Below, one piece after another: positions 1 through 64,000 of a stretch of 64,000 bases of DNA. Location: contig JANJGN010000052.1 in NCBI GenBank assembly GCA_026770705.1, forward strand, positions 372,001-436,000, given 5' to 3'. The stretch comes from Isurus oxyrinchus (taxonomy: Eukaryota). The notes under the pieces are model-generated. The model was not told the origin of the DNA, did no database searches, and worked only from the letters and a program-made list of their open reading frames with translations. The position numbers and the translations under genes are program-made. How positions within the stretch are numbered: position 1 is the stretch's first letter; every line of letters starts with the position of its first letter.

Positions 1-260
1 TCCCTATCTCTGTAACCTCCTCCAGCCCCTTCAACCCTCCCTATCTCTGTAACCTCCTCCAGACCCCACAACCCTCCCTATCTCTGTAACCTCCTCCAGC
101 CCCTACACACCTCCCTATCTCTGTTACCTCCTCCAGCATCTACAACCCTCCCTATCTCTGTTACCTCCTCCAGCCCCTACAACCCTCCCTATCTCTGTAA
201 CCTCCTCCAGCCATCACAACCCTCCCTATCTCTGTAACCTCCTCCAGCCTCTACAACCCT
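1..260. repeat. 37-bp minisatellite (ccctatctctgtaacctcctccagcccctacaaccct) running into an L2-like 3' segment
   Basis: About 7 tandem units starting at 2, 39, 76 etc.; same family occurs inverted at 11.4-12.4 kb. Confidence 0.9.
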
Positions 261-606
261 CCGAGATCTCTGTGTTCCTCCAATTCCGGCCTCTTGACCA
301 TCCCCCGATTCCTATCGCTCCACCATTGGCGGCCGTGCCTTCAGCTGCCTGGGCCCCGAGCTCTAGAATTCCCACCGTAAACCTCTCCATGTCTATCTCT
401 CTCCTCATTTCAGACACTCCTTAAAATCTGGCCTCTTTCTCTGAGCTTTCAGTCCCTGTTCTGATATCTCCTTATGTATCTCGGAGAGGCGCAGGGTGAA
501 AAAAGCAGGGAGGTGATGCTAGTTATGCTAAACCACAGCAAGGAAGCTGCCCTCAGACAGAAAGTGTTTGAGTTTTAAGCAGAGACAGGGGGAGTAAAAT
601 GCTTAC

Positions 607-882
607 ATTGTACGTTCAGGTGGGTGATGTTGGAGATGCTGTTACCCATTGGGTTCCTCGCTGTGCAGTAGAAACCTGCATCATTCTCCCGTGTTACAGG
701 AGTGAAGGAGAGAGTGCGGCTACTTGTGTTTAACTGGGTGCTGGTGTTCCCCTCGATCCTGAACCAGGTGTAATGAGATATCGGTGGGACACTTTCACTG
801 GAGCAGGTTAATGTGATATTGCTTCCCTCTCTTATCCCACCTGAGGATCTGCTGATGGACACCATCGTCTCCTGTGGGGGAT
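607..882 (-). CDS. Gene A: C2-set Ig exon (DPPQETMVS...ITLTC...YTWF...FYCTARNPMG...LNVQ); gene continues beyond window start
   Basis: ccag acceptor, gtaagc donor, 276 bp, phase 1/1, canonical Ig C-W-C; CD22/sialoadhesin-like C2. Confidence 0.9.
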
Positions 883-1199
883 CTGGAACAAAGACAGAGA
901 ACAATCAGCAGGTAATCCCCACACCCCACAGCTCTCCGAAATCTCTGCGCTCCTCCAATTCTGAACTCTTGGACATTCTCCCATTCCCATCTCTCCACCA
1001 TTGGCGGCCGTGCCTTAAGCTGCCTGGACCCTAACCTCTGGAATTCCCTCCATCATTTCTCACCTCCTTCGGACAAAATCTGACCCTGAGTCACATTAGG
1101 AGATATTAGGAAAGGTGAGCAAAAGCTCGCTGAAAGCAGGAGGTTTTAACGGTGTGTCTTAATGGTTTTAAGGAGCATCTTAATGGTTGAGAAAGAGTT

Positions 1200-2420
1200 G
1201 GAGATTGTGTATCTCCCGCGCATCCCCCCTTGCAAATTCCTCTTCCTCCCAGAGCAATGTAAGGGTCCCTCCTGTCTTCACTTTTCACCCCACCAGCCTC
1301 CTCATTCAAAGGATCATTCTCCGCCATTTCCGCCAACTCCAGCATGATGCCACCACCAAACACATCTTCCCTTCACCACATCCGCCCCCCCCCACCCCCA
1401 CCCCATTGGCATTCCACAGGGATCATTCCCTCGAGGACACCCTGGTCCACTCCTCCATCACCCCTAGCACCTCAACCCTCTCCGATGACATCTTCCCATG
1501 TATTTACAGAAGGTGCAACACCTGCCCCTTTACTTCCTCCCCCCTCACTGTCCAATGACCCAAACACTCCTTCCAGGTGAAGCAGCGCTTCATGCAGACT
1601 TCCTTCAATTTAATCTACTGCATTCACTGCTCCCAATGTGGTCTCCTCTACATTGGAGACACCAAACACAGACTGGGTGATCGCTCTGATGAACACCTTC
1701 GGTCTGTCCACAAGCATGACCCAGACCTCCCTGTCGCTTGCCATTTTAACACCCCACCCTGCTCTCATGCCCACATGTCCGTCCTTGGCCTGCTGCATTG
1801 TTCCAGTGAAGCCCAACGCAAACTGGAGGAACAGCACCTCATCTTCCGACCTGGCACTTTACAGCCTTCCCGACTGAATATTGAGTTCAACACTTTCAGA
1901 TCATGAACTCTCTCCTCGATCTTCACTGCTTTTTGAACACTTTTTTATATATTCATTTTAATTGTTTTATTTGTTGACTGTTTTCCACTTATTTTTATTA
2001 TTATTATTTGAAATTCATTTCCATTTTATTGATTGTGTTAAACCGCAGATTTTAGTCTATTTTCGATCTTTATTCCCTCCACCGTCCCCTCCCCCTGCCA
2101 CACCCCCACGAGGGCCATCTGTCTCTTTCCAGAGTGCTTACCCTGGTCCGCCCATTATCACACTCTGCTTAATGTCACCATTAGCACCTCCTTTATCCAA
2201 TACCACCACTGTTAACAACCCATTGACCTTTTGTTTATGACATCTTCCACAATCTCTCCATTGCCTCCACCTATCGCTGGTTTTCTATCCAGCTCCACCT
2301 GTCCCATCGCCCCGCCTTAGACAGGATATATTTCACCACATGTCTACTTCCCTTTAGCTCTGAAGAGGAGTCTTACGGACTCCAAACGCTAACCCTGTCT
2401 TTCTCTCCACAGATGCTGCC
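1200..2420 (+). mobile_element. Penelope-like retroelement fragment (GIY-YIG endonuclease region plus 3' terminal repeat)
   Basis: NLIYCIHCSQCGLLYIGDTKHRLGDR..EH motif in ORF 1577-1906; degenerate hammerhead-like motif near 2360. Confidence 0.85.
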
Positions 2421-2422
2421 AG

Positions 2423-2720
2423 ATGCTCAGAATCAGCTGGATGGACAGAAAGACCAATGAGTGGCTTAGATCAAGAGGAGACGTTCAGCAATTAAAAGGG
2501 TTGTTCAGGACAGTTAGAGAGAGAAAGGTCGTCAAGTACGGAGATTGGAAACGAAGACCTGACAGCCTTGTCCTCACAACCATTGAAGGAGAAACTGAGA
2601 GCAAAAACAGAAAGGGAGAGGAAAAATTGGGTGTGTGGATAATGTGGACTGAGCGAGGATTGAAGAAAACTGGATTAAAAACAACACGATCCCAATGGCT
2701 CCACGGAGACCACGGAGACA
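2423..2720 (+). mobile_element. RTE-like LINE 3' fragment
   Basis: MLRISWMDRKTNEWL...LTTIEG resembles the C-terminus of RTE-clade ORFs. Confidence 0.55.
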
Positions 2721-2750
2721 ACAAACAAACAAATGTATCTCCACGCTCAC

Positions 2751-3032
2751 ATTCCACAGTGATGGTTATGAACCCCTCCACTGCTCCATGTTCATTCTCT
2801 GCCACACACAGATAGTCTCCAGTGTCCCTGGATGTAACGTGAGGAATCACCAACCACAGCTCATTGTTGGAACTTGTTCTGTTCATTGGGACATTAAGAT
2901 GTCGCCACGTCAGGTTAGAAGCTGGGAAGCTCTCGACAGAGCAGATTATCACTGCAGAATTCCCCTCAATTATGTTGATCGATGAAGCGTTAATCATATC
3001 AAGAGAAGTAATTGATGGGTTCCGTGGTGCAT
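2751..3032 (-). CDS. Gene A: C2-set Ig exon (DAPRNPSITS...IICSVESFPASNLTW...YLCVAENEHG...ITVE)
   Basis: ttag acceptor, gtgagc donor, 282 bp, phase 1/1, open frame. Confidence 0.9.
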
Positions 3033-3847
3033 CTAAATACAAATAAAGGTTTCATTGTGAGCAAACACAGTGCACAGCAAGACTCCAGGTATTATCTCTC
3101 TCCATCTGGTGTCTATGTGCATGTCAAGGCTTCTTTCTCCATTATAATTTTCTCTGTCACCATTTGTAACATTCACTGCCAGTGTGTTCCTTTTTGCATA
3201 TTCATGGGAAGTGGCTGTATCTATCTAGACCAGCATTTATTACCCATCCCTAATTGCCCTTGAGGAGGTGGTGGTGAGTTTTTCACCCCCACAGAATTCC
3301 CAGCCTCTGACCGGCTCCTGTAGCCACAGTATTTATGGCCGGTCCAGTTAGTTGTTTGGTTAACATTCCCCAGGATGTGGATTGTGGGGGATTCAGCGAT
3401 GTGAAAGTGATTGAATATCAAGGGGAGATGGTTAGATTCTCTCTTGTTGGAGATGATCACTGCCTGGTCCTTGTGTGATGTGAACATTACTTGTCATTTC
3501 TCAGCCCAAGCTGAGTGTTGTTCAGCTCTTGCTGCGTGTGGATATGTAAACTGTCACGCTGTAATTACAGCCTTCCACCAGAGGAGACACTTTTGGGCTA
3601 GAGGAAAATCACATGATCAGGATGTTCACGGAGATTTCACCATGGAGGAATTGCTTTGGAATAATGGGGTATTGGGTGATAAACCTACAATTCACTGTTC
3701 AGGAGGTTGCTCCATCCAATTCAGTGTCTTGATGATCTGGAGTTTACCTTCCTTCAACACAGAATCAGAGCTGCTACCGAGACTCGAGTGCAGCACTGAG
3801 ACAGGAGAGGGAGCTGACACGTGTGCGTGTATCTGTGTTTGTGTGTG

Positions 3848-3903
<56 letters not shown>

Positions 3904-3927
3904 CTGTTGAAGTTTGCATTAACTCAC

Positions 3928-4209
3928 ATTCCACAGTGATGGTTATGAATCCCTCCACTGCTCCATGTTCATTCTCTGCCACACACTGATAGTCTCCAGT
4001 GTCCCTGGATGTAACGTGAGGAATCACCAACCACAGCTCATTGTTGGAACTTGTTCTGTTCATTGGGACATTAAGATGTTGCCACGTCAGGTTAGAAGCT
4101 GGGAAGCTCTCGACAGAGCAGATTATCTCTGCAGAATTCCCCTCAATTATATTGATCCATGAAGCGTTAATCATATCAAGAGAAGTAATTGAGAGATTCT
4201 GTGGTGCAT
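3928..4209 (-). CDS. Gene A: C2-set Ig exon, near-identical duplicate of 2751-3032
   Basis: ttag acceptor, gtgagt donor, 282 bp, phase 1/1. Confidence 0.9.
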
Positions 4210-4479
4210 CTAAGAACAAATCAAGTGTTTAATGTGAGCAAGCACTGTGCACAGCAAGACTCCATGCATCATGTCTCTGTATCTGATGCCTGTGTGCATT
4301 TCTAGGCACCTTCCCTCAAGATAAGTTCCTATGTCACATTTACAATGGGCACTGCCTATGTAAACTGTCACACTGCAGGAGCATTCTCCCACCAGAGACC
4401 CTGCCCATCCAGATTTAAAGAAACTCCCTTTCACATCCTCAGGATGTCCCCAAGGGCTTGACAGGCAATGAATTATATT

Positions 4480-4729
4480 AAACACAGAGATAAAAACAAA
4501 GAGAACTGCGGATGCTGGAAATCCAAAACAAAAACAGAATTACCTGGAAAAACTCAGCAGGTCTGGCAGCATCGGCGGAGAAGAAAAGAGTTGACGTTTC
4601 GAGTCTTCATGACCCTTCGACAGAACTAAAGTTCTGTCGAAGGGTCATGAAGACTCGAAACGTCAACTCTTTTCTTCTCCGCCGATGCTGCCAGACTTGC
4701 TGAGTTTTTCCAGGTAATTCTGTTTTTGT
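4480..4729. mobile_element. Palindromic Penelope-derived insertion (100-bp inverted arms) with 13-bp TSD
   Basis: Arms 4528-4627 and 4630-4729; aatgaattatatt at 4467-4479 and 4730-4742; empty paralogous site near 35844. Confidence 0.85.
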
Positions 4730-5403
4730 AATGAATTATATTTAATCGATGGAGCACTGAGGGGTAAATCTACAATTCTCTGTTAAGGATTTTGCTCATC
4801 CAATTCAGGGTCTTGTTGATCTGGAGTTTACCTTCCTTCAGCACAGAATCGGAGCTGACACCGAGACTCCAGTGCAGCACTGANNNNNNNNNNNNNNNNN
4901 NNNNNNNNNNNNNNNNNNNNNNNNNNNNNNNNNNNNNNNNNNNNNNNNNNNNNNNNNNNNNNNNNNNNNNNNNNNNNNNNNNNNNNNNNNNNNNNNNNNN
5001 NNNNNNNNNNNNNNNNNNNNNNNNNNNNNNNNNNNNNNNNNNNNNNNNNNNNNNNNNNNNNNNNNNNNNNNNNNNNNNNNNNNNNNNNNNNNNNNNNNNN
5101 NNNNNNNNNNNNNNNNNNNNNNNNNNNNNNNNNNNNNNNNNNNNNNNNNNNNNNNNNNNNNNNNNNNNNNNNNNNNNTGTGCATGNNNNNNNNNNNNNNN
5201 NNNNNNNNNNNNNNNNNNNNNNNNNNNNNNNNNNNNNNNNNNNNNNNNNNNNNNNNNNNNNNNNNNNNNNNNNNNNNNNNNNNNNNNNNNNNNNNNNNNN
5301 NNNNNNNNNNNNNNNNNNNNNNNNNNNNNNNNNNNNNNNNNNNNNNNCATGTGTGTGTGTGTCTGTTGGTGCGTGTGTGGTCTGTGTAACCTGTAAACCT
5401 AAC

Positions 5404-5430
5404 CCTTCCACACTGATGGTCACGAACACC
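5404..5430 (-). pseudogene. Remnant of the 3' end of another C2 exon (FVTISVE)
   Basis: ttccacactgatggtcacgaac resembles ttccacagtgatggttatgaac of intact C2 exons; intron 4745-4880 is paralogous to 3670-3800. Confidence 0.5.
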
Positions 5431-5479
5431 CCCCACTACCAACAAATTTATCTCAGTAAGGAACATGGCACTGCCAACC

Positions 5480-6440
5480 CCGTCAATACCATCTTCTAAA
5501 CAGGGGATTGGGTAGGAATCTGGTTTTATTGCTGCATTAACCTTTCTGTAATCTATGCAGAATCTGGTTGGAAATGAAATACCTGCTCCTTTTTACCTCC
5601 CTCCCTACGATGGTATCGTTTTAACATATTGATGTGTCACAGCCGATTCTTTATTCTACAATCTGGGGTGTCTATCAAATAATTTACTTGACCAACCCTC
5701 CTAATTACCTTGTGGGGACCACTGAACCGCGCTTTCAGAGGCTCCCCCTGCCAAGGCAATGATACTAACACGTCATCCCCCTGGTTGTGATGTTCGGGTC
5801 ACAGCTTGCCTGTCTGCCCCATTCCTTCATCTCTGTTTGAGAAACTATAAGATGTTCTTGTGCCACTTTGGAGGCTCCTATGAGCCGTTCCTGAAACATG
5901 GACACATCATCTGAAATAGAGGATTCATCCCTCTGTCCGGAATATCTTTCTTTGATGTATTTCAGACAGCCTCTTATCTCGTGTCCATAAGTTATTCCAA
6001 AAAGACTAAAACCTGCCGATTCAGTTGGTGAATCTCGTGTGGGAAATACAAGAAAATCCAGTCCTTTGTCCCAGTCATGGGGAGTTCATGACAATAGCTT
6101 CAATCATTGTTTTGAGTGTTTGTTGGTCCCTCTCTAAAGATCCCTGTGTCTATGGATGATATGCTGTGGACTTTAACTGTTTTATACCCAAATTACTCAT
6201 TATGTTCGGAAAATTTTAAGACATAGAGATGGAACCTTGATCTGACTGGATCTCCAGCAGTAATCCATAATGGGTAAAAAATTGGGTTAACTTCCCTATT
6301 ACTACTTTAGCTGTAATTGTTCCTAAAGGGATGGTCTCTGGAAATCGAGTTGTCATATCCATCATAGTGAGGCCATACTGGAGTCCGGCTTTCATTTTCG
6401 ATAATGGTCTAATACAGTCCACTAATGCTCGTATCCAATG
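5480..6440 (-). mobile_element. Degenerate Gypsy-type LTR retrotransposon integrase fragment
   Basis: VDCIRPL...TTRFPETIPL...EIQSDQGS integrase core; downstream DWDKGLDFLVF-like segment. Confidence 0.8.
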
Positions 6441-6569
6441 GTAACGGACAATTAGCTCACTGGAGGAGGGGAATCCACAAATATCCCCATCCTCAATGAA
6501 GGGGGAGCCCAGCACATCAGGGCAAAAGATAAGGCTGAAGCATTTGCTACAACAATTATCCATTTCTGT

Positions 6570-8620
6570 CTGGCGTAAAAATAAATCAGGAAATGGTGCT
6601 CAACCAGGGCTTACAAAAGAAATTAGGGATAGTATTAGATCCAGAGAGGAGACATAAAATTGCCAGGGGAAGCAGCAATGCCGAGGATTGGGAGCAGTTT
6701 AGAATTCAGCAAAAGTGGACAAAAAGATTGATCAAGAAGGGGAAAATGGAACATGGGAGTAAACTTGCAGGGAACGTAAAAACCGACTGTAAAAGCTTCT
6801 ATAAATATGTGAAGAGAGGAAGATTAGCGGTGACCGATGTAGGTTCCTTGCAGTCAGAAATGGGGGAAATTCTAATGAGAAACAAAGAAATGGCAGAAGA
6901 ACTGAACATATATTTTGGTTCTGTCTTCACAAAAGAGGACACAAATAATTTCCCAGGAATGTTAGGGAACCAAGTGTCTAGTGAGAGGGAGGAATTGAAG
7001 ATAATCAGGATTAGTTTTAAAAAATGGAGCTGGAGAAATTAATGGGTTAAAGGTTGAACAGTCCCCAGGGCCTGAAAATCTACATCCCAGAGACTAACGG
7101 AAGTGACCCTGGAAATATTGGAAGCACTGGTGGTCATCCTCCAAAATTCTATAGGCTCTGGAGCAGTTCCTATAGATTGGAGGGTGGCAATTGTAACCCC
7201 ACTATTTAAAATAGAAGGGAGAGAAAAATCAGAGAATTACAGATCAGTTAGTCTAACATGGGGAAAACGCTAGAGCCTATTATATAAGGTGTGCTAACGG
7301 AACGCTTGGAAAGCATTAATGGGATTAGACAAAGTCAGCATGGGTTAATGAAAGGAAAACCATGCTTAACTAATCTACTGGAGATTTTGAGGATGTAACT
7401 TGTGGAATAGATAAGGGATAACCAGTGGATGTGGTGTTTTTAGATTTCAAGAAGGCTTTTGATAAGGTCCCACATAAGAGGCTAGTGGGCAACATTAAAG
7501 CCCATGGGATTGGGGGTAATTTACTGGCATGGATTGAGAATTGGTCGACAGACAGGAAACAGAGGGTCAGAATAAATTAGTCTTTATCTGAGTGGCAGGC
7601 GGTGACTAGTGGTGTACCACAGCGATCCGTGCTTGGGACCTAACTATTCACGATATATTTAAAGGACTTGGGTGAAGGAGCCAAGTGCAATATTTCCAGG
7701 TTTTCTGATGACACAACGCTGGGTAAGGGTGTGAGCTGTGAGGAGGATGCAAAGAGGCTTCAAGGCGATTTAGACAAGTTGTGTGTGTGGGCAAACACAT
7801 GGCAGATGATGTGGATGAATGTGACATTGTAGGCTTTGGTGTGAAAAACAGAAAGGCAGAGTATTATTTAAATGGTGATATAATGGGAAATGTGGATGTA
7901 TAAAGGGATCTGGGTGTCCTTGTGCACTAGCCAATGAAAGTAAACAGGCAGGTGCAGCAAGTAATTCGGAAGGCAAATGGTATGTTGTCCTTCATTGCAA
8001 GAGGATTTGTGTTCAGGAGTAGGGATGTCTCACTGCAGTTATACAAGGTCTTGGTGAGACTGCACATGGGGTACTACGTGCCGTTTTGGTCTCCCTCCCT
8101 AAAAAAGGATAGACTTGCCGTCGAGAGAGTGCAGAGAAGGTTCTCTAGGCTGATACCAGGGGCGGCAGGACTGTCGTATGAGGAGAATTGCTACGACTGG
8201 GTCTGTATTCACTAGAGTTTAGAAGAATGAGAGGAGACCTGAATAAACGTAAGAAATTCTAACAGAGATAGACAGACTGGATGGAGGGAGGATGCATCCC
8301 CTGGTTGGGGAGTCTAAAACCAAGGGCGACAATCTCAGGATACAGGGCAGGCCATTTTGGACGGAGATAGGGAAACATTTCTTCACTCAGAGGGTGGTCA
8401 ATCTGTGGAATTCTCCATCACAGAGGCTGTGGAGGCCGGGTCACTGAGTGTATTCAAGAAAGAAACTGATAAATATTTTGATATTAGGGTCATCAAAGGG
8501 TACGGAGAGAAAGCAGGAATAAGGCTTTGAGATAGAGGGTCAGCCTTGATCATATTGAATGGCGGAGAAGGCTTGAAGGGCTGAATGTCCTAATCCTGCT
8601 CCTAGTTTCTATGTACCTAG
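6570..8620 (+). mobile_element. Degenerate CR1 LINE (ORF2 RT plus 3' UTR)
   Basis: KSFYKYVK, LYKVLVRLHMGY..FWSP motifs; CR1-type tail ending cctgctcctagtttctatgt. Confidence 0.9.
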
Positions 8621-8986
8621 GTATCTATAGAACTATCTCTCTCCGTGTTCTATTCTCATGTGACCTTGAGTAACTGATGATAAATACTATCTATTTACAT
8701 TGTTAATATTAAACTTTTATACTACATCACCCCCAAAATCTTTGACATCAATGAAGACAATATTTATATTATCCTATATTGTCTTTTAAGTTCAACCTTG
8801 GCCCCCTCTGCCCTATCAGGTAGGCATAAACAATCCCAAGGCTCAATACAGGAAGAGCTCTCCCTGGTCAATATCACTAATAAAAAAGGACCTGTTTTGT
8901 CTTCAACCCAGTGATGTTTGTGGGATCTTGCTCTGCACATTGTAACCTATTACAGCTAATATAGAATCAAGGGTTTCAGTACTTAC

Positions 8987-9283
8987 CTTGTACAGTTAAT
9001 ACGAGGGTCCGCTCCGATGAAACAGATGGATATCTCACTCTGCAGCTGAGAGTGTGTCCGTGGTGTTTGAGTGATGGGATCAGGGTCAGAACAGAAGTAT
9101 AGGTCAGAGTGACACCATGCTGAGTTACAGTGTTTGAGACTGATCCAGGTACGTCAGTGGGAGTGTCCCAGGTTAAGACAGGTGCTGCTGTTCCATTGCA
9201 CGTTGTGTTGAAGGTGCAGCTTACATCCACACGCTTCCCTGCAATAATTTCAGCAGGGAATATCATGGGTTTATCTGTGAAAT
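8987..9283 (-). CDS. Gene A: Siglec domain-2-type C2 exon (DFTDKPMIFP...SCTFNTTCNGTAAPVLTW...HHGHTLSCRV...LTVQ)
   Basis: ttag acceptor, gtaagt donor, 297 bp, phase 1/1; extra Cys six residues after the B-strand Cys, typical of Siglec D2. Confidence 0.92.
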
Positions 9284-10096
9284 CTAACAGACAGAGAATG
9301 GATCCTTTTAGAGAAATATAACGTGAAGCATCAGTTCAAATAGAAATCACAGTCCCACAAGAAAAAGCACTTTTACAAGGATGATATCAGAACTGAGAGA
9401 TTACAACGATCAGGAGAGACTTTCCTATTTTCAGACTTAGTGGAGTTTCAGTCACTCAGATGAATTCACTTCCACTTTGAGACAATTGAATTGACAATCC
9501 CGGGTGAGGGTGGGGGATCAGCTCACAGTTCCTGACACACTGGCTTGTTACTTTCTCCGAAATCTGCCAGATTTAAATTCTATCCTGTTCCCAGCAGGAG
9601 AGAATCCATTTGAACCAATCACTGAACCGGCATTTAAAGCAGATGATCAGGTTATTGATCACATTGCTGTTTCTGGGAGCTTCCTGTGCACAAATTGGCT
9701 GCTGTGTTTCCCATATTACAACAAGGGCTACATTTCAAGAATTATTTCAATGGTTGTGAATCCATTTGCGACGTCCAGAGGTGGTGAAAGGCGCTATAGA
9801 AATGCAAATCTTTCTTTTGTTGATATGTAAGAATTTTAAACAGGATTAGGGAGATTGATGTAAGTGGATAACCTGATAACATTGATGGACACAGTCAATA
9901 CATTTAATCACTGATATTAAAGTGAGTATTAGAGGTTGTTTTAGGACTGAACTGGAAGCTATCACCAGGTTATTGAGAACCAGACAGTGTGTTATAATTA
10001 GCTGTGTTTTGTGTTAATATGTAAACGTCACAGTTTGTGTTATTTCCCATTGAGTGTTGAATGTGAATTGTTGAGTAATTATAACACAGCACTTAC

Positions 10097-10465
10097 CAGA
10101 AACGTGAAGCTGGGTTACAGGGTAATAGTTATGGCCCGGACCATTGTCAAATTCTATTCTGAAAATATAAGTTCCTGCATCTTCCCGTCTGATGTTGTTT
10201 ATAATCAGGGAACAGTCGCCATCTTTCAGGTCTCCAGACAGCCGGGTCCGATGGTGGAACCGTGGTAACTCGTGACTGTGATCCTTGGAGTGAAAGGCAA
10301 TGGGAGCCCAGGGAATCTGTTTCTCATTATTAAACCAGACTCCACCTCGCGGTTGGTTTTCCGGACACAATGGATAACTGTAATGACATGGAATCTGTAC
10401 ACACGAACCTTCCTGTGCTGTCACCTCTCGTGGACTGTCACCTTTCCACTCTTGTGAGGGTTTAT
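10097..10465 (-). CDS. Gene A: Siglec-type V-set exon V2, with the essential Arg (DAGTYIFRIE)
   Basis: ccag acceptor, gtaagt donor, 369 bp; EGSCVQIPC and GDCSL (B-E disulfide pattern), no F-strand Cys. Confidence 0.93.
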
Positions 10466-10522
10466 CTGGGGAGAGAAATCTCAATATTTAACTCTGGATG
10501 GTTTGTGGATCCACTAGACTCA

Positions 10523-11360
10523 AAATTTACAGATGAGGCTGAATTGGGGGGATGGTCAATACTGAGGAGAATGGCAACAAATTATTTTGGCAGGAAGAAT
10601 AGAAAAACAGGATATTATTTAAATGGAGACAGGCTGCAGAATGCAGTACAGAGGGATCTGGGTGTCCTTGTACATGAATCACAGAAAGTCAGCATTCAGG
10701 AACACCACGGAATGAGGAAGGCAAGTGGAATGTTGGCCTTTATTGCAAAGGGATGGGGTATAAAAGGAGGGAAGTCTTGCAGCAGCTGCACAGGGCGTTG
10801 GTGAGATTGTATCAGGAGCAGTGTGTACAGTTCTGGTCTCCTTACTTAGGGAGGGATAGAGTTGCTTTGGAGGCAGTTCAGAGGAGGTTCACTGGGCTGA
10901 TTCCTGGGATTAAAGGGTTTGTCCTGTGAGGAAATGTTGAGCAGGTTGGGCCTGTATCCATTGGAGTTTAGAAGAATGAGGGGTGACCTTATTGAAACAT
11001 ATCCGATTCCGAGGGGGCTTGACAGGGTGGATGCTGGGAGGATGTTTCCCCCTCGTGGGGGAATCTAGAACCAGGGAGCACAGTTTCGGAATGAGGGCTC
11101 TCCCATCTAAGACTGAGATGAGGAGGAATTTCCTCTCTCAGAGGGGCGCTAGCCTGTGGAATTCTCTTCCCCAGAGAGCAGTGGAGGCTGGGCCATTGAA
11201 TAGACTCAAGGCTGAGTGAGGCAGGTTTTTGATCGACAAGGGAGTCAAGGGTTTGGGGGACAGGCAGGAAAATGGAGTTAAGGCCACAACCAGATCAGTG
11301 AGAGCAGGCTCGAGGGGCCGAATGGCCTGCTCCTGTCCCTATTTCTTATGTTCCTACATT
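10523..11360 (+). mobile_element. CR1 LINE 3' fragment
   Basis: RDLGVLVHES, RRNFLSQR..LWNSLP; tail ggctcgaggggccgaatggcctgctcctg. Confidence 0.9.
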
Positions 11361-11431
11361 CTTACCTTCTTAAAATATTAAAGCTGCAGAATAAACATGC
11401 AAGTGACTGACCCGCTCGACCCACCTTCCAT

Positions 11432-12385
11432 CTGGGGCTGGAGGAGGTTACACAGATAGGGAGGTTTGTGGGGGCTGGAGGAGGTAACAGAGATAGGGAG
11501 GGCTGTAGATACTGGAGGACATTACGCAGATAGGGAGGGTGGTAGGACCTGGAGGAGGTTGCAGAGATAGGGAGGGCTATAGGGATTTGAGGAGTTTATG
11601 GAGATGGGGAACGTGTAGGGACTGGAGGAGGCTGCAAGGGCAGAGAGGGTTTTAGGGGCAGGAGGAGTTTACAGGGATAGGAAGAGTTGTAGGGGCTGGA
11701 CGGATTGCAGAGGTAGGGAGGGTTGGAAAGGCTGGTGGAGGTTTCAGAGGTAGGGAAGGCTGCAGGGACTGGAGGAGTTTACAGAGATGGGGGAGTTTTT
11801 GGGGCAGGATGGGGTTACAGAGATAGGGAGGGTTGTAGGGGCAGGACGAGGTTACATAGATATGGAGTGTGGCTGGGGCTGAGGGAGGCTACAGAGATAG
11901 GGAGGGTTATAATGGCTGGAGGAGTTACAGAGATGAAGGAAACTCTTAGGGACTGGAGGAGGTTACAGAGATAGGGAGGGTTGTAGTGGGCTGGAGGAGG
12001 TTACAGAAATATGAAGGGTTGTAAGAGATGGACCAGCTTACAGAGATAGGGAGAGGTATTCGGTCTGGAGGAGTTTGCAGAGATAGTGGAGGTTGTTAGG
12101 ACTGGAGGAGGCTACAAATATCGCGAGGGTTATCGGGGCTTGAGGAGGTTAAAGAGATAGGGAGGGGTGTTGGGTCCGGAGGAGTTTGCAGTGATAGGAA
12201 TGGTTTTCGGGATTGGAAGAGAGTACTGAGATAGGAGGGTTGTAGGGACTGGAGGAGTCTCCTGAGATAGGGAGGGTTGTAGGGACTGGAGGAGGCTCCT
12301 GAGATAGGGAGGGTTGTAGGGACTGGAGGAGGCTCCTGAGATAGAGAGGGTTGTAGGGACTGGAGGAGGCTCCTGCGATAGGGAA
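11432..12385. repeat. 37-bp G-rich minisatellite (ggctggaggaggttacagagatagggagggttgtagg)
   Basis: About 25 degenerate tandem units; reverse complement of the array at 1-260. Confidence 0.9.
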
Positions 12386-12459
12386 TGTTGCCGTGGATGA
12401 AGATAAAGGAGGAGATTACTGTAATAGGGAGGAAAAATATTCAAAAATTTGGACATTGA

Positions 12460-13410
12460 GACTTTGCTTGACCAGGAGCCAGTCTCGGTCATCGAGCAGA
12501 GCGGGTGATAAGGGAACGGGACTTGGTGTGAGTAAGGACGTGGTCAGCAGTTTTGGATGGCCTCAAGTTTATGGAGTGTAGAGCATGTGTTGGAACAGTC
12601 GAGTCTGGAGGTAATGAAGGCGTGGATGAGGGTTTCAGCAGCAGATGAGCTGAGACAGGGTGAAGTCGTACGACGTTATGGAGGTGGAAATAGACAGTGT
12701 TAGTGAGGGCGCAGATATGAGGCCGGAAGCTCATCTCAGGATCAAATGGGACAACAAAGCTGTGAACAGATTGGCTTCAATCTCAGAGAGCTGCCAGGGA
12801 GAGGAATGGAGTTGGTAGCGAGGGAACAGAGTTTGGATCGAGGAATGAAGACAATGGCTTCAGTCTTTCCAATATTTAATTGGAGGGAATTTCTGCCCAT
12901 CCAGTACTGGATGTCGGATAAGCAGCCTGATAATTTAGCAGCAGTGGAGGAGTCGAGAGAGGTGGTGGTGAGGTAGAGCTGGGGATCCTCAGTGGACAGG
13001 TGAAAACTAATACTGTTCAGATGATGCTGCAAAGCCATTGCAAGTGATTCTCTGGCTACGATGAGATGGATAAGAATGAAGCCAGGGGAGAGCAGTCCCA
13101 CCCAGCTGGACGACAGTGGAGAGGGGTTGGAGGAGGATGGTGTGGTCGAGCGTGTCAAAGGCTGCAGACAGATCGAGAAGGACGAGGAGGGAAAGTTGAC
13201 CTTTGTCACAGTCACACAGGATGCCATTTGTGACCTTGATAAGAGCTGTTTCAGCACAGTGGCTGGGGTGGGAACCTGATTGGAGGGATTCAAACATGGA
13301 GTTCCGGGAAAGATGGAACCGGATTCGGGAGATGGAAACACGTTCAAGGACTTTGGAGGGGAAAGAGAGGCTGGAGATGGGACGGGGGTTTACACGGACA
13401 GTGTGAGGGG
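12460..13410 (-). mobile_element. L2-like LINE RT fragment
   Basis: RPISSLSFPSKVLER, LVLLDLSAAFDTLDH, LQLNIGKTE. Confidence 0.88.
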
Positions 13411-13661
13411 TGGAAGGTGTAGTGGGGAGGAGACACTTCACTCAGGGGGGAGGTGTCATCACCCCTCAGCTCGGTTTACGTTACAGCTATGATGTGGATT
13501 CAATCACACACAATAAGCTCATGGATCTGGGAGCAGAAATAGACAAATCATTAAAAATAGTGACGCTGGTTAACACGGCCAAAAAACAAGCAAATCAAAC
13601 ACTATTATTTCCCATTGAGTGTTGGATGTGAATTGGTGAGTAATTATAACACAGCACTTAC

Positions 13662-14039
13662 CAGAAACGTGAAGCTGGGTTTCAGGGGAAACGTTATGTC
13701 TCGGACCATTGCCAAATTTTATCGTGAAAAAATAAGATCCTGCATCTTCCCGTCTGATGTTGTTTATAATCAGGGAACAGTCGCCATCTTTCAGGTCTCC
13801 AGACAGCCGGGTCCGATGGTGGAACTGTGATAACTCGCGACTGTGACCCTTGGAGTGAAAGGCTATAGACCATTTAGACCATTTGTTCTGTATGTATCTT
13901 CTCATTTTCCAGATTCCGACCTGTGGTTTCTTTACCAAATCTGATGGATAACTGTAATGACATGGAATCTGTACACACGAACCTTCCTGCGCTGTCACCT
14001 CTCGTGGAGTGTCACCTTTCCACTCTTGTGACAATCCAA
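13662..14039 (-). CDS. Gene A: Siglec-type V-set exon V1, essential Arg replaced by Thr (DAGSYFFTIK)
   Basis: ccag acceptor, gtaagt donor, 378 bp, phase 1/1, open; starts VGLS/QEW, completing the signal peptide. Confidence 0.92.
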
Positions 14040-14289
14040 CTGGGGAGAGAAATATCAATATTTAACTCTGGATGTTTTGTTGATCCACTAGACTCAATAT
14101 CCACCCCCTCCATCACTGGGGCACAGTGGCTGCAGTGTGGAGCATCTACAGGACACACAATGAACTCCACAAGGTATCACACCAGATGGAAGAGAATCCT
14201 GGACACAAAAGCGGAAAAGTTCATTCTACATTGGTTCATGGTCCTCAGGACCCTGTTTGTGCACAAGCCTGCTCTCCAACAGAACTGAA

Positions 14290-15957
14290 GTTGGGGACAA
14301 TGCATTTGGAATTCCACTGTCCGGGGCATTGGGTTAACTTGCTGATTTTGTTTTAAATCTAACATCTATTTTTGGTCTGTTGCCTTAAAGGGACTGTAAC
14401 TGGGAGTCAGGTTAATTAGGAATTTTAGGAGTTATGATAGCAGTCTTGTAGTTATGTATGTGCTTGAAATCCTTTATTTTGATGACAAATATGTTAATTT
14501 ATTGTTTTAAATCTCTGACGGTATTGGTGGAGTTATTGCTTCTGAATTAAGTGCACACATCTCATAATAAATACAAATTGCAAAATCATTATGATAGTGT
14601 GACCAGGTTTCTCTCAGGGACTTGGTCTGCCTGGCACACATCACCTGCCAAGTGATAACACTTTTGTAATATGCCTTTCAGGGACAGCAGCAAGACATCA
14701 CTCGAGAGGAAGTGTGTCATGTGATTTTTAGGAACTGGTGTTCGCTTAAGTAAGTTCTATGTGTATTTGTGTGCGTTAGGCAAAAGGTCTATCTTTAAGT
14801 TCAAGTTTAGTTTGTATTTCTGTATTTGGGTGTTGAGAAAAGGGGGAACCTGAGTTAAAAAGAAGCCAGCATTCCATTGAGGTTTTATGACTGTTGAAGG
14901 GAAGTCAAAACAAATACAAGGTGTAAGAAACTATGCTGTTGCCTAGTAACAGTGATCCAGAGGGAAGGACCCACAGAGACAGAAAAAAACAGAAAAGTAC
15001 TTTCAGTTCTGTTGAAAGGAGTTGCCAGGAGAAGCAGCAAAGGAGCGGGACAGATAGTCAGTCCCAAAGTAAAGAAGAAGCCAAATCTATCGAGTTTGAC
15101 AGGAGAAAGGGCCCAAGAAGACCTTCTAGTCAAATCTGGAAAAGGCCCTGTAAAGTGAAGTTAAGAGTGAGGAGCAGAAGAAGGCTTCAAGCATAAAGGG
15201 AGAAAGCAGCAGGACACAGGCCTAAAGCAAAATAGGCTTGCGAGAAGCCAGAAGATCCTAGGAGACACCACAGGTTGGTGACTCATTACTACGGCCATGT
15301 GAAGCCATGGTGTTCCATTGACACGGCTGAGCATTGGAGAGACAGGGCGTGGAAGGAAGGCTGAATGCACGTGGCGATCCAGGGGACAGGAACATGGGAA
15401 GGAGAGTTTGAAATAGTGAAAGTGGTCCCTTGTGGAAGGTGTCTGAGTGAAAGTGTCATGTTGGAGAAGATTCCAAAGTGAGTTCTTGGAGAGTGGAGAT
15501 TGGAAACCCTCATAAGAAAGAAGCTTTTCAGTGAGACTGGTTGGCTCACAGTGCAACAAGCGTCTGGGGACAGATGAGACATAGAATTTGTTTCAAGTGG
15601 GCTCTGCCACTTGCTTTCAGAATGTGGTGTCCCTGACCACAGGTCGTCTATTGGTTTACATCGACTGTGTACTTAGTGTGAACAAGAGAGTATAAGATAG
15701 TTATCGTAACTTGTGTTCTACTTATGAATCTGTAAAGGTATAGATCTGGGTGAATGAGTAATGTCATATAGTTTGTCTTTCCTAGTTTAATAAATGTTTT
15801 ATTCTTTTGTTAGAAGTTCATCAGATGACTCCTGTGACTCTGTTCAGTAGCCGCACTCCACATTCCTAAATAAAAAATAAAAGTTAGGACCTATCAAGCT
15901 GAGTTCCACCCTGGGATCTGACTTGCCCAGTAGTAACGACAGCTGGGATGGTAACAC
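14290..15957 (+). mobile_element. LTR-like sequences (partial LTR plus probable solo LTR)
   Basis: Ends in ...ataaca (~14660) and ...gtaaca (~15957); AATAAA near end; resembles 59.5-60.4 and 62.6-63.3 kb. Confidence 0.5.
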
Positions 15958-16599
15958 CATCCAGTCCAAGTCTCACTTTGGCCTGTGAGCAGAACACAGC
16001 TCACACAGTTTGGCTGCAGGTGTCTCCCAGCTTTCTATCCTTGTATATCTGTTCTCATGTCCCTATTCCAAATAAATGAACCCACAATGTGTTAACCCAA
16101 TTCCGTATCAGTGGCTGGTGCCTTTATATCATTATAAAAACACAACATGGTGATCGGTGGTGGCCAAACATTCAGGCAGCAAGATTCAGTACAGATATGA
16201 CGTGGTGAACAGCCTTAGATCGAGCTACGTGACATGAGACGATCCTCGATGCTTTGGTCAGACCACAACAGAGACACAGCATCAGAGAGGGTTGAAATCG
16301 CAGTGTACTGACTGCTCAGGAAACCTTTGAAGACACAGTGACGGGAAAGAGCTCAAGTAAAGAGCTGGGGAGCAGACGGATCCCTCGTGGTGGGATTACA
16401 GCACACGGCCTGTAGGTCAGTGAGTGGGACAGTGTGTATCGCCAGGACCAGCAGCAGGTTAGCTCAGTCAGGGAAGGCGAGTGACCAGGGTGTGGGCTGG
16501 ATCGATAGTGAGCGAGGGAGAGTCAAACACACAAAAACCATTATAAAAATCAGCCCAGAGAAGTTAGTGATTATAACGGGCGGCTTCGAGATTGCTGAA

Positions 16600-17950
16600 C
16601 AGCAAATTGAATAAAAAACAAAGACTCCATTACTCCGTGGTGTGTTCCTGCCACAACCCGTCTTCGTGGGCGGAGCTTCGGAAAAGCGCACGAAAGGGGC
16701 TAAAGCGACACTCATCCCAGATCCTGTAGGAGAAGGAAGGTCAAAGGAATATTGTCAGAATGTCCACTAAATTCCCCAGTTTGAACTGGGATGTAGCTGA
16801 CCGACTATCTGAATTCAGAATGTTTAAACAGCGTACAGAGCTCTGGTTTCCTGATTCAGGTGTGACTGAACCAGACGAACAAGCCATAAAAATTCACCTC
16901 GCGATTGGGAATGAAGGTCTACACAGGCTGAACACGTCAGGATTAACAGCAGAAGAGCGAAAGGATCCCCAATAGATATGGACGATATTGGAAGACAGGT
17001 TCAGAATCAGGTTAAACTCCATATTCATCAACTAGAGTTTATGTCATTTCATCAGCCTACACAATCCATAGACCACTTCATCAGCCGATGTAGAGAAAAG
17101 GGTACGCACTGTGATTTCAAACACAGAGTCTGCAGACAGAGTTTTTGAGTTGGTGATCACATCCACTCCCATGGAAGCCTTCCAGAAAGATCTGCTAGAT
17201 AAGACCAAAACCTATAGCATTGAAGAGTTACTCAAGGATGGACATAAATATGAAGTGATCCTCGCAGGTCAACAAGCTTACAGGTCCTCAATACAACATC
17301 AATTGTTGACACACTCACTAGAACATCCAAACCTAGTGAGACTTGTGGAAGGTGTGGCCTTCTGCAGGCACCAAGGAAATGCCCAGCTTTCCACCAAGCC
17401 ATCAAGGCTTGTGGCAGAAAGGGCCATTGACAGCGGCAGGGCACTAGAGCAAAGGCTGATGCAGCTACAAAGAGCCGTGCGCTGATCCAAACAATCCCTG
17501 CACAACGGGGAAACTTCAAGCAATAAGGATGACCATCCGCTATCCCATCAGGAACATATACATGTGGTGACTGACAAACCAGGAATTGGCGATGATGTAC
17601 ACGACGAGACTAGGAGCGGTGATCGATATTCCACCTCTCACACATATCCTGACGTGGCTTGCCAATAAATTGTGGATTGTGGTCTTTATTGATCTCTCTG
17701 GGCACATCAAATAAACTGAAAATGTTCCCATAGGGGTGGGATTTTCTGGCCCCACCCACTTCCAAGATTGTCTGGTCCGGCTGAAAGCCAATGGATTTAT
17801 GTCTGTCCCAGTCTCAGAAACTATCCCATAAACTCAGTTCATGACATAACATTGAAATATGCAGAAAGATTCAACAATATTGGCAGTTTCATGGGAGCTG
17901 CAACATTACACCTGCAGGAGAATGCAAGTCTGTCAGACTCCTTGCATTAA
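16600..17950 (+). mobile_element. Degenerate LTR retrotransposon gag/pol fragment
   Basis: MSTKFPSLNWD...FKQRTELWF gag-like start; CGRCG...CPA...ACGRKGH zinc-knuckle-like segment near 17345-17430. Confidence 0.65.
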
Positions 17951-19323
17951 AATTAATACAATCCAACTTTGCCACGCTATCTTGAGCCTTAAATGGCCAA
18001 TAATTTCTATGCCTTCCAGGTTCATTTGCTCTCTTCTAATTTTGGCTGTGCATCTCTCTCTGTTGAACTTCCTCTCGGGATCCCATCCCCTGCTATATTA
18101 CTTTAAAGCCTTCTCAATTGCATCAAGGGTGTAATGTCAATTGAAACCAGGGACAACATCAAAGAATGACAATCCCACAGATCAATGTGAGCAATTAAAG
18201 AAACCTCCAGACAATTTTGCCACCACAAGATCTCGACATAACAGCAGATTACCTCTACGCTTTAGAGACTCAAATATTCAACAGATCTATACACTTATGT
18301 AATTGTCAAGAAATATGAAAATGATACCAGGAACCTCTTGTTCCCTGTCCTTCTCAAAGATCCATCCCTGCAGCAGGAGCCTGAAGAGTTACTGAAGAGT
18401 GGGTCTTAATTTATCAGATTGTAGAATGATCCGGAATAGAAGGATGCCATTTGGCCCATCGAGCCTGTGCTGGGCCTTTGAAAGATCTGTCCAATTAGTC
18501 CCACTCTAACCTCTGCTCTCTCCTCCACAGCCCTGCAAAATGTCCCCTTCAAGTATTTATCTAGTTCCCCTTCTGAAAGTTCCTGTTGAATCTGCTGCCA
18601 CCAGCCTTTCAAGCAGTGAGTCAATGGTCTCTCTCTGAGCTGCAAAGTGCTAATGTTCTGAGAACTTTAAACACTGCAGCAGATCAGAGACAATCATGAT
18701 AACTCAGAATATTTGACAGTTTTACACACAGACAGCTTTACTTTTCTTCTCTCTTTCAGTTATCTTGCTCCCTTATTGAAGTATCTAGCATGGTGAGAAT
18801 GGACAGTAAGTGTGACACTGAACAGCCTGTCTATTCTAGGAGCTGCTGTGTTGTCTTCATGGGAAATTCTGACTAAAATCAGCAATAGACACAAAATTTC
18901 AGGGCATTGTTATCCGAGTCCCAGCATCAGGATAGACTTCATCCCTCAGTTGGTATCCCTGATTCTCTATTCAGCCGATCGCTCCCCTGTCACTGGATGA
19001 ACTACACTGCCTCCCAGTCCAGCAATGACTCAAATTTCAAATTCTCATCATCGATTTCTTACCCCACCATCCCCCCTCTACACTCCCAATCCCTGTAACC
19101 TCCTCCAACCCTAAAACCCTCTGAGATCTCTGCTCTCCTCCAATTCTGCTGTCAGACAGGGAGTCAGTGTATATCAGTGAGCACAGGGGTGATGGGTGAA
19201 TGGGACTTGGTGTCAGTTTGTACACTGGATCACTGCTGAATCGGTTCCCAATCACACTCAATAAGAATGATCTTTTACAAAGACTATTAGCCATAAACCT
19301 GTCCGAGCTGATGATGTTATTAC

Positions 19324-19363
19324 CTTGGAGAAGTGACAGGAGGAAGTAGGATTTCCCGATCAT
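19324..19363 (-). CDS. Gene A: leader exon coding part (MIGKSYFLLSLLQ); exon acceptor at 19405
   Basis: ATG at 19363, 40 bp, phase-1 donor gtaata, joins V1 in frame; strong tttctctttcag acceptor. Confidence 0.85.
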
Positions 19364-19813
19364 TGTCCACTCCCAGATATTTCATAAGCTTCTGACTCTC
19401 AAACTCTGAAAGAGAAAGGAGTTAATGAGACCTCACCTCTTGTCCGACAGCTCTCAAGAGATCAGAACTGCTTTTGGACAATGTCTTGACAGACTAATTT
19501 GATTCTCTGTGGGATGATAGGTGCTCTGCAGAGAGTTACAAGGCTTTAAGAAAGAAAAACATTGAAGGATTTGCATTTCTATAGCACCTTTCACCACCTC
19601 AAGACGTCCCAAAGCTCATGTCTCTGCACTTCCCTCATCCCTTGAGCTAGAAAGATGTTCTGTACAACAGACTTGAGTCTCACACCCAGATCTCAATAAT
19701 CAGTAGAAATCTTTCAAAGGCATCAATCATTGGAATCTGTCTTCATAAAGTCACAACATCAACAAAGGACGGTGTTGGTGGTGGAAGTGAATTCCAATCA
19801 TTCCGTTACTTAC

Positions 19814-19898
19814 CCAGGACCTGTCCGACTGCTCGTCTGGGGAGGAACTGCCCACATGCTCTGCTTGGGCTGAATGACCTCTTCCTGTGCTGCCCCCT
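19814..19898 (-). other. 85-bp exon-like module, candidate 5' UTR exon of gene A (copy 1 of 4)
   Basis: cag acceptor and gtaagt donor; paralogs at 26555-26639, 27203-27287, 33136-33220. Confidence 0.55.
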
Positions 19899-19940
19899 CT
19901 GTATGTTTAATTAGAAAGGGTTGATGTGTCACTGTGAGAC

Positions 19941-19954
19941 AAAATGAGGAAGTG
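19941..19954 (+). promoter_or_regulatory. PU.1/Spi-type ETS site (aaaatgaggaagtg)
   Basis: Matches A-rich GAGGAAGT consensus; conserved at 26682-26695 and 27330-27343. Confidence 0.5.
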
Positions 19955-20179
19955 GGTAACCAGTGAGAAGATCGAGGATGTTTTGTGCTCTCAGCAAAAC
20001 GTTTACCATGTGATGATCTGTCAGCTCAAATTTGGGCAGCTGTAGTCATGAAGCTTCTCCATTGGCTCCGTGGGTTTAGACTCCTCCCCCTCACCTCGGA
20101 GGCTGAAACTCAGGCGATAAGAGTTCCTAATACAGGTCTCTGGCCTTATGATACATTTCAACGATCCCTGTTATCATTA

Positions 20180-21570
20180 CGGAGGGAGTGCTGCACTGTC
20201 AGCGGGAGTTTACTGTGGGATTGCTGCTCTATCAGAGGGTCAGTACTGAGGGAGTGCTGCACTGTAAGAGGGTCAGTACTGAGGGAGTGCTGCACTGTCG
20301 GAGGGTCAGTACTGAGGGAGTGCTGCACTGTCATAGGGTCAGTAATGAGGGAGTGCTGCACTGTCAGAGGGTCTGTACTGAGTGAGTTCCGCACAGGTGG
20401 AGGGTCAGTATTGAGGGGGTGCCGGACTGTGGGAGGGTTTGTACTGACGTAGAGCGGAGTGCGAGGAGATATCCTTTCATGACAAAGTTTAACTGGAATT
20501 TATTTAAACAGAATTTAAACAGTACTGTGTGTTATTGCAAAAGAAAGGATTTGAGGAACTAACTCTTGTTCCCGTAAGCCTAAAAATAATTTTCACTGAT
20601 TTCTATGATTTAGCATTGAAACCTCCCTCTTTGGGCACCAGTCTTGATTGAAACAACTCGCACAGCACTGTGGGAGGGTGAGTACTGAGGGAATGCTGCA
20701 CTGTGGGAGGGTGAGAACTGAGGGAGTGCTGCACTGTGGGAGTGTGAGTACTGAGGGAGTGTTGCACTGTGAGAGGGTCAGTACTGAGGGAGTGCTGCAC
20801 TGTGGGAGTGTGAGTACTGAGGGAGTGCTGCACTGTGGGAGTGTGAGTACTGAGGGAGTGCTGCACTGTGGGAGAGTGAGTACTGAGGGAGTGCTGCACT
20901 GTCAGAGGGTCAGTAATGTGGGAGTGCTGCACTGTCACAGGATCAGTAATGAGGGAGTGCTGCACTGTCACAGGATCAGTAATGTGGGAGTGCTGAACTG
21001 TCGGCGGGTCTGTACTGAGTGAGTTCCGCACAGTCGGAGGGTCATTATTGAGGGGGTGCTGGACAGTGGGAGGGTTAGTACTGAGGTAGAGTGGAGCGTG
21101 AGGAGATATCCTTTCATGGCAAAGTTTAACTGGAATTTATTTAAACAGAGAGTCTTGTACTGTGTGTTATTGCAAAAGAAAGGATTTGAGGAACTAAGTC
21201 TTGTTCCCGTTAGCCTAAAAATAATTTTCAACGATTTCAATGATTTAGCAATGAAACCTCCCTCTTTGGGCATCAGTCTTGATTGAAACAACTCACACAG
21301 CACTTCAGGAGAGTGAGTACTGAGGGAGGGCTGCACTGTGGGAGAGTGAGTACTGAGGGAGTGCTGCACTGTGGGAGCGTCAGTACTGAGGGAGGGCTGC
21401 ACAGTGGGAGGGTGAGCACTGAGGGAGTGCTGCACTGTGGGATCGTCAGTACTGAGGGAGTGCTGAACTGTTGGAAGGTCAGTAGTGAGGGAGGGATACA
21501 GTGTCAGAAGATCAGTCCTGTGGGAGTGCTGCACTGTCAGAAGGTGTGTACCGAGGTAGTGCTGCACACA
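20180..21570. repeat. Three blocks of 33-bp SINE-like minisatellite (gagggagtgctgcactgtcagagggtcagtact) separated by a duplicated ~220-bp spacer
   Basis: 11-aa periodic spurious ORFs; 20440-20660 resembles 21075-21300. Confidence 0.9.
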
Positions 21571-21794
21571 GCCAGACAATGCCGTGGTTATGATGTGTCC
21601 ACACAGCAGGACTGGGGAGCACCAGGTATAAGGAAAAGTTTCAGCTTGCTGAGGAGAAGAAGGAGAATCTCTCGTTCCAGGTTTCTCTCCGTACATTAAG
21701 AAGCAGGCATGCCGATGTTTCATTGCACTCTGTCTGCTGATGGGAGTCCGCTTGGAAATTGCTGTTTGTGCTGATGGAAAGAATAAACTTTTCA

Positions 21795-22400
21795 TAAATC
21801 GAGGGATTGAGTACAAACACAGGGAGGTTATGCTGAACATTTATAAAGCTCTGGTTAGGTCACAACTAGAGTATTGTGTCCAGTTCTGGTCTCTTCACTT
21901 TGGGAAGGAAGTGAGGGTCCTTGAGAGGGTGGGGAGGAGATTGAGCAGAATGGGTCCAGGGATGAGGGATTTTAGCTACAAGGTTGGGTTGGAGAAGCTG
22001 GGGTTGTTCTCCTTGGAGCAAAGGAGATTGAGGGGGGATCTGATCGAGGTGTACAAGATGATGATGGGTTTAGATACGGTAGACAAAGAGAAGCTGTTGC
22101 CATTAGCTGATGGGACAAGGACTGGGGGACACAGATTGAAGGTTTTGGGCAGAGGGGGATGTGAGGAGGAACTTTTTTAAACAGCGAGTGGTAATGAGCT
22201 GGAACTCACTGCCTACGAGGATGGTGGAAGCGGAGACGATGAACAATTTCAAAAGGAAATTGGATGGACACTTGAGGGGAAATAAACTCACAGGGATACG
22301 GGGATAGAGAGGGGGAATGGGACTGAGTGGATTGCTCTACAGAGAGACAGCATGGACTCAATGGGCTGAATGGGCTCCCACTGTGCTGGAATGCCTCTCT
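21795..22400 (+). mobile_element. CR1 LINE 3' fragment
   Basis: YKALVRSQLEYCVQFWS...LGLFSLEQRRLRGDLIEVYK. Confidence 0.92.
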
Positions 22401-22509
22401 GATACGAAGGTGATTTTAACCAGGACACTGACCAGTTTCATTGCAACTTAACCCAACATCACACATTATTTGTCCGCACTGACTGACCAGATTGTTGCTG
22501 TACAAAGCT

Positions 22510-22649
22510 TCAAACAGTCTGTCGACTTCCTTTCACTGTTTGTCTCTCCCAGACACAGACTCCAGTGATAGTGATAACCACAGCCACAAGGAATATCACA
22601 GCTCGTATTCCCAGGATCAGGATCACGTGCAGAATCTCTCCTCCACTGT
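22510..22649 (-). CDS. Gene B: TM exon with intramembrane Arg and short tail (SGGEILHVILILGIRAVIFLVAVVITITGVCVWERQTVKGSRQTV*)
   Basis: ttctctag acceptor, phase 1, 140 bp to TGA at 22510-22512; hand-translated (ORF track shows another frame). Confidence 0.85.
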
Positions 22650-24312
22650 CTAGAGAACACACAGAAAGAAATCATCACTGACTCTCCACTTTCAATCTCT
22701 CACTCTGGCTGAACAATCAAGCTTCATAACACTGCAACATTTGCTGTAATATTGACCCATCCACTGGGATTCAATGTGGAATGAATGTTTTCATTGTAAA
22801 CACTCCAAGAGTGGACAATCGGAACTTTCCCCTTAGCGTGGAACATTGGTGAGAATGGATCATTGTGCTGTTGGACTCCCTGTCCAATGTTTCTCTCCAT
22901 CGCTGTGTACAGGATTGTGCTGTAGAAAATTCTGGAAATGTTTAGTGCAGGGTGGAAATCCATCTCGGATGCGTGTGCGAATCGGGCAGGATCGAGATGG
23001 ACTCCCCCACGGACTTACACACCCCGCTAAATAAACAGTTCCAATCTTTACCCAGAGAGAGGGGAGAATGTGGAACTCACTCCCACTGGGAATGGTTGAG
23101 GTGAACAGTATCAATGTATTTAAGGGGCAGGAGGGTCGGTAACCAGAGGGACACAGATTGACAAACCGGAGGGGGAGATGAGGAGAATTTGTTTTGACAG
23201 AGCGAGTTGTTGTGATCTGGAAGGTGCTGCCTGAAAGGGCGGTGGAAGCAGATTCAATAGGAACTTTCAAAAGGGGAATTGGATAAACACTTGAAGGAGG
23301 AAGATGGGGGCAAAGTGGAGTGGTGGTTAGTGGATCTGATTGGATAGAACATTGAAAGACCTGGCACAGGCACAATGGGCTGAATGGCCTCCTCCTGTGC
23401 TGTACCATTCTCCGCTTCCATGATCTCTCCCCCAGTCAGTAACCACTCCAGATCCCTCTTGAAGGTGACAGAGAAACAGCAACCACCACACCCACTGACA
23501 GCACATTCCCGAGGATCACTACTCTCTGGGAAAAGATGAACTCCCCAACATCCAGCCTATTCCTGCTTCCCGGAGAGTGTAAACACTTCAGGGAGGTGCT
23601 GAGGAAGTTCTCAATAAAATGAATTATCAAATCTACCATTTGAGAAATAATTGAATTCCGATGAACTCACAGCTTGTGTAGCAAACTGGGAAGTAGATTT
23701 GCTTGAAAAGCTGGGAAACACAAGGATTAAGTGCTACAATGCCACCACTGGTGGGAGGCTGTAACTACAGTGTGACGTTTACATAGGCAGTCATCACTAT
23801 AAACAGGGGCTTTGGACATAATGGGCACGGAAATAGTGAGAACAGGATGTAAGCTTTTCATCAGCAGGAATTCTCTTACTAAACCTCTCCACCTCTCTCT
23901 TACTCTCAGATTCACAAAAAAATCACAGAATCAGATAAAGAGGAGTTGGGACTAGTTATTCGTCAAAGGGTTAGGTTTCAGGTAGCTCCTTAAAGGGAGA
24001 GAGAGAGTTGGAGAAGCAGAGAGTATCTATGAGTGCCTCTATGCATCTGAGTGTTTGTACGAGTAATTTCCATATTCTTCCATAAATATGAATGGGAACA
24101 CAAATCCCAGAATTCAGCCCACGCTCCAGTGCAGTACTGAGGGAGGTCAGATAACCCATGAGGGAGTCTTGTGCTAGTGTGTTTGTTTGTGAGTGTGTCT
24201 TTGTGTGTGGTCATATATGTGTGTCTGCACGTGTCTATTTAGGTCTGTACGTTTGAGGGTGTTTGTGTAGTATTCGAATCTGAGAGAGATGTTGAAGTCT
24301 GTGTACACTCAC

Positions 24313-24465
24313 ATTCCACAGTAATGGTTATGAACCCCTCCACTGCTCCATGTTCATTCTCTGCCACACACTGATAGTCTCCAGTGTCCCTGGATGTAAC
24401 GTGAGGAATCAGCAACCACAGCTCATTGTTGGAACTTCTTCTGTTCATTTGGACATTCAGATGTC
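24313..24465 (-). pseudogene. Gene B: 5'-truncated C2 exon (...MNRRSSNNELWLLIPHVTSRDTGDYQCVAENEHG...ITVE)
   Basis: Only the 3' half is present, donor intact; flanks match those of 36065-36346. Confidence 0.85.
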
Positions 24466-24988
24466 ATGGCAGGAATCAAGAACCCCGTTCGCACGATTAC
24501 CAACAGAAAGTGAACAACAATTTATACTTAATGGAAAGACAGTGCTGATTGGTTGGCAAGTGGTCTCTGATAGGTGGAGGTGTTGCCGTGGAGAATGCTG
24601 TTTGCGATATGAGAAGTTTAGACAGCTTGTCTCTTCATTCAGCAATAATCATATAAAGATCAATTAACTTCTATCGACTGTGAAGCACTTTGAGTGGCCT
24701 GAGAATGTGGATACTGAGAACGGGCTGCACTGTCAGAGGGTCAGCGCTGAGGGAGTGCTGATGTAGAATGAAAGATGTCGGTACAGTTAATGCTTTTCAT
24801 CATTGATATTAAAGTGATTTTTAGAGGTTGCTTTGGGACTGAACTGGAAGCTATCACCAGGTTATTGAGAATCAGACAGTGTGTTATAATAAGCTGTGTT
24901 TTGTGTTATTATGTAAACGTCACAGTTTGTGTTATTTCCCATTGAGTGTTGGATGTGAATTGTTGAGTAATTATAACACAGCACTTAC

Positions 24989-25362
24989 CAGAAACGTGAA
25001 GCTGGGTTACAGGATAGTAGCTGTAACTATTCCTGCTGTCAAACTCTATTCTGAAAAAATAAGGTCCTGCATCTTCCCGTCTGATGTTGTTTATAATCAG
25101 GGAACAGTCACCATCTTTCAGGTCTCCAGACAGCCGGGTACGATGGCGGAATCTTTGATCCCTGTGATTGTGACCCTCGGAGTGAAAGGCTATAGACCAT
25201 TTAGGCTGTGGGTTCCCATCTATTCCTTTCAACCAGATTCTGCACGTGATCTCCCTACGAAATTTGATAAGTAACTGTAATGACATGGAATCTGTACACA
25301 TGAACCTTCCTGTGCTGTCACCTCTCGTGGAGTGTCACCTTTCCACTCTTGTGACAGTCCAA
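24989..25362 (-). pseudogene. Gene B: V-set pseudo-exon (Arg present: DAGPYFFRIE)
   Basis: 374 bp, frameshift near 25240-25270 splitting it over two ORFs; acceptor AG>CG relative to V1. Confidence 0.88.
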
Positions 25363-26065
25363 CGGGGGAGAGAAATATCAATATTTGACTCTGGATGGTT
25401 TGTAGATCCACTAGACTCGATATCCACCCCCTCCATCACTGGGGCACAGTGGCTGCAGTGTGGACCATCTACAGGACACACAAGGAACTCCCCAAGGTTT
25501 CACAACAGATAGAAGAGAATCCTGGACACAGGAGTGGACAAGTTCATTCTACATTGGCTCATGGTCCTCAGGACCCTGTTTAGTGAAGCCAGTCTTCCAT
25601 CCAACACAGTGTCTACAAGATACACAGGGAAACTGTGTAAATATCTCATCTCTCAACACTGAATGGGCTGAGCTTCAGTTTAACTTTCAGTATTTTTAAA
25701 TTTCCATATTGTGGTTGCTATGGTGAAACTGTGCAGGAAGTGTGAGGGCTGGACTCTCTGTCTATTCTCACTGCAGCTGTGATGTGGTCGTGGTGATTCT
25801 CAGTAAAATGAAACCCTCTGATCTCCTCCATCGCCGAGGTTTAGGGAGTGAATTCCAGAGCTCAGGTCCCAGGCAGCTGTAGGCACGGCCGCCAGTATTG
25901 GAGTGATGGGAATTGGGGGATGGTCAAGAGGCCAGATTTGGAGTAACACAGAGATCTGGGAAGTTGATTGGTTGCATTGCAGGAGGTTACAGAGATAAAG
26001 AGATAAGAATGATCTTTTACAAAGACTGTTAAATATAAATCTGTCGAAGCTGACGATGATATTAC

Positions 26066-26126
26066 CTTGGAGAAGTGACAAGAGGAAGTAGATTTCCCGA
26101 TCATTGTCCACTCCCAGATATTCCAT
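26066..26126 (-). pseudogene. Gene B: leader exon with 1-bp deletion; upstream ATG at 26126 gives MEYLGVDNDREIYFLLSLLQ
   Basis: Paralog of 19324-19405; gtagatttcc versus gtaggatttcc. Confidence 0.8.
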
Positions 26127-26675
26127 CCACTTCTCACTCTCAAGCTGTGAAAGAGAAAGGAGTTAATGAGACCTCACCTCTTGTCCGACAGCTCTCGAGA
26201 GATCAGAACTGCTTTTAGACAATGTCTTCACAGACTAATTTGATTCTCTGTGGGATGATAGGTGCTCAGCAGAGAGTTACAAGGCTTTAAGAAAAACAAA
26301 CAATGAAGGATTTGCATTTCTATAGCACCTTTCACCACCTCAGGGCATCCCAAAGCTCATGTCTCTGCACTTCCCTCATCCCTTGAACTAGAAAGATGTT
26401 CGGTACAACAGACTTGAGCCTCACACCCAGATCTCAATAATCAGTAGAAATCTTTCAAAGGCATCAGTCATTGGAATCTGTCTTTATAAAGTCACAACAT
26501 CAACAAAGGACGGTGTTGGTGGTGGAAGTGAATTCCAATCGTTCCGTTACTTACCCAGGACCTGTCCGACTGCTCGCCTGGGGAGGAACTGCCCACACGC
26601 TCTGCTTGGGCTGAATGACCTCTTCCTGTGCTGCTCCCTCTGTGTATTTAATGAGAAAGGGTTGATGTGTGTCTG

Positions 26676-26695
26676 TGAGTCAAAATGAGGAAGTT
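26676..26695 (+). promoter_or_regulatory. Adjacent AP-1 (TGAGTCA) and PU.1-type (aaaatgaggaagt) sites upstream of gene B
   Basis: tgagtcaaaatgaggaagtt seen directly. Confidence 0.45.
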
Positions 26696-27439
26696 GGATC
26701 AAAGTGACAGACCAGCTCATGTTTTGAGATGTTGGTGAACTGTTAACCCTTTGTGTCCTGACCCTGTGTTGATATTTCTGCTCACAGGTGGACAGTCATT
26801 GACCAGGAGTTTCTCCTGTGGGTCAGTGGGTTTCACAGCCAAATTCAGGGGGTCAGAATGTTGTGGGATTCAAGACCCCATTCAGGGGACGTCTGCCCCA
26901 CAGAGTAGACTGAAACTGCCCAGCGTCAGTCCTGAGGGAGTGCTGCACTGTCGGATGGTCATTACTGCACTATTGTAAGGTCAGTACTGAGGGAGATCTC
27001 CACTGTTTGAGGGTGAGTACTGAGGGAGTGCTGCACTGTCAGAGGGACATTAATCAGGGAGTGCTGCAATGTTGGAGGATCAGTACTGAGGGAGTGCTGC
27101 ACTGTTGAAGGGTCAGTATTAAGGTGCTGATTTACAAGACAGGACAATGGATTAGGAGCCCTCAGAACTCCCCCCGTGATTTCCAATCATTCCGTTACTT
27201 ACCCCGGACCTGTCCGACTGCTCGCCTGGGGAGGAACTGCCCACACGCTCTGCTTGGGCTGAATGACCTCTTCCTGTGCTGCTCCCTATTTGTGTTTAAT
27301 TAAAAAGGGTGGATGTGTCACTGTGAGACAAAATGAGGAAGTGCTTGGTACCAAGTGAGAAAGATGCTCTTTGCCTCGCACTGTTAGAAAACTGTTAACC
27401 CTTTGCGTGCCAAGAATGTTTTTGAAGGGCCATTGACTG

Positions 27440-29310
27440 TTCACATGCAACAAGCTCGAGGGGTTGACTGGGCCTCCTCCTGTTCCTGTGTAACAGGCTC
27501 GAGGAGGGTGAATGGGCCTACTCCTGTTCCTGTGTAACAGGTTCAAGGGGACAGAATGGGCCTCCTCCTGTTCCTGTGTAACAGGCTCGAGGGGCTGAAT
27601 GGGCCTCCTCCTGTTTCTGTGTAACAGGCTCATGGGGCACAATGGGTCTCCTCCTGGTTCTGTGTAACAGGCTCGAGGGGCTGAATGGGCCTCCTCCTGT
27701 TCCTGTGTAAAAGGCTCGAGGGGCTGAATGGGCCTCCTCCTGTTCCTGTGTAAAAGGCTCGAGGGGCTGAATGGGCCTCCTCCTGTTCCTGTGTAACAGG
27801 CTCATGGGGGCTGAATGGCCTCCTTCTCTCACTGTGTACCAGGCTCATGGGGCTGAGTGGGCCTCCTCCTGTTCCTGTGTAAAAGGCTAAAGGGGCTGAA
27901 TTGGCCTTCCCCAGTTCCTGTGTACCAGGCTCGAGTACATTAGGAGCATCATTGGAAGCAGCGTTTCACTTGCACTTCCCTCAATTTAATCTACTGCCTT
28001 CACTGCTCCCAATGTGGTCTCCTCTACATGGGACAGACCAAACACAGACTGGGTGATCGCTCTGATGAACACCTTCGGTCTGTCCACAAGCATGACCCAG
28101 ACCTCCCTGTCGCTTGCCATTTTAACACCCCACCCTGCTCTCATGCCCACATGTCCGTCCTTGGCCTGCTGCATTGTTCCAGTGAAGCCCAACACAAATA
28201 GGAGGAACAACACCTCATCTTCCGACCAGGCACTTTACAGCCTTCCGGTCTGAATATTGAGTTCAACACTTTCAGATCATGAACTCTCTCCTCCATCCCC
28301 ACTCCCTTTCCAATCTCCCTTTTCCATTAATTTATCAGTTTTAATATTTTTTTTATTTATATATTTTTCTTTTCCCACATTTTTCCATTATTTTTAAATG
28401 TTTTACATCTGTTGTTGTATCTCTACCTTTTAGCCTATTTCAATCCTTTCCCCCCACCCCACCCCCACTAGGACTATCTGTCTCTTGCTCGTCCTGCTTT
28501 CTACCCTTAATGTCCCCATTAGCACCTTCCTCAGATAATATCACCACCGTCAACACCCCTTTGTCCTTTTGTCTATCACATCTTTGGCAACCTCTTCTTT
28601 ACCTCCACCTATCACTGGCCCACAATCCAGCTCTACCTGCCCCACCCCCTCTACCAGCTAAAACATCACCTCATTTCTCGATTCCCTTAGTTCTGATGAA
28701 GAGTCATACAGACCCAAAACGTCAAGTGTGTTCCTCTCCACAGATCCTGTCAGACCTGCTGAGTTTTTCCAGCTATTTTTGTTTTTGTTCCCGTTCATGT
28801 GGAACAGGCTTGAGTGGCTGAATGGAGCCCCTAATGTTCCTGTGTAACAAGCTTGTGGAGGCTGAATGGGTCTCCTGTTCCTGTGTAACAGGCTCAAGGG
28901 GACAGAATGGGCCTCCTCCTGTTCCTGTGTAACAGGCTCGAGGAGGGTGAATGGGCCTCCTCCTGTTCCTGTGTAACAGGCTCAAGGGGACAGAATGGGC
29001 CTCCTCCTGTTCCTGTGTAACAGGCTCGAGGAGGGTGAATGGGCCTCCTCCTGTTCCTGTGTAACACGTTCAAGGGGACAGAATGGGCCTCCTCCTGTTC
29101 CTCTGTAAAAGACTCGAGGAGGGTGAATGGGCCTCCTCCTGTTCCTGTGTAACAGGCTCGAGGAGGGTGAATAGGCCTCCTCCTGTTCCTGTGTAACAGG
29201 TTCAAGGGGACAGAATGGGCCTCCTCCTGTTCCTGTGTAACAGGCTTAAGGGAACAGACTGGGCCTCCTCCTGTTCCTGTGTAACAGGCTCGAGGAGCTG
29301 AATGTCCTCC
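27440..29310. repeat. 43-44-bp minisatellite (gggcctcctcctgttcctgtgtaacaggctcgaggggctgaat), split by a Penelope insertion
   Basis: Arrays at 27440-27935 and 28790-29310; unit resembles the CR1 3' tail. Confidence 0.9.
27950..28790 (+). mobile_element. Penelope-like element fragment (GIY-YIG region plus terminal repeat)
   Basis: Highly similar to 1580-2420. Confidence 0.85.
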
Positions 29311-29319
29311 TCTCATTAA

Positions 29320-29535
29320 AAATAAATACTGCAGATGCTGTAAATCTGAAATAAACACAGAAAATGCTGCATTAACTCAGCAGGTCTGGCAGCAGCTGTG
29401 GAGAGAGAAACAGAGTTTTTGCTTTGAGACTCTGAAGAAGGGTCATACGGACTCGAAATGTTTATTCTGTTTATCTCTGCACAGATGCTGCCAGACCTAC
29501 TCAGTTTCTCCAGGATTTTCTGTTTTTATTTCAGG
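29320..29535. mobile_element. Penelope terminal-repeat-derived imperfect palindrome with hammerhead-like core
   Basis: ctgaagaagggtcatacggactcgaaatgtt at 29432-29462, flanked by inverted cagcaggtctggcagca / tgctgccagacct. Confidence 0.65.
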
Positions 29536-30642
29536 TGCTCTCTTGTTCCTGTGTAGCACGCTCAAGGGGGCCTCCTCCTGTTCCGATTCAATGGGCAGTC
29601 AAAGCATGTGCCTGATTTTGGACCGCGAACCCAAATCTGTCCTCAGGGCATTGATAGAGGAAATGACCAGTTACAGATCAATGCAGGAGGATTATTTATT
29701 TTCCCAATCTTTGAATCAAGTATCTCATCAAACACAGAGCGGAAACAGGATCGAGGATGTTGGTCTCTGTAATCTGTAACACATCGCAAAGTCCACCCAT
29801 CCACTCAGCCTTCAGGATGGATGCTAATTGTACTCTCCAAGTGTGAAGGACTAAAATGGTGGTTTATTGCAGCTCTATCTCATTCTGTTATCAAAGCTGT
29901 CTCATCCATCCAATGACATATTGAAGAAGATAAACCTGCAACCAATTTTTCACATCATAGTTTCCAATGTTCATTGGCAACATCAATGTAAACATGTCAT
30001 GCTGAAATGATGTCCTCCCACCAGTGGTGGCACTGTAGCACATCTGTTATCCTCTAAGCTGCAGAGAATTTCTCAACTCTCCAATCAAATTGTTTCCCTG
30101 TTTCCCAGATTCTTGTTTGTTTCGCTGTTTAACGATGAAGTGTAAAATCCAAATATATATCTGAAAATACATTTGACTACAAAATGCTGAGTAAATTTTG
30201 CCAATCTCCTCTGCTCCAATTATCCACCGATCCTGCATTTCCTGAAGTCTACACTGGCTGATGAATATTCTGTAAACACTGACAGACAGAAAGGTGAATA
30301 ACAGAATGAAAATTAACTCATAATCACGGACACGGGATTGAATTTGTCCGTTCTGTCCTGGTACATCATCGAACGATATCTAAAGATATTTACAATCAGA
30401 ATGGAGAGAAGGATGTTTCCAACAGTGAGGGACAATTCTGAAGGAGGATGTTCGAATTGAAACCCACAGACAATCATCCTGGATAGATCATTCCGAAGAA
30501 ATTCCATCAGATTGTAACAAGAGGTTTAAATCTATTTCCTGGGAGTGAGTTCCTGTGGATATTAGGAAGGTAAATTGGAGTTTTGAATGATTCTCCCGTT
30601 CTGTATTCTCCCCACACTGTGTGTGTCTCATTCTTGCTCAGT

Positions 30643-30759
30643 TTATAAATTCCCATAAACAGAATCCTTGGCAAATTCACAGTTTGCGTAAAGATCATCA
30701 TCTGTATCAGGATTGACTCCGCGGTTAGATTTCATTTCCAGATCCTTCTCATCTTTCTT
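30643..30759 (-). CDS. Gene C: terminal cytoplasmic exon (KKDEKDLEMKSNRGVNPDTDDDLYANCEFAKDSVYGNL*)
   Basis: tttctattacag acceptor, phase 0, 117 bp to TAA; acidic-Y-x-N motif and terminal SxYxxL; absent from ORF track. Confidence 0.85.
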   Translation of the reverse strand, partial: KKDEKDLEMKSNRGVNPDTDDDLYANCEFAKDSVYGNL

Positions 30760-30857
30760 CTGTAATAGAAACAGAAATGATCAGAGTGACAATCAGAGTG
30801 ATCAGTGTTTAGTATTATTGATCCAAATCAAAAAATTCCATCCACAGTAGAGACATT

Positions 30858-32387
30858 AATTATTGATACTGAACGGGGTTTGATTATTGATCCTGAACGA
30901 TGTTTGATTATTGATTCTGAACGGGGTTTGATTTTTAATTCTGAACGGGGTTTGATTATTGATTCTGAAAAGGGTTTGATTATTTATTCTGAATGGGTTT
31001 TGATTATTGAATCTGAACGGAGTTTGATTATTGATCCTGAACGTAGTTTGATTATTGATACTGAACAGGGTTTGATTATTGATTCTGAACGGGGTTTGAT
31101 TATTGATACTGAATGGGGTTTGATTATTGATACTGAACGGGGTTAGATTATTGATACTGAACGGGGTTTGATTTTTAATACTGAACGGGGTTAGATTATT
31201 GATACTGAACGGGGTTTGATTTTTAATTCTGAACGGGGTTTGATTATTGATTCTGAACGGGATTAGATTATTGATACTGAACAGGTTTGATTTTTAATTC
31301 TGAACAGGGTTTGATTATTGATACTGAATGGGGTTTGATTATTGATACTGAATGGGGTTTGATTATTGATTCTGAAAGGGTTTTGATTATTGAATCTGAA
31401 CGGGGTTTGATTATTGATCCTGAACGAAGTTAGATTATTGATATTGAACGGGGTTTGATTATTGATATTGAACGGGGTTTGATTATTGATTCTGAACGGT
31501 GTTTGATTATTGATCCTGAACGGAGTTTGATTATTGATACTGAATGGGGTTTGATTATTGATTCTGAACAGTGTTTGATTATTGATTCTGAACGGGGTTT
31601 GATTATTGATACTGAACGGTGTTTGATTCTTGATTCTGAACTGGGTTTTGATTATTGATTCTGAAAGGGGTTTGATTATTGATTCTGAATGGGGTTTGAT
31701 TATTGATACTAAACGGGGTTGGATTATTGATACTGAACGGGGTTTGATTATGTATACTGAACGGGGTTTGATTATTGATTCTGAACGCGGTTTGATTATT
31801 GATACTGAGCGGGGTTTGATTATTAATTCTGAACGGGGTTTGTTTATTGATACTGAACGGGGATTGATTATTGATTCTGAAAGGGGTTTGATTATTGATA
31901 CTAAACGGGGTTGGTTTATTGATACTGAACGGGGTTTGATTATGTATACTGAACGGGGATTGATTATTGATTCTGTACGCGGTTTGATTATTGATTCTGA
32001 ACGGGGTTTGATTATTAATTCTGAACTGGGTTTGTTTATTGATACTGAACGGGGATTGATTATTGATTCTGAATGGGGTTTGATTATTAATTCTGAACAG
32101 GGTTTGATTATTGATACTGAACGTGGTTTGTTTATTGATACTGAACGGGGATTGATTATTTATTCTGAAAGGGGTTTGATTATTAATTCTGAACGGGGTT
32201 TGATTATTGATACTGATCGGGGTTTGATTATTGATTCTGAACGGGTTTTATTATTGTTACTGAACGGAGTTTGGTTATTGATACTGAACGGGGTTTGATT
32301 ATTGATTCTGAACGGGGTGTGTTATTGATTCTGAACGGGGTTTGATTATTGATTCTGAACGGGGTTTGATTATTGATTCTGAACGGT
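30858..32387. repeat. 24-bp minisatellite (ttgattattgattctgaacggggt), about 60 copies
   Basis: 8-aa periodic spurious ORF IIDSERGL. Confidence 0.95.
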
Positions 32388-32519
32388 GTTGGGTGTGAGT
32401 TTGGTTGGGTTTGGGAGTGACTGTATAAAACATTGCAGATACAGGAGTGGAGCAGCCATATCAATAACCAGGCTACTGGAGCAGCTGAGAGGCTGGGGAT
32501 CCTGTGGTGTGTGACTCAC

Positions 32520-32624
32520 CTGATTCCTCAAAGCCCAACCACGCTCACAGTTTTCATAAACAGGACCTCGATATTCATCAACACGGTGGTTCGATTTGAT
32601 TCCTGCTTTCCCCTCACCTCTCTT
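32520..32624 (-). CDS. Gene C: candidate cytoplasmic exon ((K)RGEGKAGIKSNHRVDEYRGPVYENCERGWALRNQ)
   Basis: Pyrimidine tract ends tttcGG with in-frame AAG 3 nt downstream; cag|gtgagt phase-0 donor fits the terminal exon. Confidence 0.6.
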
Positions 32625-33135
32625 CCGAAATAGAGATGGAAATGGACAGAATGACAATCAACATGATGTGTATTCGGTGTTGGGTTTGATTATTGGGGAG
32701 AGAGTTCCAGATTTCCACTCCCCTTTGTGTGAAGAAGTGCTTCCTGACATCACCCCTGAACGGCCTGGCTCCAATCTAAAGTTCCAGCCCCCTTGTTCTG
32801 GACTCCACCCGACCCCCACCACCCACCCCCACCCGAGGGAATAGCTTCTCTCTATCGACCCTATCGAGTGTTTAATCAGTTTGAACCCCTCAATTAGATC
32901 CCTCCTAAATCTTCTAGACCCGAGTGAATATAATCGTAGACTGTGTGTAACCTGTCTGCATAATTTAACCAGAAAGATGTTCTGTACAACAGACTTGAGC
33001 CTCACACCCAGATCTCAATAATCAGTAGAAATCTTTCAAAGGCATCAATCATTGGAATCTGTCTTTATAAAGTCACAACATCAACAAAGGACGGTGTTGG
33101 TGGTGGAAGTGAATTCCAATCGTTCCGTTACTTAC

Positions 33136-33220
33136 CCAGTACCTGTCCGACTGCTCGCCTGGGGAGGAACTGCCCACACGCTCTGCTTGGGCTGAATGAC
33201 CTCTACTTGTGCTGCTCCCT
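33136..33220 (-). CDS. Gene C: candidate 85-bp cytoplasmic exon (phase 2-to-0 reading GSSTSRGHSAQAERVGSSSPGEQSDRYW)
   Basis: acacag acceptor, gtaagt donor; links the TM exon (phase 2) to phase-0 exons; reading frame ambiguous. Confidence 0.5.
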
Positions 33221-33940
33221 CTGTGTATTTAATGAGAAAGGGTTGATGTCTCTCTGTGAGTCAAATCAGGAATTGGGGAACAATTGTGAAAACCCTTTCA
33301 TTGAAACGTAGGGCCTTAGTGTTGTGTTGTTAACAAACTGTTAACCCTTTGTGTCCTGACTCTGTGACGTGATTCCTGTGTAAAGCTGAGCAGTCGGTGA
33401 GCGAGTTTCAATTCACTGCTCACTCCAGGTGTTGAGGTGGATCTTCTGAAGGAGTAGATGTTGCTCAGCGCTCCTTAAAAATGTGAGAGACTGAACAACG
33501 TGTAAGAGGACGAGAGAAAGAATGAGAAGGAGAGCATTAGTGGAGATAAGAGAGAGTGAATGAGAGAGAGAGAGAATGAGAGAGAAAATGAGAAGGCGTG
33601 CATTAGTGGAGGTAAGAGAGAGAGTGAATGAAACATGGAAAAAGGAAAGAGATTGCATTCACTAACAAAAGAAAGGTTTTCATTTATATCGCACCTTTCA
33701 CAAACTCAGGAGGTCACAAGGTATCTTATGGTCCGGGTCAACCCTGCCAGTTACAGGACTGAGTTGTGAAACAGTGAGTGTTGGATGAGATGTTAAACGG
33801 TAGGTGAACATCAAAACTCTTCAGGGGCTGTGAAGGGTTTTGGATTGTAAAAGTTGCTATAGAAATGCAAGTTCTTTCTATAAGGAGAGAAGGTTGAAGA
33901 AAACATGTTCAAAAACAACCAATTAAACCTTCACACTTAC

Positions 33941-34037
33941 TTTCTCACACACTTGAAGATGAAGAATCCACTCAGTCCAACACTCAAACAGATTCCAGCT
34001 CCAAGCAATCCTGCTTTCCATTCATTGGAATCTCGCC
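33941..34037 (-). CDS. Gene C: TM exon (RRDSNEWKAGLLGAGICLSVGLSGFFIFKCVRK), no charged residue in the hydrophobic span
   Basis: ttttacag acceptor, gtaagt donor, 97 bp, phase 1 to 2; hand-translated. Confidence 0.88.
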
Positions 34038-34209
34038 CTGTAAAATCAGCCAATGAATGACTCCGGTACAGTTTGAGAATGGTTCCCTATGTACATGTAG
34101 TAATTCTGAACTTGTGAAGTGATATTGTCTATGCATGAAAGGTCTATACAAATAACATTTATCTATGTAATATTTATTGATAATATCCATGTACATGCAG
34201 GTTTCTATA

Positions 34210-35265
34210 AGGAGGATTCACATATAACAGGGGTGCCAAGCTGCTGAGGTGACACACAGGACTACATACACACCAAACAGCGGAAACAACATGCTACAGA
34301 CAGAGCAAAGCGATCCCACAACCAACGGGTCAGATCTAAGCTCTGCAGTGCTGCCACATCCAGTCATGAATGGTGATGGACAATTAAAGATCTAACAGGA
34401 GGAGGATGTTCCACAAATATCCCCATCCTTAATGATGGGGGAGCTCAGCACATCAGTGCAAACGACAAGGCTGAAGCATTGGCAACCATGTTCAGCCAGA
34501 AGTGCTGAGTGGATGATCCATCTCGGCCTCCTCCAGAGGGTCCCAGCATCACAGATGTCAGCTTTCAGACAATTCGATTGACTCCACGTGACATCAGGAA
34601 TCAGCTGATGATACTGGATACAGCAAAGGCTTTTGGCCCTGGCAACAACCCGGCAACAGGAAATAATGTGGTTACAAGAACGGGTAAGAGGCTGGGAACT
34701 CTGCGGTGAGTAACTCACCTCCTGACTCTCCAAAGCCTGTCCACCATCGACAAGGCACAAGTCAGGATTGTGATGGAATAATCTCCACTTGGCTGGATGA
34801 GTGCAGCTCCAACAACACTCAAGAAGCTCGACACCATCCAGGAGCAGCTTGTTTGATCGACAGCCCATCCACCAGCATAAACATTCATACCCTCCACCAC
34901 TGGCACACAATGGCAGCAGTGTATGCACCATCTACAAGATGCACTGCAGCAACTCACCAAAGCTTCTTCGACTGCACCTTCCAAACCCTTAACCTCTTCC
35001 ACCAAGACAGTTCCAAGTCAGTGAGGTGTGTGACTTGGAAATCAACATGAGGTGGTGGTCTGCCCTGGGACTTGGAACTATATCGGCCGTTCCTTCACCG
35101 TCGTTGGGTCAAAATCCTGGAACTCCCTCCCTAACAGCACTGTTGGTGTGCCTACACCACATGGACTGCAGTGGTTAAAGAAGGCAGCTCACCACCACCT
35201 TCTCAAGGGGCAGTTACAGATGGGCAATAATTTCTGGCCTTGTCAACAATGCCCACATCCCATGA
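34210..35265 (+). mobile_element. Deleted/degenerate CR1-L2-clade LINE fragments
   Basis: Shares segments with 56.4-57.5 kb (inverse) and 60.8-61.2 kb; KSWNSLPNS motif. Confidence 0.75.
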
Positions 35266-35303
35266 GCTAATAACAAGAGAATGTAGAATTCTGTGTAACT
35301 CAC

Positions 35304-35585
35304 GTTCCACAGTGATGGTTATGAATCCCTCCACTGCTCCATGTTCATTCTCTGCCACACACTGATAGTCTCCAGTGTCCCTGGATGTAACGTGAGGAAT
35401 CACCAACCACAGCTCATTGTTGGAACTTGTTCTGTTCATTGGGACATTAAGATGTCGCCACGTCAGGTTAGAAGCTGGGAAGCTCTCGACAGAGCAGATT
35501 ATCACTGTAGAATTCCCCTCAATTATATTGATCGATGAAGCGTTAATCATATCAAGAGAAGTAATTGAGAGGTTCTGTGGAGCAT
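35304..35585 (-). CDS. Gene C: C2-set exon (domain 5)
   Basis: tttag acceptor, gtgagt donor, 282 bp, open. Confidence 0.9.
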
Positions 35586-36064
35586 CTAAAAACATATAAA
35601 GATTTTAGAGTGAGCAAGCACAATGCACATCAAGACTCCATGTATCATCTCTCCGTATCTGATGTCTGAATACAATTCCAGGCACCTTCCTCAGCATAAG
35701 TTCCTCTGTCACATTTATAATGGACACTGCCTATGTAAACTGTCACACTGCAGTTGCATTCCCCCACCAGTTGAGGTGCTATCAATCTAGAATGAAAGAA
35801 ACTTTCATTCACATCCTCAGGATTTCGCCAAGCCTTTACAGGCAATGAATTGTATTTGATTGATGGAGCACTGAGGGGTAAATCTACAATTCACTGTTCA
35901 GGAGTTTGGTCATCCAATTCAGGGTCTTGTTGATCTGGAGTTTACCTTCGTTCCATCCAGAATTGGAGCTGACACCAAGACTCCAGTGCAGTGAGTGCGT
36001 GTGGGAGTGCATTTATGTATATGTGTTCAAATCTGAGAGAGTTGTTGAAGTCTGTGTAACTCAC

Positions 36065-36346
36065 GTTCCACAGTGATGGTTATGAACCCCTCCACTGCTC
36101 CATGTTCATTCTCTGCCACACACTGATAGTCTCCAGTGTCCCTGGATGTAACGTGAGGAATCACCAACCACAGCTCATTGTTGGAACTTGTTCTGTTCAT
36201 TGGGACATTAAGATGTCGCCACGTCAGGTTAGAAGTTGGGAAGCTCTCGACTGAGCAGATTATCACTGCAGAATACCCCTCAATTATATTGATCGATGAA
36301 ACGTTAATCATATCAAGAGAATTAATTGAGAGATTCTGTGGTGTGT
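36065..36346 (-). CDS. Gene C: C2-set exon (domain 4)
   Basis: ttcag acceptor, gtgagt donor, 282 bp, open. Confidence 0.9.
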
Positions 36347-36477
36347 CTGAAAACAAATAAAGATCAGTTACTTACATTGTCTGTGAAGCACTTTGAGAGG
36401 CCCTGAGAATGTGAAAGGTCTGATATCAATGTAGGTTCCTTCACCACAAAGCACTTAATTCAGGCAGTCACTACAGC

Positions 36478-37370
36478 TCAGTACTGAGGGAGTGCTGTAC
36501 TGTCGGAGGGTCAGTACTGAGGGAGTGCTGCACTGTTGGAGGGTGGGTACTGTGAAAGCTGCACTGCCGCATAGTCAGTATTGAGCGAGTACTTCACTGT
36601 CGGAGAATGAGTACTGAGGGAGTGCTGCACAGTTGGATGGTCAGTACTGAGGGAGTGCGGCACTGTCGGAGGGTCAGTACTGAGGGAGTGCTGCACTGTT
36701 GGATGGTCAGTACTGAGGGAGTGCTGCACTGTTGGATGGTCAGTACTGAGGGAGTGCTGCACTGTTGGAGGTTCAGTACTGATGGAGTGCTGCACTGTTG
36801 GATGGTCAGTACTGAGGGAGTGCTGCAATGTCGGAGGATCAGTACTGAGAGAGTGCTGCATTGTCAGAGGGTCAGTACTGAGGGAGTGCTGCACTGTCAG
36901 AGGGTCAGTACTGAGAGAGTACTGCACTGTCAGAGGGTCAGTACTGAGGGAGTGCAGCACTGTTGGATGGTCAGTACTGAGGGAGTGCTGCACTGTCAGA
37001 TGGTCAGTACTGAAGGAGTGCTGCACTGTTGGATGGTCAGTACTGAGGGAGTGATGCACTGTCGGAGGGTCAGTACTGAGGGAATGCTGCACTGTCGGAG
37101 GGTCAGTACTGGAAGAATGCTGCACTGTCGGATGGTCAGGACTGGAAGATTGCTGCACTGTCAGATGTTCAGTACTGAGGGAGTGCTGCTCTGTCGGAGG
37201 GTCATTACTGAGGAAGTGCTGCATTGTCGGAGGGTCAGTACTGGAAGAGTGCTGCACTGTTGCAGGGTCAGTACTGAGGGAGTGCTGCACTGTCGGAGGG
37301 TCAGTACTGAGGGAGTGCTGCACTGTCGGAGGATCAGTAATTAGGGAGATCTGCACTGTTGGAGGGTGAT
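36478..37370. repeat. 33-bp SINE-like minisatellite array
   Basis: About 27 units. Confidence 0.92.
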
Positions 37371-37374
37371 AAGA

Positions 37375-39650
37375 CCATAAGACCACAAGACGTCAGAGCA
37401 GAAGGAGGCCATTCGGCCAATCAACTCTGCTCCGCCATTCAATGACACCATGGCTGATCTGACAATCCTCAACTCCACTTTCCTGCCTCTTCCCCATAGC
37501 CTTTGATTCCCTGACTGATTAAAAAACTGTGTCTCTCAGCCTTGAATATAATTAATGACCCAGCCTCTGCAGCTCTCTGTAGTAAAGAATTCCACACATT
37601 CACTACCCTCTGAGAGAAGAAACTCCTCATCTCTGTCTTAAATGGGTGACCCCTTACTCTGAGATTATGCCCTCTGGTCCTAGACTCTCCCACAAGGGGA
37701 AACAACCTCTCAGCATCTACCCTGTCAAGCACCCTAAGAATCTTATATGTTTCAATAAGGTCAGCTCTCATTCTCCTAAACTCCAATGAGTACAGGCCCA
37801 TCCTACTCAACCTCTCCTCATATGAAAATACCTCATTACTGGGATCAACCTAGTGAACCTTCTCTGGACTGCCTCCAATGCCAGTACATCTTTCCTTAGA
37901 TAAGGGAACCAAAACTGCTCACAGTATTCTAGGTGTGGTCTAACTAGTGCCTTGTAAAGTTTTAGCAAGACTTCCCTATTTTTATACTCCATTCCCTTTG
38001 AAATAAAGGCCAACATTCCACCTGCCTTCCCTATTAACTGTTGAACTTGTATGTTATCTTTCTGATGACCCCCAAATTCCTCTATGCTTCAGCTTTCCAA
38101 TGTCTTTCTCCATTGAAATAATATTCAGCTCCTCTATACATCCTGTCACAGTGCAGCAGCTCACATTTTCCCACATTATATTCCATCTGCCAAGTTGATG
38201 TCCACTCACTGAACCTGTCTATGTCCCTCTGTAGACTCTTTGTGTCACCCTCACCACTTGCCTTCCCATCTATTTTTGTGTCATCCGCAAACTTGGCGAA
38301 AGTACATTAATTTCCCTCATCCAAGTCATTAATATATATTGTAAATAATTGTGGCCCCAGCACTGATCCCTGTGGCAATCCACAGGTTGACATCCTGAAA
38401 ATGCCCCCCTTATCTCAAATCTCTGTCTTCTCTTAGTTAGTCGATCCTCTATCCATGCTAATATACTGCCCCCAACACCATGGGCTCTTATCTTATTAAG
38501 TAGCCTTATATGTGGTAATTTACTGAACAACTTTTGGAAATCCAAATATATTACATCTACTGGTTCCCCTTTATCTATCCTGTTTGTTATCTCCTCAAGG
38601 AATTCTAATAAATTTGTCATGCATGATTTCCCCTTCATGAAGCCTGTGTGTGATTAAATTATGCATTTCTAAATAGTCTGCTATTACATCCTTTATAATG
38701 GACTCTAACATGTTCCCATTGACAGATGTTAAGCTAACTGGCCTATAGTTTCCTGTTTGTTGTCTCCCTCCCTTTTTGAATATGGGTGTTACTTTGGCAG
38801 ATTTCCAATCCTCTGGGAGTTTCCCAGAATCTAAGGATTCTTGGAAGATTAAAACCAGTGCATCCACTATCTCTGCATCTACTTCCTTTAATATCCTAAG
38901 ATGCAACCTATCAGGTCCAGGGGACCTATCAGCCTTGAGACCCATGACTTTCCCTAGTATTATTCTCTAGTGATAGTTACTGTATTTATTTCCTCCCCCC
39001 ACCCCCCTTTTGCCCCTTGATTATTTAGTATTTTTGGAATGCTATTAGTGTGTTCTACCGTGAAGACTGATGCAAAGTATTTATTCAACTCCTCTGTCAT
39101 TTCCTGGCTCCTCATTATTATTTCCCCAGCCTAGTTCTCTCAGGGGCCTATGTTCACTTTGGTCTCTCTCTCCCTTTTTATATATTTAAAGAAGCTTTTA
39201 CTGTCCTTTTTTTATAATTTGCTAGTTTACATAGTTTTCTGCCTCTTTATTTATTTTTTGGTCATCTTCTGTTGGTTTTTAAAACGTTCCCAATCCTCTG
39301 GCTTACCACTAACCATATTGCATGGTTTCTCTTTCAATTTGACACACGCCTGAACTTCTTTGGGTAACCCAGGTTGGTTTATTCTCTTCCTACAATCCTT
39401 CTTCCTCACCGGGATATATCTTTGTTGTGAGTCATGAGATATTTTCTTAAAGATCTGCCATTGTTCATCCAGCATCTTTTCTGCTAAACCCCTTTCCCAG
39501 TCCACTCCAGACAACCCTGTCCTTATTTCTTTGTAATTACACTTATTTAAGTCCAGCACAGTTGTTTCCGACCCAAGTTTCTCAGTCTCAGAGGGAATGC
39601 TGAATTGTACCAGGTTATGGTCATTTTTTTCCAGGGGATCATTTATTCTG
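37375..39650 (-). mobile_element. CR1 LINE (ORF2 RT plus 3' tail)
   Basis: GNYRPVSLTSV, KSCMTNLLEF, VDVIYLDFQK, LYKALVRPHLEYC. Confidence 0.93.
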
Positions 39651-39739
39651 AGATACAGTTCAGAGGAAAACCACCCATTAATATATCCCGTGTCAGTCAC
39701 ACCGTAGCAATAGAGAATTCCGATGGAATAGGGGCCTTT

Positions 39740-40440
39740 ACCCCAAGGAAGTGGGAATACAAAGAGGCTCGGAGAGATGCGTCAGGTTATAAATCTCTGC
39801 TCAGAGCCCACCTGCAGTTAGTGGCTTCAGTTGTGGGTCCCGCCCCTCAGGGAGGGTATATTGCCCTCCGAGGGGCTGCAGCCCAGAGTCACCAGAACGA
39901 TCCCGGGGCTGAAAGGGTTAAATTCTGAGGACAGGTTGCACAGACCAGGCTTGTGTTCCCTCGAGTCTTGAAGATTAAGGGGTGATCTAATCGAGGGGTT
40001 TAAGATGATTAAAGGATTTGATGGGGTCGATAGAGAGAAACTATTTCCCCTGGTGGTGGGGGTGAGGTGAGGGGGTGGGGGTGAGGGTGGGGGTGGGGGT
40101 GGGGGTGGGGGTGGGGGTGAGGGTGGGGGTGGGGGGGTGGGGGTGGGGGTGAGGTGAGGGGGGGTCCAGAACAAGGGGGCAGAATCTTAAAATTGGAGCC
40201 AGGCCGTTCAGGGGGTGATGTCAGGAAGCAATTCTTCACACAAAGGGGGGGTGGAAATCTGGAACTCTCTCCCCCAGAAAAAGCTGTCGAGGCTGGGAGG
40301 GGTCAATTGTAAATTTCAAAACTGACATTGGGAGATTTCTGTTGGGTCGGGGGGTGTTTAAGGTTTAAGGAACCGAGCTGGGTGGATGGGGTTAATATAC
40401 AGAACAGCCGTGATCTGATTGAATGGGGGAACAGGCTGAT
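39740..40440 (+). mobile_element. CR1-derived element with internal (GGGGGT)n tract at 40050-40165
   Basis: CR1 3' ORF2 homology; paralogs at 32690-32970 and 54310-55400 (inverse). Confidence 0.8.
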
Positions 40441-41021
40441 TATTGAATGACTGGGAATGTCAGCCCAGTGTATGGATCGCCAATCTCTAGAATGGGAGGA
40501 TTCCTCTTCTATTGGAATTCATTCAGTAATGTGGGCATCACTGGCAGGGCCAGCGTTTATTGCCCATCCCTAGTTGCCCCTTGAGAAGGCGGTGGTGAGC
40601 CGCCCGCTCGAATACAACTGAGTGGCATGCCCGGCCCATTCAGAGGGGCAGTTAAGATTCCCCTGTGGGTCAGGAGTCACATGTAGGCCAGACCGGGTAA
40701 GGATGGCAGAATTCCCTCCCTAAAGGAGATTACTGGCCCAGATGGGTTTTTACAACAATCTGGTAGTTTCATGGTGACCATCACTGAGAATTGTGAACAA
40801 ACTGTGGAGAAATGTCGACTTGCCAGCCAATCAGCACGCCCTCTTCCCCCGCATCAGAAATGGCTGTTCCCTTTGAGATTGGGTTTTCTCGTGACTCTGT
40901 CCTGACGAGGATTGAAACCTTCGACAGCATGTTTTCAGCAACACCCAAGGGGAGATTTGGTTCACCTCGGAGTTTGGACAAGATGTGGAATTGTTTAAAA
41001 GTCAGGATTGAAATTACTCAC

Positions 41022-41279
41022 ATTCAGTGGGAATTCTAATGGGCAGAGACTGGGAACTGCCCAGGATACTTGTTGCTTCACAGTAGTAGGAGATTTCCTC
41101 ATCGAATCCATAAGGAACTGTAATAGTTTGACCAGCGAGCGCGAGATTCGTCATCTTTCCTTGGGAGATCTTAAACCAGGTGAAATTGTGGACTGCTGGA
41201 TTCCCGTCACTGGAACAACTTAGAGAAATCACCTTTCCTTTTTCCAGTGTCAGCCTGACAGACGTGTTGTGAGGAGAAT
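41022..41279 (-). CDS. Gene C: C2-set exon, domain 3 (DSPHNTSV...LSCSSDGNPAVHNFTWF...YYCEATSILG)
   Basis: aag acceptor, gtgagt donor, 258 bp, phase 1/1. Confidence 0.88.
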
Positions 41280-41787
41280 CTTTCAAATACAAAATTATCA
41301 ACACATTAAACACTGAGTGTGATGGAATTCTCTCCAGTTGCCGGGATGAGTGCGGCTCCAACAACACTCAAGAAGCTCGACACCATCCAGGACAAAGCAG
41401 CCCGATTGATTGGCATCCCACCCACCATCTTCAACATTCACTCCCTCCACCATGAACACACATTGTTAGCAGTGTGCACCATTTTATTAGTGATGATCTT
41501 ATATTGATGGCCCCTAACTCTTCGTCACTCCGACAAGTGGAGACATCTTCTCCACATCTACCCTATCGAAACCCTTTCACCATTTTAAGGACCTCGATGA
41601 GGTCACCCCCTCAGCCTTCTCTTTTCTAGAGAAAAGAATCCCAGCTTGTTCAGTCTTTCCTGATAGCTATAACATCTCAGTTCTGGAATCATCCTTGTCA
41701 ATCCAACTTGCGCCTTCTCCAATGCCTGATTTAATAGGAGACCGACTCCCCCTCCATCACAAGCATGATGTTCTAATCAATACTTAC

Positions 41788-42075
41788 ACTTTACACTCAG
41801 AGTAACGGAGCTGACCACTCGATGGCTGGTTTGAGGGTAGTCGCACGTACAGCGGAGAGTTCGTCCATGATGCTTGAACGAAGGGTTAAAGGTCAGTAGA
41901 GCGGAAACCTCACCACCGTTCTCTGTAATGTTGCTGACCGATGAAGTCAGCAATTCACTCCAGGTTAGATTGGGGTGGTTATCAGGGCAGGTGTAGAGGC
42001 ATTTACAGATGATATGTGCAGGAGTCCCCTCCTGTAAATCCTTCAGGAGCACAATAACTGGCTTATCTGGAGCAT
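41788..42075 (-). CDS. Gene C: Siglec domain-2-type C2 exon (DAPDKPVIV...ICKCLYTCPDNHPNLTW...HHGRTLRC)
   Basis: tacag acceptor, gtaagt donor, 288 bp; Cys+6 interdomain cysteine. Confidence 0.9.
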
Positions 42076-42159
42076 CTGTAATAGAAAGTTCCAGATGTTA
42101 ACTGACAAGCAGAAAACAATTTGTATTTGTCCTCTGATTTTTCAATAGGGTCACAGACA

Positions 42160-42620
42160 CTCAGAACACAGAAGGAGGCCATTGGCCCATCCAGTTCATG
42201 CTGTCTCTCTGTAGAGCAATCCAATCAGTCCCATTCCCCCCGCTCTGTCCTCGTATCCCTGTGAGTTTATTTCCAATTGTCCGTCCAATTTCCTTTTGAA
42301 ATTGTTCATCGTCTCCACTTCCACCATCCTCGTAGGCAGCGAGTTCCAGCTCATTACCACTCGCTGTGTAAAAAAGTTCCTCCTCACATCGCCCCCCACC
42401 CACAACCTTCAATCTGTGTCCCCCGGTCCTTGTACCATCAGCTAATGGCAACATCTTCTCTTCGTCTACCTTATCTAAACCCATCATCATCTTGTACACC
42501 TCGATCAGATCCCCCCTCAATCTCCTTTGTTCCAAGGAGAACAACCCCAGCTCCTCCAACCCAACCTTGTAGCTAAAATCCCTCATCCCTGGACCCATTC
42601 TGCTCAATCTCCTCTCCACC
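42160..42620 (-). mobile_element. CR1 LINE 3' fragment, close paralog of 21.9-22.4 kb
   Basis: LGLFSLEQRRLRGDLIEVYK. Confidence 0.9.
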
Positions 42621-42639
42621 CAGAAGCAAAAAATCAGTT

Positions 42640-43050
42640 CAGATCAGTACTCTTATCTCGCAGTTTTACTGGTGTTCTATATTATTCTATACAAGACCAG
42701 TTTGGACCAGTACTCTTATTTCCCAGTTTAACTGGTGTTCTATATTAAGCTATGCAAGACCAGTTTGGACCAGTACTCTTATTTCCCAGTTTAACTGGTG
42801 TTCTATATTAAGCTATACAAGACCAGTTTGGACCAGTACTCTTATTTCCCAGTTTTACTGGTGTTCTATATTAAGCTATACAAGACCAGTTTGGACCAGT
42901 ACTCTTATTTCCCAGTTTTACTGGTGTTTTATATTAAGCTATACAAGACCAGTTTGGAGCAGGACTCTTATTTCCCAGTTTTACCACTGTTATATGTTAA
43001 GCTATACAAGACCAGTTTGGAGCAGGACTCTTATGTCCCAGTTTTTACAG
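42640..43050. repeat. 63-bp minisatellite, about 6 copies
   Basis: agtttggaccagtactcttatttccc recurs at 42699, 42762, 42825 etc. Confidence 0.92.
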
Positions 43051-43679
43051 TTTTGTCCTCTTGGACACCCTTTCTGAAGCTCTTACATCTTTCCTGAAGT
43101 GTGGAGGCCCAGCGTTCTGAACAATATTCCAGCTGAGTTCTAACCAGTGATTTATAAAGTTCCCGCATGATCTCTTTGCTTTTAACTCAGTTCCTCAGTC
43201 TGTTAACACAAGGAAGACATTTTCTTTCTTCATCACCTCAACAATTTGTCCTTTAATCTTTCAGAATGAGTGCAGAGAGACGCCCAGGTCTCTGCTCACC
43301 TACACCTGTCCAAATCATTACTGTCCAATATCTGTCTGTATTCATCCTGACAAAGTGCGTCACTTCACACGACACTGCGCTGAACTGCATCAGCCATGTG
43401 TCTGCCCACCTCACACTGATCCTGCCCCTCTCATGCCCAATCTCTCCTTATCACTACCCACGGCTTTGCCAAGTTTCATTCCATCAGAAAACATCATCAC
43501 TGAGGGACACTTAGCGATTGCCAGCTTCAATGTGTGAGAGCAGATTCTGCTCTGCAATTCCACGTAACTCCAGGCTGACATGCTCCAGTTAACACATGGG
43601 GATGTGGAGCAGTTGCAGCTGAAGTGGGAACAACAGTAAAGTTAAAAACATTTTGATACAAGTGATAATTCTCAGACAG

Positions 43680-44030
43680 AGCAGCACTCACTCGGCAAAG
43701 ACCCCCCAACGGTGCAGCACTCCCTCAATACTGACCCCCCAAAGGTGCAGCACCCCCTCGGTACTCACCCTCCGACAGTGCAGAACTCCCCCTGTACTGA
43801 CCCTCCGACAGTACAGCACTCCATCAGTACTGACCCGGTGACAGTGCAGCACTCCCTCAGTACTCACCCTCCGACAGTGTAGCACTCCCTCAGTACTGAC
43901 CGTCCGACAGTGCAGCACTCCCGCAGTACTGATGCTCTGACAGTGTGGCACTCGCTCAGTACTGACCCTCCGACAGTGCAGCACTCCCTCAGTACTGACC
44001 CTCTGACAGTGTGGAACTCCCTCAGTACTG
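43680..44030. repeat. 33-bp SINE-like minisatellite (inverse orientation)
   Basis: cagtactgaccctccgacagtgcagcactccct units. Confidence 0.9.
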
Positions 44031-44162
44031 CACCAGATCACATACTGGACTTTGTTCTGACATCTCCTGGAGCAGGAATTCAACCCATGACTGCCTGGCT
44101 CTGAGATGAGAACATGACCCCCTTGTGCTGATAGACTGAGTGTGAAAGGAACTGGGACTTAC

Positions 44163-44519
44163 CAAGAACCTGGAGTTGGACTGGTTGTGTAAAAGTGTGA
44201 TCTGTGTAGCCCTCCACATCCACATAAAAGTAATACACATCACTATCTTCAGCTCTGAGACTGTCAATCCTCACCGAACAATTCTTCCCTTCCAAGTCGC
44301 CGATTATTTTAGCACGTCCCACGAATGTGGCCATCGCATAGTTGGGATCTTTGGTGTATGTGATGGTATATTTCCATCTATACCAATATTTATACCAAGC
44401 TCCGTGCAGTGCTGTGTAAGAGTGGGAAGGAAAGTCAAAGCTACACGGAATAACCACACAAGAGCTGCTGATGGCCCTCCGAGACAGCGCCTTCATAGAC
44501 CATCCCTCTGACGTCACTC
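44163..44519 (-). CDS. Gene C: Siglec-type V-set exon, Arg position occupied by Tyr (DSDVYYFYVD)
   Basis: tttcag acceptor, gtaagt donor, 357 bp; SSCVVIPC and KNCSV Siglec cysteines. Confidence 0.92.
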
Positions 44520-44589
44520 CTGAAAGGCAACAAGGGAAGAGACAGGACATCAAAAAGCAGAATATTACTTCAATGGAGAGAGGCAGCAG

Positions 44590-45025
44590 AATGTGGTACA
44601 GAGGGATCTGGGTGTCCTTGTACATGAATCACAGAAAGTCAGCATTCAGGAACAGCACGGAATGAGGAAGGCAAGTGGAATGTTGGCCTTTATTGCAAAG
44701 GGATGGAGTATAAAAGGAGGGAAGTCTTGCTACAACTGTACAGGGCGTTGGTGAGATTGTATCAGGAGCAGTGTGTAGAGTTCTGGTCTCCTTACTTAGG
44801 GAGGGATAGACTCTGCATTGGAGGCAGCTCAGAGGAGGATCACTGGGCTGATTCCTGGGATGAAGGGGGTTTGTCTTATGAGGAAATGTTGAGCAGGTTG
44901 GGCCCTGTATCCATTGGAGTTTAGAAGAATGAGAGGTGATCTTATTGAAACATATAAGATTCTGAGGTGGTGGGGGGTTTGACAGGGTGGATGCTGAGGG
45001 GATGTTACCCCTTGTGGGGGAATCC
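44590..45025 (+). mobile_element. CR1 LINE fragment, close paralog of 10.65-11.06 kb
   Basis: Shared sequence cagagggatctgggtgtccttgtacatgaatcacagaaagtc. Confidence 0.88.
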
Positions 45026-45339
45026 TGTGAAGCAATAAGGATGTTTTACTGCATTAAAGGTGCTATATAAATGCACTGTCATTCCTATTGAAACAAGCTC
45101 TCTGATGCACAAACAGAAAATGCTGGAAAAACTCAGCCGGTCTGACAGCATCTGTGGAGAGAGAAACAGAGTTGGTGTTTCGAGTCCGTATGAGACTTTT
45201 GCTTTTGCTAAATTCTCTGACTCGCTATTCACTCACTCTCTGTGTGATCACTAACCCTTTTCTCTAAAATTAAATGTTCACTTCCTCACTCCAGGAAAGA
45301 ATCCAATTCCCTGAGTTCCGATCAGTAATGAATTTGTAC

Positions 45340-45385
45340 CTTGCAGCAAGCTGATGAAGATCAGTATCAGACCGACCTCTCCCAT
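45340..45385 (-). CDS. Gene C: leader exon coding part (MGEVGLILIFISLLQ); acceptor at 45399
   Basis: 46 bp, phase-1 donor gtacaa; same SLLQ-G ending as gene A leader. Confidence 0.88.
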
Positions 45386-45654
45386 CTTCAGTTCCTCATC
45401 TAAATGGAAAATGATAAAGACAGAGACTTTTTCATAAATTGTCCCCAGCGTTTCTTCCTCAAACAATAACAACTTGTGGTTAAATGGCACCTTTCAGGGA
45501 ATTAAACAGCCCCAGGGAATAAACTAACGTCAAGACAAGGAAGGAGAGATTGAGAAGGGACATCGCAAACTGATTCACCAAAGACGGCAAAAATTCATTG
45601 TTCCCTCACTCCCTGTGCTGGGTGTCCAGCTTTTTCTCTCAGTGAGTTTAGTCC

Positions 45655-46460
45655 TCACAATCTCTATCTATCGCAGTCTTCTGCTCTATCTCTCTCTCTC
45701 ACACACACACATTCTCTCTCTAACACTCACAATCTCTCTCTATCACACTCTTCTGCTCTATCTCTCTCTCTCACACACACATTCTCTCTCTAACACTGAC
45801 AATCTGTCTCTATCACACTCTTCTGCTCTATCTCTCTCTCTCACACACACATTCTCTCTCTAACACTCACAATCTCTCTCTATCACACTCCTCTGCTCTC
45901 TCTCTCTCTCACACACACACATTCTCTCTCTAACACTCACAATCTCTATCTATCGCACTCTTCTGCTCTATCTCTCTCTCACACACACACATTCTCTCTC
46001 TAACACTCACAATCTCTCTCTATCACACTCTTCTGCTCTATCTCTCTCTCTCAAACACACTCATTCTCTCTCTGACACACACATTCTCTCTCTCTCAAAC
46101 TTTCACCATTTCTCTCTATCTCGCTCTTCTGCTGTCTCCCTCTTTCTCTCTCTCACACACAAGTACCCTCTCTCTCTCTCGCACATTCTCTCTCACACAC
46201 AAGCACCCTCTCTCTCTCAAACACACTCTCTCACACGCACACTCTCTCTCACACACAAGTACCCTCTCTCTCTCTCGCACATTCTCTCTCACACACACTC
46301 TCTCTCAAACACACTCTCTCTCACATGCACACTCTCTTCCTCATACACACACACTCTCCCTCACACATGCACACACTCTCTCTATCTCTTTTTCTCTCTC
46401 ACACTGTCTCTCTCTCCCGCTCTTTCTCTCTCTCTCTCACACTCTCTCCCTCTTCTCTCT
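45655..46460. repeat. ~70-bp CT/CA-rich minisatellite and low-complexity tract
   Basis: caatctct...taacactca units. Confidence 0.85.
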
Positions 46461-46519
46461 GATACGGAAGGATTTAAGACCTGCTCATGATTTCAGCTCA
46501 AAACCCAGGCAGATTCTCC

Positions 46520-47085
46520 CCAGTGAGGGAGTGCTCAGGGGGTGCTGCACTGTCAGAGGGTCAGTGCTGAGGGAGTGCTGCACTGTCAGAGGGTCAGTGC
46601 TGAGGGAGTGCTGCACTGTCAGAGGGTCAGTACTGAGGGAGTGCTGTACAGTCAGAGGGTCAGTACTGAGGGAGTGCTGCACTGTCGGAGGGTCAGTACT
46701 GAGGGAGTGCTGTACAGTCAGAGGGTCAGTACTGAGGGAGTGCTGTACTGTCAATGGGTCAGTACTAAGGGAGTGCTGCACTGTCAGAGTGTCAGTACTG
46801 AGGGAGTGCTGCACGGTCAGAGGATCAGTACTGAGGGAGTGCTGCACTGTCGGAGGGTCAGTGCTGAGGGAGTGCTGCACTGTCAGAGGGTCAGTACTGA
46901 GGGAGTGCTGCACTGTCAGAGTGTCAGTACTGAGGGAGTGCTGCACTGTCAGAGGGTCAGTACTGAGGGAGTGCTGCACTGTCGGAGGGTCAGTACTGAG
47001 GGAGTGCTGCACTGTCAGAGGGTCAGTACTGAGGGAGTGCTGCACTGTCAAAGGGTCAGTACTGAGGGAGTGCTGCACTGTCAGA
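46520..47085. repeat. 33-bp SINE-like minisatellite array
   Basis: About 17 units; part of a block duplicated at 48.9-49.85 kb. Confidence 0.92.
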
Positions 47086-47859
47086 ACTACCGTAATTCAG
47101 ATGATGTTTGAAATTAGCAACATGCCTCATCTAAAATTCTATATCATCAGCTCAATATAAATAGATTAGTCCTGTATGTTTCACTTTACTGCAAATTGTT
47201 CATGGTTTCATTTCCTTGTTAACCAGGCTCATGTGATGACTATTTTTAAATAATGTTTGTTATTTGGAACAAGGGGCCATGCCTGAACAGATAACTGTCG
47301 GATCAAGCAGCTGGGATTTTTCTTGAACCTTGCTTCATTCAGATGTTTGCTGCTGGACATGAGATCATTAATGTGTGAATGTAGAATCGGAGTCACCTCA
47401 GTGAACAGCAGCATTGGTTGAACAGCCTGATCTGCAATAAGAACTGCTGAACACAATGTCCGTTCAGAACAGCTCGGTCCCCGATCAGAGAAACAGCCTC
47501 AGACAGAACCAACTGACGCTGGAATCCATACAATTCATCAACGTGTTGGGAGTTAGTTTGATGTCGGAGATGGAGTGTTACTGGGAAGGAGGGAACCCGT
47601 CAGGATGAACAGCTCGATGTACGACAAGGAAAGGATGAGCTAAGAGGGGTTGGTCACGGACAGACAGAGCGTGTGAAGACTCAACAAGCTAATGGCAGGT
47701 GAAGAGCTGGAAAGGTGTCTTTTCAACACAAAGTTTAGACACAGAACTCGATGTTTGATTGGGTATTTCAAACCAGAGATACTCTTTACAGGGTGAATGG
47801 ACCTTGTCAATAATCCATCCAGCCAACCTCGCCTGGAGATTAGTCCAATATTAGACACT

Positions 47860-48120
47860 AAACCGAGTCCCCCGTCTGCCCTCTCGGGCGGGTGTGAAAG
47901 ATCCCACAGCCACTATTTGGAGGAAGAGCAGGGGGGAGATCTCCCCGGTGTCCTGGGACCAATATTTATCCCTCAACCAACATCACCAAAAACAGATGCT
48001 CACATTGCTGTTTGTGGGAGCTTGCTGTGCGCTAATTGGCTGCTGCGTTTCCTACATTACAACAGTAACCACACTTCGAAAAAAGGGTGAACTCAACTGT
48101 AAAGTGTTCTGGGACATCCA
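47860..48120 (+). mobile_element. SINE fragment (shark HE1/Deu-like family, assignment inferred)
   Basis: cacattgctgtttgtgggagcttgctgtgcgc core shared with 9660 and 55537. Confidence 0.6.
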
Positions 48121-48954
48121 GAGACCATGCTGTACAGAAGAGATTTGACAGGAGCAGCAAGTGTTTTACTTACAGGAGAATGAGTCCCCAGGGTCGTAGA
48201 GTCAATCCTGTCAGATGAATGTCTAACTGGAGACACTTCAGGGAGCTGATCTAATTCTGGAAATGTTCAGTTTACCAGGATCGGAGGAGAGATGATCTTC
48301 CTCTCCTGACTGCATCGGACACGAGGTGAACTGGCTCTGGGAGGAGGGTCAGTGTTAACCCAGTTTTTCTGTGTTTGAGGGAGATGTGAAACTGGGGAAG
48401 TCACGTGGTTTTTTGGTGTGGTCACTCCATGTCTTTATTTGGTGCAGCACTCATTTAGTTCATGTCGTTGTTTCAATGCTACAAAACCACAGTGCATTCT
48501 GGACTATTTCTGCCTGACCTGCTGTCAGATACACACAGTCTGACAGAGAGGCGGAAAAGTGGTCCCTAGCAACCTGTATGACTGTNNNNNNNNNNNNNNN
48601 NNNNNNNNNNNNNNNNNNNNNNNNNNNNNNNNNNNNNNNNNNNNNNNNNNNNNNNNNNNNNNNNNNNNNNNNNNNNNNNNNNNNNNNNNNNNNNNNNNNN
48701 NNNNNNNNNNNNNNNNNNNNNNNNTATGCACACGCATACAAACACACGCTCACACACAAACTCACACACACACATACATGCACATTTTCTCTTTCTCTCT
48801 CTCCTTCTCTCTCTCACACAAACACACTCTCACTCTCTCCCACACATTGTCTTTCTCTCCCACACACTCACACACTCTTTCTGTCTCTGAGACGGAATGT
48901 TGGGGTTTGAGACCGTCTCAAGGTTACAGCTCAAAACGCAGACAGACTCTCCCC

Positions 48955-49680
48955 AGTGAGGGAGTGCTGAGGGCGTGCTGCACTGTTGGAGGGTCAGTGC
49001 TGAGGGAGTGCTGCATTGTTGGAGGGTCAGCACTGAGGAACTGCTGCACTCCCAGAGGGTCAGTACTGAGGGAGTGCTGCACTGTCACAGGGTCAATACT
49101 GAGGGAGCGCGGCACTATCAAAATGTCAGTAGTGAATCAGTGCTGAACTGTTGGACGGTCAGTGTTGAGGGAGTGCTGCACTGTCAGAGGGTCGGTACTG
49201 AGGGAGTGCTGCACTCCCAGAGGGTCAGTACTGAGGGAGTGCTGCACTGTCAGAGGGTCAGTACTGAGGGTGTGCTGAACTCCCAGAGGGTCAGTACTGT
49301 GGGAGAGCTGCACTGTCGGAGGGTCAGTACTGAGGAAGTGCTGCACTGTCGGAGGGTCAGTGCTGAGGGAGTGCTGCACTGTCGGAGGGTCAGTACTGAG
49401 GGAGTGCTGCACTCCCTGAGGGTCAGTACTGAGGGAGAGCTGCACTGTCAGAGGGTCAGTACTGAGGGTGTGCTGAACTCCCAGAGGGTCAGTACTGAGG
49501 GAGAGCTGCACTGTCGGAGGGTCAGTACTGAGGGAGTGCTGCACTACCAGAGGGTCAGTACTGAGGGAGTGCTGCACTGTCCGAAGGTCAGTAGTGAGGG
49601 AGTGCTGCACTGTCAGAGGGTCAGTACTGAGGGAGTGCTGCACTGTCAGAGGGTGGGCACTGAGGGAATGCTGCTCTGTC
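48955..49680. repeat. 33-bp SINE-like minisatellite array
   Basis: About 22 units. Confidence 0.92.
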
Positions 49681-49988
49681 AGACCTGCCATATTTCAGAT
49701 GACATTTGAAATTAGCAACATGCCTCATGTATAATTATATATCATTAGCTCAAAATAAATAGAGTATTCCTGTACGTTTCACTTTACTGTAAATTGTTTG
49801 CAGTTTCATTTCCTTAGAAACCAGGCTTGTGTGATCACTATTTTTAAATAATGTTAATAATAAAGATGCAACAATGCACACGCACACAGATACACACACA
49901 CACACACACACACACATACACAGACGTTCACACTGACACAAGCTCGCACAGGCAGACACACACACATACACAGAAAGGCAGACAGACA

Positions 49989-50033
<45 letters not shown>

Positions 50034-53000
50034 GAATTAAAAAAGTTAGAGTCCAATAAAAAACGTAAAAGAATATATGATTAATACATTTGCTTGTCTT
50101 TGAGAAATAGATTGCTGACGTTTGCAGCTGTTCAAGGTTAATTGGTTTCCTGTGGCATCCTGGTGGTGATTTGATTCAGATTTGCACTTTGTTGAAGATG
50201 CTCTGTTAGCTTCAGAAAGAGAGAGAGAGAATTTCTGCTCTTTTCCAGCAGTGTTTTTGAGTGACTGCCATCTTTCTTTTTCCTCCTACTTTCTCTTATA
50301 TCTGCTTGACAGAACCTGTTGTTAAACTCCTGTCTGTATATTCCCAAAGGGAATTCGATCAGCATGTCTTGCATTCATTGTTACAGACCAAGTAATCCCA
50401 TTTTTTTGATGTTTGCATCTCTGAAACATTTGATGCATTTCAAGATATAGATCAACAGGAGATGGAGACATTTCATTCTCCACAAGGGGTGTTGAATGTT
50501 TGATGAATATCTGCATGGTGAGCAGATCCCATTACTTTGATAGACCTACAGTGATCAGAGTCCAGCGCTTTGCATTTTTAAGGGAGACCCTGTTTCAAGT
50601 GTACACTGACACACCTCAGTGAGAACTTTCATGCAACATGTCTGAAGTGCAATTCATTTGAAGCTTTCCAGAGAAGTGATCAAGTTTGCAGTATCAGCAA
50701 TCAGGTGACTCGTGACAGCCATTATTGATCAGTGCCTAATCTTGTACTTTTGAAAAAACAGGTCTCCTTTAAACAGTTCAATACATTTTTGGCTCGTTGA
50801 TGAAGTTAAAGGAAGCTCTGTTATGACATAACAGATGGTAAATGCTGAGCTGTTCAAATCCTGGAGGGAAACTTGAAACAACTGTCACAACTAATTTCCA
50901 ACTTGTATGTTTTGAGGTGTGAGCTTTAAATTCAGTAGTAATGAGGTTAAGAGGTTTAAGAGGTAATTCTGTTTACCTCAACAGGTTCACCACTTGTCTG
51001 ATGCAGTCAGGAGAGGAAGATCATCTCTCCTCCAAACCTGGTAAACTAAACATTTCCAGAATTGGATCAGTGTCTCCAGTTAGTCATTCATCTGACAGGA
51101 TTGACTCTACAACCCTGGGGACTCATTCTCCTGTAAGTAAAACACTTGCTGCTCCAATCAACTCTCTTCTGTATAGCATGATATTTGGATGTCCCAAAGC
51201 ACTTTACAATTTGAGTTCACCCTTTTTTCAAAGTGTAAGAGGTTTTTTATAAAACTAAATTAAACATTGATTAACAAGAAAAATTATTTTTAAGCACACA
51301 CATATATCTATAAATTGCTACTATAATAACTTCTAAATCTCTTAATTAATTTAACTTCCATTTACACTTTTGTTCAGGCAACAGTAAAACACTGAGACTT
51401 TAAAAGTCCCAGGAAAAATAAACGATACTCTGGACAGCTGAGATCAAAATGAGTTATCTTAACTTCAGTCCCTGGAGGCAGCAGCTTGGGACATGCAGGC
51501 TGATGGCTTTTCACCATTGTAAGCTCTTAAAAAGACCAACCCTTACACACAGCCTTCACTCCTTGATACATATTTTCCCCTTTGAATGCAAATTCCCATT
51601 GTTTTTGTTTTGTCTTTGGACTTTATTTTTGTAATAATACAAATCTCTCATAGTCCTAACTTTTACCAGTAATCTTTGGCAAAAATAAACACACTGTTTC
51701 TTATCTTCACCTGGCTGGGTGACACATTTCTCTCCTTCTTTGAAAACAATCTAGTTTGGTTTAATTTAAAATGCAAATTGCCCCCTTTACACTTCACATT
51801 CTAAAACTTCCCCATGTTTATCTAACAGTTCAAACCTAACTTCTCTTCTTCCATCAAAACACCCAGACCAGCTTCCTCTAATTCCAATAAGTCTCACACA
51901 AACACATCACAGACACATGTGGACACATAGACATGGACTCTATTTTACAATAAATTCCAATAACATTATGGAGATTATTATATATTCCTGACATGCTATC
52001 ACTCAGTCGCAGTTTCCTGTCANNNNNNNNNNNNNNNNNNNNNNNNNNNNNNNNNNNNNNNNNNNNNNNNNNNNNNNNNNNNNNNNNNNNNNNNNNNNNN
52101 NNNNNNNNNNNNNNNNNNNNNNNNNNNNNNNNNNNNNNNNNNNNNNNNNNNNNNNNNNNNNNNNNNNNNNNNNNNNNNNNNNNNNNNNNNNNNNNNNNNN
52201 NNNNNNNNNNNNNNNNNNNNNNNNNNNNNNNNNNNNNNNNNNNNNNNNNNNNNNNNNNNNNNNNNNNNNNNNNNNNNNNNNNNNNNNNNNNNNNNNNNNN
52301 NNNNNNNNNNNNNNNNNNNNNNNNNTGGTTGACGGGGAGTGAACTGGCTCCCTTTCTATTCAAACCCCATGGTTGGTCACAAAAAAGGGTTTTAAAATAT
52401 ATTTTCCCCCAAATGCAATTTCCAAAACAATTAAACCACGTTCGGTTGAGTCAAAGAAAGAGTTATTTTACTCGTTACCTAACTGGAGAAANNNNNNNNN
52501 NNNNNNNNNNNNNNNNNNNNNNNNNNNNNNNNNNNNNNNNNNNNNNNNNNNNNNNNNNNNNNNNNNNNNNNNNNNNNNNNNNNNNNNNNNNNNNNNNNNN
52601 NNNNNNNNNNNNNNNNNNNNNNNNNNNNNNNNNNNNNNNNNNNNNNNNNNNNNNNNNNNNNNNNNNNNNNNNNNNNNNNNNNNNNNNNNNNNNNNNNNNN
52701 NNNNNNNNNNNNNNNNNNNNNNNNNNNNNNNNNNNNNNNNNNNNNNNNNNNNNNNNNNNNNNNNNNNNNNNNNNNNNNNNNNNNNNNNNNNNNNNNNNNN
52801 NNNNNNNNNATTATGGAGTCCAATAAAAAATTAAAAGAGTTGTTAGCTTATACTGCAGCGTAGGCTGTGAAGTTTGAAGCTGTTTTAAATTAGTTGGTTT
52901 GCTGTAGAATCCTGTATTTCATCTGGCTCAGATTTTCACGTTGTTGAAGACACTCTGTTAGCTTCAGATATTGTTAAAGGCCAAGTACTCCCATTTTTTA

Positions 53001-54309
53001 TCTTTGCATCTCCAAAACATTTGATGCATTTCAAGATATAAATCAACAGGAGATGGGGGTATTGTATCCTCCAGAGGGGGTTTTGAATGGCTGATGATTA
53101 TCCGCTTGGTGAGCAGTTCCCACTGTTTTGATAGAACCACAGCTGATCAAAGTCCAGCACTTTGCATTTTAATGCCTTCCTTTTAAGAGTGTCCCTGTTT
53201 GAAGTGCACCCTGACACACCCCAGGCGTGACCTTCCATGCAACTGGTCTGCAGTGCAATTCATTTGAACCTTTCCAGAGAAGTGATCAACTTCACAGTAT
53301 CAGCAATCAGATGACTTGTGTCAGCCATTTTTGATCTGTGTACAATCTTGTATTTCTTTGAAAAACAGGTCACTTTTAGACAGTACAATATGTCTTTGGT
53401 CTGTTAGTTCAGTTGTAGGAAGCTCTTAATCGCAGTTTGCTGTCATTGGGATATTGTCTTTGTGTTTGTATTTGTGCACGTGTGTGAGTGAATGTGTGTG
53501 TGAATGTGTGAATATGAGAATGTAAGTGTGTTTGTGTCTGTCTGTAAGCGTGTGAGCGTGTGTATGTGTGTTTGTGTATGTGTGTGTGTGTGTCTATGTG
53601 TGTATGTGAGTGTNNNNNNNNNNNNNNNNNNNNNNNNNNNNNNNNNNNNNNNNNNNNNNNNNNNNNNNNNNNNNNNNNNNNNNNNNNNNNNNNNNNNNNN
53701 NNNNNNNNNNNNNNNNNNNNNNNNNNNNNNNNNNNNNNNNNNNNNNNNNNNNNNNNNNNNNNNNNNNNNNNNNNNNNNNNNNNNNNNNNNNNNNNNNNNN
53801 NNNNNNNNNNNNNNNNNNNNNNNNNNNNNNNNNNNNNNNNNNNNNNNNNNNNNNNNNNNNNNNNNNNNNNNNNNNNNNNNNNNNNNNNNNNNNNNNNNNN
53901 NNNNNNNNNNNNNNNNNNNNNNNNNNNNNNNNNNNNNNNAACTTCCCTGAGTGTGGCCGGTGTGTTTAACATTTAAGCCACACAGACAGGATGTGGTTAA
54001 AAGGTGAAACCACAAGGAGTGAGTGTGTATTCCAGTGACTGTCTCTCTGTGGGTTTCCTGTGGGTTTCTGTGAACTGCCTGTGGTTTTAAAAAAAATCTT
54101 CCAACCCCACATGCACGGCATCAAATAAGGATTTGGAAGATGCAGCTCAGAGAGTAACTAGTCCCTCCTCCACTCTTCATCCTCCTGCTCCTCTGCGTCC
54201 CTCCTCGTCTCTCTCCTCATACTCCCACGCCTCCCCCTCCTCAACCCCCCACCTCCCTCCACCTCATCCTCATCTTTCTCCTCCTCCCCTCCTCCTCCTG
54301 TCGAGTCTG

Positions 54310-55400
54310 ATGCACAGGAACAGGAAGAGGCCATTCAGCCCCTCTAGCCTCCTTCTCTATTTGACTACATCACAGCTGATCTGTATCTTAACCCCATCCA
54401 CCCGCCTCGGTTCCGTGACCCTTAACCCCCGACCCAACAACAATCTCCCAATCTCAGTTTTGAAATTTACAATTGACCCCTCCCAGTCTCGACAGCTTTT
54501 TCTGGGGGAGAGAGTTCCAGATTTCCACCCCCGCTTTGTGTGAAGAAGTGCTTCCTGACATCACCCCCTGAACGGCCTGGCTCCAATGTTAATGTTCTGC
54601 CCCCTTGTTCTGGAGCNNNNNNNNNNNNNNNNNNNNNNNNNNNNNNNNNNNNNNNNNNNNNNNNNNNNNNNNNNNNNNNNNNNNNNNNNNNNNNNNNNNN
54701 NNNNNNNNNNNNNNNNNNNNNNNNNNNNNNNNNNNNNNNNNNNNNNNNNNNNNNNNNNNNNNNNNNNNNNNNNNNNNNNNNNNNNNNNNNNNNNNNNNNN
54801 NNNNNNNNNNNNNNNNNNNNNNNNNNNNNNNNNNNNNNNNNNNNNNNNNNNNNNNNNNNNNNNNNNNNNNNNNNNNNNNNNNNNNNNNNNNNNNNNNNNN
54901 NNNNNNNNNNNNNNNNNNNNNNNNNNNNNNNNNNNNNNNNNNNNNNNNNNNNNNNNNNNNNNNNNNNNNNNNNNNNNNNNNNNNNNNNNNNNNNNNNNNN
55001 NNNNNNNNNNNNNNNNNNNNNNNNNNNNNNNNNNNNNNNNNNNNNNNNNNNNNNNNNNNNNNNNNNNNNNNNNNNNNNNNNNNNNNNNNNNNNNNNNNNN
55101 NNNNNNNNNNNNNNNNNNNNNNNNNNNNNNNNNNNNNNNNNNNCCACCATCCGGGGAAATAGTTTCTCTCTATCGACCCCATCGAATCCTTTATTCATCT
55201 TAAACCCCTCGATTAGATCACCCCTTAATCTTCGAGACTCGAGGGAACACAAGCCTGGTCTGTGCAACCTGTCCTCGGGATTTAACCCTTTCAGCCCCGG
55301 GATCGTTCTGGTGACTCTGGGCTGCAGCCCCTCCGAGGACAATATCCCCTCCCTGAGGTGTGGGGTCCAGGACTGACCCCAGTGACTACAGGTGGGGTCT
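54310..55400 (-). mobile_element. CR1-derived element with an internal N gap
   Basis: SLESRRLRGDLIEGFK; paralog of 39.8-40.4 kb. Confidence 0.85.
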
Positions 55401-56439
55401 GAGAGGGGCTTTAGAAAACTGTGCCAGACACTTCAAAAACTTCTTAAACACAACCCTGTATCGAGTGCCTTAGAATACTGGGGCCAATATTTACCCCCAA
55501 CTAACACCCTAAAAACAGATGGTCTGGCTCATTCTCACATTGCTGTTTGTGGGAGCTTGCTGTGCGCAAATTGACTGTGGTGTTTCCTACATTACAACGG
55601 GGATCTGCACTTCAAAGATAGTCCTTCATTCCCTGAGAAATGTTTTTGAACAGTGGATGCTGTGGAACAGTAGGAAACATGGCAGACAATTTCTGCACAG
55701 CAGGATCCCACAAACAGCAGTGAGATACAGACCCAGAACATCTGTTTTTTTTTAATGATGTTGGTTTAGGGATAAATATTGGTCCCAGGACACTGGGGAT
55801 AACTGCCCCCACCCGACTCCATACCCACCCCCTACACTTCACCCAAAAAGTGTCCATGGGGTTTTTGACATCCATCCGAGGTGTCCACTCTGTGCCTGTT
55901 CCAGGATCTTGAGGCTCAAGACCCAACACTGGGTTCACTTTGAGCCTATCCAATCAGGCACAGGGACTGTTCCCACAAACTGCCAGGCCCTGACTTAAGG
56001 CTATTGATCCCTCGCGGCATGAGAGGGATGATGGGTTGAAGGTCATCTTTCACCCGAATCCTGTCTTAACAACATTGTAAACGCAGTGGAAAAATCCCAC
56101 TGGCCCCTTGTATCTTAACAACATCGTAAACATGACCTAAAGAATCCCCTGGTCACCCCTGAGTGTTTCTAATATTGTAAATACAGTGGATATATTTCCT
56201 CCATCTTCTGAGAGGTAAAACTATGACACTAGAGCACCACCACTGGCAGGAGGGTGTAACTACAATGTGACATGTTTACATGGGAATGTTACATTACAAA
56301 TGAAGGTACATGATTGTAAATAATGAAAAGGGCATGTGATAACAGGAAATGGTGCCTTGGAGAATGCAGTTATTCACCAGAGTATGGTATTTCATTTGAA
56401 AAACAATATAGAGAAATGTCTGAGCATTTTAATTGCTTG

Positions 56440-57500
56440 TTTTTTATATTCATTTATGGGATATGGACGGAACTGGCGAGGCCAGAATTATTGCCCATCC
56501 CTAATAGCCCTTGAGAATATGGTAATGAGCTGCCTTCTTGAACTGTTGCAGTCTATGTGGTGTAGGTACACCCACAATGCTGTTAGGGAGGGTGTTCCAG
56601 GATTAGGACCCAGTGACTGTGAAGGAACGGCCGATATATTTCCAAGTCAGGATAGTGAGTGACTTGGAGGGTAACTTCCAGGTGGTGGTGTTACCATGTA
56701 TCTGCTGCCCTGTAATTCGAGATGGTAGTGGTCGTGTGTTTGAAGGTGCTGCCTAAGGAGTTTTGGTGAGTTCCTGCAGTGCACCTTGTAGCTGGTACAC
56801 ACTGCTGCTACTGTGTGTCGGTTGTGCAGAGAGTGAATGTTTGTGGATGGGGAGCCGAACTAGTGGGGCTGCTTTGTCCTGAGTGGTGTTGAGTTTATTG
56901 AATCTTGTTGGAGCTGCACTCATCCAGGCAAGTGGAGAGTCTTCCATCACACTCCTGACCTGTGCCTTGAAGACGGTGGACAGGTTTTGGGGAGTCTGGA
57001 GTGAGTTACTCACTGCATGATTCCCAGCCTCTGACCTGCTCTTGTAGCCACAGTATTTTTATGGCTAGTCCAGTACAATTTCTGGTCAATGGTAACCACC
57101 AGGATGTTGATAGTGGGGCATTCAGCAGTGGTAATGTCATTGAACATCAAGGAGCGATGGTTAGATTCTCTCTTATTGGAGATGGTCATTGCCTGACACT
57201 TGTCAGCCCAAGCCTGGATATTGTCCAGGTCTTGCTGCATTTGGACAAGGACTGCTTCAGTATCTGAGGAGACGTGAATGGTGCTGAACATTGTGCAATC
57301 ATCAGTGAACATCCACACTTCTGTCCTTATGATGGAAGGAAGGTCATTGATGAAGCAGCTGAAGGTGGTTGGGTCTTGGACACTACCCTGAGTAACTCCT
57401 GCAGTGATGTCCTGGAACTGAGATGATTGACCTCCAACAACCACAACTATCTTCCTTTGTGCTGGGTATGGCTCCAACCAGTGGAGAGTTTTCCCTCTGT
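56440..57500 (-). mobile_element. CR1/L2-clade LINE RT plus 3' region
   Basis: GVTQGSV..P..FSCFINDL...MFTDDC. Confidence 0.88.
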
Positions 57501-58740
57501 TATGATGTGGTAGATGATGTGTGCCGGGGGACCAAATCCACAAGGGAAACTTGGTCACACTATCACAACAGTTTTGCGATTTGTATTTATTATGAGATGT
57601 GTGCACTGAATTCAGGAGTAATGTGTCAACCAAGACATTTAGAGATCTTAAAAATTAAATTTTAATATTTATTTAAGATTTAAAGCACACACATAAGGAT
57701 ACGGTTACTACTATAACAAATCCTAAACTTCCTAATTAACCTTGAAGATGGTGGACAGGCATTGGGAAGTCTGGAAGTGAGCAGTAAAACTCCTTTTAGG
57801 CAATAAACCAAAATAGATTTTAGATTTAAAAACAGAACCAGCAAGTTAACACAGAACACACTTGAGAGTGGATTTCCAAATGGCTTTCTCGAACGACAGT
57901 CGCTGAACATAACAGACCTATGGACAAATGCCTGGAGGCTTCTTCAAGGCTGATTCACACACTCTTGTTAGATTTTACATGATCCCCAACATAGCCTTTC
58001 ATTCTCCTTTGTTGATGTTTCTCTCTCTTTGATATGTAAATTTCATTGTTCCATATGTCTTTGGAATGATACATTTCCCATAATATAAAAACTTTCATGT
58101 TGCCAATGTTGTCAATAACCTTTGGGAAAAATAAACACACTCCTTTGCCTTGCATATCGGCCTCGTTGTAAACAGACCAACAGCCCTTTGAAATCCAAAC
58201 AATCCCTTCACTTACCTAAAAATTAAAATTCTCTTTCTCACCTCACATGCAAAGAAAGCCTCCATGTTCACTCATTAGCATTTCAAGTACATTTCTACAC
58301 CTAGCTTCTTTTGATAATCTCAAACTTGCAGTCTACCTGACTCCAGGTGTAATTAAACCACACAGACAGACCCATCTACACTCACACCCATAAACCTAGT
58401 TTACAACAAACCAGGAAAATATTAAGCAAATTATTATACTTTCGTACCACCCCTGATTCCCATTGACTCCAGTTTTACTCGGGATCCTAGATGCCACACT
58501 CGGTCAAATGCAGCCTTGATGTCAAAGGCAGTCACTCTCACCTCACCTTGTATTAACAGATGTTAAATTATACATAATTCATAAGCTTCTCACAATCTTT
58601 TACAGCATGGAAAAAGGTGCAGCATTCAGAAAGCTCACTCAGAACCAATAAAAAAAAGTTGAGCAACATCATATTTCTGTTCATTACTATTTGGCCATGT
58701 TGGCTGCACACACCCCACAGCCCCGCTCCCTGTTTCACAC

Positions 58741-58989
58741 TCAGTTTTTCTGGAACCTGATCTGTGCGTATTCCGTGTCCTCGCTCCTGTGCACAGTCCT
58801 GTCACCGCCGGGCAGCTTTGGAAAGTTGATGTTGGCGTAGAGAAGCTTGGCGGGATTGTCGGGGTTCCCATGTCCAACATCGCCTCCCACTGGACCTTCA
58901 GAGAGATCCCGGGGAGCTGGGGTCTCCCCCTCACTAGTTGTGTCTCTGGTTGTGTTCCGGGGCTCAGTAATCAGCACGTTCTGTTTACC
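58741..58989 (-). CDS. Gene D: distal terminal cytoplasmic exon with ITIM LLYANI and ITSM-like TEYAQI
   Basis: ctctgtag acceptor, phase 0, 249 bp to TGA; motif pair as in CD33-related Siglec tails. Confidence 0.88.
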   Translation of the reverse strand, partial: GKQNVLITEPRNTTRDTTSEGETPAPRDLSEGPVGGDVGHGNPDNPAKLLYANINFPKLPGGDRTVHRSEDTEYAQIRFQKN

Positions 58990-59480
58990 CTACAGAGAAA
59001 TGGAAACAGAAGATATCCTCACATCAATTACTGGTACTGATAGGGTTAAATTATTGTGCAGCCTCATTAGTGTCAGTCGTATCTCAGTGGGTTTAACCCT
59101 TTTTTTCACTCTCTTTCTCTGTCTCTCTCGCTTTCTCTCTCTCTTTATAATTTAATCTCTATCACACTCCAACAGTGCAGCACTCCCTCAATACTGACCC
59201 TCTGACAGTGCAGCACTCCCTCAGTGCTGACCCTCCGACAATACAGCGCTCCCTCAGTACTGACCCTCTGTCAGTGCAGCACTCCCTCAGTACTGACCCT
59301 CCAACAGTGCAGCACTCCCTCAGTACTGACCCTCCAACAGTGCAGCACTCCCTCGGTAATGGCTCTGGTGAGTGATGGCTTGGAATCTGCACACAGGTGC
59401 CTGGTGTGAGGCTCAATAACATGAACCTTGTAATCAGAGAGAGGATGAGAGAGAGGGAGAGAGGAGGGACAGAGACAGAG

Positions 59481-60413
59481 TGTTATTAATCTATTAATGT
59501 TTGTATTATAAATGCAAACTGTCTTTTTAAACAGAGGTTTAGTCTGTGTGTGTGTCTGTGTGTATTTTAATTGGATTAAAGCCAGCCAGTCTGGGTGCTT
59601 TGATGTATAGTAGTTTTCAGATGTAAACAAAGAGGTAAAGTGGTAATTTGCATTTTTAAATAAAACATTAAATGCCTGAGAGTGAAATCTTAAACCAATC
59701 AACGTTTATATTACTAATAAAATTGATACGATGAAAGGGGATTTATTATTGGAAGAGATGGAGTTCAAAGGTCCTGATGATACATTGCGAATTTACCTTC
59801 AAACAGAAGCCATAAGACCATCAGATATAGGAGGAGAAATTAGACCATTCGGTCCATCGAGTCTGCTCCACCATTCATACATGGCTGATATGTTTCACAA
59901 ACCCCATTCTCCCACCTTCTCTCCTAACCTTTGATCCCCTGACCAATCAAGAGCCCATCAATCTCCGTCTTCCTTACACTCAAGAGCTGGGTATAACTTG
60001 AGCAGTTTTGTGTGTGCAGAACAGAGGCTTGTAACATCAAAGCAGCTGTAAGCCTACACCTGTCTGCAAAGGAACCAAAGTGAAAGGAACCTCATTTGGA
60101 ATTTGTGAGGTGAAAATGCTTTGCCTGGGTGTCTGCTTAAAGATAATGGGTTGTCTTAGAGGAGATTAGTTTGAGAATTTGTTAAAAATTTATGATGATA
60201 CTAGTTTGTAGCCATGTGCATATGTTTAACTTGTGTAAATTAATATATGTCTCAAGTAGTTTGATATAAAACCATCTCAAGAACTGGTGGTCTTATTCCT
60301 GAATTTAGAGCTGCATCTCAAACATTCCACTGGGAAATATAGGTTATGACAGTTGTTTAAAGTTTCCCTCTGGGATTTTAAACAACAGCCTTTACCAGTT
60401 TCTGTGTCATAAT
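59481..60413 (+). mobile_element. Probable solo LTR with a CR1-tail insertion (~59800-59980)
   Basis: Paralog of 62580-63333. Confidence 0.55.
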
Positions 60414-60549
60414 AGAGAGACAGCATGATACTGAACCATTGCTGACTCCACAGATACAAATCAGTGGGTAACTGGGCTGGGAATCTGGGACATGTGTTGT
60501 CTACACACTGAGATTGAAGCTTTGGAGTGAGTGTAAACAGCTCCTGTAC

Positions 60550-60631
60550 CTGGTGCTTCACACAGAGTGAACTGGGGGTCAATGCAATGTCTCTGGTCCC
60601 TGAAACTCTCTCCTCCATCGCTGTCTTTCTC
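60550..60631 (-). CDS. Gene D: distal juxtamembrane cytoplasmic exon (RKTAMEERVSGTRDIALTPSSLCVKHQ)
   Basis: ttgcag acceptor, cag|gtacag donor, 82 bp, phase 2 to 0, fits terminal exon. Confidence 0.8.
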
Positions 60632-61820
60632 CTGCAATAACACAATATGACACTGTGGTTATCATATAGCAGAGAGTCAGTGCAGCACAGACATAGAGCA
60701 CACTGTAACCTTACACCAATGACTGGACTGTCTCTTTAAATCACTTCTGCACAAAGCACAGAATCTAGAATCTTGACACCATCCAGGACAAAGCAGCCCG
60801 ATTGATCTACACCCCATCCCCCACATTAAACATTCACTCCCTCCACCATGAACACACAGTGGCAGCAGTGTGTGTACCATCTACAAGATGCACTGCAGCA
60901 ACTCAGCAAGGCTCCTTCAACAGCACCTTCCAAACCCACGAACTCTACCATCTAGAAGGACAAGGGCAGCAGACACATGGGAACACCACCACCTGGAAGT
61001 TCCCCTCCAAGTCACTCACCATCCTGACTTGGAAATATATCACCGTTCCTTCATTGTCGCTGGGTCAAAATCCTGGAACTCCCTCTCTAACAGCACTGTG
61101 GGTGTACCTACACCACATGGACCGCAGCGGGTCAAGAAGGCAGCTCACCACCACCTTCTCAAGGGCAATTAGGGATGGGCATTAATGCTGACATCACCAG
61201 TGACAGACACATTCGATGAAAGAATTAAAAATCTCACAGCTCAATCTATTTATTGTGACCCTGCTGCACACACTCCCTGTCGAAGGAGCCTTTGTGGTTC
61301 TATTGTTAATCGAAGCAGATCAGAGTTACTACAACCACTTGCATTTATATAGCACCTTCAATGTAGCAAAATGTCCTAAGGCTCATCTGGGGATTGTTAG
61401 TGACATCTTCACCTGACTCTGAGGCACATGAGGAGATATTAGGGACAGGAGACCAACAGCTGAGTCAACAAAGTCAGTTATTAACGGGCATCTTAAAGGA
61501 GGAGCTGGAGATAGGGAATGAGAGACAGACACAGAAAGAAAGACAGAGACAGGGAGAGAGAGAGAGAGAGAGAGGGAGAGAGCGAGAGAGAGAGGGAGAG
61601 AGAGAGAGAGAGAGAGAAAGACAGTGAATCTCTATCCCCAATGGCTCAGCATCCAGTCCTCTCTGGAGAAGCATTTCATTCCAAACCACACCAACCGCAG
61701 CCCAATTCCATCCCTTCCTCCCTCTTTCCCCCTCTCCCCCAGTGGGTGTTTCCTGTTCCCAGGAATCTCAATCACTACCCCCACCCCCATACCTCCTCAC
61801 TCACTCTCCCCATTTCTCAT

Positions 61821-62069
61821 TCAGTTATGCTCGAACCTGATCTGTGCGTATTCCGTCTCCACTTCCCTGTGGACAGACCCATCACCACTGGACATCCTCA
61901 AGACTTGGGGATTGGCGTAGAGAAACTCTTCAGGTTTGTCAGGGTTCCCATGTCCAACATCGCCTCCCACTGCATCTTCAGAGAGACCCCAGGGAGCTGG
62001 GGTCTCCCCCTCGCCAGTTGCGTCTCTCTTTGTGTTCTGGGGCTCAGTAATCAGCACGTTCTGTTTACC
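61821..62069 (-). CDS. Gene D: proximal terminal cytoplasmic exon, ITIM altered to FLYANP, TEYAQI retained
   Basis: Intact acceptor, 249 bp, open to TGA. Confidence 0.85.
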   Translation of the reverse strand, partial: GKQNVLITEPQNTKRDATGEGETPAPWGLSEDAVGGDVGHGNPDKPEEFLYANPQVLRMSSGDGSVHREVETEYAQIRFEHN

Positions 62070-62579
62070 CTACAGAGAAATCGAAACAGAAGTTATCCTC
62101 ACATCATTTACTGGCACTGATAGGGTTAAATTATTGTGCAGCCTTGTTAATGTCAGTCGTGTCTCAGTTGGTTTAACCCTCTCTCTCATGTCATATGAAA
62201 GATACCACCTATGGCAGTGCAACGCTCCCTCAGGACTGACCCTCCGACAGTGCAGCACTCCCTCAGTACTGACCCTCCGACAGTGCAGCGCTCCCTCATT
62301 ACTGACCCTCCGACAGTGCAGCGCTCCCTCAGTACTGACACTCCGACAGTGCAGCTCGCCCTCAGTACTGACCCTCCGACAGTGCAACACTCCCTCAGTA
62401 CTGACCCTCTGTCAGTCTTGCACTCCCTCGGTAATGGTTCTGGTGAGTGACAGTTGGATTCTGCACTCAAGTGTCTGGTGTGAAGCTCATTAACATGCAC
62501 CTTGTAATCAGAGAGAGGATGAGAGAGAGAGAAAGAGAGAGAGAGAGAAAGAAAGGGAGGTTGGGATAGAGAGAGAGAC

Positions 62580-63333
62580 TGTCATGATGCGATTAATAAA
62601 TATCATGTTATTGGAAATTATTTTTATTCACATCGGGGTTTAGTCTGTGGGTGTGTCTGTGTGTGTTTTAATTGGATTAAAGCCAGCCAGTCTGGGTATT
62701 TGATGTATAGTAGTTTTGAGATGTAAACTGAGGCATAAAAATTTGTATTTTTAAACAGAGCATTCAAAACCTGAGAGTGAAATCTTAAACCAATCAATAT
62801 TTATTTTATTGATAAAATTGATACTATGACAGAGGATTTATTGTTTGAAGGGATGGAGTTCAAAGGTCCTGATGATACAATTAGAATTTACATTCAAAGA
62901 GAAGAGCTGGGTATAACTTGAGCAGTTTTGTGTGTGCAGAGCAGAGGCTTGTAACATCAAAGCAGCTGTAAGCCTACACCTGTCTGCAAAGGAACCAAAG
63001 TGAAAGGAACCTCATTTGGAATTTGTGAGGTGAAAATGCTTTGCCTGGGTGTCTGCTTAAATTCTATGGGTTATCTTAGAGGAGATTAGTTTGGGAATTT
63101 GTTAAAAAGTTATGATAATACTAGTTTGTAGCCATGTGCATATGTTTAACTTGTGTTAATTAATAAATGGCTCATGTAGTTTGATATAAAACCATCTCGA
63201 GAACTGGTGGTCTTATTCCTGAATTTAGAGCTGCATCTCAAACATTCCACTGGGAAATATAGGTTATGACAGTTGTTTAAAGTTTCCCTCTGGGATTTTA
63301 AACAACAGTCTTTACCAGTTGCTGTGTCATAAC
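62580..63333 (+). mobile_element. Probable solo LTR (TG...CA ends)
   Basis: tgtcatg...tcataaca termini with internal AATAAA. Confidence 0.6.
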
Positions 63334-63469
63334 AGAGAGACAGCATGATACTGAACCATTGCTGACTCCACAGGTACAAATCAGTGGGTAACTGGGCTGG
63401 GAATCTGGGACATGTGTTGTCTACACACTGAGATTGAAGCTTTGGAGTGAGTGTAAACAGCTCCTGTAC

Positions 63470-63551
63470 CTGGTGCTTCACAGAGAGTGAACTGGGGCTC
63501 AATGCAATGTCACTGGTCCCTGAAACTCTCTCCTCCATCGCTGTCTTTCTC
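63470..63551 (-). CDS. Gene D: proximal juxtamembrane cytoplasmic exon (RKTAMEERVSGTSDIALSPSSLSVKHQ)
   Basis: 82 bp, phase 2 to 0, intact splice sites. Confidence 0.8.
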
Positions 63552-64000
63552 CTGCAATAACACAATATCACACTGTGGTTATCATATAGCAGAGAGTCAG
63601 TGCAGCACAGACACAGAGCCCACTGTTAGCTTACACCAACGACTGGACTGTCTCTTTAAATCACTTCTGCACAAAGCACAGAATCAAGAAGCTTGACACC
63701 ATCCACAACAAAGCAGCTCGATTGATCAACACCCCATCCACCACATTAAACATTCACTCCCTCCACCACGAACACACAGTGGCAGCAGTGTGTGTACCAT
63801 CTACAAGATGCACTGCAGCAACTCAGCAAGGCTCCTTCAACAGCACCTTCCAAACCCACGACCTCTACCATCTAGAAGGACAAGGGCAGCAGACACATGG
63901 GAACACCACCACCTGGAAGTTCCCCTCCAAGTCACTCACCATCCTGACTTGGAAATATATCACCGTTCCTTCACTGTCGCTGGGTCAAAATCCTGGAACT

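Follow-up and report, generated by a model that had tools for sequence, protein, structure and literature searches.

Siglec-type receptor genes with three kinds of signalling end in a tandem cluster of the Isurus oxyrinchus genome

The window analysed here is the whole stretch of 64,000 nucleotides taken from Isurus oxyrinchus contig JANJGN010000052.1 (assembly GCA_026770705.1, forward-strand positions 372,001 to 436,000). From its high-numbered end, it contains the 3' end of one receptor gene (gene D), a complete gene (gene C), a degenerate activating-type gene (gene B) and the 5' part of a fourth gene (gene A). All immunoglobulin (Ig)-domain exons lie on the minus strand, with AG/GT borders and phase 1, and positions 607 and 63551, the ends of the cluster as first called, are exact exon borders. 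A preliminary description of this DNA had proposed four tandem Siglec-like gene units in a probable shark genome; the tandem order on the minus strand stands, but only gene C is complete. The exon structure, the identity of the domains, the motifs, the homology with shark gene models already annotated and a number of joints between exons in contigs of public runs were established, and the earlier observation, partly confirmed, largely holds. Shark origin is borne out by the closest proteins, which are RefSeq models of the great white (Carcharodon carcharias) and of the basking shark (Cetorhinus maximus), at 88-98% identity per exon.

Seven N gaps are located in the window:
4884-5177 and 5186-5347: in the intron between the D2 exon of gene A (ends 8987) and its C2 exon a (starts 4209)
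48586-48724, 52023-52325, 52492-52809, 53614-53939 and 54617-55143: between the last exon of gene D (58741) and the leader of gene C (45385)

The first pair is flanked on one side by a TG microsatellite, and many minisatellites and transposon copies are also present in the window. The tandem array, the duplicated cassettes and the exon copies could be artefacts of such a repeat-rich, gap-ridden scaffold, as these gaps and repeats, together with two single-base differences from the reads, might suggest. This is however very unlikely, since the copies are not identical (5-18% apart), the gene order and the double cassette are also found in RefSeq models of other sharks, and none of the predicted exons of the window abuts a gap.

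Gene D is represented by cytoplasmic exons only, its membrane exon being located beyond the end of the window, so that the ectodomain hallmarks first attributed to all four units are not visible for it within the window.
63470..63551, minus strand: cytoplasmic exon 1 (RKTAMEERVSGTSDIALSPSSLSVKHQ), matched by tblastn to P0003, P0013 and P0165
61821..62069, minus strand: tail exon, cassette 1, FLYANPQV ... TEYAQI, then stop
60550..60631, minus strand: second copy of cytoplasmic exon 1
58741..58989, minus strand: tail exon, cassette 2, with LLYANINF as ITIM and TEYAQI as ITSM-like motif, then stop

The borders of the exon at 63470..63551 are TTGCAG/ and CAG/GTACAG. Tails with ITIM and ITSM had been reported for this gene. 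Cassette 2, at 82% identity with the Cetorhinus P0003 tail, has both motifs, in a layout common to mammalian CD33-related Siglecs, whereas cassette 1 retains TEYAQI but has a Pro at +3 of FLYANPQV, which is consequently not a canonical ITIM; a YxNPQV-type motif is common to great white P0013 and P0241. An internal AG/GTTCGA donor follows YAQIR in cassette 1, in phase, and together with great white P0165 it supports serial tail cassettes. The cytoplasmic-plus-tail pair is duplicated here, and judging from the great white model the two copies may be used in series or as alternatives. In the inhibitory module an uncharged membrane exon is combined with a short cytoplasmic exon and with a tail exon that carries LxYANINF (ITIM) and TEYAQI (ITSM-like), laid out like LxYASLSF ... 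TEYSEI of mammalian CD33-related Siglecs; its phosphotyrosines would be expected to recruit SHP-1/2-type phosphatases and to damp signalling.

Gene C could be followed from leader to stop codon:
45340..45385, minus strand: leader exon, coding part (MGEVGLILIFISLLQ), matched by tblastn to P0249 residues 1-19 (89%)
44163..44519, minus strand: V-set exon, F strand YYFYVD with Tyr at the sialic-acid Arg position, 88% identical to P0249
41788..42066, minus strand: D2 (C2-set) exon with extra Cys, 93-97% identical to P0249
41022..41279, minus strand: third Ig exon, included in great white isoform P0385 and in skate P0135 but left out of P0249
36065..36346, minus strand: C2 exon b
35304..35585, minus strand: C2 exon c
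33941..34037, minus strand: membrane exon, span without charged residue, 97-100% identical to P0249 and P0255
33136..33220, minus strand: cytoplasmic exon (GSSTSRGHSAQAERVGSSSPGEQSDRYW)
32520..32621, minus strand: cytoplasmic exon 2, DEYRGP and VYENC, optional in great white models (92% identical to P0249 residues 478-514, absent from P0385)
30643..30759, minus strand: last exon, DLYANCEF and C-terminal SVYGNL, then stop, 87% identical to P0249

The YxN-rich tail with a terminal ITIM-like motif that had been described for this gene is present (YENC, YANC and terminal SVYGNL), and several of the shark and ray relatives likewise have a tail with two YxN tyrosines close to the C-terminus. These tyrosines and the C-terminal SVYGNL would make up the third of three signalling modules. 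Gene C is probably the local copy of an older lineage, widespread in sharks, rays and skates, that would be characterized by five Ig domains and by a fixed Tyr replacing the sialic-acid-binding Arg. Of 20 listed relatives, 18 had a recognizable motif, and all 18 have this Tyr.

The exons assigned to gene B are the following:
26555..26639, minus strand: upstream exon, a copy of the gene C cytoplasmic exon
26066..26144, minus strand: leader exon, one base shorter than the gene A leader
24989..25362, minus strand: V-set exon, 374 nt, frameshifted in the assembly, keeps YFFRIEF
24313..24463, minus strand: remnant, 3' half of a C2 exon, without acceptor
22510..22649, minus strand: membrane exon, ILGIRAVIF with Arg in the span, then a 12-residue tail without Tyr and a stop

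The Arg-bearing span with a short tail claimed for gene B is present at 22649-22510, and its exon is 89-93% identical to great white P0171, P0168 and P0193; all three signalling ends first described are accordingly found in the window (tail exons, gene C tail and Arg membrane exon). The activating module is this single last exon, in which a buried Arg is combined with a 12-residue tail devoid of tyrosine, and the receptor so anchored would pair with a DAP12- or FcR-gamma-type ITAM adaptor. These partners, like the cells expressing the receptors, are inferred. The Siglec hallmarks hold in part for this gene, the V exon keeping YFFRIEF but no D2 exon being found between the V exon and the membrane exon.

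Gene A begins in the low-numbered part of the window, and its signalling end is off the window:
19814..19898, minus strand: upstream exon, again copied from the cytoplasmic-type exon, start set by analogy with gene B
19324..19363, minus strand: leader, coding part (MIGKSYFLLSLLQ)
13662..14039, minus strand: distal V-set exon (A_V1), F strand YFFTIKF, Thr for Arg
10097..10465, minus strand: second V-set exon (A_V2), F strand YIFRIEF, Arg kept
8987..9274, minus strand: D2 (C2-set) exon with extra Cys
3928..4209, minus strand: C2 exon a
2751..3032, minus strand: C2 exon b
607..882, minus strand: C2 exon c, of a different type; the gene continues beyond the window start

A_V2 is 92-94% identical to great white P0171, P0168 and P0164, and the D2 exon matches activating P0171 and inhibitory P0165 equally well, at 98% identity. 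Genes A, B and D would belong to a fast-duplicating main family with one to three V domains before D2. The window holds no complete inhibitory gene of this family, gene D being without ectodomain and gene A without tail here.

The V exons score as V-set in Pfam (E 4e-13 to 5e-7), and those at 13.6k and 10k are above the cut-off of the CD22-like first Ig model. Compared with the PDB, the V exon at 10k has Siglecs only as its best 18 matches (E 4.8e-14 to 3.4e-8), followed by pIgR, and MAG heads the list for the V exon of gene C at 44k (E 6e-15, about 31% identity). The V-D2 part of great white P0016 ranks CD33 first (2e-23), then MAG (8.5e-20) and Siglec-5, -10 and -8, with nectin-4 at only 1e-11. 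The cysteine pattern is of the Siglec type (CVxIPC, an E-strand Cys and no F-strand Cys), and the extra Cys of D2 aligns with MAG D2. The proposed Siglec-like identity is thus supported by PDB ranking, Pfam and cysteine pattern alike. For the D2 exon alone, nectin-4 is a slightly closer match than MAG or CD33, as might be expected if the domains belonged to another IgSF family (for instance nectin-, pIgR-, CEACAM- or JAML-like), but we give this almost no credence: the top V matches are Siglecs throughout, with pIgR behind in E-value by about 4 times to nearly three million times, CD33 is far ahead of nectin-4 for the V-D2 pair, and the cysteine pattern and F-strand Arg are Siglec features.

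At the sialic-acid position, Arg is found only in A_V2 and in the V exon of gene B, with Thr in A_V1 and Tyr in the V exon of gene C; the F-strand Arg of A_V2 corresponds in the alignment to the Arg with which Siglec-5 and Siglec-7 bind their ligands. The receptors could be relatives of Siglecs by descent without being sialic-acid lectins, with ligands such as proteins or pathogen structures. The uniform replacement of the essential Arg by Tyr in the gene C relatives is consistent with this, as are the Thr of A_V1 and a Lys in V1 of great white P0165. However, the main-family V domain adjoining D2 keeps its Arg (YFFRIEF context) in the window and in the shark models examined, at the position of the ligand Arg of the two mammalian receptors, and loss of the Arg in one V domain is known from the multi-V mammalian Siglec-12. 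The non-lectin alternative is therefore considered unlikely, and sialic-acid binding would be expected where the Arg is kept.

Exon joints were searched in contigs of public runs; these contigs are of uncertain kind ("RNA?"), and paralogues at least 95% identical map together in them. In contigs of runs X1, X2 and X3, a D2-type end (SERTLVLTV-) is joined exactly to the acceptor of the Arg exon. The window has a single D2 of this type, which differs from the joined end at 2 of 29 bases and is moreover located downstream of the Arg exon; the expressed activating transcript therefore derives from a paralogue. Joining of ectodomain to tail exons in these contigs is thereby found for a D2-type exon and the Arg anchor, but not for the ectodomain of the window's own gene B. 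In X2 a joint runs from the gene B leader (26066) to the V exon (25362), the upstream exon end 26556 is joined to 26145, with the last 26 bases of this exon carried exactly by the contig end at 26145, and a V-to-V junction (HVS/AEP) is seen as well. The junction between upstream exon and leader also exists in great white model P0255.

The V exon of gene B contains a 1-base frameshift that splits it into two reading frames, with a stop after the shift, but low-depth contigs of X2 and X3 have an extra A after 25242, and X2, X3 and X10 have another after 26089, in the leader. The degenerate state of gene B in the assembly might reflect a null allele, decay of this copy or a slip in assembly. It is a serious possibility, a little short of an even chance, that the window holds no working pair, gene B being a dead relic and the paired design working only at other copies of the cluster. 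The length of the V exon (374 nt) with its stop, the missing D2, the C2 remnant without acceptor and the origin of the joined D2 in another gene are all consistent with a relic, and the best match of the V exon is only 75-85% identical, compared with 92-98% for gene A exons. Against this, the leader and V exon read through with the extra bases, the leader-to-V and upstream-exon-to-leader joints match the locus exactly, and the Arg exon is intact. Joining V directly to the membrane exon would also keep the phase, and models that skip exons exist (for example P0003, which is V-V-membrane).

Beyond the window, the same Arg-anchor exon, with an invariant ILGIRA, ends eight gene models (seven from Carcharodon, S. 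canicula and S. torazame, plus P0023). Great white activating P0171 and inhibitory P0165 and P0164 are 90-94% identical over V-D2, so that the paired design is real at the family level, and on the V tree activating rows are interspersed among inhibitory ones. The paired activating/inhibitory system that had been proposed from this locus is borne out at that level. On the same tree, whose rows include none from MAG, CD22, sialoadhesin or Siglec-15, the main family of elasmobranchs groups as one clade (100/98) apart from the mammalian CD33-related clade. The shark and mammalian expansions are consequently regarded as independent, as one of the earlier suggestions had it. The window very probably shows part of a large family of Siglec-type IgSF receptor genes that is specific to elasmobranchs and has been duplicated in tandem, and in which each ectodomain is combined with one of three signalling modules.

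This family is already in the databases and is not new there: RefSeq (Gnomon) has models of it from more than 20 elasmobranch species, under the names Siglec-8/10/12/13, CD33-like or MAG-like. Great white P0171 and P0168 are called 'sialic acid-binding Ig-like lectin 12', P0193, P0016 and P0013 'CD33-like', and P0249 and P0385 'myelin-associated glycoprotein-like', Cetorhinus P0003 is 'Siglec-12 X3', and further related models exist in Scyliorhinus, Mustelus, Stegostoma, rays and skates. The names were assigned automatically from the best mammalian hit and do not imply orthology. Among the papers searched, none described this shark family or its paired design. The models resemble the window in exon order, in the three signalling ends, in V-V architecture and in the double tail cassette, but come from other species and represent other paralogues, gene B of the window differing by its frameshift and absent D2.

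MAG (Siglec-4) is the best solved match of the gene C V exon, and both have five Ig domains. Gene C differs from MAG in several respects: the Arg is changed to Tyr throughout the gene C lineage, the tails are unrelated (YxN tyrosines and a terminal ITIM-like motif in gene C), the two membrane-proximal C2 exons of gene C are 92-96% identical to those of gene A, and gene C is located within an immune-type cluster.

Teleosts have Siglec-1, CD22, MAG and Siglec-15, and fish genomes have been stated, from teleost data, to lack CD33-related inhibitory Siglecs (PMC7226832). The superfamily is common to both groups, and some fish CD22 and MAG tails bear ITIMs, whereas in the shark family the tails are of the CD33 type and copies are numerous. 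RefSeq names of the CD33-like or Siglec-14-like kind are also found in bowfin, gar and bonytongues.

Mammalian CD33-related Siglecs, with the pairs SIGLEC5/14 and SIGLEC11/16 (paired Siglecs as defined in PMC6288428), share with the shark family a V-set domain showing the disulfide pattern of Siglecs and the F-strand Arg, a following D2 with extra Cys, and a proximal ITIM with a distal TEYxxI at similar spacing. As in the shark family, the activating partner of a mammalian pair has a basic residue in its span and a short tail, and the partner ectodomains are highly similar. The shark family differs in having up to three tandem V domains and tandemly duplicated tail cassettes.

The exons of the window were analysed singly, and the searches and the tree used no joined-exon models; membrane and tail exons were located by mapping database relatives back to the window. 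Every Ig exon lies on the minus strand, has AG/GT borders and is in phase 1. The coordinates of the preliminary description, including both ends of its finding, fall on true exon borders. Of its four gene units, gene C is complete, but gene D is represented by its 3' end only, gene A by its 5' part only, and gene B is degenerate.

Exons of the Siglec-like genes D, C, B and A, from high to low window coordinates
63551-63470, minus strand, gene D (3' end only), cytoplasmic exon
62069-61821, minus strand, gene D, tail exon, cassette 1
60631-60550, minus strand, gene D, second cytoplasmic exon
58989-58741, minus strand, gene D, second tail exon, cassette 2
45385-45340, minus strand, gene C (complete), leader
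44519-44163, minus strand, gene C, V exon
42066-41788, minus strand, gene C, D2 exon
41279-41022, 36346-36065 and 35585-35304, minus strand, gene C, three C2 exons
34037-33941, minus strand, gene C, membrane exon
33220-33136 and 32621-32520, minus strand, gene C, cytoplasmic exons
30759-30643, minus strand, gene C, last exon
26639-26555, minus strand, gene B, upstream exon
26144-26066, minus strand, gene B, leader exon
25362-24989, minus strand, gene B, V exon
24463-24313, minus strand, gene B, half C2 exon
22649-22510, minus strand, gene B, membrane exon
19898-19814, minus strand, gene A (5' part), upstream exon
19363-19324, minus strand, gene A, leader
14039-13662 and 10465-10097, minus strand, gene A, V exons
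9274-8987, minus strand, gene A, D2 exon
4209-3928, 3032-2751 and 882-607, minus strand, gene A, C2 exons, after which the gene leaves the window

Seven runs of N interrupt the window. Two of them (4884-5177 and 5186-5347) lie within the gene A intron between the D2 exon (ending at 8987) and the next C2 exon (starting at 4209), and the exon order on either side of this first pair is that of related gene models. The remaining five are located between the last exon of gene D (58741) and the leader of gene C (45385), one of them (54617-55143, 527 letters) inside a transposon-like open frame. Microsatellite DNA forms one flank of two gaps, the other flanks looking ordinary or transposon-derived. 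No predicted exon touches an N run; a gap may hide an exon or a break in DNA continuity. Next to the gap at 5.4k an open frame that ends in ...FVTISVEG before microsatellite DNA was considered as a third C2 exon and rejected, as tblastn finds no C2 exon there. A weak match to model P0015 upstream of 63551 was likewise rejected as membrane exon of gene D, since it contains stops and the true membrane-exon type is found only at 34037-33941. No non-Siglec flanking gene was found in the window.

Repeats are abundant in introns and between genes. A 33-bp minisatellite, with a consensus like AGTACTGAGGGAGTGCTGCACTGTCAGAGGGTC, is arrayed at least nine times, in either orientation, both in introns and between receptor genes (spans 20174-21567, 36478-37367, 43671-44030, 46530-47085, 48963-49683, 59167-59358 and 62215-62433), and yields long spurious open frames (STEGVLHC..., LSTDPPTVQH...). 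A 24-bp tandem repeat (30859-32390, about 64 copies, score 2215) starts about 100 bp past the last exon of gene C and fills most of the intron to cytoplasmic exon 2. Reverse transcriptase-like (LINE-type) open frames are located in introns and between genes (12742-13441, 38270-39700 and 57010-57654 on the minus strand, 6593-8215 on the plus strand), one of them between the two V exons of gene A, where a 37-bp tandem repeat with higher orders of 110 and 147 bp is also found (11433-12384); the reverse complement of the latter opens the window (1-262).

The V exons were assigned to the V-set by Pfam, and both V exons of gene A score above the cut-off of the CD22-like first Ig model. In the second of these (A_V2) the intrasheet B-E pattern reads SCVQIPC / GDCSLII / YIFRIEF, the F-strand Cys being absent; the distal V exon of gene A (A_V1) and that of gene B (B_V) have the same cysteine pattern, and that of gene C (C_V) reads SCVVIPC / KNCSVRI / YYFYVD. 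The extra D2 cysteine is found in gene A (VSCTFNTTCNG, aligned to VSCMVPDNCPE of MAG D2) and in gene C (IICKCLYTCPD), so that each of the four V exons and either D2 exon shows the Siglec cysteine pattern claimed earlier. An interdomain disulfide would be expected from these motifs between the PC of CVxIPC and the extra D2 Cys.

Comparison with all solved structures places the domains closer to Siglecs than to other IgSF families. The top 18 matches of A_V2 are all Siglecs (Siglec-5, -7, CD33, -8, sialoadhesin, MAG, -10 and -15; E 4.8e-14 to 3.4e-8), ahead of other families, as are the top 17 of C_V, with MAG the best (E 6e-15). The D2 exon by itself is less telling (nectin-4 1e-6, MAG 2e-5). 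Taken as one contiguous stretch, V-D2 of the great white shark (Carcharodon carcharias) model P0016 retrieves CD33 at 2e-23 and MAG at 8.5e-20, the first non-Siglec being nectin-4 at 1.4e-11. Since YIFRIE of A_V2 aligns with YFFRVE of Siglec-5, its F-strand Arg sits at the ligand-binding position, the one that contacts the sialic-acid carboxylate in Siglecs; this Arg is kept in B_V (YFFRIE) and is replaced by Thr in A_V1 and by Tyr in C_V. The shark Siglec-type receptors may have a sialic-acid ligand.

A scan of 1.8 billion representative proteins with A_V2 gave 221 proteins at E ≤ 1e-10; the best of them contain two to four V-like stretches and are named sialic acid-binding Ig-like lectin 8/10/12/13, in Scyliorhinus, Mustelus, Cetorhinus, Stegostoma, Hypanus and others. 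The 116 proteins listed by a second protein search are spread over more than 20 species and bear without exception a Siglec-x, CD33-like or MAG-like name; every one with a named source is from an elasmobranch. Word-indexed searches with P0016 and with residues 1-230 of P0249, also a great white model, returned elasmobranch proteins only, and no true MAG, CD22, Siglec-1 or Siglec-15. Exon by exon, gene C is 88-97% identical to the great white models P0249/P0385, leader and tail included; the Arg-anchor exon is 89-93% identical to the last exon of P0171, P0168 and P0193, and A_V2 and the D2 exon of gene A (A_D2) match activating and inhibitory great white models alike (92-98%). These close counterparts mark the source as a shark near the lamniforms. 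The shark family already has Siglec names in RefSeq and so is no novelty for databases; bowfin, gar and bonytongues, too, have genes that RefSeq calls CD33-like or Siglec-14-like. A literature search for shark or cartilaginous-fish Siglecs found no specific paper, and a paper on teleost Siglecs states that CD33-related inhibitory Siglecs are absent from fish genomes (PMC7226832). The shark Siglec-type paired-receptor family is thus known by annotation and apparently unpublished, and the window is a further piece of it.

The three signalling ends of the preliminary description, namely ITIM-type tails, a YxN tail with a terminal ITIM-like motif and an Arg anchor, were all seen. Tail 2 of gene D (58989-58741) reads LLYANINF-x17-TEYAQI, and in tail 1 (62069-61821) TEYAQI is preceded by FLYANPQV, a first motif whose +3 position is Pro. 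Both types are found again in great white and basking shark (Cetorhinus maximus) models, and a survey of fetched proteins gave LQYASLSF-x16-20-TEYSEI as the layout of mammalian CD33-related Siglecs. The great white model P0165 contains both cassettes in series, by means of a donor directly after YAQIR; this donor (AG|GTTCGA) is present in the window in the right phase, so serial as well as alternative use of the two gene D cassettes is possible.

The activating end is the membrane exon of gene B (22649-22510), which encodes ILHVILILGIRAVIFLVAVVITITGVCVW, then ERQTVKGSRQTV, then a stop; its Arg lies within ILGIRAVIF, and 12 further residues contain no Tyr. This Arg is invariant in eight models that end in this exon, seven from three shark species and the eighth being P0023. 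We infer an ITAM adaptor (DAP12 or FcR-gamma) as the partner of the Arg-anchor receptors; the papers retrieved for DAP12 in sharks were all unrelated. Gene B has the Arg membrane exon with a short tail given in the preliminary description, but it is degenerate: as assembled, its leader falls one base short of that of gene A and its V exon (374 nt) reads into a stop, D2 is absent, and the C2 remnant has no acceptor. Among the public sequencing runs, an extra base after 26089 is found throughout X10, in most of X3 and in part of X2, but nowhere in X1, and another after 25242 is found at low depth in X2 and X3; together they restore read-through of the leader and V exons. The single-base differences may be an assembly slip, a null allele or paralogue sequence. 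In humans, activating Siglecs commonly have null alleles (PMC6288428), and one in gene B would therefore not be odd.

Siglecs are the main sensors of sialic acid as "self" on vertebrate immune cells, and their paired forms are taken as a sign that hosts and sialic acid-mimicking pathogens are engaged in an arms race. The paired design proposed for the cluster was recovered in the great white shark, where near-identical ectodomains are carried on opposite ends: V-D2 of P0171 (Arg anchor) is 90% identical to that of the inhibitory P0165 and 94% to that of P0164. A_D2 is 98% identical to both P0171 and P0165, and within the window the DNA around B_V and that around A_V1 are 86.6% identical.

Evidence from public runs consists of contigs, which give no strand, level or full-length transcript, with library type marked as a guess and paralogues of at least 95% identity mixed. 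Contig ends at exact exon borders continue into the sequence of other exons, so spliced RNA is present in these contigs. In X1, X2 and X3 the sequence just ahead of the Arg exon acceptor is ...SERTLVLTV, with which a gene A-type D2 ends, and it differs from the window copy at 2 of 29 bases; as the window copy lies downstream of the Arg exon, this D2-to-Arg transcript comes from a paralogue. The predicted joining of ectodomain to membrane exons is thus seen for a D2-type end and the Arg exon, but with the D2 of a paralogue and among mixed paralogues. Further contig joints are leader-V (26066 to 25362), V-V (HVS|AEP), C2-C2, and the end of the upstream exon to the leader of gene B (26556 to 26145).

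This last junction, with its equal in the great white model P0255, concerns a copy of the 85-nt cytoplasmic exon of gene C (33136-33220). Copies, found at 26555-26639, 19814-19898 and 27206-27280, precede the leader exons of genes A and B by about 410 bp. The contig joint indicates that the copy serves as upstream exon of gene B; a former coding exon seems to have been reused in this position, or read-through transcripts link neighbour genes.

Counterparts of gene C V-D2 were found in about 14 elasmobranch species (59-89% identity), and several of its relatives in sharks and rays have a tail of the same type (VYENC, LYANCEF, terminal SVYGNL). In 18 of the 18 relatives where the motif could be found, YYFYV is the F-strand sequence. 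Gene C is an old, conserved member of the family without the canonical Arg, and its reading as a MAG with conserved ligand Arg was rejected, C_V and the 18 lineage members having Tyr at the aligned position. The membrane-proximal C2 exons of gene C (36065-36346, 35304-35585) and gene A (3928-4209, 2751-3032) share 92-96% protein identity, whereas their V and D2 exons are 30-40% identical, which suggests that exons were exchanged or converted inside the cluster between these two old lineages.

A maximum-likelihood tree was built from 60 V domains (4 window, 33 elasmobranch, 7 bony-fish and 16 mammalian rows), the mammalian reference rows being CD33-related Siglecs only, from a marmot Siglec search with the human entry left out. 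A_V1, A_V2 and B_V fall in the main elasmobranch clade (100/98), the mammalian CD33-related V domains form a single clade (100/99), and the gene C lineage stands apart on a long branch of its own (100/100). The independent expansion suspected earlier is upheld by this separation of shark and mammalian clades, but the tree, having no MAG, CD22, sialoadhesin (Siglec-1) or Siglec-15 rows, is unrooted and silent on strict CD33-related membership. Activating and inhibitory forms interleave within species, which fits an elasmobranch expansion of its own with repeated exchange between partners. Overall, the observation is partly confirmed and the paired-receptor interpretation supported; the expressing cells we infer.

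As one joint reading, which we consider possible but not probable, the CD33-type design, i.e. a tail exon with proximal ITIM and distal TEY motif plus a partner with a basic membrane residue, would predate the split between cartilaginous and bony vertebrates and would not be a mammalian invention; teleosts would have lost it, and sharks would have retained it and built from it a very large family whose exons are exchanged as modules, in which the slow-evolving gene C lineage would have replaced Arg by Tyr long ago and would probably recognise something else. The presence in sharks of a large family with CD33-type tails and Arg partners would place the design at the base of jawed vertebrates, or else show that it arose twice, and would offer a second, independent system for the study of gene conversion, of null alleles in activating members and of tail-module exchange. 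The gain from this window is modest, and specific to it are the complete Arg-less gene, the double tail cassette and the degenerate activating copy. Among known systems, the CD33-related Siglecs have in common with tail 2 of gene D the layout of a proximal ITIM and a distal TEYxxI/V motif. MAG (Siglec-4) differs from gene C in its ligand Arg, which we take to be Arg118 and which is aligned with the gene C Tyr, C_V being about 31% identical to the V domain of mouse MAG.

What the first reader, a model, noticed from the sequence alone, without database searches (positions are those of the whole stretch)
22510..22649. Hidden activating-type TM exon: intramembrane Arg and 12-aa Tyr-free tail
Phase-1 translation gives ILHVILILGIRAVIFLVAVVITITGVCVW-ERQTVKGSRQTV*. 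A basic residue in the TM with a short tail is the signature of receptors coupling to DAP12 or FcR-gamma (Siglec-14/15/16, LILRA, GPVI). The exon is intact although gene B's ectodomain is broken, so it marks a recently dead activating paralog. Being phase 1, it could also be spliced to gene C's last C2 exon (35304) to give an activating isoform.
Basis: partly seen in the sequence, partly recalled or inferred. Interest (0 to 1): 0.8.

Follow-up and report, generated by a model that had tools for sequence, protein, structure and literature searches.

The report
Orphan shark activating-receptor membrane exon
This is an intact copy of a membrane-anchor exon that many shark immune receptors share; its buried arginine and very short tail mark activating receptors that signal through a partner chain, but here it sits behind a broken receptor gene.

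Summary
On the minus strand an AG acceptor (22651-22650) opens a phase-1 exon. It encodes DSGGE-ILHVILILGIRAVIFLVAVVITITGVCVW-ERQTVKGSRQTV*, with the stop at 22512-22510.

It is a copy of a conserved shark cassette. Of 28 fetched shark RefSeq models, 26 carry LGIRA. Of those 26, 25 end 21-29 residues after it, with no Tyr in the tail. They come from 8 species, with Siglec/CD33-, CD22-, SLAM- and pIgR-like ectodomains. The nearest are Carcharodon carcharias models (43 of 46 identical). The "broken donor" idea fails, because K-G-S is coding in several orders.

New here: spliced contigs show the exon runs to 22488 (162 nt, donor ctg|gtcagt). The stop lies 22 nt before that junction, and a further exon starts at 21770.

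Gene B upstream has four lesions. Gene C has its own uncharged TM exon and an ITIM-like tail, so the two form an activating/inhibitory pair.

The contigs end on ..AG and show no C2 joint. They therefore probably come from a near-identical sibling gene, not from gene B or gene C, and the proposed gene C isoform is not supported. The adaptor is unknown.

The scan noted the same cassette twice elsewhere in this genome.

The parts
22650..22651 (-). Splice acceptor AG, preceded by a polypyrimidine tract (ttctttctgtgtgttctctag)
   Evidence: Contigs X4 rec20 and X5 rec27 leave the genome here.
22488..22649 (-). Exon as seen in spliced contigs: 162 nt, phase 1 in and phase 1 out
   Evidence: table 8. 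X5 record 27 is 850 nt and its positions 391-554 lie on 22488-22651, with 1 other letter. X4 record 20 is 208 nt and its positions 45-208 lie on the same span.
22513..22649 (-). Coding part: extracellular stub SGGE, TM helix and 12-residue tail
   Evidence: 43 of 46 identical to C. carcharias models.
22549..22635 (-). Hydrophobic span I6-W34, the TM segment
22603..22605 (-). CGA codon of the intramembrane Arg (R16, motif LGIRA)
   Evidence: motif present in 26 of 26 cassette-bearing relatives.
22510..22512 (-). Stop codon TGA, 22 nt upstream of the exon's donor
22486..22487 (-). Splice donor GT (ctg|gtcagt)
   Evidence: The X1 loose end lies at 22488.
21771..22487 (-). Intron within the 3' untranslated part. 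It holds a LINE-tail repeat from about 22385 downward.
21576..21770 (-). Unique start of the next (3'UTR) exon, behind acceptor ttccatcag. Further 3' it runs into a 33-nt satellite. How far it extends beyond 21576 is inferred from the 390 nt of X5 rec27.
   Evidence: (30 of 30 match at 21741-21770). Pfam finds nothing.
26066..26104 (-). Gene B leader exon, with a 1-nt deletion (AAATC-TAC) that shifts the frame after MIGKS
   Evidence: Laid contigs carry the extra base at 26089.
24989..25362 (-). Gene B V-set exon. Its acceptor is CG instead of AG (25364-25363), and it has an internal 1-nt deletion near 25242.
   Evidence: One X1 contig has the extra base.
24313..24463 (-). Gene B C2 exon fragment: 5' half lost, donor kept
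33941..34037 (-). Gene C's own TM exon, uncharged (AGLLGAGICLSVGLSGFFIF, then KCVRK). This is the inhibitory-type counterpart.

Best explanation
The exon is an intact copy of a conserved shark 'LGIRA' cassette, which is the terminal coding exon of activating-type Ig-superfamily receptors. It supplies a short extracellular stub, a TM helix with an Arg in its outer half, and a 12-residue tail with no signalling motif.

By analogy with known receptors, such a receptor cannot signal alone. The Arg would pair with the two TM aspartates of a dimeric ITAM adaptor of the zeta/FcR-gamma or DAP12 kind, and that pairing would also permit surface expression. This step is inferred, not shown.

In this window the cassette lies 3' of a degenerate Siglec-like gene (gene B), which has four lesions. 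It also lies beside gene C, a paralog with an uncharged TM and an ITIM-like tail. The locus therefore looks like an activating/inhibitory pair whose activating member has decayed.

The mRNA form of the cassette has a 162-nt exon. The stop lies 22 nt before a donor, and a further untranslated exon follows 717 nt downstream. The spliced contigs that show this most likely come from a near-identical sibling or orthologous gene of V-C2(FTDKP)-TM architecture, not from this locus.
For: Sequence and hydrophobicity.

Homology: 10 hits at E <= 1e-3. Nine are shark receptors and one (P0008) is repeat junk. The match lies at the very C-terminus in 7 of the 9 and within 2 residues of it in an eighth.

Cassette across relatives: 26 of 28 fetched models carry LGIRA, and 25 of those 26 end 21-29 residues later. 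The tails are KGSRQTV*, KGS*, KGN*, KEN*, RTV* and TNS*/QNS*, with no Tyr.

Source and spread: all are RefSeq or GenBank shark models from 8 species. Orders were checked for three species.

Nearest relatives: C. carcharias models are 43 of 46 identical. The three differing residues (L11, T29, R36) are states seen in other species.

Transcript structure: spliced contigs in runs from two studies, plus a loose end that maps exactly to 21741-21770.

Gene B lesions.

Gene C's uncharged TM and its YxN/ITIM-like tail exons.

Assembly rule (Arg in the upper half pairs with zeta/gamma, central Lys with DAP12): passages of PMC13107469.
Against: - No adaptor was identified or tested. A 2014 survey found no FcR-gamma homologue in cartilaginous fish (PMC4016189, passages).
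- No dedicated TM predictor was available, so the Arg's depth rests on hydropathy windows alone.
- The runs are only guessed to be RNA. A processed DNA copy could give the same joined contigs.
- The contigs differ from the window by only 1 of 164 letters, so they could be from this very locus. In that case the exon is not orphaned.
- The gene B leader and V frameshifts are absent from some laid contigs. They could be haplotype-specific or assembly errors.
- I could not see the 296 nt that lie 5' of the exon in the 850-nt contig.
Confidence: 0.6

Rival explanations
1. The exon is still in use at this locus. Either gene B is intact in other haplotypes or individuals and splices V directly to the TM exon, giving a one-domain receptor like the whale-shark model P0006. 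Or an upstream gene uses it as an alternative last coding exon.
For: - Contigs match the exon at 163 of 164 letters and match the next exon at 30 of 30. Every annotated C. carcharias copy differs from the window by at least 3 residues.
- Laid contigs carry the missing base in the leader (26089; for example X5 at depth 23.4 of 23.4) and in the V exon (25242; X1 at 15.7 of 20.4). A leader-to-V joint 25362/26066 is seen in X1 and X4.
- All candidate upstream exons are phase 1.
Against: - With likeness set at 90, paralogs cross-map, so those contigs need not come from gene B.
- X5 has depth 0 on gene B's V exon, yet 86.8 on the TM exon.
- Both spliced contigs align to 22651, so the upstream exon ends ..AG. 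Gene B's V ends ..TG, its C2 fragment ends ..AT and gene C's C2 ends ..AC.
- No joint from 22651 into 21900-26300 was among the 15 of 52 joints shown, although weaker joints were shown.
- The truncated C2 and the CG acceptor are not typical read errors.
Confidence: 0.25
2. The TM Arg does not recruit an ITAM adaptor. These short-tailed receptors would then be decoys or adhesion molecules, or the Arg snorkels to the outer head-groups and serves ER retention or oligomerisation.
For: - An 18-residue uncharged stretch (A17-W34) follows the Arg and could nearly span the bilayer alone.
- No FcR-gamma homologue was found in cartilaginous fish in the 2014 survey (PMC4016189).
- No experimental work on these shark receptors turned up.
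Against: - Ten mostly strongly hydrophobic residues (ILHVILILGI) precede the Arg. The best hydropathy windows of 19-25 residues all include it.
- LGIRA is invariant in 26 of 26 copies across three orders while neighbouring residues vary. That fits a specific contact.
- One cassette is shared by at least four ectodomain types, which fits a common signalling partner.
Confidence: 0.1
3. The exon is a former long-tail (inhibitory) TM exon. It is phase 1-1 and keeps a donor, and the frame stays open across the junction into the 21770 exon. The stop would then be a secondary truncation.
For: - The exon is 162 nt, which is 54 codons.
- After the TGA the frame is open to 22488 and on through 21770 (minus-strand ORF 20971-21840).
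- Stops sit at different places in different lineages: RTV*, KGS*, KGSRQTV*.
Against: - None of the 25 short-tailed relatives reads on.
- The downstream frame has no Pfam match and no ITIM or ITAM. After about 195 nt it is a 33-nt satellite that is open in several frames all over the window.
- An uncharged TM would be expected in an inhibitory ancestor.
Confidence: 0.05

Closest known systems
RefSeq-predicted Carcharodon carcharias 'Siglec-7/12/13-like' and 'CD33-like' proteins (e.g. XP_041037236.1, XP_041037231.1, XP_041037141.1)
   Same: They share the same terminal cassette, DSGGEILHVI(Q/L)ILGIRAVIFLVAVVITI(A/T)GVCVWE(G/R)QTVKGSRQTV*, with 43 of 46 residues identical. Their V and FTDKP-type C2 exons are 91-98% identical to gene A's exons in this window.
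   Different: Those models have intact leader-V(-V)-C2 ectodomains, and the cassette follows an FTDKP-type C2 exon (..LTVQ|D). Here no such exon lies upstream, and the nearest ectodomain (gene B) is broken. These are automatic predictions with automatic names. No function has been tested.
Human Siglec-14/Siglec-5 and Siglec-16/Siglec-11 paired receptors (recalled, not from a call)
   Same: In both cases a Siglec-like V-set receptor with a TM Arg and a short tail sits next to an inhibitory paralog with a related ectodomain. In both, activating members are often pseudogenised.
   Different: The origin is independent, since CD33-related Siglecs are a mammalian radiation. The shark cassette is also attached to CD22-, SLAM- and pIgR-like ectodomains. 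DAP12 coupling is unproven in sharks.
FcalphaRI (CD89), NKp46 and NKp30: receptors with Arg in the upper half of the TM that assemble with zeta/FcR-gamma dimers (PMC13107469, passages)
   Same: Both have Arg rather than Lys, lying in the N-terminal half of the hydrophobic span, and a short tail with no motif.
   Different: Here 7-10 hydrophobic residues precede the Arg, so it may sit deeper than in CD89. There is no sequence homology. FcR-gamma was not found in cartilaginous fish in 2014 (PMC4016189).

Membership tests
Shark LGIRA TM/short-tail cassette (terminal coding exon of RefSeq-predicted Siglec-, CD22- and SLAM-like receptors) | Significant sequence similarity over the whole exon, placed at the protein's C-terminus | tested here: met
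   E from 3.6e-14 to 6.4e-4 for the 9 shark hits; 93.5% identity to the C. carcharias models.
Shark LGIRA TM/short-tail cassette (terminal coding exon of RefSeq-predicted Siglec-, CD22- and SLAM-like receptors) | Invariant L-G-I-R-A motif in the outer half of the TM | tested here: met
   present in the window and in 26 of 26 cassette-bearing relatives.
Shark LGIRA TM/short-tail cassette (terminal coding exon of RefSeq-predicted Siglec-, CD22- and SLAM-like receptors) | Stop 3-12 residues after the TM, with no Tyr in the tail | tested here: met
   the window tail is ERQTVKGSRQTV*. 25 of 26 relatives are likewise short.
Shark LGIRA TM/short-tail cassette (terminal coding exon of RefSeq-predicted Siglec-, CD22- and SLAM-like receptors) | Joined in phase 1 to an intact Ig ectodomain of the same gene | tested here: not met
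   The acceptor and phase are fine. However, the upstream gene B has a leader frameshift, a CG acceptor, a V frameshift and a truncated C2.
ITAM-adaptor-coupled activating immunoreceptors (the DAP12-, FcR-gamma- or zeta-associated kind) | Basic residue inside the TM helix | tested here: met
   every top hydropathy window of 19-25 residues contains R16 at position 7-11. A dedicated predictor (DeepTMHMM) was not available.
ITAM-adaptor-coupled activating immunoreceptors (the DAP12-, FcR-gamma- or zeta-associated kind) | Short cytoplasmic tail without ITIM, ITAM or other Tyr motifs | tested here: met
ITAM-adaptor-coupled activating immunoreceptors (the DAP12-, FcR-gamma- or zeta-associated kind) | Physical and functional association with an adaptor dimer carrying TM aspartates | not testable with these tools
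PMC4016189 reports no FcR-gamma in cartilaginous fish.
ITAM-adaptor-coupled activating immunoreceptors (the DAP12-, FcR-gamma- or zeta-associated kind) | Paired inhibitory relative with a similar ectodomain nearby | tested here: met
   Gene C has an uncharged TM exon (34037-33941) and tail exons with VYENC, DLYANC and SVYGNL. Gene B's C2 fragment is 95-96% identical to gene C's C2 exons. The V domains differ.
Siglecs (sialic-acid-binding Ig-like lectins) | N-terminal V-set domain of the Siglec/CD22 type with the conserved Arg (F-R-I-E context) | tested here: inconclusive
   Gene B's V exon hits Pfam V-set (34.9 bits, cutoff 26). Its Ig_CD22 score is only 21.9, below the cutoff of 27. YFFRIEF is present, but the exon is frameshifted. 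That this motif defines Siglecs is recalled, not from a call.
Siglecs (sialic-acid-binding Ig-like lectins) | Binding of sialylated glycans | not testable with these tools
   This needs a glycan array or an Fc-fusion binding assay.

The most novel reading that the evidence does not exclude
One short exon acts as a portable 'activation module' that sharks have attached to at least four unrelated Ig-receptor families: Siglec/CD33-like, CD22-like, SLAM-like and multi-V pIgR-like. It may signal through an adaptor not yet described in cartilaginous fish, where FcR-gamma was reported missing. At this locus the free-standing copy, 12.6 kb downstream of an inhibitory-type gene, might still be captured as an alternative last coding exon. 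One gene could then give both inhibitory and activating isoforms.
Probability: 0.12. Interest if true: 0.75.

Novelty: new member of a known kind. Interest (0 to 1): 0.4.

Why it matters
Paired activating and inhibitory receptors, and their charge-based coupling to ITAM adaptors, are well known in mammals, birds and bony fish. In sharks they are barely described. Seven full-text searches found no paper on this cassette.

Two points make the adaptor question worth testing with simple co-expression assays. One invariant LGIRA exon is shared by several receptor families across three shark orders. And a published survey failed to find FcR-gamma in cartilaginous fish.

This particular copy adds three things. 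It gives the exon's transcript anatomy: the stop lies 22 nt before a 3'UTR intron. It gives an example of birth-and-death turnover, with a broken activating member beside an inhibitory neighbour. It also corrects the exon's 3' boundary. By itself it is one more, probably orphaned, copy of something already present in RefSeq predictions and already noted twice by this scan in the same genome.

Tried and rejected
- In-window paralogs of the exon. blastn and tblastn found none. The only flank match is a LINE-tail repeat (22385-22302 against 42167-42250, 86%).

- The 'broken donor' at aaag|gaagtc. Rejected, because K-G-S (or K-G-N) is translated in relatives from three orders and the real donor is at 22487.

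- Long-tail read-through into the 21770 exon. There is no Pfam match, most of it is satellite, and no relative reads on.

- An annotated protein carrying exactly this exon. Three word-indexed searches used database proteins P0001, P0012 and P0002, restricted to their TM region, and covered lengths of 120-1132 aa. None was found. This does not prove absence, because the search is word-based and cluster representatives may hide such a protein.

- Candidate TM for gene C at 34251-34307. Rejected, because it is out of phase and stops. The real one is at 34037-33941.

- Adaptor literature. Searches gave only PMC4016189 and PMC13107469 as relevant. I read passages of these two through 'find', not the whole texts. 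No supplements were consulted; supplements are closed, and those of PMC4016189 might list the shark searches in more detail.

- Spliced models. Exons were searched one by one, or through database proteins.

Full report
**What is there**

The finding lies on the minus strand. A pyrimidine-rich tract and an AG (a 22651, g 22650) precede an exon that begins at 22649. Read in phase 1, it encodes (x)SGGE-ILHVILILGIRAVIFLVAVVITITGVCVW-ERQTVKGSRQTV, followed by TGA at 22512-22510. The other two frames are closed. The Arg is CGA at 22605-22603.

A six-frame hydropathy scan shows this as the only clean, non-repeat TM-like segment on the minus strand, with a mean Kyte-Doolittle score of 2.95 over 19 residues. 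For windows of 19, 21, 23 and 25 residues, the three best windows always contain the Arg, at position 7 to 11. Ten mostly hydrophobic residues precede the Arg and 18 follow it. I had no dedicated TM predictor.

**Surroundings**

The window is a tandem array of Siglec-like genes on the minus strand.

- Gene C: V 44083-44628; Ig exons at 41780-42097, 41017-41367, 36030-36371 and 35206-35604.
- Gene B: leader 26104-26066, V 25362-24989, C2 fragment 24463-24313.
- The TM exon at 22649.
- Gene A: leader at about 19.3 kb, two V exons, an FTDKP-type C2 at 9284-8988, and further C2 exons.

Compared with gene A, gene B has four lesions:
- a 1-nt deletion in the leader (AAATC-TAC);
- CG instead of AG at the V acceptor (25364-25363);
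- a 1-nt deletion inside the V exon, between CHYSY and IW;
- loss of the 5' half of the C2 exon.

Gene C has its own TM exon at 34037-33941. It encodes AGLLGAGICLSVGLSGFFIF-KCVRK, without a charge. Its tail exons at 32624-32520 and 30762-30646 carry VYENC, DLYANC and SVYGNL. So C is inhibitory-type and B was activating-type.

**Relatives**

phmmer of the 46-residue exon product against 1.84 billion representatives gave 10 hits at E <= 1e-3. One of them (P0008) is repeat junk. The other nine are shark receptor models. The match lies at the very C-terminus in seven, within two residues of it in an eighth (P0007), and is internal in P0010.

With their cluster members and three region-restricted searches I fetched 28 shark proteins. 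Of these, 26 carry LGIRA. Of the 26, 25 end 21-29 residues after the motif. The exception, P0010, runs on into the next gene's C2 exon and looks like a fused model. The two without the motif (P0026, P0027) came in through ectodomain clustering.

The sources are RefSeq or GenBank models. They come from Scyliorhinus torazame, S. canicula, Mustelus asterias, Carcharodon carcharias, Chiloscyllium punctatum, C. plagiosum, Hemiscyllium ocellatum and Rhincodon typus. I checked the orders of three of these: Lamniformes, Carcharhiniformes and Orectolobiformes. The orders of the rest are recalled.

The ectodomains attached to the cassette are named CD33/Siglec-like, CD22-like, sialoadhesin-like (a single V), SLAMF9-like and pIgR-like. 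These names are automatic.

The nearest relatives are 12 C. carcharias models that end in the cassette, 10 of them in exactly DSGGEILHVIQILGIRAVIFLVAVVITIAGVCVWEGQTVKGSRQTV*. The window matches that sequence at 43 of 46 residues. Its three differences (L11, T29, R36) are states seen in other species. Gene A's exons are 91-98% identical to these models. The window therefore comes from C. carcharias or a close lamnid relative.

The Arg is conserved and paralogs do not splice on to a long ITIM tail. The aaag-gaagtc stretch is translated as K-G-S (or K-G-N) in three orders, so it is not a recently broken donor.

**Transcript anatomy (new)**

The run search listed 23 runs that hold at least part of the stretch. 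For coded organism A the kind is only guessed as RNA, and 0.44-0.54 of the sampled words are held. That share is about what the exon plus its 3' flank contribute to the 515-nt query.

I laid contigs of X1, X4, X5 (organism A) and X19 (organism B) on 21900-26300 at likeness 90. The main results were:

- X5 record 27 is 850 nt at depth 86.8. Only its positions 391-554 lie on the stretch, at 22488-22651, with one other letter.
- X4 record 20 is 208 nt. Its positions 45-208 lie on the same span, also with one other letter.
- X1 has a loose end at 22488. Its 30 letters match the window exactly at 21741-21770, just behind an acceptor ttccatcag.

The exon in mRNA is therefore 22649-22488: 162 nt, phase 1-1, donor ctg|gtcagt. 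The stop lies 22 nt before the junction. By the usual 50-55-nt rule, which I recall rather than tested, it should escape nonsense-mediated decay. A further exon starts at 21770. That exon is unique for about 195 nt and then enters a 33-nt satellite. It has no Pfam match.

Depth peaks on the exon bin in X1, X4 and X5 but is flat in X19. X19 also has contigs running across both splice sites, like DNA. Unspliced contigs across the donor exist too (X4 record 19; X1).

That X4 and X5 are RNA is my inference from these intron-free contigs. A processed DNA copy would look the same.

**Which gene owns the transcripts?**

Both spliced contigs align two letters past the exon start, onto the intron's 'ag'. 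This implies that the upstream exon ends ..AG.

- Exon ends that fit: FTDKP-type C2 exons end ..CAAG. This gives Q|D, as in every C. carcharias model.
- Exon ends that do not fit: gene B's V ends ..TG, its C2 fragment ..AT, gene C's two C2 exons ..AC, and gene C's 41780 exon ..GT.

Three further points agree with this:
- Gene B's C2 fragment is 95-96% identical to gene C's and gene A's C2 exons. A C2-to-TM contig would therefore have been laid as a joint, yet none is among the 15 of 52 joints shown, although weaker ones are shown.
- X5 has depth 0 on gene B's V exon.
- The 296 nt that X5 record 27 carries 5' of the exon is close to the 297 nt of an FTDKP exon.

No ..CAAG exon lies upstream of 22649 in this window. 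The contigs therefore most likely come from a sibling or orthologous V-C2-TM gene whose 3' module is nearly identical. Flanking non-coding contigs differ from the window by 2.4-3.7%, against 0.6% in the exon, which fits a paralog or another species.

This inference rests on two letters of alignment and on an absent row, so it is moderate, not firm. Against it, the contigs match this copy better than any annotated copy does. Also, some laid contigs carry the bases that gene B lacks: at 26089 in all four runs, and at 25242 in X1 at depth 15.7 of 20.4.

**Mechanism**

Shown:
- the sequence;
- its conservation;
- its place at the end of many predicted receptors;
- its splicing;
- the decay of gene B;
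- the inhibitory-type neighbour.

Inferred: the Arg pairs with two TM aspartates of a dimeric ITAM adaptor. The review PMC13107469 (passages) states that Arg in the upper half of a TM couples to zeta-zeta or FcR-gamma dimers, and that a central Lys couples to DAP12. The same passages say that a correctly placed basic residue is sufficient even in a featureless TM.

Here the residue is Arg and it lies in the N-terminal half. I therefore lean to a zeta/gamma-type partner (about 45%) over a DAP12/DAP10-type partner (about 40%). The sequence cannot decide this. PMC4016189 (passages) reports no FcR-gamma homologue in the shark genomes available in 2014.

**Novelty**

The kind of receptor is well known, and the cassette is already present in RefSeq predictions. 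Seven full-text searches found no paper describing it.

This scan had already noted the same cassette twice in this genome. Note s1-300793 was followed up with the same conclusion. Note s1-871215 lies 572 kb beyond this window.

This copy is a new, probably orphaned member of the family. What it adds is the 3' exon structure and the view of the paired locus.

**Limits**

- Exons were never joined for a search.

Noticed in passing
window 22727-23014 (minus), running on to 22619: A 96-codon open stretch lies in the intron just upstream of the TM exon. It matches residues 618-698 of the S. torazame model P0029 at 54% amino-acid identity (E 5e-28). The match continues across the TM exon in a different frame. 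Pfam finds nothing. An X1 contig covers 22622-23086 at depth 292.7. It could be a conserved intron, a retained intron in a fused gene model, or an unrecognised exon.
   Followed up: partly
window 22621-22637 and 25235-25251: A 17-nt perfect inverted match links the TM exon (AGATTCTGCACGTGATC) and gene B's V exon (blastn E 0.009). It overlaps the exact site of the V exon's 1-nt deletion, near 25242, where one X1 contig has an extra base. It may be chance.
   Followed up: no
window 33941-34037, 32520-32624, 30646-30762 (minus): Gene C has an uncharged TM exon (AGLLGAGICLSVGLSGFFIF-KCVRK) and tail exons with VYENC, DLYANC and SVYGNL. The related RefSeq model P0027 (C. carcharias, partial) seems to miss the TM exon. 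Instead it reads an AT-rich stretch (34141-34036) and a repeat-derived piece that also occurs at 27286-27206, 26695-26516 and 19897-19775.
   Followed up: partly
window 20161-21560, 26965-27186, 36514-37392, 46488-47096, 49140-49694, 59151-59372, 62199-62447: A 33-nt satellite, reading STDPxTVQHSL in one frame and open in several frames, is scattered through the locus. It forms most of the 3'UTR exon that follows the TM exon.
   Followed up: partly
proteins P0016 and P0028 (S. canicula), P0009 and P0029: In relatives the cassette tail varies through alternative ends. The two S. canicula isoforms are identical up to ..WERRTV; one stops there and the other adds QGSPQSV. The Mustelus and S. torazame models end ..VWE+QNS or ..VWE+TNS. 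This suggests alternative donors or stops inside the exon.
   Followed up: no
proteins P0010 (C. plagiosum), P0029 and P0002 (S. torazame): Several RefSeq models fuse neighbouring genes or retro-element ORFs across this cassette. In P0010 the TM is followed by the next gene's C2. P0029 is a 987-aa chain of many V domains. P0002 has a retro-element-like N-terminus. Automatic annotation of these arrays is unreliable.
   Followed up: no
window 37472-39781 and 6219-8527: LINE reverse-transcriptase ORFs are inserted in introns of gene C and gene A. A LINE-tail fragment at 22302-22385 lies in the intron after the TM exon (86% to 42167-42250, inverted).
   Followed up: no

Follow-up and report, generated by a model that had tools for sequence, protein, structure and literature searches.

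Which signal the cytoplasmic tail of gene C could pass on, and how many of its tyrosine motifs reach the protein, are the questions raised by this locus of Isurus oxyrinchus. The window, that is the whole stretch of DNA analysed, comprises 64,000 nucleotides of contig JANJGN010000052.1, and positions below refer to it. A first-pass annotation had given gene C a multi-exon tail with three Y-x-N motifs and an ITIM-like end. On balance we favour the reading that this is a Siglec/MAG-like tail module of about 90 genes, in which the Y-x-N motifs likely recruit Grb2-family adaptors, and that in gene C itself exon c2 is probably either left out or begins one codon later.

Judged by its open frame, gene C is an intact Siglec/MAG-like receptor of a mackerel shark. 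Its exons run in the order leader, V, C2, C2, I, I, transmembrane (TM), c1, c2, c3. With the acceptor at 32621 the ORF is 1914 nt long and encodes 637 aa, the sole stop being terminal. The exons and motifs lie as follows.

45340..45385, minus strand: leader exon of gene C, phase 1, matching the N-terminus of XP_041037222.1
44163..44519, minus strand: Siglec-type V-set exon, with Tyr replacing the sialic-acid-binding Arg (YYFY, against YYFR in MAG)
41788..42075, minus strand: C2-set Ig exon 1
41022..41279, minus strand: C2-set Ig exon 2
36065..36346, minus strand: I-set Ig exon 1, its donor joined directly to the TM exon in RNA contigs of 2/4 runs
35304..35585, minus strand: I-set Ig exon 2, with an RNA joint to the TM exon
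33941..34037, minus strand: transmembrane exon, 97 nt, phase 1-2, a hydrophobic stretch without charged residue
33136..33220, minus strand: cytoplasmic exon c1, 85 nt, phase 2-0, homologous to a D-type 5′ non-coding exon
32520..32624, minus strand: cytoplasmic exon c2, a phase 0-0 cassette of 105 nt (family acceptor) or 102 nt (AAG at 32621)
32547..32558, minus strand: YENC, the first Y-x-N motif, in c2
30643..30759, minus strand: terminal coding exon c3, phase 0-stop, with YANC at 30679-30690 and SVYGNL-stop at 30643-30663
30859..32390, no strand assigned: intronic 24-nt minisatellite, 63.9 copies

The four tail segments (TM to c3) were found where the first-pass annotation had placed them, on the minus strand, with GT donors and with AG acceptors when c2 starts at 32621. 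Their phases (1-2, 2-0, 0-0, 0-stop) bring YENC, YANC and SVYGNL-stop into a single frame, and the chain is borne out by joints in family-level RNA and by a RefSeq orthologue with the same tail. Two alternative starts had been offered for c2: 32621 follows an AG, while 32624 follows TTTCGG in gene C, yet is the normal acceptor of the family. The minisatellite-bearing intron measures 321-2361 nt among paralogues.

The gene C V exon passed the Pfam V-set model, and C2-set domains then follow. Its top 17 PDB matches were MAG, sialoadhesin, Siglec-5/7/8/10 and CD33, the best being MAG (E 6e-15); its Pfam Ig_CD22 score was 24.3, below the cut-off of 27. In sequence, the cysteine pattern is the unusual one of Siglecs, with two Cys near the B strand and one on strand E: CVVIPC and KNC align with CVSIPC and RNC of MAG. 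The essential F-strand Arg is absent, also in shark orthologues where the motif was matched. Because of this loss, binding of sialylated glycans by gene C is predicted to be absent, and we class gene C as Siglec-like rather than as a full Siglec, probably with another ligand. A D-type V domain that stands on the same c1-c2-c3 tail keeps the Arg (P0028). The multicopy state of the family, described below, argues against one-to-one orthology with CD22 or MAG. A Trp/Tyr-rich stretch of the gene C V domain, WYKYWYRWKY (44400-44360), is kept in zebra shark and could form a binding surface for something other than sialic acid.

Gene C is identical at 596 of 637 residues to the white shark RefSeq protein XP_041037222.1 (638 aa), and its V exon is 95% identical to a white shark CD22-like protein. 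Within the tail, 92/101 residues are shared with white shark and 48/101 with zebra shark, all three Y-x-N being kept. The white shark proteins XP_041037222.1-225.1, named 'myelin-associated glycoprotein-like', have the domain order and the three motifs of gene C; XP_041037222.1 is predicted and automatically named, and the literature searched yielded no functional study of it. Its model has one extra Lys at the start of c2, derived from a normal acceptor, which is lost in gene C, and isoform X2 (a RefSeq prediction) skips c2. Related tails occur in RefSeq models of basking shark, smooth-hound, bamboo shark and zebra shark, and c2 is absent from three RefSeq tails (P0009, P0033, P0034). Finding the tail is thus not new, since it already stands in RefSeq predictions for other sharks, and its earlier description as unannotated does not hold at the family level. 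In other genes with an Arg-less V (P0001-P0006, white and basking shark models; L159 and L163) a different TM is spliced to c3; the models P0001-P0006 read c3 out of frame into a short tyrosine-free end. Catshark and bamboo shark models with an Arg-less V and a different TM do reach the YxN motifs of c3.

The tail is not peculiar to gene C either, as had been implied, for the genome holds 93 near-identical copies, 20 of them directly behind the other ectodomain type. Pattern searches matched c2 93 times, c3 137 times and c1 770 times; these are matches rather than proven genes and may include haplotype duplicates. All 93 c2 loci were taken for comparison of exons and splice sites. All four tail exons were present in 90, and among these complete copies 69 had canonical sites throughout and a full-length tail, while 10 had a truncated tail. 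A C2 or V exon of D-type, the Arg-bearing family, lay at most 5.5 kb upstream of the tail in 20 canonical copies; the head of the remaining canonical copies lies beyond this 5.5-kb reach. The V exon of gene C type gave 14 matches, an undercount given that further variants exist: 9 sit 11.1-11.7 kb ahead of a c1-c2-c3 tail, 4 lead to an ITIM/ITSM-like tail and 1 leads to another TM and then c3. Since the same tail follows two ectodomain types, and the gene C-type V stands ahead of several tails, heads and tails are, as far as exon order tells, shuffled in the cluster. Among the first 100 c3 matches, 34 had no c2 match nearby, and 31 of these are orphans behind an oppositely oriented gene start.

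The Siglec-like cluster as a whole is very large, with 794 pattern matches to the D-type V exon (C52, C71, C121, C150, C189, C323 and other contigs). At 63571-61824 and 60651-58744 the window holds two tandem tails of another type, ending in LYAN and TEYAQIRF and also bearing one Y-x-N. Three gene C-type copies (L114, L115, L116) have no V exon in the 10 kb taken, and an oppositely oriented D-type start occupies its place, which suggests an inversion breakpoint. A broken D-type gene at 26143-24300 has frameshifts in its leader and V exons and an I-set exon truncated at its 5′ end. The downstream gene has two tandem V exons, one at 14040-13663 with Thr at the Arg position (YFFT) and one at 10457-10098 in which Arg is kept.

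The tail had further been called unrelated to that of gene D. This is true of the last two exons, which match nothing else within the window, but not of c1, which shows 82-96% amino-acid identity to three segments ahead of downstream genes:

26555..26639, minus strand: c1 copy that serves the next D-type gene, a frameshifted one, as 5′ exon, 411 nt ahead of the leader exon
near 27203-27287 and 19814-19898: further c1 copies ahead of D-type genes

In run X6, what follows the c1 donor matches a D-type leader exon. Among 36 c1 copies (L134-L167 plus the window), such a leader exon follows some 410 nt after 25, c2 follows 2, and neither follows the remaining 9. As RefSeq D-type proteins begin inside the leader exon, c1 is non-coding in D-type genes. 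Tails of at least three shark orders use it as coding sequence, and a basking shark model reads TM, c1, c1, leader. That c1 is a stray promoter fragment was rejected, because its peptide is found in zebra shark, bamboo shark and smooth-hound tails and a TM-c1 loose end exists. Just upstream of the c1 copies at 27287-27203, 26639-26555 and 19898-19814 lies ACTTCCTC, which we take to resemble an Ets/PU.1 site; TGACTCA in one copy is presumably an AP-1 site.

Whether gene C makes all three motifs depends on c2, the exon with YENC, whose own acceptor is mutated; a three-motif gene C protein is therefore uncertain.

32625..32632, minus strand: mutated c2 acceptor, TATTTCGG in gene C and TATTACAG in most copies; the next AG ends at 32622

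The acceptor is canonical (TACAG) in 81/93 copies, TATTTCGG (TTCGG) in 11 including gene C, and deleted in 1. An exact search for TTTCAG gave 0 matches, since the ancestral site reads TTACAG. Each of the 11 mutated copies has a gene C-type ectodomain: the Arg-less V is present in 8, and the other 3 have its C2 exons and no V exon within the 10 kb taken; one gene has a gene C-type ectodomain and a normal c2 acceptor. Nine of the 11 form one supported, shallow clade. On the tree the GG change needs 2 changes, and one origin is possible. An assembly error is an unlikely source, as the same two-letter change recurs in the 11 copies on 5 contigs. No AG occurs in the 95 nt ahead of gene C c2, and the first AG past the pyrimidine tract is the AAG ending at 32622 that the first-pass annotation had chosen. 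On sequence grounds, gene C must use this AAG 3 nt downstream or skip c2, and both outcomes keep its frame.

Splicing was followed in six runs of contigs, four per target locus, X1-X3 being one sample. The RNA nature of the runs is a guessed label, and spliced joints show an RNA origin for the contigs that carry them only; contig depths played no part in ranking isoforms. In the window, joints were seen from I-set to TM, from TM to c2 (3/4 runs) and from c1 to c2 (2/4 runs), as well as a loose end of 11 letters that matches c3. The lack of any contig from run X12 over TM or c2 is not evidence of absence. At paralogue L085, TM joined c2 in 2/4 runs, c1 to c2 was represented by one joint and one loose end, and c2 joined c3 in 2/4 runs from two studies, with short sides of 50 and 75 letters; a 13-nt loose end in one contig led from TM to c1. 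Every c2 joint listed uses the family acceptor (32624). At 33205 and 33207 every contig listed has the letters of paralogues instead of those of gene C and thus derives from a paralogue; none among the rows listed could be assigned to gene C. Neither a joint at the +3 site (32621) nor a c1-c3 joint was among the joints and loose ends listed for the window and L085.

The TM-c2 joints mean that c1 is skipped in family-level RNA, which shifts the frame into a tyrosine-free tail. In 65/76 canonical copies, c1 skipping gives a 32-residue tail without tyrosine. Only 8 nt separate its stop from the last junction downstream, so that by the usual 50-nt rule for decay the transcript would escape.

In our judgement, use of the +3 AAG, which would keep three motifs, has slightly less than an even chance in gene C, and skipping of c2, which would leave two, is a somewhat less probable but still close possibility; that gene C does neither, or is silent, is improbable. 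A non-canonical GT-GG intron ending at 32624 was rejected, because AG stands there in 81/93 copies, the same joints are GT..AG on paralogue L085, and the sole c1-c2 loose end displayed carries the majority-type letter.

The acceptor mutation may instead mark early pseudogenisation, spread by recent segmental duplication, of a gene C tail that is decaying and yields little or no signalling protein, while the family tail stays functional. The single shallow clade of nine mutated copies would fit this, as would frameshifts in 2/11 mutated copies, the lack of a V exon within 10 kb in 3/11, the missing gene C-specific RNA among the contigs listed, and the normal acceptor of the white shark orthologue. 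Set against this are an ORF of gene C intact over 637 codons, two outcomes, skipping and the +3 AAG, that both preserve frame, and a tail still open in 9/11 mutated copies. We consider decay rather unlikely, though slightly the most probable of the rivals.

For the motifs themselves, chance and conservation were examined. Shuffling the 100-aa tail 100,000 times gave at least three Y-x-N in 0.19% of cases (p ~0.002) and an ITIM-like match in 9.7%. Orthologous motifs were aligned in 12 tails chosen from 35 proteins for a c3-like end, a choice that favours conserved motifs: among these shark and ray tails the terminal Y-x-N was kept in 11/11 that reach it, the middle one in 11/12 and the first in 4/5 of those having c2. 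The full ITIM consensus (S/I/V/L-x-Y-x-x-I/V/L), which gene C fits, was found in 5/11. Asn at +2 is thus what orthologous tails conserve, in line with the Grb2-type reading made at first pass; the SVYGNL noted there is present, while its reading as an ITIM is weak. From 11/11 against 5/11, Grb2-type docking appears the better reading. Paralogues were uninformative here: omega was ~0.6-0.8 per exon in this genome, with little sign of selection, variant density (c1 0.38, c2 0.35) was no lower than in the intron (0.30), and motifs are kept even in the 31/34 c3 copies without c2 that are orphan fragments. Retention of YEN in 80/80 copies is circular as evidence, the loci having been picked by the YEN motif.

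In PMC5302901, Asn at +2 defines Grb2 SH2 binding with a preference for pYXNV, whereas two of the gene C motifs have Cys rather than Val at +3; there the YEN site of CD22 binds Grb2 and inhibits Ca2+ signals. For SIT, PMC2193021 separates Y90GNL and Y188ANS, described as Grb2 consensus sites, from the ITIM. SIT binds Grb2 and has been proposed to dampen signalling by holding it (PMC3177817). The output had been called adaptor-like; by analogy with these Grb2 sites of CD22 and SIT, which are linked to inhibition (PMC5302901, PMC3177817), this need not mean activating.

A conventional inhibitory tail, in which SVYGNL would be an ITIM recruiting SHP-1/2 with help from the other tyrosines as in CD22, is in our view unlikely. 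SVYGNL is terminal, fits S/I/V/L-x-Y-x-x-L and is kept in 80/80 full-length paralogues, Y+3 is hydrophobic in 9/11 orthologous tails, and the TM is without charge. Against these points, Y-2 fits in 6/11 tails only, two tails end in YANK and YANT, the consensus and shuffle figures above are weak, PMC2193021 places the YGNL of SIT and TRIM outside the ITIM class, and the cluster has a separate EYAQIRF tail with ITIM-/ITSM-like motifs (391 pattern matches in the genome). Equally unlikely is an activating LAT/NTAL-like scaffold in which Grb2-SOS would cross-link receptors and loss of c2 would turn branching (trivalent) into chain-only (bivalent) assembly: three Y-x-N lie within ~50 residues, c2 is a frame-preserving cassette missing from three RefSeq tails, and in LAT theory three sites give branched networks and two give chains only (PMC3291652), but no PLC-gamma-type site or palmitoylation motif is shown, and the first motif is lost in 1/5 orthologues and the middle one in 1/12.

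Under the favoured Grb2-family reading, ligand binding would cluster the receptor, Src/Syk-family kinases would phosphorylate the tail tyrosines (an acidic run precedes the second), and SH2 domains of Grb2, Grap or Gads would dock on the phosphorylated Y-x-N. The net effect would more likely be dampening than activation, given the analogy with CD22 YEN and SIT YGNL/YANS and a TM without charged residue. How many sites a receptor carries would depend on splicing: three (all exons), two (c2 skipped) or none (c1 skipped); the two-site form is annotated as white shark isoform X2 and the zero-site form was seen in RNA.

A more far-reaching version, which we put forward as speculative and doubtful, is a LAT/SIT-like multi-Grb2 tail on shark Siglec heads with a valence of 3, 2 or 0 chosen by splicing, an Arg-less subfamily hard-wired to two sites, and c1 doubling as the 5′ exon of hundreds of genes in a cluster of ~800 V matches. 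If true, Siglec-like receptors would have a third output class, with several Grb2 sites instead of ITIM/ITSM or a charged TM, shared by ~90 genes in a shark cluster that is itself very large, and the shark tail would offer a direct test of splicing-tuned Grb2 valence in an early-branching jawed vertebrate.

New here are the number of tail copies, the acceptor loss with its linkage to the gene C-type ectodomain, an isoform without tyrosine and the double use of c1. No paper on shark Siglec clusters, on the c1-c2-c3 tail or pairing YGNL with Grb2 was found in the literature searched, subscription papers being outside its scope. A CD22/sialoadhesin/myelin cluster was not found in the main text of PMC8455134 (one generic mention), 10.1101/2025.06.08.657570 and PMC11406177. 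The tandem-cluster tables of Squalomix may list the cluster.

MAG (Siglec-4) has five Ig domains as gene C has, and is the best solved-structure match of its V domain. Its long and short tails arise by splicing. Unlike gene C, MAG is a single-copy gene with the Arg in place (YYFR); its likeness to gene C lies in the V domain and is not claimed for the tails. CD22 (Siglec-2) likewise combines a V-set with several Ig domains and has a YEN Grb2 site beside inhibitory motifs (PMC5302901). Against the three ITIMs, single Grb2 site and sialic-acid-binding Arg of CD22, gene C shows three Y-x-N, no more than one weak ITIM and a V domain without the Arg. The YGNL and YAN motifs of the gene C tail recur in SIT (PMC2193021), and LAT has three Grb2-type sites as this tail does (PMC3291652). 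The transmembrane adaptors SIT, TRIM and LAT/NTAL have tiny ectodomains with no Ig domains; their likeness to gene C is one of short motifs only.

Follow-up and report, generated by a model that had tools for sequence, protein, structure and literature searches.

The stretch of Isurus oxyrinchus DNA analysed here (the window, 64,000 nt) carries, on its minus strand, the tail exons of a receptor gene in two copies arranged in series, A1-B1-A2-B2. All four exons have an AG acceptor, both A exons have a GT donor and the frames are open. The features, in window coordinates and in the order of the gene, are as follows.

63470..63551, minus strand: exon A1 of the tail, 82 nt, entered in phase 2 and left in phase 0, RKTA...VKHQ, following the transmembrane (TM) exon
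61821-62069, minus strand: tail exon B1, whole, with AG acceptor and open frame
61837..62069, minus strand: the part of B1 ahead of its internal donor, 233 nt, the predicted internal exon of a chained tail
61908..61925, minus strand: FLYANP (B1), a tyrosine motif outside the ITIM consensus, with Y-x-N retained
61839..61856, minus strand: TEYAQI (B1), ITSM consensus, first copy
61831..61839, minus strand: internal 5' splice site CAG/GTTCGA, at TEYAQIR/F, cut 61837/61836, phase 2
61821..61836, minus strand: remainder of B1, FEHN-stop; start of an intron if the donor is used, otherwise an alternative end
61249..61254, minus strand: AATAAA, 567 nt past the B1 stop and adjoining the duplication breakpoint; a short form of the transcript might be polyadenylated here
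60632..61241, minus strand: copy of the final 610 nt of the intron between TM and A1, from the duplication comparison
60550..60631, minus strand: tail exon A2, 82 nt
58741..58989, minus strand: terminal tail exon B2, 82 codons and stop
58828..58845, minus strand: LLYANI (B2), which fits the wider ITIM consensus and also has Y-x-N
58759..58776, minus strand: TEYAQI (B2), ITSM consensus, terminal copy

The sequence-only reading proposed that the last two exons had been copied in tandem, with no TM or Ig exon between the copies. Both points are borne out: the copy is real, both sets of tail exons are intact parts of one receptor gene, and no Ig or TM exon was found between them. The TM exon, single and uncopied, sits just beyond the window end, at G000:C52:436274-436370. 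Within the duplicated block, 58726-59809 and 61806-62904 are 80% identical, and 59982-61241 and 62902-64163, which extends 163 bases beyond the window end, are 95% identical. A1 and A2 share 79/82 positions, B1 and B2 205/249. Both copies are provided with a stop and a poly(A) signal of their own (B1 stop 61821-61823, AATAAA 61254; B2 stop 58741-58743, AATAAA at 57673 and 57591).

Is the tandem arrangement an artefact of assembly, either an uncollapsed haplotype or a false duplication? The A-exon block is 95% identical between the copies, and haplotigs may account for some whole loci that are nearly identical on separate contigs. Against this, the B blocks are only 80% alike, the same two-module layout was found in 23 sampled stretches across several contigs, and two-module models come from independent assemblies of two other genera, the white shark among them. 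An uncollapsed haplotype, which the earlier reading had named as a risk, is ruled out by those 23 stretches and by the white shark models; an artefact of any kind is extremely improbable, and as regards the tandem arrangement is already refuted.

The receptor has C2-type Ig domains, one TM segment and a cytoplasmic tail. Its second V exon matches Pfam V-set (2.3e-11) and Ig_CD22 (4.4e-09), and its FFRIE aligns with FFRVE of Siglec-5 at the position of the sialic-acid-binding arginine (E 7e-15). The best solved-structure matches are Siglec-5/7/8 (55-58 bits), only slightly above MAG (49.6) and sialoadhesin (47.2); by this comparison, a grouping with the CD33-related Siglecs rather than with CD22, MAG and Siglec-1 is at most tentative. 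A V-to-C2 interdomain disulfide is a feature of the Siglec family. The receptor is Siglec-like, with putative binding of sialylated glycans. The first V exon lacks the arginine and contains a stop, and a second lesion of this copy is a 2-nt deletion in one C2 exon; both lesions lie in phase 1-1 exons and could be skipped in frame.

The two modules differ in their motifs. By the definitions given for inhibitory Siglec tails in the available text of PMC13358205, TEYAQI meets the ITSM consensus TxYxxI/V in both. LLYANI of B2 fits S/I/V/LxYxxI/V/L and not the stricter xYxxL/V, and FLYANP of B1 fits neither ITIM definition. The proposal of an ITIM-type motif in one module only stands, with the qualification that LLYANI, with I at +3, is an ITIM by the wider definition alone. 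The differences do cluster around this motif, as had been noticed: 26/44 base differences between B1 and B2 fall within codons 48-71, and the densest 30 bases hold 15 of them (permutation p 0.00095). TEYAQI is likewise unchanged, with 0 differences in codons 72-79 (TEYAQIRF). A Pfam search of B1 and B2 gave no domain match. The pattern GCACAGATCAGGTTTAA, a mistaken guess at a third type of end, gave 1 unrelated match.

Splice sites and frames are intact, as first described, but that account missed the splice donor inside B1. Its phase is that of the A2 acceptor, and the joined frame TM-A1-B1'-A2-B2 is open, giving a tail of 216 aa that is identical at 187/216 positions to the tail of the white shark model XP_041037215. 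The donor matches 6/9 consensus positions, as does the A-exon donor, and looks weak, with T at +3 and C at +4. The corresponding site in B2, CAG/GTTCCA, lacks the +5 G and matches 5/9. The exon pairs are probably spliced serially through the donor in the last codons of B1. The likely main product would be one tail of 216 residues bearing four tyrosine motifs, with the ITIM-type motif last, and this chained tail would likely replace two alternative 111-residue tails.

Gene models of other sharks bear on this choice. Among 73 retrieved proteins, the junction TEYAQIR-(R/K)(K/T)(T/K)A occurs in 19 (11 automated gene models of white and basking shark, Carcharodon and Cetorhinus), and at this annotation level RFEH, the mark of read-through to a B1-type stop, occurs in 0/73. 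RefSeq models XP_041037215-221, XP_041037234, XP_078389744 and XP_078389619, which carry generic names, have the TEYAQIR-RKTA junction and two-module tails predicted for the Isurus gene. No tail of 4-5 modules is present among the 73, and a search for short proteins across the chained junction gave 1 candidate, none significant.

Composite internal/terminal exons, in which an internal 5' splice site is followed by a stop and poly(A) site, are familiar from IgH C-mu4, where they separate secreted from membrane IgM. The shark gene differs in that its downstream exons are copies of the tail, and regulated choice here is putative. On such a model, close to the alternative last-exon choice first proposed, B1 would mainly serve as a terminal exon, read as far as its stop and then polyadenylated (an ITIM-less end), or be passed over in favour of the distal module (an ITIM end), with the chained form minor. 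The intact B1 stop fits this, as do the AATAAA 567 nt beyond it, a feature of many internal modules (about 67 matches in 90), and the open frame of every exon-skip form of the tail; a frame constraint on the exons fits equally. Moreover, the annotation of one white shark gene includes the isoforms TM-A2-B2 (X4) and TM-A1-B2 (X5), together with an ITIM-less end, the B1'-B2 frameshift form (X3), which would amount to a switch-like outcome reached by skipping of module 1 (X4, X5) and the internal donor. However, reads from single-tail paralogs, mapped to the wrong gene, could produce X4/X5-type junctions. They could not produce the B1'-A2 junction, which single-tail genes lack. The model also leaves unexplained why followed modules have a donor and terminal modules none, and why genes with 3-4 near-identical ITIM-less internal modules occur. 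With a phase-matched donor in B1, 19/73 proteins running through and 0/73 ending at its stop, alternative ends are unsupported as the main mechanism, and we regard them as rather unlikely in that role; since skip isoforms are annotated in a white shark gene, switching may occur as well.

The contrast between followed and terminal modules comes from a survey of sampled genome stretches. Shark Siglec-like genes form a large family, with 94 sampled TM-bearing copies of 1-5 tail modules each and, by exact patterns, roughly 300 or more terminal-exon copies (192 + 106). The donor survey covered 215 B exons in 121 stretches, with 25 of these exons assigned to neither the followed nor the terminal class. 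Where a B exon has GT and +5 G, an A exon follows in 90/90; all 91 GT-bearing internal modules share one duplication breakpoint, at 610-612 nt, so that this count reflects one origin and not 90 tests. None of the 97 terminal B exons has both GT and +5 G (+5 G missing in 68, GT in 29, the latter by a silent AGG-to-AGA change). The exceptions are three followed modules without a full donor (L070; L150, L151). A prediction set before sequence retrieval held in 7/7 cases: more modules followed wherever a third module had the donor. P0071, in three stretches, is an unrelated low-complexity protein. A fixed pairing of ITIM-on and ITIM-off ends, extended from this locus to the family, is ruled out by the many multi-module genes with only ITIM-less modules and by the single ITIM-less tail of 12 sampled genes.

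Alternatively, only one module may be used, the cluster being unstable and the other modules debris left by frequent unequal crossing-over; this copy might itself be a pseudogene. The two lesions described above would agree with this, as would 24 sampled stretches in which tail pairs have no TM or first A exon seen upstream (12 checked over 16 kb). In addition, pN/pS is near 1 (0.74-1.35, with 1.35 for internal modules of TM-bearing genes), with no detectable amino-acid constraint, and tail copies are 88-100% alike, so that intactness may be recency. Yet 90 internal B exons, with 101 distinct substitutions, and 93 later A exons, with 25, show no indel, compared with 3-22 indels per 233-nt flank. 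The chained layout is common to three mackerel-shark genomes, V-C1-C2-TM exons are unbroken in five genes of 4-5 modules and three close two-module paralogs, and both lesions are in exons that could be skipped in frame. Debris is more doubtful still than alternative ends.

RNA contigs of four runs were compared with window positions 58300-61679 (the A2-B2 side); that they are RNA is a guess, three are from one sample, and the species may be another. Among the joints listed, an A-to-B2-type joint with GT-AG ends occurs in contigs of runs X1-X3 and not X5, so use of the A-exon donor was seen; the joint arises in either single-tail or multi-tail genes and cannot separate them. The B1'-A2 joint does not figure among the 15 joints listed, beyond which there are 113 more; the positions compared end short of B1. 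Depths among the contigs listed were 3-160 past the B1 stop, 34-1167 past the B2 stop and about 4-547 in introns, and cannot rank these parts. The AK allele private to B2 of this copy was not seen in the four runs.

Serial splicing of the modules, the preferred reading, suggests a history. One ancestral duplication in mackerel sharks would have placed a tail copy behind a module that had already lost its ITIM, and the +5 G would have turned a latent site in the B exon into a working donor. Unequal crossing-over may then have varied the module number (1-5). Every internal module is predicted to add one ITSM-type and one Y-x-N site, so that module number would set the dockable SH2 proteins (SHP-1/2, Grb2-type), and the ITIM-type motif, where present, would always be last in the chained tail.

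Several known systems share parts of this design. Inhibitory CD33-related Siglecs (human Siglec-5, -7, -8, -10 and CD33) have the V-set domain with the F-F-R-x-E arginine, C2-type domains and TM and, according to the available text of PMC13358205, a last exon in which an ITIM-type motif lies proximally and an ITSM distally. The shark genes differ in their 1-5 sets of tail exons per gene, for which chaining through an exonic donor is predicted, in a class of ITIM-less modules and in their 300 or so, or more, terminal-exon copies. CD22 (Siglec-2) also has a long multi-tyrosine tail in which ITIMs are mixed with a Grb2-binding Y-x-N site (PMC5302901, in the part available), but is a single conserved gene, whereas motif number differs between shark paralogs via whole-module duplication. 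Splicing gains or loses tail tyrosine motifs in the CEACAM1 L/S isoforms, horse CEACAM1 paralogs and Botryllus FcoR3/FcoR4. There, motifs are removed or swapped by exon skipping, shifted donors or intron retention, and the available portions of these accounts describe no multiplication of motifs by chaining duplicated terminal exons (PMC2110893, PMC5856374, PMC12582321). A search of the main texts of openly available papers found nothing that describes the tails of shark Siglecs or the chaining of tail exons.

In paired and inhibitory receptor families it is usually the ligand-binding end that diversifies, and tails are exchanged or lost; here the unit of copy number is the signalling end itself. 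Tentatively, mackerel sharks may possess a hundred or more Siglec-like receptors with an accordion tail, whose 2 to 10 tyrosine motifs would determine how strongly each receptor signals. A single base change would have opened a donor in the ITSM-coding end, further copies would be spliced in frame, and through skipping or early polyadenylation one gene could alternate among a long, an ITIM-only and an ITIM-less tail. What renders a duplicated terminal exon usable can be read in the sequence, as a last-codon donor present internally and absent or destroyed terminally. The natural series of 1 to 5 modules is a tool for studying effects of motif number and order on SHP/Grb2 recruitment. For Siglec evolution, this shark has a very large cluster of tyrosine-motif-bearing Siglec-like genes, unlike teleosts, whose genomes are reported in the available text of PMC7226832 to be without inhibitory CD33-related Siglecs.

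The sequence-only reading placed four duplicated cytoplasmic-tail exons in the window, and a check of the sequence found them as described, with AG acceptors, GT donors in the A exons and open frames. Each A and B pair forms one module:

63551-63470, minus strand: exon A1, module 1
62069-61821, minus strand: exon B1, module 1 (ITIM-less, FLYANP)
60631-60550, minus strand: exon A2, module 2
58989-58741, minus strand: exon B2, module 2 (ITIM-type, LLYANI)

Self-alignment puts one copy of the unit at about 58726 to 61241 and the other from 61806 to 163 bases past the window end, with 95% identity between copies for the A-exon block and 80% for the B-exon block. The TM exon is single and outside this unit, 722 bases upstream of A1 in the DNA adjoining the window. 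B1 and B2 differ at 44 bases, 26 of them in codons 48–71 and none in TEYAQIRF; the clustering that had been noticed by eye is beyond chance (p = 0.00095). Arrays of a 33-base minisatellite are scattered in the cluster, including both A-B introns (20173-21567, 36478-37367, 43671-44030, 46519-47085, 48952-49683, 59164-59361 and 62208-62436).

Upstream of the tail exons the gene has a leader, two V exons, four Ig exons of constant type and the TM exon. Pfam V-set and Ig_CD22 both match the second V domain, whose best solved-structure matches are human Siglec-5, -7, -8 and CD33; the binding arginine is aligned. Among named proteins the tail comes closest to Siglec-like models from the white shark and the basking shark (61–88% identity). 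In the window copy the first V exon is interrupted by a stop and one C2 exon has lost 2 nt at its start; either damaged exon could be skipped in frame. Among the four closest paralogs, three are unbroken in the exons seen and one has a stop in B1.

Are the two modules alternative ends of one receptor, as was first proposed? Or are they spliced in series? The duplicated, intact exons of the two-ended proposal are real, but the white and basking shark models join the modules, running past the first through a TEYAQIR-RKTA junction and on through the second. At that junction the window has CAG|GTTCGA (61837/61836), a phase-2 donor inside B1, matching the A2 acceptor in phase. When TM, A1, B1 up to this donor, A2 and B2 are joined in silico, an open tail of 216 residues results (FLYANP, TEYAQI, LLYANI, TEYAQI), identical to a white shark model at 187 residues. 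Junctions of this type are present in 19 of 73 fetched proteins, from eight Carcharodon and three Cetorhinus gene models, all automated; RFEH, read if B1 continues to its own stop, is found in none of the 73, a set that also includes isoforms, proteins from other sharks and a single unrelated one. Annotated isoform sets are usually based on aligned transcripts. Against the donor consensus, the B1 site matches at 6 of 9 positions, as does the A-exon donor, and the B2 site at 5. We infer from sequence that the donor would be used in Isurus oxyrinchus, and we favour modules spliced in series.

The presence of the donor follows module position across the family. All 90 B exons with GT and +5 G, out of 215, are followed by an A exon some 1.2 kb further on, and none of the 97 terminal B exons has both features (68 without +5 G, 29 with GT lost by a silent change); the exceptions are 3 followed modules without a full site, and a further 25 modules were left unclassified. 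A prediction set beforehand, that third modules with the site are internal, was borne out in 7 of 7, and an A exon follows in 0 of 14 GT-less modules examined. Two counter-examples came from aimed fetching, and their breakpoint differs. Since one breakpoint is common to all 91 GT-bearing internal modules, the pattern reflects one origin and amplification; what gives it weight is that lineages differ and that it persists in three genomes, rather than how many cases there are. The origin was probably a single one in mackerel sharks, with module number growing by unequal crossing-over.

Exact-pattern matches for three end types numbered 192, 106 and 124, the first and third overlapping. The 121 stretches fetched were chosen among the top 100 entries listed for the first pattern and among the results of other searches; this is neither a full nor a random sample, and some may be haplotype copies. 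In 94 TM-bearing stretches there are one (49), two (32), three (6), four (6) or five (1) modules per gene, and a few genes may extend past the fetched stretch. The window layout is found in 23 sampled stretches, which removes an uncollapsed haplotype as the explanation of the duplication. Single tails of the YANINF (ITIM-type) kind number 37 and single ITIM-less tails 12; thus ITIM-on and ITIM-off tails also occur as separate genes. Where present in the sampled stretches, the YANINF-type module is last. One stretch, L085, has an extra YANINF-type B exon without a preceding A exon (positions 11605-11853 of the joined stretch), and in L095 an acceptor is CG in place of AG. B-A-B tail fragments without a TM or first A exon upstream occur in 24 stretches, with 16 kb seen for 12 of them (L022, L033, L035, L038, L046, L049, L052, L054, L060, L065, L072 and L096). 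Several face a Siglec-like gene in opposite orientation, and these repeated orphan tails are possibly inversion remnants.

In Mustelus, Scyliorhinus, Rhincodon, Stegostoma, Chiloscyllium, Hemiscyllium and Pristiophorus, the models that bear a tail have a single one, and its first motif is Y-x-x-I; the ITIM-less YANP is therefore derived. Aligning YANP with YANI types using a 1-base insertion after YA-N and a 1-base deletion about 14 bases on scores 27, versus 21 gapless, and YANP likely arose by compensated frameshift.

Internal B exons have 101 distinct substitutions and later A exons 25, with no indels in either, versus 3–22 indels per 70–119 substitutions in 233-nt flanks; exceptions to the contrast are a 1-nt deletion in one first A exon and one indel-free 80-nt intron segment. 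No depletion of amino-acid changes was found (pN/pS 0.74–1.35), which with the absence of indels indicates that the frame is kept while spacer residues drift. Four B-exon stops lie before or within the motifs (module 1 of L049, L097 and L107, module 2 of L033) and three near the end. Three of the four early stops are at the YAN-motif tyrosine codon, in different module backgrounds, leaving motif-less tails. The ITSM tyrosine is lost (TELAQI) and the donor kept in internal module 1 of L056, L102 and L116.

Other features of the cluster are as follows:

33940-44541, minus strand: Siglec-like gene whose V type differs and whose TM exon has diverged
24956-25435, minus strand: V exon in two frames, probably broken
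22513-22650, minus strand: terminal TM exon, short and lacking a tyrosine tail, with an intramembrane arginine; seen also at 87.4 kb in the extended stretch

Between the gene at 33940-44541 and the next one, at about 26.1 kb in the window, no tail exon of either type (A or B) was found. The short TM exon with its arginine would be an activating-type end. Window 1393-13399 and positions 438585-450340 of the contig, 65 kb apart, share blocks 97–98% identical; the gene at the window start is a sister copy, with the stretch L019 as its two-module tail.

In contigs of three sequencing runs (X1-X3, one sample, presumed to be RNA), compared with positions 58300-61679, the A-to-B2-type intron is removed. 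The AK allele of the window, carried by 5 of 71 modules of the same type, all distal, was not found in four runs, whose contigs drop rare variants and which may be from other individuals or species. Isoforms X1, X2 and X6 of one white shark gene contain both modules, X4 and X5 the distal only, by skip junctions that could be mis-mapped reads from single-tail paralogs, and X3 a frameshifted join from the internal B1 donor to B2, without the ITIM-type motif. All these forms are also possible for the window gene. B1 also keeps its stop and AATAAA.

The two-module junction is already in RefSeq, unremarked. Literature searches, mainly of the main texts of open-access papers, listed none that deals with the tails of shark Siglecs or with the chaining of duplicated terminal exons; in the whale shark genome paper Siglecs get a single passing mention. 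LLYANI falls within the wider ITIM definition (PMC5856374, PMC12582321) and outside the stricter one (PMC13358205, PMC2832619, PMC7226832), loss or exchange of tail motifs by splicing is already known (PMC2110893, PMC5856374, PMC12582321), and CD22 is an earlier case of ITIM and Grb2 sites combined in one tail (PMC5302901). For the chained tail, the ITSM and ITIM-type motifs are predicted to dock SHP-1/2 and the Y-x-N motifs to dock Grb2-type proteins, and tail switching may take place on top of chaining.
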